64,000 nt of DNA from Fimbriosthenelais zetlandica (taxonomy: Eukaryota). Below, one piece after another: positions 1 through 64,000 of the stretch. The stretch lies in contig OZ365114.1 in assembly GCA_977030845.1 (NCBI GenBank), positions 17,112,001-17,176,000 on the forward strand, given 5' to 3'. The notes under the pieces were generated by a model. The model was not told the origin of the DNA, ran no database searches, and saw nothing but the letters and a program-made list of their open reading frames with translations. The translations under genes and the position numbers were made by a program. How positions within the stretch are numbered: the stretch's first letter is position 1; every line of letters starts with the position of its first letter.

Positions 1-3000
1 TCAGTTATAGCTTCTGAGGCGGATTGGCACTGGACCGCTACTGTATTATACAAGGTAGAGGGGCAGAGAGATGGGGACAAGGAGGAAGGGTTGAAGAGGG
101 ATGGAATCAAGCAGGGTAAGTGGGGTGGCATAAGAGAAAAAAAAGACAGAAAGAAACGTATTAGAAAGCATGCTTTCACACACAGCTAGTGTACAATGCA
201 GTATTAATGTACAAACACACATTTTCTATTCACAATTCGGCAAAACAGGCATAACCAGCGCATAGCCATTATTGGTGCGTTATTTAATGGATATGTAGAT
301 TATTTAAAATCCTTGATTAACTAAAAGAAATTTAAAGAAATGCATTTTACTACTATGTGAATGTTCCTAGGGATTCTTTAGAAAAGATTTCTTTTAGAAT
401 TTAGAACTGGAACACCATAAGTTTGACTTTCCATGCAGTGTTAAATGATGAATTTAAATGGTGAATTTCATATTGCGCACTGGATATCTGCCATGACTTA
501 ACCGCATATGAAAATAATTATTATATACAAATTGAAGCCACTATACAGCAAATAATCTCTAAAGTTTATATTAACCCTGAACATGTTAGGCTACAGAAAA
601 CTCTAGCCTTTATATCGGGTCAAATGAAGTTATTGATTTATCAGCAGTTAAAAATGGCCAACAACAGCTACAGAGGCAGCCAATTATGGTTTTATGAAGC
701 TACAAAGAGCAGAGTGGATTAATAAGCATGTGTATGATTGATACAAACACAATGCAAGCAGTCATGTGCGCGTGCTACTATGTATTGGACAATGTACATT
801 ATATTCACCTAGAAATATCCAAGCACAAAATAGATCAGATTGAATGGAAACCATAATGGGGATAATACTCAATACGTGTAATGCAGTGCAGCATGCTGTA
901 CACTAGTGCATTAACTATAAACTAGCACGCTCAATCGAATTTGAAATTTGCCACTGATTAAGGTAATATATGTCACAAGAAACCAGCGCACAAGGGAACA
1001 TCCGAGGATATCACAGTCAGGAGGATATTATTATAGCAAAATGCACGGCCAATGCATTCTGTATATTATATACAAATGGACAGGGGTAACAGAGGACAAT
1101 GTATTGTTCATATTGGCAAAGAATAATCAGGGGCCAACAGGTGCTTTATACTGTCACCCTGAGAACCTGTGATACACATGGATATTAATAGACAGTGTCC
1201 TGTCCCTATTCTAAACAGCATAAGATATAAAAGTTATGCACTTCTAAAATCAGTAATATTAAATATTATAAATCATATTCTATTATCATCATGTAATATT
1301 ATTGAACTGTTCCTTCCAGATCACCAATAAATTGTCACCAGTGGGAATGAATTATTTACCACTTTAAATTAAGAAAAATATTACTAACCCTATCACGAAT
1401 TTAGTAGGAAAATGTTATTTTAATTCACTAGTAAGGAACATAATAGAAGGAAAAACTATGCCAGGGAAAACTGTGTAACTGTATAGTAGATTTTTCTCGT
1501 GTATTCTGCTGTTTTGGGGCCAGTCAACATCCAACCTGATCTAAACAGGGTAGGTAAATACGGGTATATGTCTAGTCACAATTTACATACCCTAGTAAGA
1601 TTTTTCTTATTCATATCAAAAGTGATTGTAAATAGAAGGAATGACTTGACATTCAACTTCAGGCAGTCATATGGCAGACCCAGTTATCATCCAGTCGGGT
1701 CACAGGAAAACACTGAGAGGAATGAAATCTGAATAGCCATATACCGTAGTCAATACCATATAGTCCTACTTTGGCTATTTCTAATCATTAAAGGTACCTG
1801 TCTAGTGTAAAAAGTATATTTTTTACAGTGTGCCTCAAGCTAATTAAGTTTACTGATCTTAGACTAATTACCAGGCAAATATACCTGTCAGAAAATATAG
1901 GCCATCCCCTAAACTTCAGTAGGCTTAGTTAGGGACATCCGTTTTTATAGTTTCCAAAACAATTGCTTCTGATTTAATCTGAACACTTGCTTAACGTTAC
2001 AGTAACCGTAGGCTATTACGTTTCCAAAAGTAAAGGTAAAAATGGGAAGACCTTCTTTCCATTATCATGATTTGGCATCATTTTGGAAATAATTATTGCA
2101 ACTAGATCTAACTAGACATACGGTACCCGTGAATCGTAAATTATTAAATATTTAGTAATTTAGGGGTATATTACATTTAACATTTATTAAGAAAACGAGT
2201 AAAACTAAAAGTGATGCCGGAATATATTTTTTATCCATTTAATTAAGCAATAAAATTCTATGTCTACGTTTAATCTGATAATAGTCTTAGCCATATGATT
2301 ATCATGTGATGCTTCTTCTCGAACAAACACCACCCAGTGAATCACACAAACACCATGTACATTGAGCATGACCCCAGGCCAGGGCCTGGCTACACCACCA
2401 AACCCGCCCCACAACTGTCACTCCAGCCCTTCCACTGGCAAACCGCCGTCTCATTCATTGAGATAAGAAATAAACGCACCATTATTAAAACAATTCTAAA
2501 ACGCAACAACTTACCAATGGCAAGAGCCACAACGAAGCAATAGATAAAATATTTCATGGTAGCAATATGTTTACGTCTGGTTTTTTGAAGACGTAGGGAT
2601 TTTTCTCGTAAACTGTGGGGAGGGGCGACCGGTTCAGGACAGCTTAGCTCTTCCCCAGATGGATAGAATGGTTTGAATTGCCTGTAAATCCAGTTGGTAA
2701 GGCCTGTTCTTGTTTCTAGAGTTTGGTAGAAAGTAAATGTCCTTGAATTTTAACTTTGAGGAGGAAAATTCTGGCAGAGTTCACACCGACCCTTCTAGCT
2801 ATCCTCGTCGCAGCGTTATGGCCTCCTCATCACATGATATCTGAGTGGTACAACCGCGCGACTACCAATCACTCTACACACTAACAAAGAGGGGGCGTGG
2901 TTGCAAATAGTTATACCCGCCATCATACAGTGTAGCATGATCAGAGTGCATGAATTAAATCATGTACTTTTTAGAGACATTCTCTGATTGTAGTTCCAGA

Positions 3001-5688
3001 ATTTACAATTTTAGTTAAAGTATTAAAAAAAGAACTAGCATTATGAGAAGAAGATTCTGTCAGTTGGATTTATTCCTCTATGCCTAAGCCTACTTCTTTA
3101 AAAAAATAATTTATGTATTTAAAAAATCATGGATCATGTAGATTCAGTGACAATAAGAAACACATGATATTAGAGCCATATATAGCTTAGCTTTATTCTT
3201 GAACTGATTCGTTATCACAGTATTACATGTAGAGCGGGGACTGTTGTAGTTACAAAATAGACACACACAATATACAAATTTATAATATTATGGAAAATAA
3301 CTTAATTAGCATGACAATAATTTGTTATTCTTAACCAACACAGAGTATTAAACACCATTATTCTCACTTATCAATCTCTCTTCTCGTGGTGATCAATTCT
3401 CAGCTTGAGTAATTAGGCATATATATCATAGTCTCTTATCAAAATTCAAAGCATGGCATGAAAAATGACCAAATTATACAGTAACAATTCAAGAAAGAAA
3501 AGTAGGGCCTATTAGGCCGATGTAATTATTTAGAAAAATTAAGTTTAATAGAGATACGGAGAGTGTATTAAATGTGATTTACAGGACAGATTGTCATTAA
3601 TTTAAACAGTGACATTATCAGACCAAGCTGGAATTAATTGTATCATATTTTGAAGGCACACTCCTTAAAATATTTTAGAGCATTAAGGTTTGTAAAAGAA
3701 ACATAGAAATACAAATATAGATGTATAGTACTGGTACCTACAACTAGTAGACAGCCAATTGTTTTACAAGAGATATCTCATGAACGGGAGAGAATTTGGG
3801 TTATAATTTGAATCAGCTTTAAGCACAAGCATTCTTAAAGTTCTGCTAATCTACTAGCATCGCATCGTCTTTGGTTAAATGTCACAGATATATATATATA
3901 TACACTTTGTACACAGACGTCCTATTTACACTGAGAAAAATAAACTGGACTAGTACAGATAATGGGAAGACCAAGTTAAAACATTATGAGTTATTTCCAA
4001 TAGCACAACACATTACTATATTCAACAAGTAAAGGTGGATTCAATGCGGGCAAATGACAATCAGAGTATTCTATTATTTAAAACGAAATAGAAAAATAAT
4101 AACGAAATATGAAAAATTACAAGAAAAATCCCACAAAACTCTTAATTGTTTAACAATCTTGGTGAATTCACTGGGCTATTTACATCCTGGTGAATTAAAA
4201 GTATGGGTATCAATGTGGGTGGGAACAGCAGCACAAACAATGTATTAATTTGTAGGGCGTTAGATGCACGGATGATAACATTGTGTCAGATGGTAGGAAT
4301 CAATACAAATGATTGAACCTCGGCTCTCACTCTCTTGTCACAGCTGGTTATGTATACATGTACATCCCGGTCAACTATCATTTATTAACGCCAAAAACTG
4401 TCACTGGTCCCAAAGGAGCGACACTAATAACAACATTATACTTGCAAAAAGAATAATTGATCTGTCATTGGACATCTAAGGGGAGCCCCTACACTTTTAT
4501 AAGCACCTCCATCTAGGTTTTAGAGAATACACGTATAATAATAAACAAGAGCTTCTAGATATAGTAACTATTGTATGGGTATAAAATATATACTACACTG
4601 CTTTTACGAGGTGCAATTATTTTAAATTTCAAATTATTAAAACGGCATTTCTATATACAGCTTTATAAAAAGATAGAACAGGCAATGGGGACACAGTGTA
4701 AAATTCACATAGTCATTCTGAGGACAATATGTGGACTTTAACCTTAGCAAAATTGACTTTTTCACACAAGGCAGATATAGCGTTGATCTTTTTTTTCCAC
4801 CTACTTTAACTCAGACCAGGCACAGTCTTTCATTATCTTTTCAATAAAATTCTAAGGTTAGACCAGTTTACAGGTCCAAAGACTGAAGGCATGGGATCGA
4901 GAGAGAATAGACGGACGGGTGTATATCTTATTCACTACAACATTACGATACTTTATAAGAACCCTTTAACTCCAGGCACATGAATTATACAGTCTTTACT
5001 CAGAATATTTCTTAATTATTTACTAATTATGGGCCTCTATACTGAAAGCTACCGACGGACGGTATTTATAATCTCTCCATCTCCGATCAAGAATTAATCT
5101 CAATGGAAATATAAAAACTTTCAAAAACCCTTAGCACATAGTCCATTATCATAGAGTCATTTTATCCCATTTTCAGCATTATTTTATAAAGCAATCAATG
5201 CCCTAAAATAAAAGCCTCAACAAATTAACTTGCCACAATGAAAGTGTCCCGTCTATAGAAACATATTATCAATAGACAAGAGCAGATATGGAGGCTCAGT
5301 AATCTTGTCTGATAAGCCTTAATGTATCATCGTTATCAGGAGTTTGTTCAATAGTACCATTGCCTGGTATTCTAATAACACTTTGACATAATGCTTCAAA
5401 GACGTCTTCTGATAAAATACAGCATCATCTCAAGATTCCAGCAGAAGATCAGGAAGCTATACTACCGTAAATGGAAACTAAACTTAAATTAAAGATGCAT
5501 TCAACAATATTCAATGTGTATTCACTGTATTAGATCTAACAAAGAAAATTTGATCAAAATAAATGGTTTAACCAATTTTCTACTGATAGCACTCTGATTA
5601 TCAGCAATATGGCCAGGGAACATGGATATTAAACACAGATATATAAGGTGAGTGACACTCTTGCTTCTTTATACATGTTCTGGTGAGT

Positions 5689-8600
5689 TTACATTCCCGC
5701 GCCAGGTTTGAATTTGTTGATGAAGACTTTGATTGCACCATTGAAGTCAGCTGAGACGATGACTTCACCACGGACCTCGGGAGGTCCCGTCTTATCATCT
5801 GAGTCTTCATACTGGAACTGAGACTTGATGATGAGACCTGGCTGGGGGGCAAAGATGGCCGCCGTCACTACCGCTTGATGCGCTGGAAAAACGAGCAAAA
5901 ATTGCCTTTTATTGAACGAAAGCCCCTAGAAAGTGTTTCAGAACAAAGTATGTCACTGATTTTCCCCAGTGATCATACCTTTATAACTTTTAAAAAGGTG
6001 CAGGCAAAAAGCATTGAATTGACCAGGATGGTGTGTATGGGGTAATAGCATACCTTTGATTCCTTCCCAGAAATCATTCCTGTCTCGGCGAGCTGAGGTG
6101 TACTTGTAAAAGTCGTGCTGGGTTCGCCAGATATAGACAAAGTGATCCTCTGATCCACTGATGATGTATTTACCATTAGAACTGTGCGGAGGACAAATGT
6201 ACATTAAATTAGAGTTCAATAGGCTACATTACCTTATCATTTTCCTATTTTCTTGTATGGATTGACTACATTTTTCAAAGTCGGTGCCTAACGCAACTGA
6301 TGTCAAGATTATCAAGTTGAATAAAGATAGAAAACTCACCTAAAACTGGCCTTGATTTGACTGCTATTATTAACACAGCCTTTAAATTTAGAGGTCAGAG
6401 TGAGGTCACGAAGGTCATACAGACGTACACGTGAGTCATTTGATGTGACCAAGATCTGAAAAAATTGGAAGATGATGAGCAAAGACATACAAAATCCAAT
6501 CTAACCTCAAAAGATGTGCTTCTTTTTGTTCATTTGTTTTTACCTGGTCATTAATATTTGCCTTACCTTATCCTCGCCGGGTACAGGTTCAATCCCCGTC
6601 ACCTTCCTACCACGCGCATTCTTACCCCGAGTTGACCTCACATGTATCTGAGTGTAATACTTCAATTGCTGGAAACAGGAAAACACCAAATGAAAACTTG
6701 GAATATGGAATAATGGACAGAAACCACAGTAAAGGAGATATGCGTTATGACAATACATTTTTCCGAAAGAAAAAAAGAAAGAGATCTTACATCTGTGGAG
6801 TAGAATACACAGCGGCCATCATAAGTGCCCACCACAGCGAATCGTCCATTAAGACAGAAGTTAGCAGCAGTGATAAGTTTAGTTTGACCTATCACCTCAT
6901 TCCATAATGCCACCTTCTTGTCAGGGATGTTCCACAGGCGGAGCTTCCCATCGAGGGAACCACTCAAAAAGTAACGATCATCCTGTCAGCAAAAAAAGTT
7001 TAGGTTACAAATCTGAAAGTAACTTCCATTGAAATCTACCGCACTATAAGCAAAACAGAGATAGAACCTTACCCTTGGTAGAAAAGCTATAGCAGTGACG
7101 AAGTCTATATGTTGGAAACAACAGAGACACTCCTTTCTTGAGATATGCCATAACCGGACAGTCTTATCCATAGAGGAAGACAGGATGAAATAATTCTGAA
7201 AAAAATTCAAAGATCGGTCAGATTCAAAATGTATTTGCTATATGAGTATCAGAAATGCTCTTCAAGTGTAAGAAATAAACTTTTCAAGGGACTTATATAT
7301 TAAACTTATTTTTATGATTGACATAGTACTGACCTTGGACCATGAGAGGTCAAGCAGGTCAGCCGTGTGACCTTTGTAGACCATGAATGGACGGCGCATG
7401 AAGGGCGCATGTTTGTCTTCTGGAAATTCAGGTCCAGCCTGAAAATAGATTCAAAACAATTAACCATAGAAATAACTAGCGTTCTCAGAGATCAATATAA
7501 GATTAAAATGTCATATATACAGGATTGAAGTTAGAAATTACAATACTGGGTAACCTATAGGGCTCCTATTTATTTATACAATGTCGTGTGTTGTTTGAAA
7601 GCAATTAGATTTGCATGTCTTAAAAATGTAGGATGTACAATTGTATTTATGCATAAAACATGTTGATTGTATGTGAGTGATACAATGTTGTTTTCTTGTA
7701 AGTTGAAGCACAGATTGATTATTAGGGCTAGAAAATTGAAAAAACCGGATTTGGGAAGGGTTTCTAGAAGGACGTTACTTCAGAAAATACATTATACATG
7801 TAGTTACGAATGGGTATGTATAAGCAAAGCTGGTCTGATGTTCCTAAGGTAACTTTACCAAAAGATTACATCGTTTCTATGATGATACATGTATACAGCT
7901 ATTTAAATATTACATAGCCTGTATCATCAGGCAATCAATAGTACAGATTGAATAGATGAATAATGTATGAAACATATTCCCTTGTATACATGTGGACCTA
8001 GATTACCCCACGAGTGTATGTAACTTATTGTATAGAAAGCCTAACACATAATAACGAACCAGTAAAACAAATGTATTTCATGATTAAATTTATGAATTGC
8101 CAACCGACCAGACAAGACTTATCTAATGTAAAATTAAGTTTTAAAGTTGGAAAGTATTACTGTTTTCTCTTACCCAGAACACAATTTAACTTGGATAACT
8201 GTAAAAGTTTTAGTAAAGAACACGGGTTATTCAGGGGTCGAAATGAGCCTTGGGTTAGTACTCGTATTGTAAATTCGTACTCGTAAACACCTGAGATTGA
8301 TACTATTGTTCGTCTTCTCGGGTTTGTTGCGATCTTTCACCTACTCCAGGACACCCTAGAGACTGCCTGAGGAATTTTTTCCGTCATTGTCTATGCACAT
8401 AATTATTACTTCTTTATGGGCCCTTCTTTGATACTCGTAATTGTGGACGAGTGCACCACCATCCAATGGTACTGGTCCACCACAGAAACTCACAGATTAT
8501 TACAGAGTTTTTTTTTAATACCAAAGAAAATACAAGAGAAACTTCAACGCTAGACCTGTTTGTTTCATTCTAACTCCCAACAAACAAACTGGAGTTATCT

Positions 8601-10446
8601 GAAAAAAATCTAAAATAAAGCCTAAAAGATTAAGTGAAAAACACTCAAACAAAACTCCCAAAAGCCAGAAGGGACATATACTGAAATACTTTACATTTTC
8701 CTTCTGAATGGAATTTACAGGTGAAAGAACAAGAGAATCCAAGATGTTAGGTGAAGATATGGAAGTACAAAGGAAGAAATAACACATTATTTTACAAGGA
8801 ATGAATTAATTAAAGGATTGAAATAGACAACCAAATAAGGGGGAAAGAAACAAACAGGCCCCTGATAGATAGGTTAACAGGTGGCGCCGAGTTAACTGAG
8901 AACTGAACCACCACCCCTACCTGGTAGAACTCCGACATATCCTGGAATTGTGCATTGACAAATTACGATGGGATGTGTAAGGGGATAACGACATGTAATT
9001 ATATTGATCTAAAAAATTATAAGTCAATCACATAATGTGCTCTGATAAGGATATTAATGTGACCGATAAAATAAATCATAAGAAATTTAAATAAATTAAA
9101 ACATGTTAATATAGACCTGTGAATATGGGGCGGATGCATAAATAATAAAAAAAATTAGAAATTGTCGGATGAATCTGAGCTCACCTCGGCTTGAATGGAA
9201 TGCTCGGATGTTTGGGAACTCAGGCTGTCTTGCGATGGCGTTGGCGAAACTTTAGTGGCTGTAAAAGTGAATTCTTGTATTGTATTTTTAGATTATAATC
9301 ATATTTCCCAATAAGGGGCAATTACCGCAAATAGTTATTGGGAAATGATCTCCAAATAAATGAAGTTATGTGCTTACCTTCACTATATTTTTGTCGCATA
9401 TCGTCAAAGTAAGCAGCAGAATCCTTTAACACCCAAACACGTAGTAAGTTATCCTGCCCTCCTGTAGCCTATTATAAGAGTTATGCAAAATATGGATTAG
9501 CATAAATCCAGTAGAAATTCTTATTGGTCTACTCTAATTGATAGCAAGCTCACATGTAATACAATAACGATAGAACTGCATATCAAAGGTTTGAGAAATT
9601 CTCTGAATTTTAAATCTCAGAATCACTGAGACACAGCTTACCAAAAGTCGGCCACAATGGGAAAATTTCATGCTCCATACGGCGCCCTAGAATAGAAATA
9701 TAAAATATTCAAACATTTTACAACAAATTCAGCCTTGCACATAAAACTTCTAGGCCACACAATATTATATTCCATATTATGTAAAGGCAACACATAGAGA
9801 GAAAATCTTTTGATGTAAGTCAAAATAATCTATGACATTTGAAAGGTAAAGAAATACATTCATTACAAATGTGACAAAAAGAGGAAACGACATGACAATT
9901 AACAAATAAGAGGTAAGATAATATACGGTGTTTGTAGTATAGCCTACAGATAAAAAGAATGTCATTTAAACATACAAGGATAATAACAAGATATAACAAC
10001 AAATCACATATAACCAGGACAAAAGGAAACATTCTGAGGAAGGGGATCAGGTATGTTTTTCAATAGTTTCCTAATTAAACACTTTCACTTACAGTGATAA
10101 GACCTCGTGGCTGCCAGTGCATAAACAAACCAGCTAATATCAATACATGAACGAGATGGATAGGGCGTGTGATCATGTCAAATTTACACTAATTATCTAG
10201 TGTAAATGGGGTGATAATAGTGTACATTTACACTCATTAACTCATGTTAATTTGCAAAGAAATTATTGATGCATATATGGATATGATACTACATGGATTT
10301 AGTGGTGGGTGGGTGGGGTTATTTCTAACTACCTGACCTGTATGTATTATTGAGTCCAAACTTACGGATTGTTCTCCCCTCAAGTCCTGGACAGGAACAA
10401 GAAGATCGAAGTCATAAGGTCCCTTGTTAGAACTTGATGCTTTGAT
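5689..10446 (-). CDS. WDR44: WDR44 C-terminal WD40 beta-propeller exons (last 11 exons)
   Basis: Translated exons give successive WD40 repeats: [99 protein letters not shown]. Several are partly visible in ORF-track entries 6986..7210, 6662..6967, 5953..6219 and 5689..5898. Confidence 0.95.
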
Positions 10447-13400
10447 CTATAATTAAAAGATTATAATGAAATGGCTTTCACTTCCTCCTGTATCAAAATA
10501 TGTAATGGGAATAGTACATCTCCGTATTATTTCTAGGGCGCCAATGCAGCTGAATAACCATATTAATTTATCTTTGTTCATTTACCTTGATCATTCGCCT
10601 TCCATCTAGCGTCTCGTCGTCATCATCAGACATAGCATTACTGTCTTTGTCGTGTAGCACTGTAACATAGGAGGAAGGAGTGAATGGTGTCAAATGAATG
10701 AATGAATGGTCTCAGAGAAATTTGAAGGTGGAAACTATTGTCACTGAATTCATGTATTGAGGACTTACCTTCATCAGCGACAGACTTGATTTTATGGACG
10801 GTTTTCCCGATGAATCTTTTAAGTTTAACACTGTTAGAAAGAGATATTATAGTCTTTTTATATGGAAACACTGCATTTTTTTTTTTTTTTTTTTTACTTA
10901 TTTGAATATTATATTTTCTAAGAAATAGAATTATCATTCTACTTACGTTCGTCTTGATACAGGCTTCACGGAACTGATTGTTTTGTTTTTGGCTGACTCC
11001 TTATGTTCATCATCACTTCCATCTAATTTATGTAGACTTGAATTACTGTGGAAAAACATTGCATTGATATTACTGACAAACTGACAGATGCAAAAAAATA
11101 AATGATATATTATGAGTAAATGGAATGACTTACCTTGAGTATTCTTGAGTTCTTCTCATTATATGTAGGGATAAGGGATTGACACATCTAGGGAGCCTGT
11201 CCTCCGCTTGTGACAGAGGTATAGTTTCTCCTGTGTCTAAATTTAAAACTGTGACCATCTCTAGTATCTCCTGGAAATGTTAGAAAGAAATGTAAAGTAC
11301 CTTATACACTGGACTAAAGATATGGATTATGGTGAGTTTTTAATTTAAAAAAAAGAAAAAAAGATTCGGCTTATATACGGTACCTTGTCTGTTAGGAAGC
11401 GGCTGCCTGAGTTGGACCTAGGTCGTTGTTGAGACACAGATACGTTTTTATCAGTTCTCAATATGGAGTCCTTGCCTTGCTCCTCAGTACTGCCACTCGC
11501 CTCATGCTCACTTTTGCTTCCTTTGTCTCTCACTGAAGCACCCCGCGATGGTCCACTTTTATGAAGTTTGGCCTGAGTGTTCTTTTCTTCCTCAGTCAAT
11601 TCAGCCTTCGAAGATAACTCGTCCTAAAAGACAGCCATGAAAGAAAACAAAATATAAATCAATAATATTATTTACAGTGGTGTATATTCCATCATGCCTT
11701 AGCCTAAGTGTACATTCACCTGGTTAGCCTAAGTGTACATACACCCGGGAAAATGATAAAGTATTTCACACCCAAAATGACCAATATTATCTCTATTTCT
11801 TACTGATTTTCGAGATATGCTGGATACTGTACCTGTTTGGCAGTAACAACTCGACTACCAGCTGTGGCACTCTTGAGGTCGAGACTCTGCTCTAAATCTT
11901 TAGTAAGGCTGTATACTGTGCTGGTTGGTGTTGGCAGACCATGGGTAGGCAATCCTTTACTACCAGGAGATAGGCTGTCACCCTTCAAAATTATAATTTC
12001 AAAATGTCAATGTTTAGTTTATTTTTTTTTTGCTTTGTTTTAATTCATTATCGGATTAAAAAACATTTACTTCGTAATAATTCCTAATTAAAATGAAAAT
12101 TAATTTTCAACTTACGGATTCGTCAGCTGATCCTATCTGGACATCAGAGGGTTTATTTTTTCTTTTCCTTCTCGGGGGTGCTACAGGAGGGGGTGGTCTT
12201 GGAGGGGGTAACTTGGCAGGTCTCAGCGTGGCTGCCTTTGCACTTTGCACTATATCAGGTTCAGGTTTCTGATCTTCACCAATCACTACTGGGGGCAGGT
12301 CTACTGTCAGTTTCTCATATTCAGGCATTTCCTTCATATGCACTTTTGTTGTTTCTTCTTCTGGTTTATTCAGGTTCATGTCTATGTCTTCTGACGACAC
12401 CGATTTTCCAGCTGGAGCCTGAAGGCCTGCCCCCAAGGCGGTGTTTGAATCAGGACTAGCATTATCTTCACTGCTCGGCTCGTGAATGGCGATGGGAGGC
12501 GTTAGTCTTGATCCCGAATCTTGAGCAGCAACTGTTAAATTAAAAAAATTGTATAATTATCAATTTTAGAAAAACAAAAATTTACCTAAAGACCTCAGGT
12601 AATGTACGATAAATAATTGATAATTTGGACACTTTTAGTCAACAATTTGGGAGAATCTGAAACATAATTTGAGAGAAAAATGTGAGAAATTCCTACTTGT
12701 ATTATCTTCTAGGCTTGGAGTATCTTGAAGGGAAGCAGATTGGGGAGATGGAGGTTTTGTGGGTGATGTCAGCTCGTCAGACATCATGGACCGCATCATC
12801 TCCAACTTCTTCCTCCTCTGTTCACTTTCTTCCACTTTACGCTGCAGTGAGAATAATGAACATAAATATTGGAAAGACTTCAAAGTGGAGAAAATAAGTA
12901 AGAATTAAAAAAGTTCCCCCATGATCATTGATTCATACACAGCTTAAATGTTTTACATTTTTTAACTCCATAAATATTTTCTCACCATTCTCTCCAAAGA
13001 ATCACGTTTTTGAGCGGCGAGGTCTTCATCCTCCTCCTCAATATTGAGACTGGAAGGGAACAATTATATTTAAAATAATTATGTGATTTGAAACGAGAAA
13101 AAAGAAGGACTATTGAGATTACTCTTTTTTAAACTAAAGACAATACCCGGGTATTTATTGAATCAAAATTATCATGTCTTAAATTTAACAAAACATTAAT
13201 TAAATGTTCATACAGACCTGTCAACATCAAATGATCGTTCCTAAAACAAATAAAAAATGTACATTCAATTAAAACAGCTTGGAACAGACATACTTGATAT
13301 TATTGTAGCAGTAGGGGCAACTTTTTGGAATTAAACCATGGCATGGGAATATTATCTAGTATTATGTAGGATCCACATTGGATCTTCAAACTTAAAATGT

Positions 13401-13933
13401 ATTCGTAAATTTGTGTATCTGTTACTATAAGTTAAAGTACTTACACTGACATTCTCTCCTCCGCTGTTGATACTGAAAATACAGGAATTATATAGATATT
13501 TAATAGATTTATAGTAGTCTACTAACACTACTATAGACTGACCTACACAGTTAGTCTACACTGTCACTGGTCACTGGGTCTGGGTCGGGGATCTAGAAAA
13601 TTCACTCTCAGTCTCACTGATTATGATTCAGGCGAGTCTTAGCATGGTTTAACAATGGTGTTCAATGTCAACCAGGGAGACTGAATAACCCACAATCTGA
13701 TATGGACTGGGCCCTTCCCACACTCTACATCCCACTCCCCATTACCATTGGCCATTCCAGCACAGCACAGACTCAGACTAGCCAGAGGCAGAGTGACAGA
13801 GGACAGGCATAATCTCACACTTTGCGGGCCAATAGACAGACAACTACAAATACCTTGGATTCCTCAATGGTGTGACATCTACTGCATCATAAAACGCATC
13901 ATCGCAATCACTTCCTGAACTCAGAGACGACAT
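5689..13933 (-). CDS. WDR44: WD repeat-containing protein 44 (Rab11 effector, rabphilin-11), complete 23-exon gene, 2769 nt CDS, about 922 aa
   Basis: Exons 5'->3' on the minus strand: 13854-13933, 13445-13472, 13218-13240, 12986-13049, 12697-12841, 12116-12531, 11833-11982, 11384-11623, 11134-11270, 10947-11045, 10769-10830, 10586-10659, 10366-10446, 9642-9686, 9378-9468, 9185-9258, 7334-7438, 7073-7195, 6791-6982, 6567-6668, 6340-6455, 6054-6181, 5689-5882. All introns are GT-AG and phases join into one frame. Diagnostic WDR44 motifs: N-terminal [144 protein letters not shown]. Boundaries of the low-complexity N-terminal exons are less certain than those of the WD40 exons. Confidence 0.93.
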
Positions 13934-14207
13934 TTTAATCTTTTAGAGAGCAAAAATACAGGATTTCCGTATACAATAACAAACCAAGATTTCATTTGGC
14001 CGCCATGTTGGATTATAATCTCGCAGCCAAATATCGCTAAACCGAGATTTCTTCAATACAGCATTTGATTTTTCCATTAATATGTAATCATTTTTTATTA
14101 TTTAAATATAACTACAATAATGTAACTAAATATTTGGAAAACAGCATTTGTTAAGAAACATTATCTTTCAAGATTACTTTACCCATGATGCTTAGCGAGC
14201 TGTCAAA
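13934..14207. promoter_or_regulatory. Compact bidirectional promoter / 5'UTR region shared by WDR44 and Fmr1
   Basis: Only 274 bp separate the WDR44 ATG (13933, minus) and the Fmr1 ATG (14208, plus). A YY1-type motif GGCCGCCATGTT (CAACATGGCGGCC on minus) lies at about 13998-14010. No CGG repeat tract is present. Confidence 0.75.
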
Positions 14208-15441
14208 ATGGAGGAACTTGCCGTGGAAGTATGTGTGAGAACCGGGGTTTATTACAAGGTAATTTATTGTGTTTTCCTTTATTTTATAAGTTAAAACTTA
14301 CAGTAGTACAATTACTGATATATGCTCCAGTGTGAGTGAAAATTTTAGGAGTTATTACAAGGCCGTTTTAAAGGAATCTTCTTTTGAACTTGAGGGTGTC
14401 TGGGGAAGGGACGAGAACATGTTCGGGGTCTGCCAGTGCTAAGTTGCTCGGCACTGACTCCTACTTGTGTAGTGCATGTGAAACCGAAAGGAATTGACGA
14501 TGAGACAACCCAGGAAGACAATATCTTTTAGAAAATCTAGTCAGTGTAGGAGTTTTGCCATTTGTGTTTTCTTTAAAGTTGAGTGTCCTTTGATTAGGTC
14601 ACTGCCCTTACCGGTGGGATGTGAACCCTGTTACCCTCCACAGCCTGGGCCCTGGCACAAGCACCTGCCTGCATTTGCACACTGCATCAAATTGGTCAGG
14701 CTAGCTCCAGCCTCCAGGTCCTGGCCACCAACAATGCACACACCCTTTTCCCACCGTTTTCGTATTTATCTACAGTTATTTGCAGAGTTCTGAAACAGTC
14801 AATGTCGAAAGTGGTCGCGTTTTCCTGTTGGAATTGATCCATTTTTATAATTAAATCTTTAAAATAAAACATACATAGCCATAGGCTGAGGCTATAAAAC
14901 TTGGTAAAAAGTTTCCAAAGTTTTACTCTACTAACAAATAATATAAGAACAGGAGAATTTCAGACTAAGTCCATCTGAAAATCATATGCTTACCACTGAC
15001 ACATCCCTCGAGGGGCAGACGGGCTATATATCCTACCTCTTCCCAGATTATGCTGAAACGAGAGCCTAAGACAGTTGATCCTGACTTATAATCCCCCAAT
15101 ATTACAATGTGAGACTAATGAATGATTCTTCTGATGTGCAACTTTATACTGCCTTTATATTACAGGCTTTCTTACGAAACGTAGATAACGAGGAAGTAAC
15201 AGTTGGATTTGAAAATGAGTAAGTGTAAATAGAAAAATCTCCCATTGTGCATTCTTCTTGTGAGATTTATTACCGTTATTTCATTTAAAATACCTAATTA
15301 TCATCTAAAGAAACTGAGAGAAAAATTCTATTTCGTTGCAGTGTATTGCCACAGAATAATGTACCCTTCAGTCAGGTACGACTACCACCCAGTGATTCCA
15401 CACGGACTAACTTTCAATACAGAGAAGGAGATGATATTGAG
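14208..15441 (+). CDS. FMR1: Fmr1 exons 1-3 (Agenet/Tudor 1 and start of Agenet 2)
   Basis: [17 protein letters not shown] | [18 protein letters not shown] | [33 protein letters not shown], with donors AAG/GTAATT, GA/GTAAGT and GAG/GTCAGT. Confidence 0.93.
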
Positions 15442-18400
15442 GTCAGTATGTCTTTAATACTTAATCTAACCTTTACTCCATACCAAGCCTCACTTCCTTT
15501 TCAGGATATTATGCACCTAAAACATTATGATCATTAGAGATTTTCTAAGAGTCCAATTAAGAAAATGTAGGAGTGAGCCAAAAAATCTAGCGGTCCACCA
15601 TATTTCTAAAATAAATCTGATTATCTCTCGGAGACGTAGCTGGTGTCTCCTAGGAGTCCATCATGATTTTTTTTGAGTCTCAGACTCACGGACTCCCGTG
15701 GAAATCATGGACCCCTGGCAGATAATGTGTGGCTGTGTTGATGGCTTTTGGTTTCTATGGTTCATATTTACATAATCCATGATGTGTTAGGATGGTAAAA
15801 TATACCCACGTCATAGTGGAGGAGCGAGCAAACAAAGCCCTGCTACAAGAGGCTACACATCCCTCACATTTACTGAGGGCGGCCACCCAGCCACACCTTC
15901 ACCTGTAAACACTGGGTCTTGAACATTTTTTATTTACCATTAATTATCACGGGCCTTATTTTTTAACGGGCTGTAGGTCTAGGCCTACATTGCAAATGAG
16001 TCCATATGATGGAAAATTAAGCTGAAAGTATTTATTTTTGAACCGTTTCTGATGGTTCATGCCTGCTTAGAAGACTATAATTGCCCAGTGGACGCAAAGA
16101 TAGTCTTCTATTCATTGCCAGTGTCTTTTCTTAAATGGCAATCATGCCTGATGCCCTGAGTGACCTTTCCATGGCCCGTGGTCTGTCTGTGATAAGACTG
16201 AATACACATTGACACCCTGGGTCTTCAAAACCTTCTGCCAAGGCGTGTCAGGTTTCCATGGAAATGCACCCTATGTGTATCTCAATCTGTGTGCGTCTTA
16301 GGATTTGTGATTTTCTTTCCAAATAAGATAAGAAGCTGTCTTTGGGCCCCATTTTATGCCTAATATGAAGAACAAATTAAACCTACGACTGAATGGGGTT
16401 ATTTGAGGCTAAGCCTTGGTATTCAATCCCCCCCCCCCCCCCTCCAGTGACCTGCTTCGCAGAAAATGTCTATATTATCTCTTGCTGAGATTTAGATGAC
16501 TTTTCAGGATGTCTAAGTAATACTAAAATTGACCCTGCTTATTATAAAAGATAGGAAAGGAGGGTATACAATAACCACATAATAGTGACATTTCTATTCT
16601 TTTATCTTCATGAAGGAAATATCTATTAAAACTGGAATTATCAGACTGAGAGGGAAAGATAATTTCCTTGACAGCAATTACTGTTATTAGGAGAACCCAG
16701 GGTGAGAGAGGCCAGGGCAAGACTAGGCAGAGCTCTGTAGGGAGCTGGCGTGGTTATATTGGCCATTGCATGGAGGTATATATCTACCTTGGGTTGTATA
16801 AATAAAACTATCACAGGTCATGTTATGAACCCATTGCCCCGAGCCAATATTTAGTGTTTATTACCCTCCCAGAGCGAAGGCATCCATTCATGGATCCTAG
16901 TAGATAATATATATCAATATTTGGTTTGAACATTCTTTATTTAGATTATTTGTTAGGTATATATAGCACTTAGGTTTTCATAATACCAGCATGTCATGAC
17001 TCACATTCTAGAGGTTATATTTTATTTCTTCAAACCTGGTTTCACTAAAGTATTATTAATGATAAACAGTATTATCATACTGTTGTACATTGGCGTACCG
17101 ATACCGATTAGGCGATATATTGGTCAGGAACTGGTCTAAATTTTTCTTCGTCTCCATGGTCGTGGTGCTTGACTTTTTTATTGTTCTCTTCGTTTGACAT
17201 GGAGTGCATTTGGGAATTACATAATATGATATCCAAAGCTCCAAGTCCAAATTATACATAAGTTTATGACTTGTTAGAATGAAACAAAGAGATAAGAAAA
17301 ACGATAACTGTTATCAATTGGGGTCGGTATATGATGATCCATCATAACCCTGTATTAACTTTAATCAATCAGTTTACCATTGCTGTAGTGACGCCGATAT
17401 TGATAAGCCATAAAGATTATTGATTGTCAATAAACCACAAGCAGATCAGATCTGTTAATATATGTGAATAAAACACTCACTACATATGAATGAATGGTAT
17501 ATAAAACTGGCAGCCGATGCATGTAACTCTCATAGCCACTGTCATTATTATATTTGTGGCGAGAGAGGAGACCATTACAACCTGTTCAAATTGCCATTTC
17601 ACGTTTCTGAGTATTGCAACATGATTTGTGCCCTGATTCTTGCAATTTTCATGTGCTTTGCCTCTATTATTGATGCTTTGGTCGGGTGTGGTTTCCATAC
17701 GAGATAAGGCTTCTATAGAATGGCGACAAAGAGTTCCGATGTTATATTTGGATCTATTCCAAATCATTTACCTGTGGTGTCTGTTTAGTAAGGTAGCAAA
17801 AAAGCAAGCATGAGGAAGCAGAGTAATGGAGGAGTAGAAACAATGTATTGAGGGAGTTTACGGTGTCTGACCCACATGTGACTACTAAGTGATGTCCTAC
17901 AAACATGAGCCACCTCAGGTAGTGTACCAGTAGTTCAAGGCTCACAAAGCCAGATGGAAGAAGCCTGGTAGCTCAATACAAGAGCAGACAGTTATTATAA
18001 GCTTATACGCCTATATAACCTTATTACATGCCTATTCCTGGACCCTCTCCTCTTAACAATACACTCACTGGCTCTCTGCCAATTGGAGGAAATGATTTGA
18101 GATTTTCTTCCCTCGTTTACAATGCTTCATGGTTTCAAAGAAAGGCCGGGAGGAGCTGGAGCAGGGAGGAGGAATGTATTGTGAAGGGTTGAGGTTAATG
18201 GGAAATGACATTTACTTCAAACTGAAGTCACCTCAGAGATTATGGGACAGACCTTGCCCTAATCCACATGTACGTGGTCTGTGTCTGTGATTGTCAAAGC
18301 TTATTTCCTGACTTTGGTGGCATTAATTTGTCCCTTGAACTTTAATGTTAATGTTAAAACTTGTCTGTGGCAAGTCTAGTGTGAAGTCCTCGCTTCTCGA

Positions 18401-21400
18401 GACTGGGGCCGGGAGATAGCAGAGCTAATAGTATTGTTATAAACACATACACAAAGTTGTAGGGTTCCCAACTCTCCTGTATTCACTGCCTTGACTTCCT
18501 GTATATTATTATTATGCTTTTCCAACTCCCCACACCTACATGGCCCTTCCATCAAAGTATTTACATACCAAAAAGGTTCTGGACAGTCATTTTTTATGTG
18601 TTGGACAGAATAATAGAAGTTCACTTAGTGATAATTTTCTATATTGTGGTTTACATAATAAACGAATTTTATCCCTCGTGGAATTAGTCAGATATTAGTC
18701 ACAGTGCAAAGTCATTTTTACACCAGTATGTGCTTACAGGTAAATTATTTAACACTGTGATAATTCACATATTAAATGGACCTCCTGGGGACATCCAGAC
18801 GTTTTTATGTTGGGGATATTTCTGGAAGCTTAACACTAAGCTGAATCATTAACTAATGTAGGAGGGAATCTCGTGTAAAGGGAAGATAAAGATATGGTGA
18901 GATTTATGATGTATTTTGAGTTTTACGGTAGAGATTCACAGCTTCAGACCTCCTCCCATCATTACTCCACATTCCCCTCTCCCTGTATGAAGAAGGCGTC
19001 TGTTGCTATGGTAACCTGTCCATGGGATGTTGCTGCTGCTGTAGGTTTAGTCTCTCCCCCCTACTCCTCCACCCATACCTCCAGATACCACCTACAATAC
19101 TCCAGGCCAACTTGTATTCACTTCCCAACATCAAAGCCTGCCCATACCGAACCTTTGAGATTCAACTCAAAACCCGATGTGGCACAGAGTATATATGCCT
19201 TGGACGGTCGATCGCATCCTTCTACCCAACCCTCCTCCACCCTATCTCCTACTCCTCACCCCTCAGCCAGCTCGTCCCTGTTCTCCAGCCCCATCTCCCC
19301 CTGCCCCACTACCCCTGCCCTCCTCCTCTGCCCCATCTTCCGCCACCTCCTCCTCTCCCTCCCCCAAATGCAACAGCCAACACTCCACTGCTCCCACTGG
19401 CCAAGAAATCTGCTGTCGTTTCATCAACGTAGACTTGCTTTTCCATTTCATAACCTTGATGAAATATATTTTACACTGTAACACATTTACCTCCTTCTGA
19501 GATGATTGTCTTGAATTGTCACAAAGCTGAAGGGTTCAGATTTGTGATTTCAGGACTGCTATATGGTCTTTTTTTAGAGATTTAATTTAATTTATCACGA
19601 CGATATAAAAACCAGAGCAGTGCGGTCCAGGATGGCGTGACTGAGGCTCATTTCATGCCATTACTGAGAATGATACTTTATATTAGCGTGAAAAAAATGG
19701 TCATTGTTGTATAATAGAACGTCTGACATTTACTCTCCTGGCATTGCCTCGCCTGGCATTTATCCTGGCACTTTCCTACTGCCATGTCATTGTGATTTAC
19801 ATGTGAGAAGGGTGGGGAGTACTCCGAGTAGCTGGGGGCGTTGGGGTTTGTGGGGGAGAATGTAAAAAAGGGGGAATAAGAAACACTGGACCCAGAAACC
19901 ATACCAATTTTCACTTTCCAGTGGTTCCAGTGGATTCCATAATCAGTTTTATTCCAAATTTATTTCATCGTCAAGTTTTAAATTGTCAAACTGAAATAGA
20001 TTTCTAAGGGAAAACGTCTCACTGTTGTTCCTCATGGGAGGACCCATTCCACAGCCACTATTGAGATCCTGCTCGAGGGCCTTTGATAAAAAGATTCAAC
20101 ACTAGCAATAGGTTAGTAAAGCAAATTTAGAGATCAGAGAGACTCGGCTACAGTTGTATTGAGTGGGGGAGACCAGGTAGTCAGGCCACTGAGCGTTATT
20201 GAGGAGACTGGCCTGGGTGGGAGTTGGGTCACTGATTGGCTAGTAGTATATGGTCGCCTCGAGCTGTGCTTTTTCCCAGGCATCTCTCTCCCCCCCCCTC
20301 CCACTCCACTCCTCCAATCAATCACCCTCACCAGTCACTCAGCTTTACAAGCCAATAATTAATGGCGTGCGAGACATTCCATTCCAGGCCCAACACTGAC
20401 ATAAAAAGACGGGTAATTTATCACAGCTGTGTTAGTCCTAATCACTCCACTCATATCAACCTCCATCTTCTCTTAATCTCTCCTCCTCATAGTATATAAT
20501 CCACATAGTTTAACCCCTGTCTTGAACAGAACATGTGTACACTCCATTTAATCTATTTTCCATATTGATCAAGCTTGCATTAAGTTAGATTATATATTTT
20601 TAGGTCGGGTTATATAGTAGAAACTTCTTGTGCTCAGACAAAAAGTACAAAATCCAGCACAAAACGAGTAAAGAGAGTTTGATGATTTCCTCAATCTTCA
20701 ATGGACGTAGATGAAAAGTAGTTAGAAGAATAAAGGCTTGATTGGGTGAGATAAGGGTTGATTGGAGGGGGCGATATGTGAGAGCTTTGGGAGTGATGAG
20801 CAGTGGCTTGGGTCATTACCCTGCGCCTTATCAAAGGTCTCCAGGCTAAGAGAGGAGGAGGAGCAGGGTGGAGGGAATGCCGGGCTGGTATCCCTCATTA
20901 CACTGCCTTCATTGCCCACTTTTATAGTGCAGTCTCCGGCAGACTTGGTAAGACCTCCACTGCCACTTTTAAGCTACAACTGCAAAAGGTTTTAAATGTT
21001 TTCGCCTATATGAAACATTAGTACATGTATTTCAACATTAATGATTTCGTTTGGCTGCTTGGTGAATGATTACTTGGATTAAATTATTGAAATGCGTGCC
21101 TGTAGAATACAGAACTGGCGTTTATCCTTCAAAGAAAGTAACAAATATTAACTTTCTTTGACACAATAGTTTTGCGGAGTTTGCGTGCTGGCACCATTCA
21201 GAGGAAATTCCACCGAGGGCGAAAGTCTGTATAGTATGAATGCCTGGACAGGAACTCTACAAAATGGTGGACAATGGAGGCAAATGCCTCACCACTCTAC
21301 TGTGCAAAATGGGACACATTGCCATTTATTGAGGCAGATTCCACTACAATAGCATCCCAGTATGACCATCTTTACCCACACTTATTCTACCAACAATGTT

Positions 21401-24400
21401 CACAAAGTGCTCACTTAGCTCTGCTCTGTTCTCAGTGCAATCTCAAGTCTGCCCTTCAAATGGAGAGTCAAGTTTTCAAAGTTAGTTTAAATCCTTACTA
21501 GAATGGAAAAGGTTTTGTTAAAATGGAGCCCAAGTGCTCTTTACGGGCCAATTTTTGCACAATAGAGTAACATTTGTGAATGGGTCAATGGCCGTCGAGG
21601 GGATGCAATCCGGCCCGCCACTGTCAGTGATTGAAGGTGTCATTCCGTGCCTGATAAGAAGACGGTCGGGGTAATATTATTCAGCTTGTGGGATTGGAGA
21701 CGGGAGACCTGGCCACAACCCTGCATTGGGGATGAGTGGTTGGATCTTAGATGGGTTTGACTGGGGCATGAGAAGTGGAAGGTTGATTGTTGGGCAGGGT
21801 GTGAAAGCTAAAGTTCTTGGACTGGCAGAGGAAGGGTGCGAGGTATGGACAGATTAAGGGAAGAATGTATAAGCAAGCTGGATCCTGGGGAACTAGGGGA
21901 AGGAAAAGATGTTTGGATGATATGATGGGATGAAAAAAATGAAGGTGCCGTGGGTTGATCGTTATTGCCATTTATGGGGGGTAGAGAGTGGATATTGGAT
22001 GTAGAGAAGCTGGAGGAAATAGCCTTAGTGGAGCTGCCTGGAGGAGCATGGCGCTAATGGAGGTGTAGAATGAAGCATGCCTTACTGGAGCACTCATTAT
22101 ACCATCAGCCACCCACCCTTCACTTTATTCCAATCATGCTCCAATATCACACCCACTGATGGCGCATTACAGACCAGGCAATCACTGTGCTTCACTCTTA
22201 CATACATTGATGCACTGAAAAAAAAACCTCCCCACATTGTTGTCTATTTTAAACAGCCCCCATGCCTCTTAATTGAAGGGAAACCAATATTGATAAGTAT
22301 ACCCCAGTCATCCTGCTACTTCAAAGTGGCTCACTGATTTAATGAGGTAATCTCTTTTACATGGAATTGGATTATGACAAGTAGGGAAGCGATCTCGTAC
22401 AGATCTACTTCTGTATGTTTGGTACTATAGCTAAGCTTCAATGGTATATTTGTGACTGATACTATTTCTTGGAAATGAAGCAGTTTCACTTTATGTTAAC
22501 CCAAAAATGTTAACATAATTTTAACAAAAATTCAATCGTAGGTACTGATGTAGTAGCTACTAAGCTAGATGTAGGCTGCGTTGATGGTCACTGACCTGGA
22601 ACCCGTGGACGGCCATTTTGCCTTGAGTTGTATTGAGGCAATGGCAGTTTGATTTCATTTAATAGAAATTCTGACATTGTCAATCCCTCCATGCTGTACC
22701 CGTCAATGGGAAAGCCGTACATTAACCTCTGTGCCAACTGCCGCCTTGCTTCCCTCTTTCTCTCTCCATTTTTGCCTTTTTGCCAAGAGCTTGTCACACT
22801 CTTTATGACAGCCACACACGACACACTGCCATGTCACTGATGCTTCCATTCATTACATTCAATGGAAAGTGCCTCCTCTCCCCAAAAAGCTTTTCAGTGT
22901 TAGACCCATGATTATTCAAGTAAGTGCAAGTATTGGAAAACAATTCCCAACTTTTCTTTGAATAATTCGTCTTTGGACTAAAAAGAGTGTTTGGTAATTG
23001 GAGCAAATCCACTCAGACAAACTTGTAAATCTGAAATATGATGTTTGTCTTGTGATGTTATTGATTAAAATAAAGTCAATGAAGCCCAGATAAGCCAGTT
23101 AATAGTGAACACCCATTTGCCTTCTACATGTACTACTTTTAGAGCACCTTAGAAGTCCTCTTTCTATTAAAATATATGACTGTATTCTTTTAAGTACTTC
23201 CTTGGCAAATCTAGAGAGACAAATGGATTTACTCCTAGTAGACATCAATCCTATTTTCTGTCTTTGGCTGCAATAAGATTAACCTCTGTCAGGCTAAGTT
23301 GTGTACATTTATCTCTCAGACCAGTAATAATGATGGATTCTGTATGTAGAACTGGTTATGGCAGGCTAGCAGTAAGCTCATGAGAGAATAGGATAGAAAG
23401 ATGAAGAAAGAAGATTAAGTGTAGCAACAGAAAAGAATAATAGTCTAAGAGATGTAGATTTTTCATTTGTGAACAGAAAACAATTAACCTAGTCAACCCA
23501 TATTAGGCGAGGCTTAAACCCAAAATATTTCCTCGTGGCTGGAAGCAGAGATGATTCATATAGAGTTGCATGTAGCTGGGGGTGGAAGCATCCTCTGGGA
23601 GACTTATCTGCGCCTTGCGGGCCCCCCTACAACTGTAGCATGCCTAAAGCTAATTAGTTGACACGAACCAATAATCAGGCCATCCTCTGCGGGCATTTAC
23701 TTCCTCTTATCATGCCCTTAATGAAATGAGGCTTCAGTCCTGAGACCCAAGAAAATGCATCCCTGCGTGGAGAATATGTAATTTCTTGGGTTGAGGTTAT
23801 AGGGTGAAGATAACACCCTTGACCTGAAGCTATTCGTTGTCCTCTCTACTTCTAACACCTGCCTTCCCATGCTGTCTATACTCTCTACCACCTTCTCTTG
23901 ACCCATCAACCCCCTGAGCACAACATGGGAAGCCTTGCTGTGAAGTGAAGTTGGTGGAGAGTATAGGCCATGGAATCTGATTCTGTATTCACCACACCTT
24001 CAGCTTTCTTCCCCTGATCTAGCAGGGTCAAAGATTTGATTATGTATGGCCCTGCGAAACGATGTTCGCTGCGCTTTTGGCAGCAGTCACCAGAAATCCA
24101 ATCTGCCATTCATCTGGCATAAAACGGTTTCTAAAATAGGAGGTGCTCCCTGTAGCCTCTGGAAACTGTTCAATAAGGCATGCTTTCTCCAAAGTCTAAA
24201 AAAGACACCATTGCCTCTTGCTTCCATTCGTGATGAATTAATGATTAGTTTTTTTAAGAAATGCATTATGCATCAAGATTGCCTGCAGGTAGGTCAAGTG
24301 GCAGCACAACAACTAAAAGCCCTCTTAAATAGGCACACTTCTTTTTAAATAAATTTTATTAATATAAGCAAGTGAACGGTAACATTAAGTATTACAACAA

Positions 24401-27400
24401 TGTTAAAGCATTTTTGATACAATGTCTGTTTTAATCACACTTGCTGAATAATGTTTTTCTGCAAACCTAAAACCAATGCCAGATATCCCCCACTGCCCAC
24501 CAATAGCGAGCTGCTCCTGTTACAGCCCAGTTTGAGGTTTCTCTCAGGCCTTCCATGCTACAGCACATTACACTAACCAGGGCGCCACTAAAGAGGCATT
24601 TAAAAGATGTGACACTGATTGCATCTCCCTCCCCCACCCCCCAACTGTTGTCTGTCTGCTGCTCAAAGCGGAACTCCTGCATTGGTGCCCTCCATGACCA
24701 GATCATGTCGATACTCTCTGACAACTCCTATTCAATAGGCAACATTGAAGCCAAGCATCTAATACTTTAATATCGCTCAGAGTATATATGAGGCCCATCT
24801 CCTCCATTGTTGGCCCGCTGTATTTTTTGAATTGCTCATTATAACAAATTGACTCCACTTTTGATTTGTGAGATGCAATTCTTGGGATTTTCTGCAATGA
24901 CTTATTGTGCTACGGACATTATGGAGATTAGAAAAAAACGGAAATGATAATAGCAGAAGGTATGACTTCAGAACGAATGTTGAAGTAAATTTCCTGCCGA
25001 ATAGTTTCCAGGAGGCAATGATACTTTGTATTCAGTAGATGAACTCATTCAGACTTCTCGTTGCAGTTACCTAAAGCAATTGTATCAATAACATTTACTG
25101 GAAACAGGGGGAAATTATTCTGACGTTATAGTCCTTTATTTACCTTTCCCCAGTCCGGATATGCTCCAGTAAGCGAAATTGAAGTGCTACTTCTACAAGA
25201 GAGAATTTATTTTGCAAAATTGCAACTTGTTGAGAAACTTTGGTGCCATATCATCTAAATGATGGATCTAGTCTGGTGCTCTTGGCATGTAACAGCCATT
25301 ATATTTTCAAAATTTAGTGTGGGTAACTCTCATAATTTCCATGTGATCTGCTCGCTGCAATAACCCCGGGCATGAGGCTTTTATGAGAGCGCCATTGATA
25401 GGAGCAGTTCACTATTGAGCTCAATACAAAATGAGCAATTCACAGCCAGGCAAACTGCTCCACTTCACTCAACCGCTCCCTCCTCCCAGCCAACAAGTCT
25501 GTCCATAAAGAAACCTCTTAGTGTGGTCTTGAAAAGGCATTATATAATGAAGCACCGTCAATGGTGGAGTGAGATGTTATTGTATAGAATAAATGAAGCT
25601 ATAATCATCCATATACGGTAGCCTGCAGTGATAGGCAATCAGCGAATGGAATTGTTACTAAATTATGTAATAATGAGTCTGTGACTGCAGCACTTGGCTA
25701 GAAACAGGCCTATGCATGCCTGTATAATCTATATAATACCTTCTCAGAGTATCAGTCCAGACCTTTCAATGTATAGTGAAAGTAAAGAATGTCTATCTTA
25801 TCTCAGTTCTAGCTCATTGTTTCAAGTGGAAGTGTACACGTGTACTTTATCCTGGTTTTCTGGGAGCTGCCTGTAGATAAGCAGTGGCTGAGTAGCTATG
25901 TCCGTGATCGTTTGTATTCGGCGTGATCCCTAAAAGACGATCAGACTAGAAACAAACCACAGCAGGTACAAATCAACAGATATTCCAGCTCAGCCCACAA
26001 CTTTTCCTGTCTGCTACCTATCGATTTATCGACCTACAACCACTAAAGCCCAGACCTAACCTTGTACTCCGAACTGTCATCCTATCAAATATTGCATGGC
26101 TGTATTTTTGTTAATGTTAGAGGACGCGAGTCATACTAATATTAGCCTATACTGCTGATATCAGTTTAAAGTCTTGGGGTCTCCTCCTCCTTCTCCCAGG
26201 CTCGTATAGTGTGAGTGTTATGAAGATGATGATGCTTACAAGTACTGGACCAGTGACAGGGCCTATACCAGCCGTACTGTTGCTGGGCTGTATTGATTGG
26301 GACTGTATGGCGGAAGGAACTGCTTCTTCAAGACTTAAATGAAAGGCGCCGGACACTGAGTTGCTTCTCAGACTCACAGATCTGTATGTGGTGCTGGCTC
26401 GTGCTTTTCTTGCTCTAGATGATGTTAGATTTTAGGATGGATTGATGGGAGGGTGGATGAGGGGGTGAGGGCTATAATGGGCCGGCCACTGAGGGCTCTG
26501 CAAGGCCTCATTTTATACTAAAGGGCCCATTTTGTCTTGAATTGAGTCCAAATTTTAGTATCAATCCATGACATGAAGATTCTTTGCCAGCCTTAAATTA
26601 CTCTCTTCAGTGGTTCGACTGAACCATAGGAAAGGGAGGCTTCTGCCAGATACCAAGTGTATGATATGCCAAGCCAAGGCTAGTTCTTTGTGTTCAAATG
26701 ATTTGCCCTTGGCAATCAGAGCAACTTGGAATATTAGTATGTTGCCCTTGTCAATTGTTCCAATTGTTCCCCATACAATACATGTTTATGACTGAATTTC
26801 TGTTGTATTGAGTAACACGATTGATTGTATCCCTCCCTGCATCACTGGCTGATGAATAATTGAGTGCATGTACACATGATTACATTTTGAAGTTTCCCCT
26901 CTGAACTCTGCCCCTTTGGTATAATGAATGTGAAATGGTGCTCCCTATAGTGCTCCATAATTCCGCATTGATCCGTCTGCTAGACGGATTGCCTTTCTCA
27001 TTAGTCTATTTCTCCCTTTCCAGATCTTTCCTTCGTTACAGAGACAGACAAATATATTTTGAAAAAGAAATAAACCTATTTTCCATGTCCTTACTACAGT
27101 ATAATTTTGAAGCTAGTGTTGCATATGAGCTCATAACACAAATCATCAGAAATGTAATGCATTGTGTTTTGTACAGTAAGGGTGCATTGGTAGTCTGAGT
27201 GGTTGAGTTCATTGAGTCCATATTTTTAGTGTATAGACCTATTGTAGCTACATATATATCAGAGTAACAGTACATGTAGATTGTATACCCACATGTATAC
27301 ATTGTATAGTAATGAACCCTGTACAGCTGTATATATATGTCAACACCGCCTCACTCTCTCCTCTTACTTCCACCTCCTCTGAGACCTATAAGTAAAGGCC

Positions 27401-30400
27401 CACCCCAGTCTTTCATCTTAATCAGCCTTTCAACTTGACCAGCTCTAAAGCTGACCCTGGATTGAGGTTTTTTTACAGCTCCTCGGGACAGTTCTAAGCA
27501 CGCAAAGAGCCCTTTAATTCACCAACCAGCCTCTCTCTGCCTCCACAGCAGAAGACTGACCTTCTCTTTTCTCATACTCAAAGCACCCGAGGTGTATGCA
27601 AAAAGGGTGGCCAGACAAATGAGCAAAGACCCTGGCCATTTGAAGACCATACATGTAATACACTAGCTGTCTTAAGATATAGAGACCCAGGCCATGTCCT
27701 TACATAATGTGACACGCTAGAGACGGGTTCTCAACCAGGCTCAATCTGAGGTCATGTTTTTTGTCCTTTGTTTGGTCTGGTGGTGTGTCTGGATCTCAGA
27801 CATTACTCAGTGATCACACATCTCATGATTCATCATATAGATTGTAATAAATCCCCGGGAGGAGAAAAGGGGCTGCACGGAAAGTGATACATTCATCTGG
27901 TGGATTGCAGTTTAAAATAGTGCGGCTCCTGGAATTGGATGCATAAGCCATATGGAAAACAATAAATCAGTTACTCTGTGGTTGATTGCACCCCCCCCAA
28001 CCCCCCCCCCCCCAAAAAAAAAAAAAAAAAAAAAATCGGACTGGACACCGTTGTCTGGGTGGACAGTATGCTTATCCATGCAGTGTCTAGGTATCTGCAC
28101 TTGATTCACAGTGGATACTAGAATCCAGCTGACAGGGCATATATACCCGTCCCCCTTTCTCCTATATCTACTCCCCCGCTTATCCATGCACTATCATTCA
28201 GTGCCCTCACCCTCCACCTCCCCCCACCAGACATAACGTCAATGTTAGCGTCCGACCAGACTCCATCCCACTTAGTCCTACCATAGTTGATTGAGTCTAG
28301 TCAAAGTCTGATGATTTTTTCTTTTTACTATTTTCTTCCTTCTGCTATGACAAATATGGTGGGTCAGACGGGGCCTTGTGGATTGGGACAAGGAGGGAAT
28401 GAGTGCCTGAGACTATAGGAGCCTTTGTCCATGCTACTACCCCCACTCCTCCTCACCCTCCCCCAGACCCCCACCATCTTCCACCTCCCCCATCCTCATC
28501 TCCCACCTGGGCCGTCTGCATCTCAATCCATGTCAATATAATCACCCTTACTCTGTGAACCCCCTACAGTAGGCGATTGCCCCGTGACCTCTCCGTGTTC
28601 AATCATTCACTTGAAATTGTATCTCCCAGGGATACGGCCATGCTCTGGGCAGAATTTCTCAATTTTCCCATCTTATCAATCTTCTTCTATCTTATAATGC
28701 ATTATATGGACACGACAATTAAATATTCTTTTGATTTTTGGTGTATCAACTGACCAAATATAACTGGAGATGATTTTTTTATTTCTTCCATTCAACTTCA
28801 GTGGTTTTTCTCCTGTCCCGAGCACACATGCAATTTCTGTTTGCACCTTTGTTCCTATCTTTGATTGATAAAAGCGTCATAAGATGTATTGATATTCTTT
28901 TAAAACCTGATCCTATTGCCCATGGACGGATTATATATAGCTACTTATAGGTTCATTACATAGAAGGCAGTGCGACATATAAAACAAAATGGGAGGGAAT
29001 GAAATAACATGGGATAAAGAATGGAGCATATAAAAAGAATAGAGTAGGAAATGGGAGAAGTGAAACATTGGGTGACTGTGTAGCACGTGATGACAGTGAT
29101 GCATGGAGACCTCGCGTGCGTTAATGGTTGGTGGTGTAAGGTGTGGAGGTAGACAGAGCTGGCTCTCACGTCCCAGGCCCACCTCTATATACCCGCTGCC
29201 AAATGTATCTTGATACCTTGAGCAGCTCGATTCCACTGAGGAGGGCTTTGTAATATTGAGTGATGAGAGCCTGTAGGGCTGGCATGGCTGGTTGATTTCT
29301 GGCTTGAGGCGGCGTGTTAATACAGCCTCTTAGTGCTTATTTCATACCTCCAACAGAATTATAGCTAGACTTCGTTTAATGGTCTGATTCCGTAAGCATT
29401 ATCCAAGTTTCCCATTGTTCTTGTCCACCCAGTGCTGCTAACTGGGATATCGAAGGCCAGAGTGCCCAGACAATTCGTTCATTGCCTGCACATGGTGAGA
29501 GGAATGTAAAAGAACCGTGCTGCCATTCGATAATAGCAGAAAATTCGGCGCCAGAAGCATGTTTTCCTTTCGTCCTGAGGTAGCTGAAAAATAATTGCTG
29601 ACTGGACATTAACACTTACAGATAATATTCATCCACCCTTGCTTCGTTCAACAATCCTATATTACTTGTGACACTTGTGACGAATAACATGTGACACATA
29701 AACAACTTCACAGAAGTTTTTTTTTATCCAACTTAGAGTTCTCGCGCGTCATTAAAAATACTTAAATTTTATAATCTCAGAACCGCAGGAGCCCTGCCAA
29801 CTCCAACACTCCCTACATATAAGAGTCTAGAGTTTTTTTCCGTTTCTTCCTCTTCCTGTCCTCCCATCATTCACTGACTGCCCTTCACGCCTCCCTCTGT
29901 GTGAGAGGTCGTGAAGGACCTATACAGGCTATAGCCCTGCCTGGGGAAAAGGTCCTTTCAGCTCAGCCCTCTACTCCGCCTATAGCCGTCACACTGACTG
30001 ACCGGTGGTGAGGGATTTAGACTGCTGGTCTAGCCAGTCACCAGACTCTGTACTGGTCTCACCCTCATAAACCACCTCACCTATTGCCCCGTCCTCTCTG
30101 CTCGCATTGCCTCCCTCCTCTCTGACCCCTTATGCTTAGAATCCAACATCAATTCTACACCAAAAACCCGGGACAGAAGCCCTTGATGCATTGCCTTGAA
30201 TACAGCATGTTGGCAAAGAGGATGCCCTTGTTCCAACCATGTAGCAGTCCTGAGGGATGGATATTCATATTACTGAATTGATTTTGTTCCCAAATTGTTA
30301 ACATGTTCAAATGTCATATCTTGCGGTACTTACCAGCAAAATCCGTTAGAACAATTTTCAGTATTTTGTGGGAAAATAGTTGTGTTAGCAAAGAGTGGTG

Positions 30401-33400
30401 TGAAGGAGAACATTATTATCATTGGTGATTTTGATCTTTTTGAGTATGTTTATGAACTATTCTGGGTTGATCCCCTCTGGGTCACTTTGTGATGGAGCTA
30501 ATCTTGAAATGTTTAGCTGTACTTTACATCCAGTAGGATTAATGTATCGCTATCCATCATATAGAGAGAGCCAAGTGTTGCCAGCAGCCAGGCCACGTGC
30601 CAGCATGGGGTATTTTCCCTGTCTGTGTAACACACACACCACCAAGGTTTACCTTCAAGTTTATCACAACGTTAGATGCTACTGACTTACATTGGCGGGC
30701 AAGGTCGGGGCAGGTGCAAGAAAAGTGAAGGGAGGTGCAGATAGGTGTAATCGCGTTACCATAGCAACGCTGTCGCTAGCTGGCCCTGTGTTATCTCTCT
30801 GCTCCTGTGAGGGGGTCATGTGATGTGGTCACGTGTCTGCACACCCCCTTCTCACCTGGATATGAGAAGTAGGTCATCGTTAGTTTACATTCATATCATG
30901 TTTATGTAAGGATAAGTTATATAGGTTTCTAATGAGGCATTCACCTATTTATATGATCTAAAAAAAAGTAATGCACCCTCCCAGTTAGGTCTCCCCCACT
31001 CCGAATCAACCCACTTTATATAAAACAAATTTGCATATTTTCCTAGAGATTCTTCTGTCATAGATCTTTGAAATTCTCACGTAGCTTCTTGGCTCTTGTG
31101 CAGCATGAAGTTTTACCTTTAAATATCCTATATTTACCATGATTTTCTATATAGGGAAAATCAATCAAATCCCTGATCCTCTAGGCTGTTCCACTGCAAC
31201 CCAGATTTAGTGAACCCTTTAGGTCAGCCTCCCTCATATTGGGTTCCCTTAGTAATCAATAAGTGTAGAGTATGCTATCATATTCACCATGCCTCTCTGT
31301 AATGTAACCCTGGCCCACCTTTCCCTATAATGGTCTTCCTACCTTTATCCTGTCCCATTTCCTACTGCTATTTCCAGCCCTTGTTTTGCCATTAATTAAA
31401 ACCTTAAAAAACAACTTAAAAACCTAAATTAGGATTCTACAATTAAAGGCAAAAGCTGTGCTATCTAGGTTTAGGAGGGGGGCATGCGTAACTTTCATTG
31501 GGAGAAATTTATTGCATTTAAACATGAATACCCCCTGATACTATAATTGGCCTGTCTCGTCTGGTATCAAATTAAAAAAATAATTGGAGGGTTCTTGCCA
31601 TTTCAATTAAGGGAATACATATTAATTTAATATACCCCTAGGGATTGCTGATGTAGTGGCGATTCAAATTTCGCTCAGTCCAAGAAAAAAACACTTCCCC
31701 CTCTACTGCTGATAGGCATCAGTATGTAGGGTGTGTGTTGACGGTTTTACTTGGTTCAACTTGGAAATAACCGTATCTGTTTCCTTTGTACATCCCTCAT
31801 GCAAGTTTAATTCAGGCAAAGTTGACTTTGCCAAAAGCACTCAAACAAATGTGCACATACCGGTTCATGTTCGGTTTTAAAAAGAGCACCATCGTGCTTT
31901 TCTTTGAATAGAGGTAATTGAGGGTGCAATCTGGCATCTTAATGTAAACCGCACTCTCATTTTCTTCCTATTTTTGTCATTAATAATAAAAAAAAGAAGG
32001 AATGTACGTAGACGTGCTTATTATACATTTATGACCATAAATGTTACCAAAGAATATGAAGGCAATCTTTGCATGATTGCCTTCAGTTAAACCAAGATAT
32101 TTGTTGATCAGTTTAATACAAAATATCATAAAATCTTCGTACAGTATGCATCAGTATAATAGGAGTGGATATGGTTTGAAAGTATAATCTATAGGGCTGA
32201 TGAACAGACTGCCTTTGGAACTAGTAATATATATCAGTATAGTCCAGTAGGTGTTCTTTGAAACTCTATGGCTTAATGGTATAATTGATAAGTGGTCTAT
32301 ACTTTGAAACTATAATGTTTGGTTTTGTAGATAAGTGGGTCTGTGTGTTGAGATTATGGTGAGGCGGTATAGAGGCAGTGTAATCAGACTGTATGTGAAT
32401 TCCTCCTCCAATAAAATATCCAGCACAAGATGATCATCTGCTGGCTGTGAGAGGAGGACTGTGTGGAGAGAGCTATCACCATGAGTGTGTCTGTACTATA
32501 GCGGGGCGGGGAGAGCTGCTCTCTCCCACCAACAACTCACCTCCTCCTCACTGTATACACTCTCCTGGCTGCTGTTATAGTTAACCCCACCCCCCTCACC
32601 CACCCATACAAACATACCCCTAGCCTAGAATGGGAGGAATTTTCGAGGAATGCCAGTGACCGCCCTGAGAGAAGGCGAGGGGGAGATGCTGCTGGCTTGC
32701 AGGCTGGCTAACTGGCATCGGGCGGAGAAATGATGCCACGTGGATCCGAGGGTTAAAACCACACAAGTGGAAAAGGACTTGCATGTGTATGACATGTGAT
32801 CGCCCCAACAAACATAGTTCACATTGGCCGACTTGAAATGAAAACCTTCTGAGATGACTTATGCTAAACTAGCCTTGTCAATAACTTGTGAAGGGAAACA
32901 ATTTGTTACGCTTGTGAACACTGAAGCAGATGAAATATCCCCAGTGGTACCTGTGTTTTGGATAATTTATTTACTATGCAGAGTCATTATTTGGGCCTAA
33001 GCCATGATATATTACCCCAATGTAGATCCAAGCATTTGCATGCCAATAAAGACATTGAAGCACCATCAATAGACTTCCTTCATTGATGGATTGCCTTCAC
33101 ATTAGATGCTGGTTGAAAGCTCCATGCATAACTGTACTAAGTATGTGGCCGGGGAAAGGTAGACTTTCCTGTATACACACAGCAGCATTAAGGTTAATTC
33201 TCCCCTTTGCTCTTACTCTCTGCTTGTGGCATAGATTTGCTCACTCAAAAACCTCACATAAAAACATATACCTATAGCCATAGTGCTTTACCGAGAAAAT
33301 AACCCAGAAAAATATCAATTTAAACAGAAACATAAGACATGGGGTGAACTTTGAATATAGACAGCCAATACCACCCGGCTTTTTTTGCCGCCAAATCTGT

Positions 33401-36400
33401 TATTGGCATTGTTATTGGAAAAAAGTTGTTCATTTATTTGCTGATAGAACCTATTGCAAAGAAGTAAGATCAAAACAGGAATGAAACCTTCTATCATAAG
33501 CATGATAAGTGAGTTTTGAAACCAAGATTTTCATGGATGATTTTGTCTCTATTGCACTACAAAATATCCAGCTTACTATTGGAACTACATGTATGTCTAC
33601 TCGAATTAGGTCTGTCTATTCATTCATTTTTTATATAAGTTTATTATGATTCTGGGATTGTCACCAGTGCAGCTTGTCAAACCTTTTTTTATATTTCTCT
33701 TAACTCCACAGTTATTAAGATGAATCATACATACACCTTCACTGATTCATCCTCAGTTTACATTTCTAATTTTCCTTGAAGGATGAGAAGTAACAACCAA
33801 TGATTTATAATTATTTGCTGACCCTAAAAATGATAAAGCACAAAAGTGACTCATTTCTCTCAGCATGTCTGTGTCTTATAATCTATATAAAACAACCACT
33901 TAACATTGAACCCAGGTGGTTGCTAACAGTGCTGGTAGTTACCATAGAAACCATGGTAACCATAGTGAGAAGTGGGCTGTAGGTCTGGCGGTGAGGAGCT
34001 GTTGATGGCCGTATGTACCTTGCAGCATAGTAACAGGCGTTCAGGCTACATGTAGTCGTAGTGAAATAGCCAGTAAAATAACATCACAACATCTCATAAA
34101 AAACTGTTACAGTCTTCTACTAAATACACCTTGGGTCAACCTTCCCCTATAGGCTATTTTTCCAAACACAGAATGTACTATAATTTACTCATATATTATG
34201 GATCCAAGCTCGAGTTTAATAGAATAGAGTGCTGAAAGTGTCGTTTATGAGGAATAGGGTCCAGTGTTCCTGACCTATATATAATATAGGTATGGCAATG
34301 GATCCTTATATTACAGTCCATGGCAGCACATTAACTACCTTCTTTTTGTGTATGAATACATTCATGACAGACCTCCACTGTTTGAGCCACCATCATGGCC
34401 ATCCCATCAGTGAATTATAAAATCTTTTGTTCTGCCTTTCAGCTCATACTGTAGGCATAACATTTGCCATGGCATTGCTCTACGACCATTCCGCTGTGTC
34501 AAGATATTGTTTCATCTCTATTGTTTCAAGCCCTTCTGCCTCCAAGGTCGTCCGCGACATGGGCTTTCAAATGTTTCTCTGGTGAGACATAAATGGATAG
34601 GCACAAGGGAGAGCAATTTAAAAGAACAATAGAAATCCTTGGGGCATTATTTTTTTTAGAGGGAAATCGATTTTTAGTGGAGAATAGAAAGTAGAAAAGA
34701 TAATTTTTTTATCGGGACTGCCCAGGAGGACCTGTTCATGAGGGTCTTAACATGGGTGTTGTAGGGACATTGGACTATCTCTTGCACTAGTTCAACTCTA
34801 GCTGTTTCATGCATGGGTATGAAAAGCTCACTGCTATGTGCTTCGGTTTTCTCATTTCATTGTTAAGGCGTGTGAAGGTAATGATGGTATAGTTGAAGGT
34901 TAGCGTGACAGACTGATACCACCCAGGTCCCTATGTGATGACTGATAGTCGATACACCTACCATACCTCCCACCAATCAATACTCAACAACCCATGTTTG
35001 ATGGGAAGAAAATAAAGGGTTCACTTACTTACTTACAATGTATAGTGCTGGCAATAGGTATCACCTCTGCCAATCTCTCTTCAATGATGTGCTATATTTG
35101 CATCATCAAAGTCCATTAATACTATGCTTAGGAGCTTCGTCTCTGAACATAAGGTGGCTCAGAGTATTGTAGTTTGTGGATTACTTTCTGTATCAATTGT
35201 ATATAAATATATTTCTTAGCCTCTCAGGAGTGGATCATATTGATCGTGACTGAAGCTCTAACCGGTATAGAAGCCAGACCTACGCGTCACCTTCACTCTT
35301 ACCTCCCCACCTTTGATCTACCTCCCTTAGAGATTGATATTCTACGGCGATTAGCCCCGGTAATTGATTGACTGATCTCCCAGTCCGTTCAATTGAAGTC
35401 CCCGTTCCCCTGTGCTCCCCTTCTTTGGGAATATCTTTCTTTTAGTTTCCACAGGCAGTCATCTGATACCCAATCTGACTTTAACTTGAAGATCTTAATA
35501 GTGTTTTTATCTCTAGAAAATGGCTAAATTGAATATTTACTCCAGAACAATTGAGCACTATATATTTGTTTGTCGGAGCTTTCTGTAACGGTTGCCTCAA
35601 TAGAAAGATATTTCATCTTCTCTTGTAAAAAAAAAAAAAAAAAACTAGGGAAAAAAGGTGTAATACCCATTCGCCATTAGTAAACATGTTCAGACAGGGA
35701 AAAATGTCTTTGACATTTTAGAAGATGATGCAGTCACCTTGTTGAATGGGGCCTGCCTTCACATGTGGCCGTTAGGTTAATTTGTCTCAATAAGAAGCAG
35801 GGATCAGCCATTCTGACCGTGTCTATGTCTACACTCAGGCTTATCTTTCCTGTTAGCCAGGCAGGAGGCTGGCCCCCTGGGGAGGAGAATAGAATAAATC
35901 ACTACTGCCCTCAATCCATACTCAGCTTCACGGCTCGAGAATAAAAGTAGAGGTTAAAGCTTTCATCGCTTTACCCCAACACTCATGTTATGAACACAAG
36001 CTTCATGTGTTCATCCTCTCAGATAAAAAAGCAAAGGGGATGAGAGGTTATAGGTCATCAAATCAGCTCTACCTTCTCCCTGTATCCACATATTGCTATT
36101 GTATACGTAGGCTACCTTATCTTCAAATCCCCTCGTCAAGCAAGAATTATGTCAAGCAAGAATTATGTAGATTTTTGCTCAAGAATCCTATCTAGATTGC
36201 CTTTGTCCTTGTCCAAGTATCGATATATGCTATCAAACTGCCTGGCAGACATTGCAAAACAAATTATATGGATTTACATCCATATCTACATTATTTATAT
36301 AATATAACCTACTTTCCATATAACACTAACACTGTCCCTTGGTCTTAGACATCCCATGAATTGAAAACCTGCACTACAGTTCCCATTTCTTACCCTACTC

Positions 36401-39400
36401 ACATCTACTTTCTGACACTTATCTGACCTCAAAATGTCAGCAATTCCCCAAAGTTTCAAGCGGTACTTCAACAGGCAGTGTCTTCCTCTATGCATTGAGA
36501 GCCTCTAGGGCTACCCCTTCTGTACACACTATTAGATGCTCCACCTTAAGTATCAGTGATTTTTTCCTGGCCTGATTCCGGATCTTGAGCCTGTATAGAT
36601 CCTCAGGTTGTCACACCTGATGACGTCACCTATTGTTGTGCTCAGTCAGTGAGGGGACTACACATGTATGATGATGTATTACACTGACGGTTAAAAGACT
36701 AAGCCCTGCTGCCAGCCCCACTTGACAGCAGGAGTCTGTCACACTGTCTGAGGGGCTAACATGAGCACAGCTCCCACCCAACCACTGCTCCCAACAGATA
36801 AGCTCCACTGTGGTTAGAATGTGGACAGGGGGACACACTAAGATGTGATCCAGTACTCAGTGATTAAGAACTAGATTTAGAGATGTCTTGTCTTCATTCC
36901 AACTGCAGTGTCTTTCGATGTAACTGTAATTTTGAAATAGAAAAGTAACCGTTGTAAATTGTGCTCTAATAGTTGATCTGCTCATGCGTTGAACTTGCAC
37001 CCTAGAGTGGCGCAACTTACCTGACTAGCAAAGGAAATTGGTGCTCGCTAAAATTGTGCATCAGTGACCTCTGAAGTGTGCTAATATTAAATATAAACTG
37101 CTTTAATTAGACAGGTAACTTTTGTAAACTTTTCTTATTAGAAAAATAACTTTTGTAAACTTTGTTCTAGTTATCCATTGTTGTAACTTTTGATTCCTTC
37201 TTTTGCAGGTGAGTTTGCTTCGATGGTAGATGCCACTTGGTTCAAGTGTCCAAGATGGATACCAAAATAAGTACATCAAAAGGTGAAGGTAGGGGAAATG
37301 TCCAAACCTGTAATAGTGCATAGAGGACATGCCAATTCAATTGCACTATCTGAATTAGCCTGTCTTAAAATTTAACCCAAGAAATAACCCTCTCTCACCC
37401 TAAACTCCAGCTTGTTTTGTGGGCCATTTTCGGTTGAAACTTGACATTTCACTGAAAATATCCAGATGTCCTCATGGTGAGATCTATTTCTTGCCATTTG
37501 ATGTTTTTTTCAAGCAGAGAGTGACATCCTCCTCCGCCTTGCTGTAGCCAATCATGAGGCCTGTAGGACAGTGAGTGATGGAGGAGGAGCAGGAAGCTGA
37601 GCTTCAGCCTGTCCACTCCACCCTGGGCCTAATTCATCTGGCCCTCCCCCCTCCCTGCCACCTAATGATTGGATGGAGGGCTTATTGAGTCTGAGTTTGG
37701 CAGTTGGTGGAGCAGTGGATCGATGTAGAATTAGCTTGATGTGTACGACTCCACCAATCATTTATAAGACACCCGATCGTTGCCGCTGCCACAGTCTTTG
37801 AGACTAATAACAGAGACGAACAGCAATTCCGGCCGGGATTTAGGCCCAAAGAAAGACAACATTGTCTGTGGGCACAGCAATTCGAAAAGGGACTATAGAT
37901 GTACTTCCCTCTCTCATTGAATTTTAACTTTACAAATTGAATGAAAAGGTCATGCTTTTGTGCTGTAGTCCTTTCACCAACTTTTGCAAGTTGAAGTTCT
38001 CAACTTAAAACTGCTCATGTACTTTCAATGGATTTACAGTGTAATTAATACATTGTAAATTTAATGTATTGTCCTATCCGTTGACAAACTAGTTAATGAC
38101 ATTTTATGTCCACAGAACATTCTAAGTCTTTCTCTACCCCAGAAAAAACTCCTTGCTGCGACCATGAGTGCGGTGATATATGGGCAATGAAGCGTTTTAC
38201 CACTAACAATCTCTGCCCAGGCCCACGCTCGCATTGATTTGCCATTTTCCCCAATCAAATCAAAAGAATGTGGTGGCGAGGCCGCTGACAATTTTCCCTG
38301 TAATATTAGGTAAAGCGGGCCGAATGTCCTCCTTGATTTGCTCATCGAGCAACTCTTGGGTAGATATTTTTCTTCTTTGTGAAGCTTTAAATGTATTCTC
38401 CCTGCGCCATTAGATCTTTCGCTCCTTCCTTGTCTGTTTGCCCCTAAGTGTACTACTCACAGTGATTTTTCACTGGCCTTATTTAGGATCTTAAGCTTGA
38501 ATGGAGTGCCATATGATAGTGTCACACATTGTTGTACTCATTCAGTGACGGGCAAACACATATATGATGTGTGCGATTCTTATACCATTTTATCAGAGAG
38601 CGCGATGACTGAGGCCAGACAAATGAGACAGGGACGAGAATGGATTATTATTATTATAGCCGGGCTATGTGCTGACGGTGACCACTTGGCCAGCTTTCCC
38701 ATTTCAGTCTTGCCACCACTTATCATCGATCCATTGCATGTCTCCTCTGCTGTGTGTATGGGATAACCTCTGGTCCCCTCCTCCCATTTACTTGTACATA
38801 TCCTTCCTTCTGGTGGATCCAGTAAGAGGTGGGGGGTTAGAGGTCAACCATACAGTCGTTTAAGTCATCCACACACCGCCTTGATTTTTCCTTCTCGTGA
38901 TGTATCTACTCATCTACTAACGCATCCTATGAGCCTCCTTCCTGGAAGACAAAGCTAAAATTAGCCTTAACACAAGATTGCGCCGTTTAAGAATTTTAAT
39001 TAAAAGGCGTGTCTCTCTATTTAGAACTGAGTAATCGGCGCTATAAATCAGCCTGAATTAAAGGCGGTACATGTGCGGTGATGCAGAAAGACAAATGAAA
39101 GGGAATAAGAGGGTGGAATGGTAATGTCCTAACGAGGATGGCGGGTTACTTTACAGTCGGCAATGTGATACTATTCTAGCTTCATCTACTTATACTACCA
39201 TTGTACTAATTGCTGAGGATAATGCTTAGGGTATCCCAGATTTACATAGGAATGCTGTCTCAGAAATAGTTGAGATATTAATTGAATTTCAGTTTTGACT
39301 TCTTGACCCTTGTGTCCACTAGTGAGTTAATTTCTAAAGCTAAATGGTATTATTTTTGCACTCATTTTTGCCGAAAATTCTTCGGGCATCCCAGATCTAA

Positions 39401-42400
39401 CATGGCGACAATACATAGAAGAAATGCTCAGAAATATAACATCAATTTTAGCTTTGATTCCTTCAATCTTTAACACTGTTTTCCAGTGAGTTGTTTGTGA
39501 TTGACGGCTACAAGTAGGCAGGATGAGAATCCGCATGGCTGTTTACAGCATGTATGCTGGTCTGGGAACCGTGTGAAATGATCAATGACTTACCCTGCCC
39601 CCAACTCTCCACTCCACTACCCGTCCAACCGTGGTCCACACCCTGATTAATGCTATCCCTGCTTGCCGTCCATAACTCACTTACTGGATTAGATCACGCT
39701 TTCCAGTTTTCACTTGGATATTGTCAAATCATTAATGATGCTAATAAATTTTATATTTTATATAAAATTTGTATTAGCGATCTGGTGAATACGAGTAAAT
39801 TTGTGTTATATTGACCAAGAATTATCAGGTTTTTCTCCCATGAAGTGTTAATTAGACAATGGGCAATTTCTGTTCAAATTTATATTATTTAATATTAATA
39901 ATATAAATGTGCTCTAAATTTATACTCCATTGGAAACAAACCATGGTCATCAACTCCAGTAAAGTGACTGACAAAGTGATAAACGTTCTTCTAGATTCCT
40001 AGAATTGGCCTGGTAGAGTTGTGTATTTTCCTGCCTGGCTTTTTTCCTTACATCGCCTGATGATGTATCAAGTTATGTAACTGAGATGATGATATGAAGG
40101 AAGAGGAGGTAGGAAGGGCAGGTGGGGGGCAGCTAGGGCTGATGACCCCACTCAGGTCCCGGAAACACTCAGACTATGATGGATACCTGAACAGGTAGAC
40201 GCTGATGAAAAGCTAGCAGAGGGCTGGACAAGCAACTCACTGAAGAAAATGTCCTCGTTGGCCCACCATTATTTTATATCATATAAAATATGTTATAAAT
40301 TTTAGGGTTCCTGGATTTGTGAAACACCAAAACTGTTAATAGGTTTTAAATTATTATAGCCCTGCTTGATTCTGATATAGGCTTACTACAGATGCTCTCT
40401 TATAGAAGTTTAGAGATTAGAAAAACAGGCTTTTGGCTCTTTTATGATGAGGTAAGAGAAATAGGATAGGGAGGATTGAGAAGGTGAGTAAGGTTAAGCA
40501 CATATGTCCCTTCCATGTGTACATAACCTTTCATCTGATGATACAGCTTGGCGCTCCACTCCACCCATGTATAAAGTGAAGAAGGCCCTGCACGTCAGAG
40601 CTGCGGATACACCTAATGTAAGGGATCAATTCACACTACCCTGACTTTTCAATCTTTCCTTCAAATAAAGCCTGGGTTAGGCAGATCAAGCGTAGAATCA
40701 AGCTTGGGCGCCGGATGTTTGCTTGAACCTGAGATAAATCAAGTAAATCTGTCTATCTGCTGGGTAGGACCCCAGCCCTCAGCCCCATACCGCCTAGCTG
40801 GCCAGCGGCTCAGCCCTGCTTTATTGAACCATTAACTCTACAGATACTGCTGATTTAACGTAGAAACAATAGACTTCTAATCCTGATGTGTTTGACAATA
40901 ACCAGCTTTCTATAGTGTCTATAGATATGAATTTATAGTAGGACATGCATAGTTCTTTTGTAAAAAACTTATGAAAATTGTCGAATGTGCCAGGGAATAT
41001 GGATAAAAAGAAATGAGAGGTGTCATATATAGCATTATATTCATTGAACCTCCATCTTAGTATTGGTTTAAATACTTATTCAGGAGACAATACTGGGACG
41101 ATCTGATGTGTCTGTAAACTATCTGAGAAGGACAGCTCAGTTTGCTATCTTGTGCCACTGTTACCCAGTGCTACATTGTTGGTGGAGCCCAGTATGGCAC
41201 AGAGAGCAGGATCATAATGGTGTCATTTACATGAGATCTAAATCACATGTTGACTCCCAACAGCAATTCTACACATCCAGTCTGTAGTCGGATAGCAAGA
41301 ATTAAATACCAAGAATCAGATTTCTTTTGCTACCGTGAGATATTTCCAATATTGTTCAATTCTTCACTGACTTTAATATTGAACATAAAATTGTGAATTC
41401 ATTCGTTTCTAGTCAGGTCATGAATTGGTCCCGATTTTATGCCATGATTGTTGCTTTAATGGAATATTTGAATCTAGTTGTGAAATTTATTGAGGCCATA
41501 TTTCAAGGTGAAGATGCTGTCTTAATGGCGACTGAAGCACATCTTTCCATCATGGCAGTCTTCATTCTCCTCAATTTTTATCCTTATTCAGCATAACACT
41601 GAAACCGCCCACCTCCCTCATCTCTGATTAAACATTAACTTTCCATGAAAAATGCGATATTAATTGGAAATCTGGGGAAATTGTGAAAAAGGAGTCTCTT
41701 TGAAGTGCAACATTTGCCTTGGGAATTAAGTCTTAAAACAGAACTGTGTAAACAAGTCAACACGGACTGAGATGAAGATAAAATAAATGTAATATATTTG
41801 CCCATAAATATGATGCAACTTTACGCGTATAATGTTATGCATCCATCAACTCATCCAATCATGATATACCGCGATCGACCCTTTATTCCCACCTCAAAGC
41901 TCCTTAGAACGAGGCCCATGTAAGTTCCAGCCTCTTTCATATCACTTCACCAATTGTCCCTGTGATAGACCACTTTCCATCCAGCCTCTATCCAGTCTGA
42001 GATGGATCTATATAGAACATAAATCTGGCGACTTGTGGTCGCATTAAGGCTAGATCCTACCCGCCTTATCTGCCACCAGGAAGCACGTGTAAGGAAGGCT
42101 CTTACTCCTCCCTGAATGAGGCTAATCATGCATATTGCTTTATGGTATTGCACCAAGTGTGACAATGGACGGGACTGGAATACCTCCTAGAGTGGTGGTC
42201 AATCCATGGTGGGTGGAAGGGTGAGGGAAGGGTGGACTGTTAGGATAGGAAGGAAGCAAGGAAGGAAGGTAGGGAGGGAAAATGAGATGTAGGGTAAGGG
42301 AGGAGGGAGAAGGGTGGGAATCGAGAAGGGGGAGGGCACAGATTGATTCGTGAAATAGGGACGAGATGGAGTATCGAGGGAAGATAATATCAACGAGCAT

Positions 42401-45400
42401 TTGAGGGAAGACAGGCAGATGGAAACGTAGGGAAAGCGAATACAGGGTGGGAGTACAGATTGGCGAGTGGAAAAGGGACAGGGAGAGAGAAGAAGGGATG
42501 GGATAGTAGTATAGAGAAGTGGGGTGATGGGAGTTGATATATGGAGGGGAGGAGCTGTGAGCGGGAGGCAGGTTAACATGTTGATGTTCGTCTCACGTTC
42601 ACTAGTTAACCGTGGCATTTAGTTACCATGTAGAGGGGTGAATGCCCTGAGAGCTTGCAGTATGGGTGGCTGCTGCTCTGTGTCACGGTCTTATGGGTAA
42701 CGCTGACTCAGCATCCCAGACACGGGTTAACCCCTGTCTACCACCATCCATCCTAAAGGTCACACTGCATAATATAGCATTAATCACCGCAGGCAAATTG
42801 ACCGTAAAGTATAATAAATTTAACAAATGTGACAAATAATATTCATATTTTCTAGATATAATTTTCAGCTGAAAATGTATAGCCTGTCCATGAATAGACT
42901 TTGATTTTGTTGGAAGTGAAAGTCCAGCCTATCTCCCATTAATTCACTACCTAAATGATAGTTAATTGGCGGGAAATTCACTCCACCATTACATACTATG
43001 ACATAGTCTGTTATTGAACACTGAAAACATATCGATAGAATGTCTCAAATACTGACAGCCTTCTGATGTTATTGGACATTTAAGATTTATTGATGGGACG
43101 TCAGGGCTGGAGACAGACTGAGAGGAGGAGGGGGTTTGTGGTTTGAAGGCTGTAATTTTCTTGTCGGTAACAGGGTCTCAGCTCTGCTGTAATTTGTGTT
43201 GCTCTCGTGAATGGCCGTCAGAAACATACACGTCCCGCGGGGCTTGGCTGTTCATTTCTCTGACGGCTCTATAACAAGCCTCACAAAAAGCACATTGTCG
43301 ACGTGCCATTTATGAGTAAATTTACCTATTCACGCCTCGACTAGGATGTCTTTTCACTGCTTTCTGTGTCCGGCCATGGACTGTTTGCTGCTCAATGTAA
43401 CCCACAACATCTGTAATACTTTGATACTGTGGTCTTAAAGACCCAGTTTATGTGTGGTTCAATTCTAGTTCCAAGGTCAGGCATAGATGAAAGGCTATTG
43501 CTTTGCACTGTCACAAGGTTGGATCAGAACATTACCTTTATAAATCCCTGCTTGTAAATTTAACAATTTCATTTAAAATAATATTTAATTTCATCAATTG
43601 TCTCCTGGCTGTTCAATAATATTGAGGATGGGAATATTCAGGCCACAGACGCCCTCGGTTATTATTCCTAAACAACACCCATAATTCCAATTATATAATA
43701 TTTCCTTTAATGAGGTAGCCTCATGCATAAAATTATACATAAGAATTTTAATGCTTTCCTGTGTACACCATGTACCGTTTGGGCTGCTTGGAAGGGTAGC
43801 AATAAGTATAGGGGTGAGAGTTAGTGGTGTGAGAGGGGTGGTATACTCCCACTATTGGTATATATCTAGTGTTTTACCAGCTGTCACTGGGGACTGGACT
43901 CGGGTCGGTGGTACACAAGTATAGACCACGTTTCACTAAGCTTTGTTTGCTCTCTCCTTCATTATCCCTCCTGTCATTGTCAGCTATTGATTGTTTACAC
44001 ATTGTTCCCCCCTTTCTCTCCTCCTCCCCTCAACACAATCCAAGCCATGATTACATTGCAATGATTGATACCAAACCAACTCAGTCTTGTCCCCATGTGA
44101 CTATGAATATTTGCTTTCAAGTGTATTAATTCAGCAGGAAGACAGTATTGTGACTTGATGTTGTATCTCATTTTGCCTCTAATCGTTCCCATGAGGAAGC
44201 ATGCTATGATGACCCTGTGTTTTCAAAATGTCAGTTTACTGTACCAGGCTCATGACACTGCTCCATAAAGAACACCTGTAAATTTCCCTCTAATGTTCTA
44301 TAACTCAATGCTTGCCTCATGGCAGCTTAAACCACCAACACATGAATGTATATCCTTATATTTAACCACTGATAATAGGCATCCACCATGCGGGCTTCAC
44401 ATCCACAGCCCCTAATACGTAATAGAACCATCTAATTGTGAGTATCGTTATTGAAATGGACACACGTACCCAGCTCTGAAATGTGAGATCTTTTATGATG
44501 TCTCCTATTTGATATCTATGAAGTGGCATGTATTATAAAGTACTGTATTGTGATCTTGTTCTGTATGTAGGCACAGTACTGGGCTAATTGGGAATGAAAT
44601 TCTTCCAGCATGGGAACACAGCAGTTGTCAAGTCTGCCAGCATCTCTTCATCAAGCTTGACAATAGATTCAAAGTATATATAGCTACCCTGACGAGCATT
44701 TAGCAAGAATAAAAAAGTCCTTCATGTGGGACACTGGGAGCCTTGAACAAGGCTCATGTCTATAAAAGGAACTTATGCATAATGTATGTACTAGACATTA
44801 AATGAATTATTAGTACATAATATGTCCATTTTATACACAGCCATCTTCCACAGCCATTTTCGCAGCTCAACCCTTTTGCACTCCTTTCGACCGGTTTTTT
44901 TTATATGTATTTCATATGATCTATAAAGGAAAGCGTATCTAATCATTTCTGCAATTTTCCATTATAGTTTCATTTGGAATTCTGGGGCTGTTGTGTCCCG
45001 CCTGGTATCAATATGGAATTTGATGGCCCTGTGCCAAGTCTATGATAACCAGCATGTATTTTTCCTCTCCCTCAGGCACCATGCTCCTCTGTGTAGGGAT
45101 ATATAGGGCTGTGTGTGAGTAGGGCATGGAGATGGGGGTGTGGTCAGGGCTCCCATGCCGGTATGCTCTCTCTCCCCTTCTCCGCCTCCCTCTCCCTTCT
45201 CTTTCTCTCAAATTGCTGCGGGTATAAAATATTGCATTTCCATGAAGTTTCCAGTGGACTTAAAACTAAAATTAGTTGGGCGTGACCACTAACTTTTCTC
45301 GTTGCAGTGCCTATTATTAATACATGTATTAGATATGTAGTTATTTTTTTAAATTCTCACATGCTTAGAATGATGAAAAATGAAAATGTAGTTCAATGGG

Positions 45401-48400
45401 AAACAGTTCCCACAATATTGAAAGAGTCCATTGCTAATGCTTCTAAATTACAATAGGAAGGATGGAGTCAGGCGAGCCTGTTTGGTCATGCGATGGACTT
45501 GCTCCCTGACATTCGCTCTAAATGTGTCGGGTGTGTTGTAATTTTTCAATGTGAGGTAACCATATTAGAGGTCTGCTTGCCCACTTGTTCTCCCTGCTAA
45601 CCTCGCGTGGGAATCATGGTTAGGGCCTTTTAGCTGTATTGGTGTTCATCCGCTATTGTTCATCATTGAGAGCTATATAAGGGAGATGTTAAGACCTTGT
45701 CTTCATTTCCCTCCACTCTATTCACTGATGTCATGGGAAGCACGTGCACTGACTGTACAATATGATGGCTCGTCACGTCTTCATCCTCTTATAGGTCAAC
45801 CCTCCAAATATAGGTCCATCTTTTATGTCTCTATTAAATATTGCCTTCTCTGGCATGTAGCGTACACTCCCGTACGTGTACATGTATTTTCGCCTCAATT
45901 CAGAGCGTAATTGACCAGTTTTTGTCCGCTTCTGTACAAGGCAACATTGCTTCAATTTGCAGTTTGAATTTCCCACTGCTGAACCAATAACGTTTTCTCA
46001 ATATTTTAATTTGGCATTTTTTGGACTACTTGTATGTTGAGAGGCTATAGAGAGAGGGGACCTGGTTAGCCGGTGGCCCTAATTGTGTACATTACTCATT
46101 CACCACTCCCTCCCCTGTCTGTACAGAGTTCCTTTACTCTTGTTTATTGCTTCTCAATGAACTCTTTGTATTGTTCCGTTTCCTGTGGGAGGGAATACAC
46201 ATGCCTCAGTTGTACTAATTGGGATGTAGACATAAAAGATAAAAGCTTGTACATTACATCGTCTGCATCAAATTATACACTTCCGCTTCAAATGTGGTTA
46301 TAAAATAGTTCTAATGTATATGGGGAGTAGAAGGTGGAAAGTTTTAATATATTAGCGAGACTGTTCCACGATGCCATACCAAGTCATTCCCACCTCCGAC
46401 AGTGGAACATGATCTGTGGAAATCTCTTCTGACATGAAAAGCTTTTTCCCTTTCACTTTCAGCTGAAAATATGCCACATTGTTACAATGCATTACCATCT
46501 AGTGACATTGACGAGTCCTTTGAAAATATCGCAGGGGCAGTAACCTTCTACGGCAGGACTGTCGCAGAGGCGGTGAATGAGATTTGGGAAAGAGATAGAT
46601 ATATATGTATGGCATGGACTTATTAATCATTTTGATTAAATCTGGCGTCCGCAAAGAAGGTCCTTTATAGGCAGGGGAGGTCAATTCGCATTTGCCTCTT
46701 TGCATCAAGTGACAGAGTAACGCTCAGCCAGGACCAAATTTTAATTTCCATCTACTACTGGGCATTTACACTGTAGCTGGTTGTGTCTTTTCTAATGACA
46801 CCTTGTCGATTTCACATGGAATTCATGAATCGTTATACCAGGAAATAATTCTAAATATTCCATGTGATGTACTCATTCATATTCAGCGAATCCGAGCACA
46901 TCGGAGTTCAGCTGATTAAAGATAGATGGTAGAGCCGAGGATGAAAAAATGGGTTTCCCCTTTACTCCTTTTACAAACATCAAAGGTCTGGCTTATAGAG
47001 ACATGATTGCCGGTGATGTGGAGTGGACCAAGCATGCTGGTGATAATGATGAAATATTACTTCACATCAAAGGCTGGTGGGCACGGTGTGACTGGTGCCG
47101 GAGTCAGATACAATATTGGATCATAATTTACCGCCCTCCACACCAACACCTGATATTAGACTAATTGGATGCCCTCCCGACCACTTACTCACTGGAGAAG
47201 CCAGGATATGGACCAGTGTCTGAATTAAAATGCACTGCTTTAGACCATAGACTTATTCGCTCATGTATAGAATTTGGTATAGATCTAATAACAAGATATC
47301 TGCATAGATCTGTCATTACAATGATGTCCAGGACTGTCTTTCAAGTCCCGTATATCACTCCTGTAGTTACCAGTCTCTTGTACATATATTGTCCTTGCCA
47401 GGAGGCAGAGGTGAATGCCCTGTGTTTGGTGAAACGAGATGCATTAATCATTCAAGCCCTTCCGTCCCCCTTCTAGATTCATGTGCCCAACCTCTTCCTC
47501 CCTGGAGTCCCAAGCGCCAGAGGGATTTATAATCTCTGAGTTTAATCAGATGAATAGACATTTAATGTCAGGACAAATGTCCAAGATGGCTTAAAAAGGT
47601 TCCATGTAGGATCATGTAGGAAATCTTTTAAAATATACATAACAATCTGGAATATCCAAGTGCACGTTCAACTGGCTCCTTTATACAGAGCTGTTCTTGT
47701 GATCAGCAACAATCTGCTGTGATAAATCAAGTCTGTAGAGGGAGAAGTTCAGGAATAGGCCTGTCAGGATGTTCATGCCCTAGCCTGAGAGGATCGACTG
47801 AAGTAGAGCCTTGACTGTACAACAAGGGTTGGCCTCTATCGACCTCTATAGATCTCTGCATACAATCAGGTTGAGGAGATCTTCATTCAGATATAGCTGT
47901 GGTTGTGGGGGAGCTCAGAGCGGTTATTAACGATTTTCCTCCTTGTAATACATGGCCGACTGGGAATGAGTATAAGGGTGAACTTGGTTCTATCTTAAGG
48001 CATCAATAAAAGTATAACGCTCCTCAGGCGTCATTAAACATAACGCTCATCAGGCGTCGTCAAACATAACGCTCATCTGGCCTCATCAGTAGCCCTATGT
48101 TCCAGTGAACATTATTTTATGGGATGTTAATAACAACAGTACCGAACCCTAAAGCCATTACATGTAAATTATTGAGAACACCGCCGAAACCCCAAATGAA
48201 TCCTTGTAATTGTTCATTTGCCGTTCAATATCCACATCAATACGGAGATAATTATAACGAGAGGATGATGGGAGCATTATGGTGGAGACAGTGTATTGGT
48301 GGTGAGCATTGGCCTGTGAGGGAGATTGAGCTCGTTGATTTGAACTGCTCTTGTGGGAGAGCTAGTTTTAAAAGGCCTGTCAATGCTACTCATTCTCCAA

Positions 48401-51400
48401 GATGGATGGGATTGAAGCTCCCAATTTAATCGTTTATTTTCATCCTCAATAATCAATGGCAATGTCGACTGAGATCAACCAGCCGCCATCTTTTGTCCCT
48501 TGCTATTGGCGATTATTGAATTGTAAGAAATTACATTGTATGTTGTAGCCAGGGTTTTGCTCAATGTATTGTATTGTAATTCCCTGAAGCTTGTGATCAG
48601 ACTTTCATTTGAGAGACTTTTAAGGAACAGATTTGTAAGAATAGACTAGTAGGCTCTCCCTGAAAATGGGTTTCTATCTGGATTACATAGCAGATCGATA
48701 TTGTATGAAGTGTGGATTACAAATTAAATAATAATAGCATAGGCTATTAGTCTAGTATAGACGTACATCAGACGAAACATTTCTAATTAGGCCCACTTCT
48801 TTCTTAACTTCCTTATGGGATGTCATCAGAATCTGTAATGATATATTAGCAGCTGCTTCTCCATCAACTGGGATGACAGGATGACATCATGGAAGGCCTT
48901 TAAGGTTTCTCCAGGAGATCACAGCATATACAGTATCTGCCAACTTGAGTTAGGAACATCACATCAAGGGCTTCCAACGCTGAACCCGTGGAGTTGTTCC
49001 CTTAAACTCAATGATTGACTTTGCAGTGAGCGCCTCTGTTCGGCCCGTGTTGGAGTCAGAACATGTACTTCTGTCAGGTCCGAATGATTGAAATAAGATT
49101 TAGAAATATAACTGGGTGGGAAAAGGTCCCATATTTGATATTGATTGAATTGGCTCAATATTAACTTGTCTTTCTCATTGTACCAGGTTCGCCTTAAATT
49201 GGGATTCCACTGCTGCTATATTTTGCTTACGACACTATTGCGACAAAGGGTACTTGTGTCGCAATAAAATTGGTAGTTACAAATATTACACTCGCAGTTA
49301 TCGCAGGGTTGGGGTCCCTGATTTAATCTCTGAATCTCTATTATATGAAGCGATTTATCATCCAATGGTCTTCAGTGGTAAACTATCACTTCACACTGTT
49401 TCAAGTCCTAGATAGCATGGGTACCGCAGCCTCCCCTCCCCACACGGTCATCCATATCAATACTTCACAGCAGCTCTAACTCTTTCTTTGTTCTCACTGT
49501 GTTCAAGAGGCTTTGAGACGATCTCTTATGAACATGAATAATAGCAGAACCCCATATTGATGGATATGCACTCAGTTGTAATCTTTTATCAATCCCCGTT
49601 CATGTCAGGCTAGAGTTTAAAGTATAGGGAGTTGAGAGGGGTGAGAAGAAAGGGTTATATGCTCGTGCTTCAGCTATTGTAGCTTCAATGAAAACCCCTT
49701 CTATTTCTATACATAGCGACCTTCAAATCGTAAGATGCACATCGTTGATCTATATATGGATTTTGTTATATATAATAACGAGAAGGGGAAATGAAAGTGC
49801 TGTCATCCTCTTATCTTGGCATCCAATGGTTCTTTTAAATGGAAGAACGAGGGGAAACGCAGGCGAAGATTACCTGTAATGGAAGCATCTCCTTGCTGGT
49901 TTTCAGTGACTGGATATTGTGTATTGGAGGAGTGGGAAGCTGCTCGTGTCGTGGGGATGTGGGCTGGCGGTGAGAGGATGGGAGGATGTGTGGATCATTA
50001 GAATAGTACACAGAAAAAAATCAAGGGTTAGCAAGTTAGTCAAAGTGACTGATTTTCGGAGTTTTTAAGGGTCAAACTGACTGTGTCTTTTTGTCCGAAC
50101 CCTTTTGACTACCCCTCAGTTAAATTGACTAAGAATCTTACTAACCCCCAGTTAAATTGACTAAGACTGTCCTGTGCTTTTGTCCGAACCTTTTGAATAC
50201 CTACAGTCAAATTGACTAAGGATCTGACTAACACTTCGAGCAGTCCCATTCCGCATACTGAATGCTTTCCCTATATCCGTACCACCTTAGAAGTTAACAT
50301 TATAAAGGGGTATAAATGTGCAGGAATATTAAGAACAAGCAAAATGGAGAAGTATATGTCCCTGAACTTATATTTAATTGAAACATAGTGAAACTATAAA
50401 TTCAATTCACGCAAAGTTAACCTTCAAGATTTGTACTCAATGCATTTAGTACCATTAGGACACTATGAAAAATAATAAATTTGTTTACAATGTAAGTACA
50501 CCGCACATGGCCTTCATGGTAAATTTCATCATATAGACTTCAAAAGTACAATATAATCTTTGTCACAATGTCCTCCCATTACAGAACATTGAACACTATA
50601 CAAGTATAATGTAGAATTAAAAAACAAATACATGTACTTGAATTATTTATCCTGAGATTTACATTTGGAAAAAAATAAAATATTCAGCAGGTGATATTTG
50701 GTATTTCAGGATAAATAAGTTTTTTAGTTTTTAAAAGGCTATATTATAGTAGTGTTCAATGCCACTTTATATAGCAAACTATGTGCATAAAGTCTTTATC
50801 AAAATGTTATGAAATCAAATATATCACGTAAACAAATTGTAGCGAAACTTTCAAACTGGAACACCTTGCCAGTACCATCATCCATATGAGCATTATGACA
50901 TAAATATGAAAAAAAAAAAATTAGTTGAACATTGTAAGTATGCCATACATCGTCCTCAATATCCAAAATAATAAATAAATTGTATGTCATCATATAGACT
51001 TCACAAGTACAATATAAACTTTGTCACAATGCCATCCTATTAATGAGCATCGAATACTAGTATAATGTGGAATTTAAAATAAAATACTTGAATTATTTAT
51101 CCTGACACATACGTTTGGGAAAAAATCAAGTATTTAGCAAGTGATATTTGGTATTTCAGGCCTTCAGGCCTTAGCCTAGCATAATATGTGTATAAAGTCA
51201 TTATCAAAATGTTATGAAATCAAATATGTCACATATACGTCGTATTTTCCGATTGACCCGCATTATCGTTGTAGTTAAACTGTGTTTCTTCTGCTTCTGA
51301 ACGATCCATCCCAAATCTTTTGAGGAAACTTGAAACTGCAAAAAAATGAATGTCATCTTAATCCAATAAATAAAAAACAGGATTTCCTGAAAAGGCTAGT

Positions 51401-54400
51401 GCACACTCATAATAATAGAATTACCCGGGTACAGCAGTAGGCTAGAGCTAACATTGTAGGCCTACCAATAATCTATAGAACTTTCAATACCATATTTAAT
51501 TTTTTGTCTTCAGCTATATGGAATAAAAATCGTATGAATCTAGCGTTCACAATTTAGTACCAGATATATTAATTATACCTGCTTACCTATATTATCAGTC
51601 TACTGAGTTCCAGGTGAAAGTTCCTATGGTGCTCTAGGGGGAGGCTGTCAGGAGTTTTCTGGAAATAAATTTAAAAAATTGTGAGAAAAGGGGATGAAAT
51701 AAATGAATTGACACAAGAGGCGGTGAAAATATTGCAACCTCATAAATGGTGAAAATAGGCGTATATAATTATGGTGACATTGATTTGAAGGGTAGGCCTA
51801 CTGTGCTGCCCTCAGGTGAGTTCCAGTCACTGGAATCACCTGGTCACTCATTTCAAGTTAAAGACATGTAGCCCTATATTGTTTTACCTGTAGCCTACAT
51901 TAAAATAATCAAATTAATTTTATATAGTTATTTCTGAGTATGTAGGTCTACGCCTACGGTGCGGTTAGCCTTTAGCAGCTTAGGGCCAAGACTAGAGTGT
52001 GGTCTGTGGATGTGACCAGCTATGGTCCATGTCAGATCTGGCTCGATTTGAGAGCAGATCTTGGATGAAAAATAAATAATGAAATAGGGATCTGATCTGA
52101 TCATAAATCTGGAGGCCTATAGTGAAGAATACGCTTTAGTCTGACCTGTACGAGTTTTAAATGAAATCTATTTGCAAGCATCAAGGAAGAGAAACACTGA
52201 AGCCAGTGAAGGGACTGATGGCCGATGGCCGACATAACCCCAATTATCGCCCAATCATTAGCGATTGGACCTATAATTAATGCCATTATTTGACAACATT
52301 TTCATTCAAAAACACGATATACTATGTGGTATGTAGTTCATGTACATGGAAATCCAATAATATACATCAAAGATTACCATGAACAATCAAGATTACCTGA
52401 AAGACGATGTGTGATGGTCCTTAGTTATGCTGCCAGCAGTGAAAAGGGCGCGATCAGTCACGTGATGTAAAAAATGGCGCCCAGAAGCAGACGGATGTCG
52501 AAGACTTAGTCAAACTGACGAGGACCGCGTTAGAAACATAGTCAAAAAGTGCCTATCCCCCTATTTGACTATGTGTCTAACCCAATTTGACTAGGTGTCT
52601 AACCCACTTTGACTAGGTGTCTAACCCAAGATTTTTTTCTGTGTAGTTTTCCCACGGAGATCCATCATGCCATCTCTAATGATTACCTACACCAATGAGC
52701 CCTACTCCTCAATGGCTGGGTCTGGGCAGAGACGATCCCACGTACTTCTCGACCGAAAATGCTTAATGGAAACCAGACTAGGGCTAATCATTTTGTAACA
52801 TGAATTCACATAAAATCTCATTTTAAGAGCAGGTTATTTATGTTCGAAACGCATACATCTTGAAGTTCTTTCTGTTCCAAAATTGAGTTAATCTTTCTGT
52901 TTGAACAAACCCTCTTCAAGATCTTTAAAACGGACTTTCCATTAATTTAAATTACATGGTCACACGCCACTGTGCTTCCATTGTTCCCATCACTTTTTAT
53001 CAATATTAAACGAGACATTTTGATATTCTATTTAAAATTCTCCAAAACATCCAAGAAGGTTCCCACCTCCAAGAACCATCTAGCTTGTCCACCGGTGCCA
53101 ATCTTCTGTCTTGGTCTTTTTACCCTCTTTTTATTATTTGGTTACCTTTCCCCGGCCCTAGAATTGGGACTGATTAATTGGGTCGTTCTGGTGGCGATTT
53201 TATGGCTGTCGCTGTCGCTGCACTGGGAGCCTTTGCTGGATGCCTGTAACAAGGGAGCCTAAATGGACGAGTGTGATGTGGACCGGACAAAGAGACGTGT
53301 TGAGAAAAGTCTGAATTGCTTCTCCTTCCTTCATGGGAAAATGGCCAGAGGCAAGGAAATATCCCGGCAAGGCAGACCAATAGATCTCTTATAATGAAAG
53401 CAGTGGGTAAAAGCAAAGCTACCAACTACCCTCCAAACAAAGGCGCGAATCAATCAGGGAACAAATTAAACCTTCTCTATGAATTGATTGGTTTGGTAGT
53501 TTAAAAAGCCTTTCTTCGTGAAATGTCATTCAAATTGTATGCAAAACCATGACCGGTCTGATTGAAGATCAAATGGTTCAGTTGGAATCGTGGATTTACT
53601 GAATGGAATTGAATAATGTGGCAATGGAATAAAATGACAATGCACATTGATTTCATGCCCTTTTGTTGAATTTCATTTTTTTTCTTCGATTCTCCTCCTC
53701 TGGAACAAAGAAGGGTTCTTAAGATGGATCTTGTCCGTTACAAAACCCTAATCTCCTCGTGTCATATGATTGCAGACTTTTTAAGGTTTGATAAACGAAC
53801 CCCTCTGGGAAATCTTCAGTAGAGAGGAAGGATATTATGATTGGATCTCCAGAGAAAAGAGGAAGGATGGATAAAAAACAATAGTGTCCTAGAGATCATC
53901 AGAATCAGAAGATCAAGGGTACCATTCAAGCGTAGATAAGGCGTGGCAAGCATGTTGACATTCTGCAATTGATAAAAAGCAAAACTGTTTTAGGGCATTT
54001 TCATTGCAGCAATCTCACAATAAAACACAACCCCACTCCGCTGATGTCTCAAATGCAACAGTTGGAGAATTATTTTCCAATGCTTGTCTCGTGAATCTTG
54101 CTTCATGTTCAGCCATCTAGGCCATTCTCTTCTGGACAAATACAACACAAAATTTCATTATTGTCATTTGCGCACTTAGTCTATCAGCATGCTAAAACTG
54201 CTGAAATCAATGCACATCATGGTAGAGTGATTATTCTATCTAAACGATTCCATTGATTTTCAATAATTAATTGCTGCTAGATTATTTATACACGTCCAGA
54301 TTATTATCGGGGCCAGGCAGTAACCCTTGTACAGAGGCTCCGGCATGATTAAATATGGCATCCTGTCTGCGGGTGTAACGTCCGGGTAAGGAGCCCTGGC

Positions 54401-57400
54401 TAGCTGTTAGTTGGTCTGTCACTCATGATGGACTGTAACCTTGGTGTACAGCTTGTCCTCTACCCGCTCTACCCTCACTGTCACTAAACATACAGCCACT
54501 AGACACCGCCACCAATCATGCTCCACCTCCGGAACCGGAAGGAGGACGGCAAGTGACGTGAACGCTGATAAATGGTGTCTTCCGGGGGACGTGGGTCGGG
54601 TTAGAGATGGCAACGTGGGTTCCCAACCCAGTGAAAGATGGTCGAAACCTTTACAGCAACACAGCCCCTCATAAATCTCATCCCCTGTCAGTGACAGATT
54701 CCTATGTACACCCATTGAATCCCTTTCTTGATTTCCGTAAAGCCTTTGATAAAGACTTCCTTCCATCCAGCGCCTGTTCCATCATGTTCCCTTGTCTCTG
54801 CCACTATTCCATTGCTCAATCTCATCCTCTGTGGTGTGGGGATAGGAGCCTGTGCGAGTTTTGAAAGGGGTCAGGAAGAGGGGTACATGGCTTGTATAAC
54901 AGATATGTCGAGCTTAAGCAAAGTGAGACAGATGTGTCTATGCTGATAGAGCCCCGCTGCTTGCATTAGCACTCCCTGAATAAAAGATCAGCAGTCGCTT
55001 TCCCCTTCCTTTATACCCTCAACCATCGTGTATTTAACATAGAAGTCCATGGACTCGCTGTTTGAGGCATTTACTATGCTGCTTTGACCAGAGGTTGGCT
55101 TAGAATATATTGTTAGCTCGTACTAGAGTGATATAGCCTCACTGTGCACAATCACGCCTCCCTCAATCATCTTGAAGACCGGGCCACATGCAAATCTGCC
55201 CTCAACATGTACGTCTGGTGTATATGAATTGATTTGAGACCTTGGAACATAGACAAGAGTTAGAGGAAAAAGAGTACAGCCATATTCTAGGCCATTCCAT
55301 GTCTTCAAACACAGTCATGTTGCTTACTAATAATAAAGCTTTTTGGTCTGCTTATTCCTTATTGGTTAACAACATCTGAGGTTATGACCAGAAATATATT
55401 TTTTGCACCATCAGCCTCTGAGCTGAGTTGCATGGTAATCCGATATTAACCGGGGTTACATTATTTAGCACCAGGCTAATGAGATCCTTCATTCTCACGA
55501 GCCATAACCATTAGTATCCTTTGATGGTAAAACATTTTTTTTTGGTTCTTCTGTAACCGGCGATGGTCTATTCTAGTCGTGCGGCAGAAAAAGTTCCGTC
55601 TTCTCGTGCTTCTTATCGATTACCGTGAGAGTATTCAAGTCTGAAGCCCTAGTATTTTGATGTATTTGTTTCCCTATCACTTTGTTCTTGTATGTGCGAT
55701 CGCCCATCATTTTGAGTCACAGATGATCGCTGTAACAAGACCAATGATTTTTATTCAAAAGCCCAAAATTGAAATATAGTGAAATGAATACGTTTCCAGT
55801 CATCATTGGAGACAAAGGACTGAGCAACTCCGGTATGTGAGCTGAGGTGAATGGATAGTTGCTCCACTGTTAAGATAACGTTACTGAGTGTTTATGTCAC
55901 TCGTGATTAGCAGTGGGAAATGAAGACATAGTGTTGTTGTGTTGATTAGTATTCAGCCCCAAGACCAGCCATCTGTCACAAAGCTAACTGCTGCTGGCTG
56001 TCCCGGATACAAGTACATCAGGCTGAATGCTTATTGCTTCAAAATTCCCTCCAGGCATTTTGTTCCATACATATATCATTATAGTATTGCACCTGGCCAG
56101 TTCATTCAGATTCTGATAGAAATCAATTTGGAAGTGGGTTTATTCCTATTGATAGACCAGAGTTTTGGCTTAATCTGTTCATCAGTCTTAATTTTAAGGT
56201 GAGAATGAACTTCCAAGGGTAAGGAGATGGTGTTAGTACTGTGGTGTTAGTCCTGGTTGGAGCACACATTGGATCCGATCAGCTGATGGACTGTAACAAA
56301 AAACCCTGTATGTATGGCTAACTGCCAGCTCACTCATCCCCCGCTGCCTCTACACGTTTGTTACCCCCTTATCTCAGCAGGACCCTAGCTTCAAACTCCC
56401 TCCTTCTATTGCTTCAAATAGGATCTTACTTGGGTCCACTTTCTCTCATATTCAAAGCCAATTTGATATATTGAATACAGACAAAGATATATTTTAGGAT
56501 ACAAGCTTATTGATGTGTCATAGCAGTAGAGCCCTACCAAACGTTTATATCATTGCATGGGGTCTAGTTTTTGTAGTTCGGATAGGGTGTAAAAATGCGC
56601 TAAAACCAGATATGTGCGATGCCAAGAAAGAGTTATCTGAAAATCAAACGCAGTTCCGGCAAACTGCCTGCCATAGCCAGAATATTTTTGCTTGATGTAT
56701 TGGAGCCCTTCCTGTTAGAAGGACCCATGACCTTGTTCTGCACGTTTTGTCCACTATACATTAACTAAAGCCTACCCCAGCTGTTAATCTATTTTATATG
56801 TTGACGTCATCGTTTGATATTGCTAGGATTCCACCTTTATACTTCCATCTCCATGACGTCATGCTTCCACCTGGCTCTGTTTTGTATCTTTATCACAAGA
56901 TCAAAACCCTCCTAATACGTAGTTTTATCTTTTATTGTGAGTTCTTGTATTTACCTTTGAACTCCAATAGACCTATTACAAGAGGTTGCGTTTCAGAAAT
57001 CTTAGTCTTAAAATCTGAGACGTAAAAAAATGTGTCAGCATCTTGGTAGATATTCAGGGTGTTGCACAATCCAGCAAGCATGCGTGAATCCTGATTTTCA
57101 AGCGAACCTTCAGAATAAATTGTTTCAAACCCCAATATTTATTAATTGATTCTCAGGCTGATTGAGGATTGTTGAAATGCTGTAGGATGTTCGGGACTGT
57201 GTAGATGAGAAGTTGAAAGGCTCGATACTCGGAAGGTACCAGGTGTGTTACTACCCCCCCCCCCCCCACCCCCTCCTCCAGATCAGCTGCTCTCACTTCC
57301 CCACTAGACTGGATCTTTATGAGAGAGCAATACAACCCTCATCTGCCCACACCATACGTCACCACACACTCCACCGACACGAGAATATAATCCAAGCACG

Positions 57401-60400
57401 TCTTCTTCAGCCTGAAAATGTCAGAAGTTCACAAGCACCTGCCCGTCTAATTGGGGGAGATGAGTCTGGTTTGGGAGTGATTTTTGATAGAGCGCATCAG
57501 GCGTTAAGCTTGTGGGGATTACCACTTCTACCAAAACATAAACACTGAACTACTCCTCTACCTCTCTAACTTACTGATAAAAAGTGAGAGGAGAGGAGTG
57601 GAGGATAGAGTCAAGTCAAACAGACTCGAGTGTTCCTGGGTTATCTGCATGAGGAGCCCCATCCATTTCCAGACCTAAACCTAGTCTTGTTAAATAATCT
57701 GAAAATGTAGATCAGTGAAAATAATGGCGGGCTATGAGAGGACCAATGTTTCTAGGCAGAGAGAAGTCCTAACTAAGGTGGTAAGGTGGTCAATGCCCCT
57801 ATACCACTCTACCAATGACCCTAGTCAAGTGTCCCTCGGATCATTTCCTGTACTTTAAGCTTGATTCCATCCACTCCTTCTCATGGTAGTTTCTGAGAGG
57901 GTCTCAGGATGCTTTCTGAGAGGGTTTCAGGATGGCCGGAGTCTGAGAGGGACTCTGGTAGGTCTCTAAGAATCTTAGGGCGGTTCCTGTTTCAGTTTAG
58001 GAGAGGTTCTCAAGGCGTGTCTTATGGTTTACAGTCTGAGAAAGTCACAGCTTGGTTTCCCGTGAGGGTTTCAGGATAATTTCTGAGGTCTTGGGGGCAA
58101 TTATAGATGTTAATACAATACATACATACAATATAAACTTTCATGTTTGAGAGGCCCACACTTAGGACTCTGACTCAGGTTCAGAACTCTGTAAATATAC
58201 CCTAATCACTGGACAGATCTTAGGTGCAGTTGAAAAAGAAGCAAGACGTAGAGGAGTTGACAGATTCCATTAACAAGCTTGTTGAGACGCCTCCCAGCCC
58301 ATCATTTCACTCATGTCTGGAGGTTACCTTAGGGTTGGCTAATTTGTTCATGGGCTGGGCGTCCGGAACACAATCAGTCTGAGGTACCTACAGGCACATC
58401 CCTCACCCCACAATTACTGTACATCTGGAGATGTATGGTGATTGTATACTTACTGAAATACAAGAGAAAACGACCGCAATAACAACCTGATTAACACTGT
58501 TGTGGGACGGAAAGGGAGGTCTAAAGATTGAGAAACAAAGTGGAATGGGCCGGTGAAGAATCTTTAAAGGTATAGCCCAAAAGAAGGACAAGATAGAGAG
58601 ATGCAAAAAAATAAAAAAAAAATGGCCGCCGGTTGTGGTATGTGGATTGTAGGAGGTAACTTAGACAGCTTTTGTAGACTGATTTTTTCCGTAAAATGTA
58701 GACGGCTGTGAAGAAGAAAGAAGACTGTAGATTATGATGAAGGTTGAGCATGGTGGTGGATGACTGGGGCCTGGCCTTCATGTCCATCTCTTTCTACTCG
58801 TACCCGTCACTCGCTAACCATTGTGAATTCACCTTGGCCACTTGCCATTTACCCCCACCTAAACACCAACACATGCCGGTCTAGAATACCTTAAACCACG
58901 GAAATAAACACTAGATGTATATAAAGGCGGACTATAATATATTCTGTGCCAACCTGTGTTCACAGCAATGTCTCAAAGGCTTTTTATGTGTTGAGCCAAT
59001 GGAGGTGTATTGTGAAGACAATGTGGCACGGAGTATTACTGGTTAACACACAGGCTGGTGAGCACATGTTCACCACCATGAGCTGCTCATTAGTGATGAC
59101 AGACGTTAAATCATGAATGGTCATGACTGAGGATACAATACCCGCTATGTCTGCATGTTATTGACTGACAGACCAACAGAACATGGAAGATGGACAGACA
59201 GGAGCTCAAAACAAGACAGGTGATGGTCAGGTGGGAAATCAAGACAGGAATTGCATGCTTGGCATCTGGACTTCCGCATCCCTGTATAATCCGCTTGTAT
59301 AATTGACAAGCATTTCCATGATACCCTGACCAATTCCCATGCACTTGACTCCTAACCTTGAAATATTGAGAAATGAAGAAGTAATGCAGCGTGAAGCAAC
59401 CATGTGTTTGACATCCCAGGCTGGTGGAGGGAATGGGACTAGAATACCAATATGTTCTACCGCTGACAGGTCTGTGGGAGGGGGCTGTATATGTTAAACC
59501 ATCACCCGCTGGCTACACATGCTCTTTGCTGCTCCCATGTGTCTACCCTCCACCGATCCAACCCCTCGTCCCCTCCCTGGTCAGAAACCCTGGAGGGTTC
59601 TACTTTCAGAGCCTAAATTCTTCTACAGTCCATAATTCATCCTATATGAAAAATGTCCTGGCAGATCCTATTTTGCCTTAGCATTTCACACCTTGACTTA
59701 TATCTATTTTTATTTTCCCCAAATATTGTAGTATGATCCGAGACAAACTATTCAAAATAATGTTAATTGCAATCAATTTAACTCCAAATGGTGCCTTGTT
59801 TTGCCACCTGAGAGTGGCCTATCTTGTATCGTTGTTAGGAGACCTGCTGTACGTGTGTAGCATCTCTGGCAGGACTAACTTTGATCATGTGTCAGCCATG
59901 ATAAGAAGTTTCAGTCTCGGGTATCTGGACTTCCGCATCCCTGACAGAATTGGGTGAAGGTGGGCGATGGGATGTGGCTCTGGATTTATTGACAATTTGT
60001 ACAACATCCTTGGCTCTTTTATAAGCACTGAATTACCCTCGTCCCTGTCTCCCCAAAATTAAGCGCCAACTGAAAGAACATAGAGATTGTTTCACTTTGC
60101 TATATTGAATCATAATAAACTGTGGGTTTTGGTTCATATTGATGTTCCTCTCTTGCAGACACTATTGCCAGCGTCGGAGACGGAGCCGTGTGGATGGTGG
60201 CAAGCACGGATAAAAATGCTGAAGGGCGAGTTTACAGTGGTCGAGTTTGGAGAGTGGGATAAAGCTAGGACCGAAATTGTGAGAGTAGAACATATTAGGC
60301 CCGTCAATAGAAAGTAAGTATTTGTAGAAGATATGCTTGAATTAATACTTGCAAGGGAAAACATGTACATATTTCTTAAATAATATAATAAATTCTGTAT

Positions 60401-63377
60401 TAAAATACTCGAAATATGTAAGGAAATTTAGGTAGTAATACATTTGTTATTTTTGCAAACTTTAATCAAATTAAATCTACTCAGAATGTGTTAAAATGAA
60501 TATGCCCAAAACAGATACCGGTACACATTTGTTTGAGACAAGCCAAGCTCTTATTTTCACCGTTAATGTTCATTTTTCACTCTTTCAGTCCTCCAATAAA
60601 CAACAATACATTTTACCGGTGTGTAGTAGAAGTACCGGGGGATCTCAGGGACATGTAAGTACACTGCTACATCTATATTTATTTAAGCTTCAGCTATCAT
60701 TAGTTCCATTCAATTTCCATGGAGTTTTATGTTCTTGCTATTCGCAAGTGCAAGGACTTCAAGGGTCAGACATAGTATACAAATGTACTTGAAAACTGGC
60801 TAATTCTTTACGCTCTTATCATCTTGCAGCTGTTCAGAAGATGGAGCTTTTGCTGATCTTAAAAAAGCTTGTGGTGCTGCCCTGCTTAGTTACAACGCTC
60901 CCCAGAATAATGTCACAGTAATTGTAAGTATAAAATCTATGTCAGTTAACTATTTCAATAACTATGGTTTGAGCTCTGATTGAATAGCCATTCTAGATGC
61001 TAATTTGTTATTTGACTGTCGTTTATTTGTCGACCTGTTAAATCTTACAGTCTACAGATGAAATGGTAATAAAGCGAGCCACAATGTTGGCAGATCGCCA
61101 TCTGCGGAACCTGCGACAGAAAATGCTTATCAAGCAGCGCACAGAAGAAGCCTCCAAAAAGTTAGAAGTCAGTCTGGTACGTTAGAGAACTCTATTATCA
61201 TCTACAAAGTACAATGATTTTAATACTTTTCTTATTCTAATTGTACCTGAATTTGAATTTTTAGAATACAAAGCAGATGTCGAGGACGGGTCACACTTGT
61301 GAGTTTTCGGTGCGGGAGGAGTTGATGGGACTTGCTATTGGTACACACGGAGCTAACATCATGCAGGCTCGTAAGGTAGAGGGTATCACTGCCATCGACC
61401 TCGATGAGAGCACGTGTACATTCAAAGTCTTCGGCGAAGTAAGCAGTCTACATGTTTTGAAAATATTTTGGACTTAATACCCAGGCATGATTATAGTAGA
61501 AAGTGAAGGAAACTTACTGATAACTTTTATCTTTTTTTCCAGTCTGAACAAGCAGTTACCTCAGCTAGGAATATGTTGGAATTTTCAGAAGACAAATTCC
61601 CTGTACCTAGAGAATTAACAGGTAATGCCTCTTGATTGTCTTAATGCAAGATTGAGATATCCTTATTCAGTTTAAAGTACTGTATTAGCATATCTGAACT
61701 TGTCTCATTTATATTTATGGCTTCTATTTCTAGCTAAAGTAATAGGACGAAATGGTCGGAATATACAAGATATTGTTGACAAATCTGGGGTTGTCAGAGT
61801 GAAAATAGAAGGGGACCGGGAAAGGGAGGTGGATATCGAACCTCCCGAGGGAAGCCAGGAGGTAAGCATCACCTACTATTGTCATCACACTTGAAGGTTT
61901 CCTCAAGCTTCCTCTATCATAACAATATCTTACTTCTCCCATTCAGGGTACAGTGCCTTTTGTGTTCGTGGGAACGGTTGAGAGTATCAGTAATGCCAAA
62001 CTAATGCTGGACTTCCACATAGCACACCTGCGGGTAAGCCTTTCACAATCATCATACTCATACTCTTGTTAATTGGAACCGAGACAGAGTTTACAAAATA
62101 ATTATCCATGTACTAAGGATCTTGTCCATAAATTTCAGTAATAGAAATCTAAGAAATCTAAGATAGCTGATTTTAGCCATGGTCTGTTTGTACAGGAAGT
62201 GGAACACTTACGTCAGGAGATGATGGAACTTGACCAACAGTTACGGAGTATGAACGTCAACAGTAACGCTCCTCAAGGCAATTACTTCCCTCCACCCAGA
62301 GAGCGCAGGTGAGTACCTCCTCAGCTGCTTCTAGGGTTCCATCTGGGAGCTGACATACCCAGTAATATATCTCCCAAAGTAGAAGGATATCAATGTAATC
62401 GTTCCGCCTTTTCCTTTCCTTCACAGAGGCTCGTATGATCCGTACGGGACGGATCGTCCGGGAGGAGGTCGTGGCCGGGGTCGAGGCCGTGGTCGAGGTG
62501 CTCGACGCTGGGGGAATGACCGACACGCCGCTGCTATAGCTGGTATGTCTCTGTACATTGTGTAAATACACTGACTGATACCTTGTCTTTTTTCCCTCTG
62601 AGGAGTACCTTAGAATGGGTAGAAACTATGATGCTCTTCTCTTGTGTTATTTTTTGTGTTATCTCTGAAAATGTTGCAAGTGGAACTGCAAACAATCATT
62701 CTAAACCCATCCAAATTTTGAAACCAGGCTGAGCAGAATGCTTGTAAAGATGGCTGTGACACTGCGGCCGTTATTAGTGGCGCTGGCTGTTCTGAGCCCC
62801 ATCATCACTGAACACAGCATGCCTCGGTTAAGGTGCTCTGTGCTCTATGTTGCACGAGTCTCATTTAGTTAAGAATTAATTCAAATTCTTTCTGGTCTAC
62901 TCACTGATTTGGGATTTGCTTTCATTAATAGTTTTCCTTTGATTCCACTTTTCACCTTTCCGTGCATTTGCTTTTGTGATGGCCCAAATTCATTCATCTT
63001 ACTAGTATATCAAGACAAATCGTCATTTCTTTGTCGTCCACAATTTTTCCCCTTGCCACAGATCTTGTTAATAAAAAAGCTTTGTCTATTTGCAACATTG
63101 AAAAGAAGCATGAGATCTTGAGACCTGTAGCTTGATTAAGACTACTCTATGATTAATTCGAGTCTGTGAGCATTTTGAGCGAACATATTGCCAATAACTT
63201 CTGAAGGTGATGCTCTGACCCAGCAACCAGCTATTGCTGATTGGTCTGACGCCGTGGCTGAGGAAGAACAGCAGGAAGGTTACTATACGGATAGTATGCT
63301 GGGCAACCGGCCCCGGCGACGAGGCTGGGGTCGGGGTGGCCGTAAGTACTCGCTGGGTGGGTCGGCTCGCGACCTTG
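14208..63377 (+). CDS. FMR1: Fragile X messenger ribonucleoprotein (Fmr1/FXR family), 14 coding exons traced (1504 nt); 3' end unresolved
   Basis: Exons: 14208-14258, 15166-15218, 15342-15441, 60159-60313, 60589-60654, 60830-60923, 61051-61167, 61265-61438, 61543-61621, 61734-61861, 61947-62033, 62196-62308, 62427-62542, 63207-63377. All are GT-AG with consistent phase. Motifs: [34 protein letters not shown]1 [35 protein letters not shown]2 [63 protein letters not shown] box [13 protein letters not shown]. Exon lengths 51/53/94/117/79/87 match human FMR1 exon lengths as I recall them. The acceptor of the last traced exon (AAG at 63206) is weak. Confidence 0.93.
14598..14720 (-). mobile_element. 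Possible tRNA-derived SINE fragment in Fmr1 intron 1
   Basis: Pol III B-box-like GGTTCACATCCC on minus at 14616-14627 in a GC-rich island; no clean A box or tail. Confidence 0.25.
19002..19015. promoter_or_regulatory. RFX X-box motif GTTGCTATGGTAAC
   Basis: Matches the RFX X-box consensus GTNRCC/T-AT-RGYAAC; exact reverse complement of the site at 30755. Confidence 0.5.
23300..24109 (-). mobile_element. Decayed Ty3/Gypsy-like remnant: integrase C-terminal GPY/F segment, polypurine tract and probable 3' LTR
   Basis: Minus-strand frame 23906..24109 contains [16 protein letters not shown] (GPY/F-like). It is followed by purine-rich GGGAAGGCAGG abutting TGTTAG (putative LTR start at 23857), then LTR-like non-coding sequence. 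The far LTR end is not defined, so the start coordinate is approximate. Confidence 0.38.
30755..30768. promoter_or_regulatory. RFX X-box motif GTTACCATAGCAAC
   Basis: Near-perfect X-box in a GC-rich block that also has a CACGTG E-box (about 30829). Confidence 0.5.
33938..33960. promoter_or_regulatory. Overlapping double RFX X-box (GTTACCATAGAAAC / GAAACCATGGTAAC)
   Basis: Two overlapping X-box matches plus a GTTGCTAA half-site about 20 nt upstream. Confidence 0.5.
37183..37214 (+). other. Candidate recursive splice site (ratchet point, zero-length exon)
   Basis: TAACTTTTGATTCCTTCTTTTGCAG|GTGAGT: branch-like TAAC, pyrimidine tract and CAG (37206-37208), followed immediately by a consensus donor GTGAGT (37209-37214), on the Fmr1 sense strand. 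Confidence 0.55.
42205..42570 (+). repeat. Purine/G-rich low-complexity tract with canonical G-quadruplex patterns
   Basis: GGGTGGAAGGGTGAGGGAAGGG (42211-42232) and GGGTAAGGGAGGAGGGAGAAGGGTGGG (42292-42318) fit G3N1-7 x4. Confidence 0.7.
46949..47476 (+). pseudogene. Possible highly decayed retroelement coding fragment (LINE APE-endonuclease-like words)
   Basis: 176 codons with a single stop (ORF-track 46949..47164 and 47165..47476 are in the same frame) containing IIIYRPP and LDHRLIR. Motif spacing is much shorter than in an intact endonuclease. Confidence 0.22.
48014..48086 (+). repeat. 26-bp tandem repeat, about 2.8 copies (ATAACGCTCATCAGGCGTCATTAAAC)
   Basis: Units start at 48014, 48040 and 48066, with a few substitutions. 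Confidence 0.9.
50030..50235 (+). repeat. Left subterminal repeats of the CACAG element
   Basis: Recurring CAGTTAAATTGACTAAG and TTTTGTCCGAACC(C)TTTTGA units. Confidence 0.8.
50490..51235 (+). repeat. Diverged direct duplication (about 300-340 bp x2) inside the CACAG element
   Basis: About 50490-50830 versus 50930-51235 share CATCATATAGACTT..AAGTACAATATAA, TACTTGAATTATTTATCCTGA, GTGATATTTGGTATTTCAGG and TTATCAAAATGTTATGAAATCAAATAT in the same order. Confidence 0.88.
52500..52629 (+). repeat. Right subterminal 20-bp tandem repeats (TTTGACTAGGTGTCTAACCC) of the CACAG element
   Basis: Three near-identical consecutive units at about 52565-52627 plus inverted related copies at about 52505-52545. 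Confidence 0.88.
54374..55039 (+). mobile_element. Solo-LTR-like segment (Gypsy-type ends)
   Basis: Starts TGTAACG, ends TTAACA, and has AATAAAA about 55 nt before the end. There is no target-site duplication (CGGG versus TAGA) and no PBS after it. Confidence 0.33.
57890..58087 (+). repeat. Degenerate tandem repeat of about 23 bp (TTTCTGAGAGGGTTTCAGGAT)
   Basis: Two near-identical units at 57890 and 57913, with decayed copies to about 58087. Confidence 0.75.
60159..63377 (+). CDS. FMR1: Fmr1 exons 4-14 (Agenet 2, KH0, KH1, KH2, NES region, RGG box)
   Basis: Continuous spliced frame from [14 protein letters not shown] through both GxxG KH loops (GTHG, GRNG) to RGG-rich exons; partly visible in ORF-track entries 60087..60317, 61277..61477, 61700..61894 and 63188..63451. 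Confidence 0.95.
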
Positions 63378-64000
63378 GTGAGTGCCTCTGTACATTATAT
63401 CAGCATGAGCTTCTCCTCCTCCAAAATCACCCGACCCTTCCCCGGGAGTGATTCACACCAAAAATGTGCTACCTAAGACAATTTTAAGTCTATGGTAGCA
63501 CATGTTTCATGTGAAACACCCCCGATTACCGTCCTTTTAATGCCGCTCTTTAATACAGAGGAAACGTATAGCTGATGAGCCTGCTCAGCATAGGGTATTC
63601 CAATATGTACTGACATATCTGAACTCAAAACCACAGACACTTCGATTTTAAACTATCTTGATCTATTGGGAGTAAAGTGTGAGTATAGGCATATCAGCTA
63701 TATGAGAAAATCCACATCAAATTTACTCAGCTGAGCTTTAATGTGCATGCTACTTGCTTATTTCTTATTTTTATTTAGGTAACTGACACCTGCTTGATAT
63801 TCATTAGTTCTGGCTGCTGCTATCTTTGCATGATATGAGCCCTGACGTTGATTCAGACAATGACAAGATATTGTGTCATGTCTATGGCTTCATTGTTCAT
63901 TTCCATGTGGCCAGGAAATGAAGACGTCATCTGTAATCTAATTAAGGCCATTTCCATCTTGGAAGCAGGAATATGAATGTTGTTGTTCATATTCCAGGCA

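What the first reader, a model, noticed from the sequence alone, without database searches (positions are those of the whole stretch)
15442..60158. One 44.7-kb intron in an otherwise compact gene pair
Seen: the next-largest introns are 1,746 nt (WDR44) and 907 nt (Fmr1). The intron splits the tandem Agenet region, holds no long ORF (longest track entry 195 aa, low complexity), and is mostly unique, non-tandem sequence. A few recent TEs explain only a small part of it. Inference: it is a distinct functional compartment rather than uniform genome expansion.
Basis: partly seen in the sequence, partly recalled or inferred. Interest (0 to 1): 0.7.

Follow-up and report, generated by a model that had tools for sequence, protein, structure and literature searches.

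The report
Giant single-copy intron in Fmr1
The invertebrate fragile-X gene (Fmr1) here really is split by one 44.7-kb intron of almost entirely unique, non-coding DNA, but such giant introns recur in otherwise compact genes of this genome, so it is a good example of a known pattern, not a new kind of genomic compartment.

Summary
A GT..AG intron at 15442-60158 separates two Fmr1 exons, and joining them restores an Agenet domain. The intron has no gaps, no ORF with a Pfam domain, no Rfam or tRNA hit, under 1% tandem repeats and about 8.5% interspersed repeats. Most of that is one very young 2.65-kb transposon with terminal inverted repeats.

For it:
- The expansion is position-specific.
- The same intron is also the longest in abalone (19.4 kb), chiton (9.0 kb) and Capitella (8.0 kb). 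It is about 1 kb in an oyster and 0.7 kb in an acorn worm.
- These long introns share no detectable sequence.

Against it:
- GC and CpG depletion lie within the genome background.
- A random 10-kb control was equally unique.
- Giant introns or gaps of 34-53 kb occur in otherwise compact myosin and kinesin genes of this genome.

This scan has already noted many giant introns with ratchet points elsewhere in this genome.

A strong recursive-splice motif sits on the sense strand at 48.7% of the intron, so two-step removal is likely. No RNA runs were listed, so splicing, expression and assembly are unverified by reads.

Verdict: a new member of a known kind, of moderate to low interest.

The parts
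14208..14258 (+). Fmr1 exon 1, coding part ([17 protein letters not shown]), followed by the donor GTAATT
15166..15218 (+). Fmr1 exon 2 ([17 protein letters not shown], then a split codon)
15342..15441 (+). Fmr1 exon 3 (VLPQNN...GDDIE). It ends in phase 0 and is the last exon before the giant intron.
15442..60158 (+). Giant intron 3, 44,717 nt, GT..AG. GC 0.413, CpG o/e 0.41, about 91% single copy.
60159..60314 (+). Fmr1 exon 4 ([14 protein letters not shown]...RPVNRK), the body of the second Agenet domain
60596..63301 (+). Downstream Fmr1 exons (KH domains, RGG region) separated by short introns. Coordinates are approximate, taken from tblastn pieces.
37195..37215 (+). Recursive-splice (ratchet-point) motif TCCTTCTTTTGCAG|GTGAGT, with the junction at 37209|37210. 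It lies 21,768 nt from the donor and 22,949 nt from the acceptor.
37210..37287 (+). Possible RS-exon, closed by AAG|GTGAAG or AAG|GTAGGG. Read in the phase left by exon 3, it reaches TAG at the 7th codon.
   Evidence: read directly; inference
50007..52645 (.). Young non-autonomous DNA transposon with imperfect terminal inverted repeats of about 47 nt. Copies 96-99% identical lie on at least 7 other contigs. It carries an internal duplication of about 450 bp.
29387..29632 (.). High-copy short interspersed element, 69-91% identical to many copies. Its first 74 nt or so are the best conserved.
15568..15706 (.). Short interspersed repeat, 74-79% identical to copies elsewhere
48014..48088 (.). Minisatellite with a 26-bp unit, 2.9 copies. 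Longer arrays occur elsewhere, several of them on the same chromosome.
49192..49275 (.). MITE-like repeat of about 80 bp. Its copies elsewhere often lie as nearby inverted pairs.
5600..12900 (-). WDR44-like WD40 gene, head-to-head with Fmr1 (approximate extent)
   Evidence: the same pairing is seen in oyster, abalone and chiton

Best explanation
This is a genuine, contiguous spliceosomal intron (intron 3, phase 0, at the start of the second Agenet domain) of the single-copy Fmr1/FXR orthologue of a probably spiralian invertebrate. It belongs to a genome-wide class of giant introns that sit inside otherwise very compact genes. Its filling is anonymous, single-copy, CpG-depleted non-coding DNA. 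Inferred: this is old insertions and duplications decayed beyond recognition, plus whatever regulatory DNA the gene keeps there, with a few later insertions on top, one of them very recent. Inferred: the pre-mRNA is probably freed of it in two steps of about 22 kb, through a recursive splice site at the midpoint, as in long fly introns. The position is shown to be prone to length: the same intron is the longest one in abalone, chiton and Capitella. No function beyond that is shown.
For: Exact GT..AG boundaries, and an Agenet domain restored across the junction. Exons 1-3 have no second copy in the intron, and the gene is single copy. 283 open segments of 50 aa or more gave no gene or TE domain. 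No Rfam or tRNA hit. Only about 8.5% of the intron is repeated elsewhere. GC is 0.413 and CpG o/e 0.41, against background ranges of 0.37-0.43 and 0.35-0.65. Control regions were either fully unique or held a TE. A kinesin gene has a single 52.6-kb intron between adjacent model positions. Gaps of 34, 42 and 52 kb occur in two myosins and another kinesin, while most of about 50 such genes are compact. Orthologous intron lengths are 19.4 kb (abalone), 9.0 kb (chiton), 8.0 kb (Capitella), 1.0 kb (oyster) and 0.68 kb (acorn worm). The recursive-splice motif is unique in the window, and none of 100 shuffles contained a match. None of 9 control AGGTRAGT sites had so pyrimidine-rich a tract. Genome-wide the motif occurs 174 times against 91 for the reversed control. 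Among the first 100 places listed, my by-eye count found 13 same-strand neighbour pairs 8-50 kb apart and no opposite-strand pair. In flies, recursive sites occur in 63% of introns over 40 kb and tend to lie near midpoints (PMC6110457).
Against: No RNA or DNA runs were listed. The junction, the recursive step and the assembly are therefore unverified by reads. The TE-decay origin of the roughly 41 kb of unique DNA is an inference from absence; nothing positively shows it. The genome-wide excess of the motif is only about 1.9-fold, so a single site could still be chance. The own-genome search scores only the best candidates and skips very common words. The 200-kb sample would miss families of fewer than about 2,000 copies.
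Confidence: 0.62

Rival explanations
1. The intron is a selectively maintained regulatory or timing domain. It would hold enhancers for Fmr1 (or for the divergent WDR44 neighbour), or its length itself would delay expression. It would have been kept long since the mollusc-annelid ancestor while its sequence turned over.
For: The orthologous intron is the longest in abalone, chiton and Capitella as well as here. The rest of the gene is extremely compact. Repeats contribute little, so growth is not recent TE load. [quoted passage not shown] Constraint can persist in introns that no longer align (PMC3622294).
Against: No sequence is shared between any pair of the four long introns. The intron is short in oyster and acorn worm. 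Composition is that of the background. No CpG island or other internal landmark was found. Four related lineages are not independent observations.
Confidence: 0.25
2. The intron hides an unannotated transcription unit: a long non-coding RNA, a small-RNA cluster, an alternative promoter or terminal exon of Fmr1, or a nested gene with very short exons.
For: Other giant introns in this genome were reported to hold nested genes (scan note s1-207644; not checked here). 41 kb of unique sequence is unexplained. Local GC-skew blocks of alternating sign hint at inserted units.
Against: No Pfam domain in 283 open segments. No Rfam hit even at E 0.5, and no tRNA. No tblastx match to the orthologous introns. 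The longest ORFs are low-complexity translations of pyrimidine-rich DNA.
Confidence: 0.08
3. Assembly artefact: exons 1-3 and exons 4 onward are joined through wrongly placed DNA, and the true intron is short.
For: No read-level check was possible. The intron holds a TE with copies elsewhere that are 99% identical.
Against: There is no N in 64 kb, and the window lies inside a 32-Mb contig. The TE is only 2.65 kb. A sense-strand recursive-splice motif sits at the midpoint, and the T>A skew matches + strand transcription. Long orthologous introns exist in independent assemblies.
Confidence: 0.04

Closest known systems
Long-intron class in genomes with bimodal intron lengths (teleosts and other vertebrates; Jakt et al. 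2022, PMC9438311)
   Same: The genes are mostly short-introned, with a non-random minority of very long introns. The same orthologous intron tends to be long in distant lineages. Regulatory and neuronal genes are favoured.
   Different: Here the lineage is an invertebrate, probably a spiralian. The contrast is extreme: 44.7 kb against no more than 0.9 kb. No conserved sequence inside the intron could be shown. The genome-wide distribution was only sampled, through myosin and kinesin genes.
Drosophila ratchet-point recursive splicing of very long introns (Pai et al. 2018, PMC6110457; PMC8605326)
   Same: A strong 3' splice site is fused to a strong 5' splice site at AG|GT on the sense strand. 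The intron is longer than 40 kb. The site is near the midpoint. Same-strand arrays of the motif occur elsewhere in the genome.
   Different: This is not an arthropod. There is no RNA evidence. The genome-wide excess over the reversed-pattern control is only about 2-fold. A downstream donor could define a stop-containing RS-exon, as in the vertebrate type.
Human FMR1 gene structure (17 exons, about 38 kb, intron 1 the largest; from my own knowledge, not tested here)
   Same: The exon layout at the N-terminus is the same, and the intron position between the ..VE and V.. codons at the start of Agenet 2 is conserved.
   Different: In the vertebrate gene this intron is not the large one. Here it makes up about 90% of the gene.
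Selective constraint in introns without alignable sequence (Vakhrusheva et al. 2013, PMC3622294)
   Same: The orthologous intron is retained and stays long in distant lineages although nothing aligns.
   Different: That study used quartets with close pairs to show constraint. Here no close relative was available, so constraint is not shown.

Membership tests
Spliceosomal GT-AG intron of an FMR1/FXR orthologue | Canonical GT..AG ends with a polypyrimidine tract | tested here: met
   GAG|GTCAGT and TTCCTCTCTTGCAG|ACA
Spliceosomal GT-AG intron of an FMR1/FXR orthologue | Joined exons keep the frame and restore the homologous domain | tested here: met
   85-aa joined peptide without stops. Pfam Agenet 30.9 bits. 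tblastn to FMR1/FXR proteins on both sides.
Spliceosomal GT-AG intron of an FMR1/FXR orthologue | Intron position shared with orthologues | tested here: met
   Same ..(V/I)E|(V/T).. position in oyster, acorn worm, Capitella, abalone and chiton. The ENA fragment P0001 starts its exon at the same residue.
Spliceosomal GT-AG intron of an FMR1/FXR orthologue | Spliced junction seen in RNA | not testable with these tools
   No sequencing run was listed for the exons or the intron, so read laying could not be used.
Recursively spliced long intron (ratchet point) | Juxtaposed strong 3'SS and 5'SS at AG|GT on the sense strand of an intron over 10 kb | tested here: met
   TTTTGATTCCTTCTTTTGCAG|GTGAGT at 37209|37210, with 15 of 18 pyrimidines upstream
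Recursively spliced long intron (ratchet point) | Motif beyond chance | tested here: met
   None of 100 shuffles of the window had a match. None of 9 control sites in 400 kb had 14 or more pyrimidines of 18. Genome-wide 174 against 91 for the reversed control, with same-strand clustering.
Recursively spliced long intron (ratchet point) | Recursive junction reads, lariats or a sawtooth in nascent RNA | not testable with these tools
   No runs listed
Recursively spliced long intron (ratchet point) | Site conserved in related species | not testable with these tools
   No close relative could be reached. The best FMR1 matches are only 55-60% identical, and the distant introns do not align.
TE-inflated intron | Most of the length made of recognisable interspersed repeats | tested here: not met
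   About 3.8 kb of 44.7 kb, or 8.5%. No hit in the 200-kb genome sample.
TE-inflated intron | Remnants of transposase, reverse transcriptase or integrase | tested here: not met
   No such Pfam family in 283 open segments of 50 aa or more. The three weak hits are at chance level.
Intron hosting a nested gene or known RNA | ORF with a domain, or an Rfam or tRNA match | tested here: not met

The most novel reading that the evidence does not exclude
A long intron at the start of the second Agenet domain is an ancestral feature of spiralian Fmr1 genes. Selection on its regulatory content or on its length (transcription delay, two-step splicing) would have kept it long for more than 500 million years despite complete sequence turnover. 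This species would be the extreme case, at about 90% of the gene.
Probability: 0.2. Interest if true: 0.5.

Novelty: new member of a known kind. Interest (0 to 1): 0.3.

Why it matters
The finding shows that in this compact 447-Mb genome intron length is sharply two-classed. The giant class is not made of recent repeats, which matters for gene prediction: exons 45 kb apart belong to one small gene. It also matters for reading the 'empty' DNA. The recurrence of a long intron at the same Fmr1 position in abalone, chiton and an annelid gives a concrete, testable case of length conservation without sequence conservation, in a gene of neurobiological interest. The midpoint ratchet motif adds one more candidate for recursive splicing outside arthropods and vertebrates.

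Tried and rejected
- **Sequencing runs.** None was listed for the mid-intron 10 kb or for the exon-rich 3.3 kb, so read laying was never usable.
- **Orthologue look-ups that found no record.** Saccoglossus X2, Acropora, Sepia, Owenia, Octopus and Potamilus.
- **Closest exon-4 match.** P0001 (ENA) has no DNA available.
- **Apparent extra copies of exons 1-2.** Hits at 16.5 and 17.6 kb contain stops, are weak, and are redundant matches from near-identical queries. Rejected as chance.
- **Compositional distinctness.** The intron's higher GC than its flanks looked like a signal but lies within the background range.
- **CpG islands.** None was found, not even at the shared promoter, so this test says nothing.
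- **The 195-aa and 139-aa ORFs.** Both are low-complexity translations.
- **C-terminal Fmr1 exons.** They could not be traced beyond about 63.3 kb.
- **Phylogenetic placement.** I did not attempt it. Identities are flat at 55-60% to molluscs and annelids.
Full report
**What is there**

The window is G000:C21:17112001-17176000, in a 447-Mb assembly of 79 contigs. It has no N.

On the + strand, Fmr1 starts at 14208 ([17 protein letters not shown]). Its first exons are:

| Exon | Coordinates |
|---|---|
| 1 | 14208-14258 |
| 2 | 15166-15218 |
| 3 | 15342-15441 |
| 4 | 60159-60314 |

Exon 3 ends GAG|GTCAGT, and exon 4 follows CTCTTGCAG|.

Exons 3 and 4 join in phase 0 to an 85-residue peptide without stops. 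That peptide scores as Pfam Agenet at 30.9 bits, residues 40-83, against a cut-off of 27. It aligns to FMR1/FXR proteins on both sides of the junction.

Intron 1 is 907 nt and intron 2 is 123 nt. The downstream introns in the window are a few hundred bases.

The gene is single copy in this genome. No second set of exons 1-3 hides inside the intron; the weak hits at 16.5 and 17.6 kb contain stops.

A WDR44-like WD40 gene lies head-to-head on the minus strand. The same pairing is seen in oyster, abalone and chiton.

**What the intron is made of**

- **Tandem repeats.** Six small arrays, about 320 bp in all.
- **Internal repeats.** The only ones belong to one element with 47-nt imperfect terminal inverted repeats.
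- **Known RNAs.** No Rfam family at gathering score or at E up to 0.5, and no tRNA.
- **Coding potential.** I scanned all 283 stop-free segments of 50 aa or more on both strands against Pfam. Three hits appeared at E 0.002-0.004, about what chance gives, and none was a transposon or gene domain. The 195-aa and 139-aa ORFs are P/S/T/L-rich translations of pyrimidine-rich DNA.

Searching the whole genome with the intron in pieces found the following repeats:

| Window position | What it is |
|---|---|
| 15568-15706 | short interspersed repeat |
| 29387-29632 | high-copy element of about 230 bp |
| 48014-48088 | minisatellite, 26-bp unit |
| 49192-49275 | MITE-like unit of about 80 bp |
| 50000-52646 | 2.65-kb TIR element, copies 96-99% identical on many contigs |
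| several places | weak matches of 50-270 bp |

Together these come to about 3.8 kb, or 8.5% of the intron.

The 15 kb from 30442 to 45441 gave only two matches of about 85 bp.

That tool skips very common words. As a cross-check I ran the intron by BLAST against 200 kb of the genome taken from 20 places, 6 flanking the window and 14 on other contigs. There was no hit at E 1e-5. This excludes very-high-copy families.

**Is it a distinct compartment?**

By composition it is not.

| Measure | Intron | Twenty 10-kb samples |
|---|---|---|
| GC | 0.413 | 0.37-0.43 |
| CpG o/e | 0.41 | 0.35-0.65 |

The higher GC relative to the immediate flanks reflects AT-rich compact genes, not an unusual intron.

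The low CpG o/e fits a long-methylated gene body, but two random samples are as low. No CpG island was found anywhere in the window, not even at the shared promoter.

Uniqueness is not distinctive either. One random 10-kb control had no match elsewhere at E 1e-10, while another held a 3.9-kb TE with dozens of copies.

**Giant introns elsewhere in this genome**

I used the exon-by-exon matches of two Pfam families as an intron sampler.

- **Myosin.** Most of about 17 genes have the head domain within 4-5 kb. One has a 52-kb gap between model positions 81 and 119, and another a 34-kb gap between positions 95 and 120.
- **Kinesin.** Among about 35 genes, one on the same chromosome has a single 52.6-kb intron between adjacent model positions 216 and 222, while its other introns are 0.2-3 kb. 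Another has a 42-kb gap.

The earlier notes of this scan list many more giant introns in the same genome: Kv2 at 58 kb, PRDM3/16 at 78 kb, and cadherin, EXT1 and liprin-alpha. I did not check those individually. They agree with my sampling.

So the pattern of one giant intron in a compact gene is a property of this genome, not of Fmr1 alone.

**Orthologous introns**

The species' own protein, and any close relative, is absent from the libraries. The best identities are 55-60%, to molluscs and an annelid.

I took gene loci from public assemblies and mapped the exons myself.

| Species | Orthologous intron | Rank in its gene |
|---|---|---|
| this genome | 44.7 kb | longest; about 90% of the gene |
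| Haliotis rufescens (abalone) | 19.4 kb | longest; next gap 3.8 kb |
| Liolophura sinensis (chiton) | 9.0 kb | longest |
| Capitella teleta (annelid) | 8.0 kb | longest; next 1.5 kb |
| Saccostrea cucullata (oyster) | 1.0 kb | not the longest |
| Saccoglossus kowalevskii (acorn worm) | 0.68 kb | not the longest |

The intron position is the same in all of them.

No pair of the four long introns shares any blastn or tblastx match. There is therefore no conserved hidden exon or nested gene, and any conservation is of length only.

The four lineages are related, though, so it may be one inherited trait. Long introns that stay long across clades are a described phenomenon (PMC9438311; PMC3622294).

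**How it is probably removed**

At 37209|37210 the sense strand reads TTTTGATTCCTTCTTTTGCAG|GTGAGT. This is a strong acceptor fused to a strong donor.

- **Window level.** The pattern Y10-N-YAG|GTRAGT occurs once in the window, on the + strand. None of 100 dinucleotide-preserving shuffles contained a match.
- **Control level.** In 400 kb of control strands, none of 9 YAGGTRAGT sites had 14 or more pyrimidines in the 18 upstream positions. This site has 15.
- **Genome level.** The pattern occurs 174 times against 91 for the reversed control. Among the first 100 places listed I counted by eye 13 same-strand neighbour pairs 8-50 kb apart and no opposite-strand pair. One run of four sites is spaced 19-27 kb apart on C10. 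That is what arrays of ratchet points in giant introns would give.

The site lies at 48.7% of the intron, splitting it into 21.8 and 22.9 kb. In flies, recursive sites occur in 63% of introns over 40 kb and tend to sit near midpoints (PMC6110457).

Read in the phase left by exon 3, the sequence after the site reaches a TAG at the seventh codon. Donors at about 37282 and 37288 could close a 72-78 nt poison RS-exon (inference).

All of this is sequence inference, because no RNA run was listed.

**Verdict**

The expansion is position-specific and not due to recent repeats. But nothing marks the intron as a special functional compartment, and similar introns recur across the genome.

- **Most likely (0.62).** An ordinary member of this genome's giant-intron class, filled with old anonymous DNA and probably spliced out recursively.
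- **Selected regulatory or timing domain (0.25).** Open, and testable with close relatives.
- **Hidden transcription unit (0.08).** Less likely.
- **Mis-assembly (0.04).** Least likely.

Noticed in passing
window 50007-52645: A very young non-autonomous DNA transposon with imperfect TIRs of about 47 nt and an internal duplication of about 450 bp (50523-51238). One copy on C25 is 99% identical over the full length, and many others are 96-97% identical. At C21:12.38 Mb, C13:36.07 Mb and C1:0.88 Mb its ends lie about 9 kb apart, which could mark longer, possibly autonomous relatives.
   Followed up: partly
window 29387-29632: A high-copy element of about 230 bp. Its first 74 nt or so are 85-91% identical across copies, while the rest is 69-75% identical. 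This is a SINE-like head-and-body pattern. ARAGORN calls no tRNA there.
   Followed up: no
window 48014-48088: A 26-bp minisatellite unit. Longer arrays cluster on the same chromosome (C21 at 15.25, 15.81, 16.73 and 17.71 Mb) as well as on C10 and C27.
   Followed up: no
window 5600-14258; L021, L024 and L025 at 1-1060: The head-to-head WDR44-like/Fmr1 gene pair is shared with an oyster, an abalone and a chiton, where the gene models lie 270-360 bp apart. It was not seen within 1 kb in Capitella or Saccoglossus. This suggests a conserved bidirectional promoter in molluscs and in this species.
   Followed up: partly
G000:C10:24137700-24209078 (minus strand): Four matches to the recursive-splice pattern on one strand, 19-27 kb apart. 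Three of them have the identical core TTCTCTTTTTCTAGGTAAGT or differ from it by one base. This looks like a ratchet-point array in another giant intron.
   Followed up: no
G000:C21:21855553-21908106 (minus strand): A single 52.6-kb intron between adjacent kinesin-motor model positions 216 and 222, in a gene whose other motor-domain introns are 0.2-3 kb. It is a sister case to the Fmr1 intron, 4.7 Mb away on the same chromosome.
   Followed up: partly
L008:4074-7988 (G000:C1:40004074-40007988): A 3.9-kb repeat with a 100% identical copy on C11 and more than 25 copies at 93-99% identity. It appears to be a currently or very recently active element family.
   Followed up: no
window 49192-49275: An 80-bp repeat whose copies elsewhere often occur as nearby inverted pairs, which is MITE-like or foldback behaviour.
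   Followed up: no

What the first reader, a model, noticed from the sequence alone, without database searches (positions are those of the whole stretch)
37183..37294. Near-perfect recursive splice site almost at the midpoint of the giant intron, with a poison RS-exon option
Seen: strong acceptor TTCCTTCTTTTGCAG fused to a consensus donor GTGAGT on the sense strand, dividing the intron into 21,767 and 22,950 nt. Repeated TAACTTTTGTAAACTT branch-like words lie upstream (37115-37190). An alternative donor GAAG|GTAGGG at 37288/37289 would create an 80-nt exon with an in-frame TAG at 37227-37229. Established: ratchet points subdivide long Drosophila introns, and vertebrate RS-exons often carry premature stops. 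Inference: Fmr1 intron 3 is removed in two steps, with a possible NMD-coupled switch on FMRP dosage. I know of no report of this for Fmr1.
Basis: partly seen in the sequence, partly recalled or inferred. Interest (0 to 1): 0.75.

Follow-up and report, generated by a model that had tools for sequence, protein, structure and literature searches.

The report
Predicted recursive splice site, Fmr1 intron
Halfway through the one giant (44.7 kb) intron of an invertebrate Fmr1/FXR gene, an intron end is fused directly to an intron start and followed by a short hidden exon, so the intron is probably removed in two steps as in fruit flies; no RNA data could be examined, and the proposed role in controlling FMRP dose has no support.

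Summary
On the sense strand, TTCCTTCTTTTGCAG|GTGAGT lies at 37208/37209 inside a 44,717-nt phase-0 intron between coding exons 3 and 4 of an FMR1/FXR homologue. It splits the intron 21,767 / 22,950 nt. A second donor (AAG|GTAGGG) follows 80 nt downstream, and there is an in-frame TAG.

The site is single copy. It is the only site at or above its score in 547 kb of strand scanned. The strict motif occurs 282 times in the 447-Mb genome, about 160-190 of them outside repeats. Null estimates are 89 (reversed pattern) and 110 (Markov).

Genome-wide, 33 non-repeat motif sites, this one included, carry a donor-like AGGTRNG 15-100 nt downstream, against 6-8 expected (P below 1e-11). The hidden-exon lengths peak at 36-59 nt, as in Drosophila. 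Fly-type recursive splicing therefore very probably operates in this spiralian genome, and this site fits it. The regenerated donor is stronger than the hidden-exon donor, so the 80-nt exon should normally be skipped.

Not tested: RNA (no runs listed) and conservation (no close relative reachable). The NMD dosage switch is unsupported. The scan had already noted 17 similar findings, all listed ones on other pieces of this genome. This is a new member of a known kind.

The parts
15341..15441 (+). Coding exon 3 of the FMR1/FXR homologue. It ends in phase 0; its natural donor GAG|GTCAGT is weak (3.6 bits, C at +3).
15442..60158 (+). Giant intron 3, 44,717 nt. All other mapped introns of the gene are about 80-900 nt (one, near the window's end, about 2.2 kb). 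No ORF in it has a Pfam match and it has no Rfam match.
37094..37192 (+). Local 31-nt duplication plus a third copy of (G/A)TAACTTTTG, at 37115, 37146 and 37183. The proximal copy gives a TAAC branch-point candidate about 21-22 nt upstream of the AG. Branch use is inferred.
37190..37208 (+). Polypyrimidine tract and recursive acceptor TTGATTCCTTCTTTTGCAG. The acceptor half scores 9.5 bits. There is no AG between the branch candidate and the acceptor AG.
37209..37214 (+). Ratchet-point donor GTGAGT. After exon 3 is joined it becomes GAG|GTGAGT (7.6 bits).
37209..37288 (+). Predicted cryptic RS-exon of 80 nt (not a multiple of 3). It has an in-frame TAG at 37227-37229 and stops in all three frames.
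   Evidence: (direct reading of the sequence)
37289..37294 (+). RS-exon donor AAG|GTAGGG, 5.3 bits. Donor-like sites this good occur once per 3.3 kb of strand. A weaker AAG|GTGAAG lies 6 nt upstream.
60159..60313 (+). Coding exon 4 (Agenet/Tudor 2), with a strong acceptor CTCTTGCAG|A.

Best explanation
The site at 37208/37209 is a fly-type intronic recursive splice site (ratchet point) in the giant third intron of an FMR1/FXR homologue of a spiralian invertebrate.

Inferred mechanism:
1. The strong acceptor (branch candidate near 37186, pyrimidine tract, CAG) is recognised together with the donor at 37288/37289 as an 80-nt cryptic exon.
2. The exon 3 donor is spliced to 37209, which removes the first 21.8 kb.
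3. The junction recreates a strong donor, GAG|GTGAGT. It outcompetes the weaker RS-exon donor and is spliced to exon 4, removing the remaining 22.95 kb together with the cryptic exon.
4. The mature mRNA therefore carries no trace of the site.

What is shown: the anatomy, the rarity of the motif, and the genome-wide enrichment of this architecture. What is inferred: every splicing step.
For: - Exact juxtaposed acceptor and donor on the sense strand of a 44.7-kb intron.
- It is the only site at or above 14.2 bits in 547 kb of strand, and far above the rest of the intron on either strand.
- It is single copy, not inside a repeat.
- The strict motif has 282 genome matches. Of these, 79 belong to one repeat family, leaving about 160-190 non-repeat. 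The reversed control gives 89 and the Markov expectation 110.
- Non-repeat motif sites form same-strand pairs within 50 kb more often than chance: 3 against 0.38 expected, P = 0.007, with no opposite-strand pair.
- 33 non-repeat motif sites, this one included, have AGGTRNG 15-100 nt downstream against 6-8 expected (P at most 2e-12). The reversed control gave 4 matches. Implied RS-exon lengths peak at 36-59 nt. The 61-108 nt class, which holds this site, has 13 sites against 3-4 expected.
- The regenerated donor is stronger than the RS-exon donor, and the RS-exon is out of frame with a stop. These are the properties described for fly cryptic RS-exons (PMC8605326).
- The site lies at 48.7% of the intron. 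In flies 63% of introns over 40 kb have a recursive site, and single sites tend to the midpoint (PMC6110457).
Against: - There is no RNA evidence of any kind: no run was listed for the intron or for exon 4.
- No close relative could be reached, so conservation of the AG|GT is untested.
- The orthologous intron in two molluscs (19.4 kb in Haliotis rufescens, 9 kb in Liolophura sinensis) has no comparable site; the best scores are 3.4 and 3.1 bits.
- The 80-nt RS-exon is longer than the 36-59 nt mode of the genome's other candidates.
- My weight matrix is generic, not trained on this species.
Confidence: 0.72

Rival explanations
1. Chance juxtaposition: a pyrimidine-rich stretch ending in CAG happens to abut GTGAGT. 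It is not maintained by selection, and the intron is normally removed in one step, perhaps with occasional noisy use of the site.
For: - Null estimates of 89-110 such motifs genome-wide mean that a good share of the roughly 160-190 non-repeat motifs are chance.
- The orthologous mollusc introns have no such site.
- There is no RNA and no conservation evidence.
Against: - Chance of a motif on the sense strand of this particular intron is about 0.5-1.4%.
- A donor at least this good lies within 100 nt only about 3% of the time.
- Motif plus donor is expected about 4-8 times in the whole genome, against 33 seen.
- A chance site would have no reason to lie on the sense strand of a giant intron near its midpoint.
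Confidence: 0.17
2. An ordinary alternative exon rather than a ratchet point. Either it is an 80-nt poison cassette exon that merely happens to begin with GTGAGT, or 37208 is the donor of an alternative non-coding first exon from a promoter inside the giant intron, spliced to exon 4.
For: - The 80-nt segment has a good acceptor and a usable donor.
- It carries a premature stop, as poison exons do.
- Giant introns often host internal promoters (general knowledge).
Against: - GTRAGT at the first six bases of an unrelated exon has a probability of about 5e-4 (base composition).
- For an alternative first exon, the 9.5-bit acceptor half immediately upstream would be the coincidence.
- The frame entering 37208 is closed by TGA at 37191-37193, five codons upstream, with no ATG in between (direct reading).
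- The stronger regenerated donor predicts skipping, not inclusion.
Confidence: 0.08
3. Repeat-borne or assembly artefact: the motif belongs to a transposon copy, or the giant intron is a misassembly.
For: Two repeat families in this genome do carry perfect AG|GT motifs: 79 copies of CTTYCCTCACAGGTAAGT, and a satellite-like CTTTTTTTACAGGTGAGTAATGG... family.
Against: - The 301-nt core matches only itself in the genome.
- The window has no N.
- Exons 1-3 and exons 4 onward are colinear with FXR proteins and have no second copy in the 144 kb searched (window plus 20 kb upstream and 60 kb downstream).
Confidence: 0.03

Closest known systems
Drosophila intronic ratchet points with cryptic RS-exons (Hatton 1998; Burnette 2005; Duff 2015; Pai 2018, PMC6110457; Joseph, Kondo & Lai 2018; Joseph & Lai 2021, PMC8605326)
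   Same: - (Y)nNCAG|GTRAGT on the sense strand of an intron over 40 kb.
- A single site near the midpoint.
- A downstream donor that defines a short non-coding, out-of-frame cryptic exon.
- A ratchet-point donor stronger than the RS-exon donor.
- Genome-wide, the candidate RS-exons of this genome peak at about 36-59 nt, like the roughly 50 nt reported in flies.
   Different: - The host is a spiralian, not an insect: in the FXR tree it falls in the annelid/nemertean/mollusc clade, outside the sampled molluscs and nemerteans.
- This RS-exon is 80 nt, longer than the mode.
- The deep conservation and the RNA intermediates that define fly ratchet points could not be checked.
Vertebrate RS-exons (Sibley et al. 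2015; EJC-dependent control, Blazquez 2018 and Boehm 2018; cited from my own knowledge)
   Same: Recursive site recognised by exon definition. The RS-exon carries a premature stop, so inclusion would give an NMD substrate.
   Different: Vertebrate RS sites sit mostly in introns over 100 kb in neuronal genes, and their RS-exons can be included after use of non-canonical upstream exons. Here nothing indicates regulated inclusion.
Poison cassette exons coupling alternative splicing to NMD (for example in SR-protein genes)
   Same: A short exon with an in-frame stop inside the gene of an RNA-binding protein.
   Different: Poison exons are typically highly conserved and regulated by their own protein, and they do not start with a consensus donor. 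Neither conservation nor FMRP-dependent regulation was testable here.

Membership tests
Fly-type intronic ratchet point (zero-nucleotide recursive splicing) | Acceptor fused to donor, (Y)nNCAG|GTRAGT, on the sense strand of the host intron | tested here: met
   TTCCTTCTTTTGCAG|GTGAGT at 37208/37209 on the gene's strand
Fly-type intronic ratchet point (zero-nucleotide recursive splicing) | Host intron is among the longest (tens of kb) | tested here: met
   44,717 nt; nearly all other mapped introns of the gene are under 1 kb
Fly-type intronic ratchet point (zero-nucleotide recursive splicing) | Short cryptic RS-exon bounded by a downstream donor (about 50 nt, variable) | tested here: met
   Donor AAG|GTAGGG gives an 80-nt exon. 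Sites this good occur once per 3.3 kb. The 80 nt is longer than the 36-59 nt mode of this genome's candidates.
Fly-type intronic ratchet point (zero-nucleotide recursive splicing) | Regenerated ratchet-point donor stronger than the RS-exon donor | tested here: met
   7.6 against 5.3 bits with a generic weight matrix
Fly-type intronic ratchet point (zero-nucleotide recursive splicing) | RS-exon content non-coding or out of frame | tested here: met
   80 nt (80 mod 3 = 2), TAG in frame, stops in all frames
Fly-type intronic ratchet point (zero-nucleotide recursive splicing) | Strong conservation of the SA|SD motif in related species | tested here: inconclusive
   No close relative was reachable. 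The distant mollusc orthologous introns, 19.4 and 9 kb, lack such a site, but they are too far removed and much shorter.
Fly-type intronic ratchet point (zero-nucleotide recursive splicing) | RNA intermediates: exon-to-ratchet-point junction reads, saw-tooth coverage, segment lariats | not testable with these tools
   No sequencing run was listed for the intron or for exon 4, so read laying could not be used.
   TAG at 37227-37229 in the exon-3 frame
   The RS-exon donor is weaker than the regenerated donor, which predicts skipping. In flies, exonic elements can override donor strength (PMC8605326).
   No RNA data
FMR1/FXR gene family (host gene) | Tandem Agenet/Tudor domains, then KH domains, colinear with FXR proteins | tested here: met
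   Agenet match at 28.5 bits, over the cut-off, in exon 4. tblastn is colinear with FXR proteins, with 71-82% identity in the KH exons. The tree places it among spiralian FXR proteins.

The most novel reading that the evidence does not exclude
The 80-nt stop-containing RS-exon is included at a regulated rate, perhaps in response to FMRP itself or to neuronal state. The recursive site would then double as an NMD-coupled dosage control of an Fmr1 orthologue. More broadly, fly-type recursive splicing with roughly 45-nt cryptic exons would be ancestral to protostomes rather than an insect speciality.
Probability: 0.07. Interest if true: 0.7.

Novelty: new member of a known kind. Interest (0 to 1): 0.4.

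Why it matters
Recursive splicing is documented by RNA evidence in Drosophila and vertebrates. The paper library held nothing on it for molluscs, annelids or Fmr1.

This site, together with the genome-wide excess of motif-plus-cryptic-exon sites measured here, suggests that the fly-type mechanism, including its short hidden exons, also works in a spiralian. That would push its origin back at least to the protostome ancestor.

For Fmr1 itself the consequence is modest. It would explain how one lineage-specific giant intron in an otherwise compact gene is spliced accurately. It also gives a concrete, cheap RT-PCR or RNA-seq test.

Tried and rejected
- RNA evidence: the look-up of sequencing runs on 36200-38200 (kind rna) and on exon 4 (kind any) listed no run. 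Read laying could therefore not be used.
- Close relatives for a conservation test:
  - An HMMER search with exon 4 gave at most 64% identity.
  - The word-index search with exon 4 found nothing.
  - A full-length search with the nearest hit, and a profile search mixing that hit with three window exons, surfaced no near relative.
  - The best exon-4 hit, an ENA contig, had no DNA available.
  - Five annotated spiralian orthologues were not on record for DNA retrieval.
I did not try to get those letters another way.
- An i.i.d. null for the weight-matrix score gives only about 2 sites genome-wide. I rejected it as far too optimistic, because pyrimidine tracts are much commoner than i.i.d. composition predicts. 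I used the empirical counts instead.
- Nested gene or RNA in the intron: 8 of the 12 ORFs of at least 95 aa were scanned against Pfam and none matched, and the intron has no Rfam match.
- Tandem Repeats Finder found no array at the site. The repeated words are a short local duplication.
- A self-search of 20 kb around the site returned only one SINE-like repeat, at about 29387-29631. The listing was truncated, so it says little about total repeat content.
- The head-to-head WD40 neighbour of mollusc Fmr1 was not found in the 34 kb upstream here.

Full report
**What is there.**
The window carries, on its + strand, the 5' part of an FMR1/FXR homologue.
- Coding exon 1 starts at 14208 (MEELAVEV...). 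Exon 2 ends near 15217. Exon 3 is 15341-15441. Exon 4 is 60159-60313. From 60590 to about 62544 the remaining exons are packed with introns of roughly 100-400 nt.
- Exon 4 matches Pfam Agenet above the curated cut-off. The KH exons are 71-82% identical to the nearest FXR protein.
- The intron between exons 3 and 4 is 44,717 nt and phase 0. It holds no ORF with a Pfam match and no Rfam match.
- In a maximum-likelihood tree of FXR proteins the window's protein falls inside the well-supported spiralian clade (annelids, nemerteans, molluscs; 100/98). It lies outside the sampled molluscs and nemerteans. The host is therefore a non-arthropod, spiralian invertebrate with a 447-Mb genome.

**The observation.**
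- TTCCTTCTTTTGCAG|GTGAGT has its junction at 37208/37209. The two intron segments are 21,767 and 22,950 nt, so the site sits at 48.7% of the intron.
- A second donor GAAG|GTAGGG at 37288/37289 gives an 80-nt segment. TAG at 37227-37229 is in the frame set by exon 3. The other two frames are also closed.
- The word TAACTTTTG occurs three times in the whole window, at 37116, 37147 and 37184. This arrangement comes from a local 31-nt duplication plus a third copy.
- The nearest copy offers a TAAC branch candidate 21-22 nt before the AG, with no intervening AG.
- The 301-nt core is single copy in the genome.

**Is it more than chance?**
I scored every AGGT with a generic matrix for the intronic halves of acceptor and donor.
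- The site scores 14.2 bits and is the only one at or above that value in 546,684 strand-bases of this genome.
- In the intron the next best sense-strand site scores 8.8 bits (51815). The best antisense site scores 8.0 (37020).
- Genome-wide, the strict pattern YYYYYYYYNCAGGTRAGT has 282 matches, against 89 for the reversed pattern.
- Of the 282, 79 belong to one dispersed repeat and about a dozen to a satellite-like repeat. That leaves about 160-190 non-repeat sites.
- A Markov expectation from the two overlapping half-patterns is 110.
- The motif class as a whole is therefore only about 1.5-2 times enriched, and many members must be chance. For this one intron the chance of a sense-strand match is about 0.5-1.4%.

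**Does this genome use recursive splicing at all?**
Two tests made here say yes.
- First, on the two contigs whose matches were listed completely, non-repeat motif sites form three same-strand pairs within 50 kb against 0.38 expected (P = 0.007). There is no opposite-strand pair.
- Second, I asked for the motif followed within 15-100 nt by a donor-like AGGTRNG. This gave 51 matches against 4 for the reversed control.
- After removing the satellite family and double counts, 33 distinct sites remain, this one among them. That compares with 6-8 expected from the background frequency of AGGTRNG (P at most 2e-12).
- The implied cryptic-exon lengths pile up at 36-59 nt (20 sites against about 2.4 expected). 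This is the same size range as the roughly 50-nt cryptic RS-exons of Drosophila (PMC8605326).
- Thirteen sites, including this one at 80 nt, lie at 61-108 nt, against 3-4 expected.
- Two more same-strand pairs 21-24 kb apart appear among these 33 sites, on C19 and C35.
- Sites with motif plus donor are therefore mostly not chance: roughly 70-85% in the class this site belongs to, before counting its position on the sense strand of a giant intron.
- Earlier notes of this scan had flagged 17 recursive-splicing candidates, all listed ones on other pieces of the same genome. I treated those as leads. The counts above are my own partial test of them.

**How it most likely works.**
The anatomy matches the exon-definition model of recursive splicing.
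1. The strong acceptor and the donor 80 nt downstream define a cryptic exon.
2. The exon 3 donor, which is weak (GAG|GTCAGT, 3.6 bits), is joined to 37209.
3. The junction recreates GAG|GTGAGT (7.6 bits), which is stronger than the RS-exon donor AAG|GTAGGG (5.3 bits).
4. By the donor-competition rule shown by mutagenesis in flies (PMC8605326), the regenerated donor is then used, and the cryptic exon leaves with the second 22.95-kb segment.

In flies 63% of introns over 40 kb have a recursive site, and single sites tend to the midpoint (PMC6110457). This site is at 48.7%. All splicing steps are inferred; none is shown.

**What argues against.**
- No RNA data could be examined.
- No close relative was reachable, so conservation of the AG|GT, which is the hallmark of fly ratchet points, is untested.
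- In the abalone Haliotis rufescens and the chiton Liolophura sinensis the orthologous intron is also the longest of the gene (19.4 and 9 kb). It holds no comparable site there; the best scores are 3.4 and 3.1 bits.
- These species are distant and their introns much shorter, so this only shows that the site is not an ancient feature of spiralian Fmr1.

**The dosage-switch idea.**
The in-frame stop and the length of 80 nt (not a multiple of three) are what fly cryptic RS-exons generally look like, and those are constitutively skipped (PMC8605326). They are not evidence of regulation. With the regenerated donor the stronger one, regulated inclusion is the less likely outcome. I give it about 7%.

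**Comparison and novelty.**
The site meets every sequence-level criterion of a fly-type ratchet point. Conservation was inconclusive and RNA intermediates were not testable.
- It is a new member of a known kind.
- The paper library held nothing on recursive splicing in Fmr1, molluscs or annelids.
- The more interesting point is taxonomic: fly-type recursive splicing with short cryptic exons probably operates in a spiralian.

**Verdict.**
- Recursive splice site: 0.72
- Chance motif: 0.17
- Ordinary alternative exon: 0.08
- Artefact: 0.03
- Interest: 0.4

Noticed in passing
G000, genome-wide (e.g. C1:1147891-1147908, C21:19200833-19200850): A dispersed repeat family carries a perfect ratchet-like motif, CTTYCCTCACAGGTAAGT, in 79 copies. 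A second, satellite-like family (CTTTTTTTACAGGTGAGTAATGGTCAGTCAC..., e.g. C10:28421872-28422500) repeats CAG|GTGAGT about every 41 nt. Both inflate motif counts and would give false recursive-site calls in this genome.
   Followed up: partly
G000:C19:20827213-20851583 (-), C35:536162-557669 (-), C1:58907627-58915683 (+), C10:27067872-27087492 (+): Same-strand pairs of strict ratchet motifs 8-24 kb apart. The C19 and C35 pairs each also have a downstream donor 32-59 nt away. These look like arrays of recursive sites in other giant introns.
   Followed up: no
window 29387-29631: A short SINE-like repeat of about 230 nt, with at least 39 copies at 70-91% identity across many contigs. It was the only multi-copy element reported in the 20 kb around the site.
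   Followed up: no
window 51815 (+) and 37020 (-): Second-rank AG|GT junctions. CCCTCAG|GTGAGT at 51815 on the sense strand scores 8.8 bits with a weak pyrimidine tract. TAGTCAG|GTAAGT on the antisense strand, only 190 nt from the main site, scores 8.0 bits. Both are probably chance.
   Followed up: partly
window 15439-15447: The natural donor of exon 3 is GAG|GTCAGT, with an unusual C at +3 (3.6 bits). It is weaker than the donor regenerated at the ratchet point.
   Followed up: no
L026:8124-27559 and L027:5789-14746: The intron at the same phase-0 position between the two Agenet/Tudor exons is also the longest intron of the FXR gene in an abalone (19.4 kb) and a chiton (9 kb). This suggests a position-specific tendency to expand. 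In both molluscs a large WD40-repeat gene lies head-to-head upstream; it was not found in the 34 kb upstream here.
   Followed up: partly
window 18894-19481 (+): The longest ORF in the intron (195 aa, with two nested ORFs in other frames) has no Pfam match. It is probably spurious or a decayed element.
   Followed up: partly
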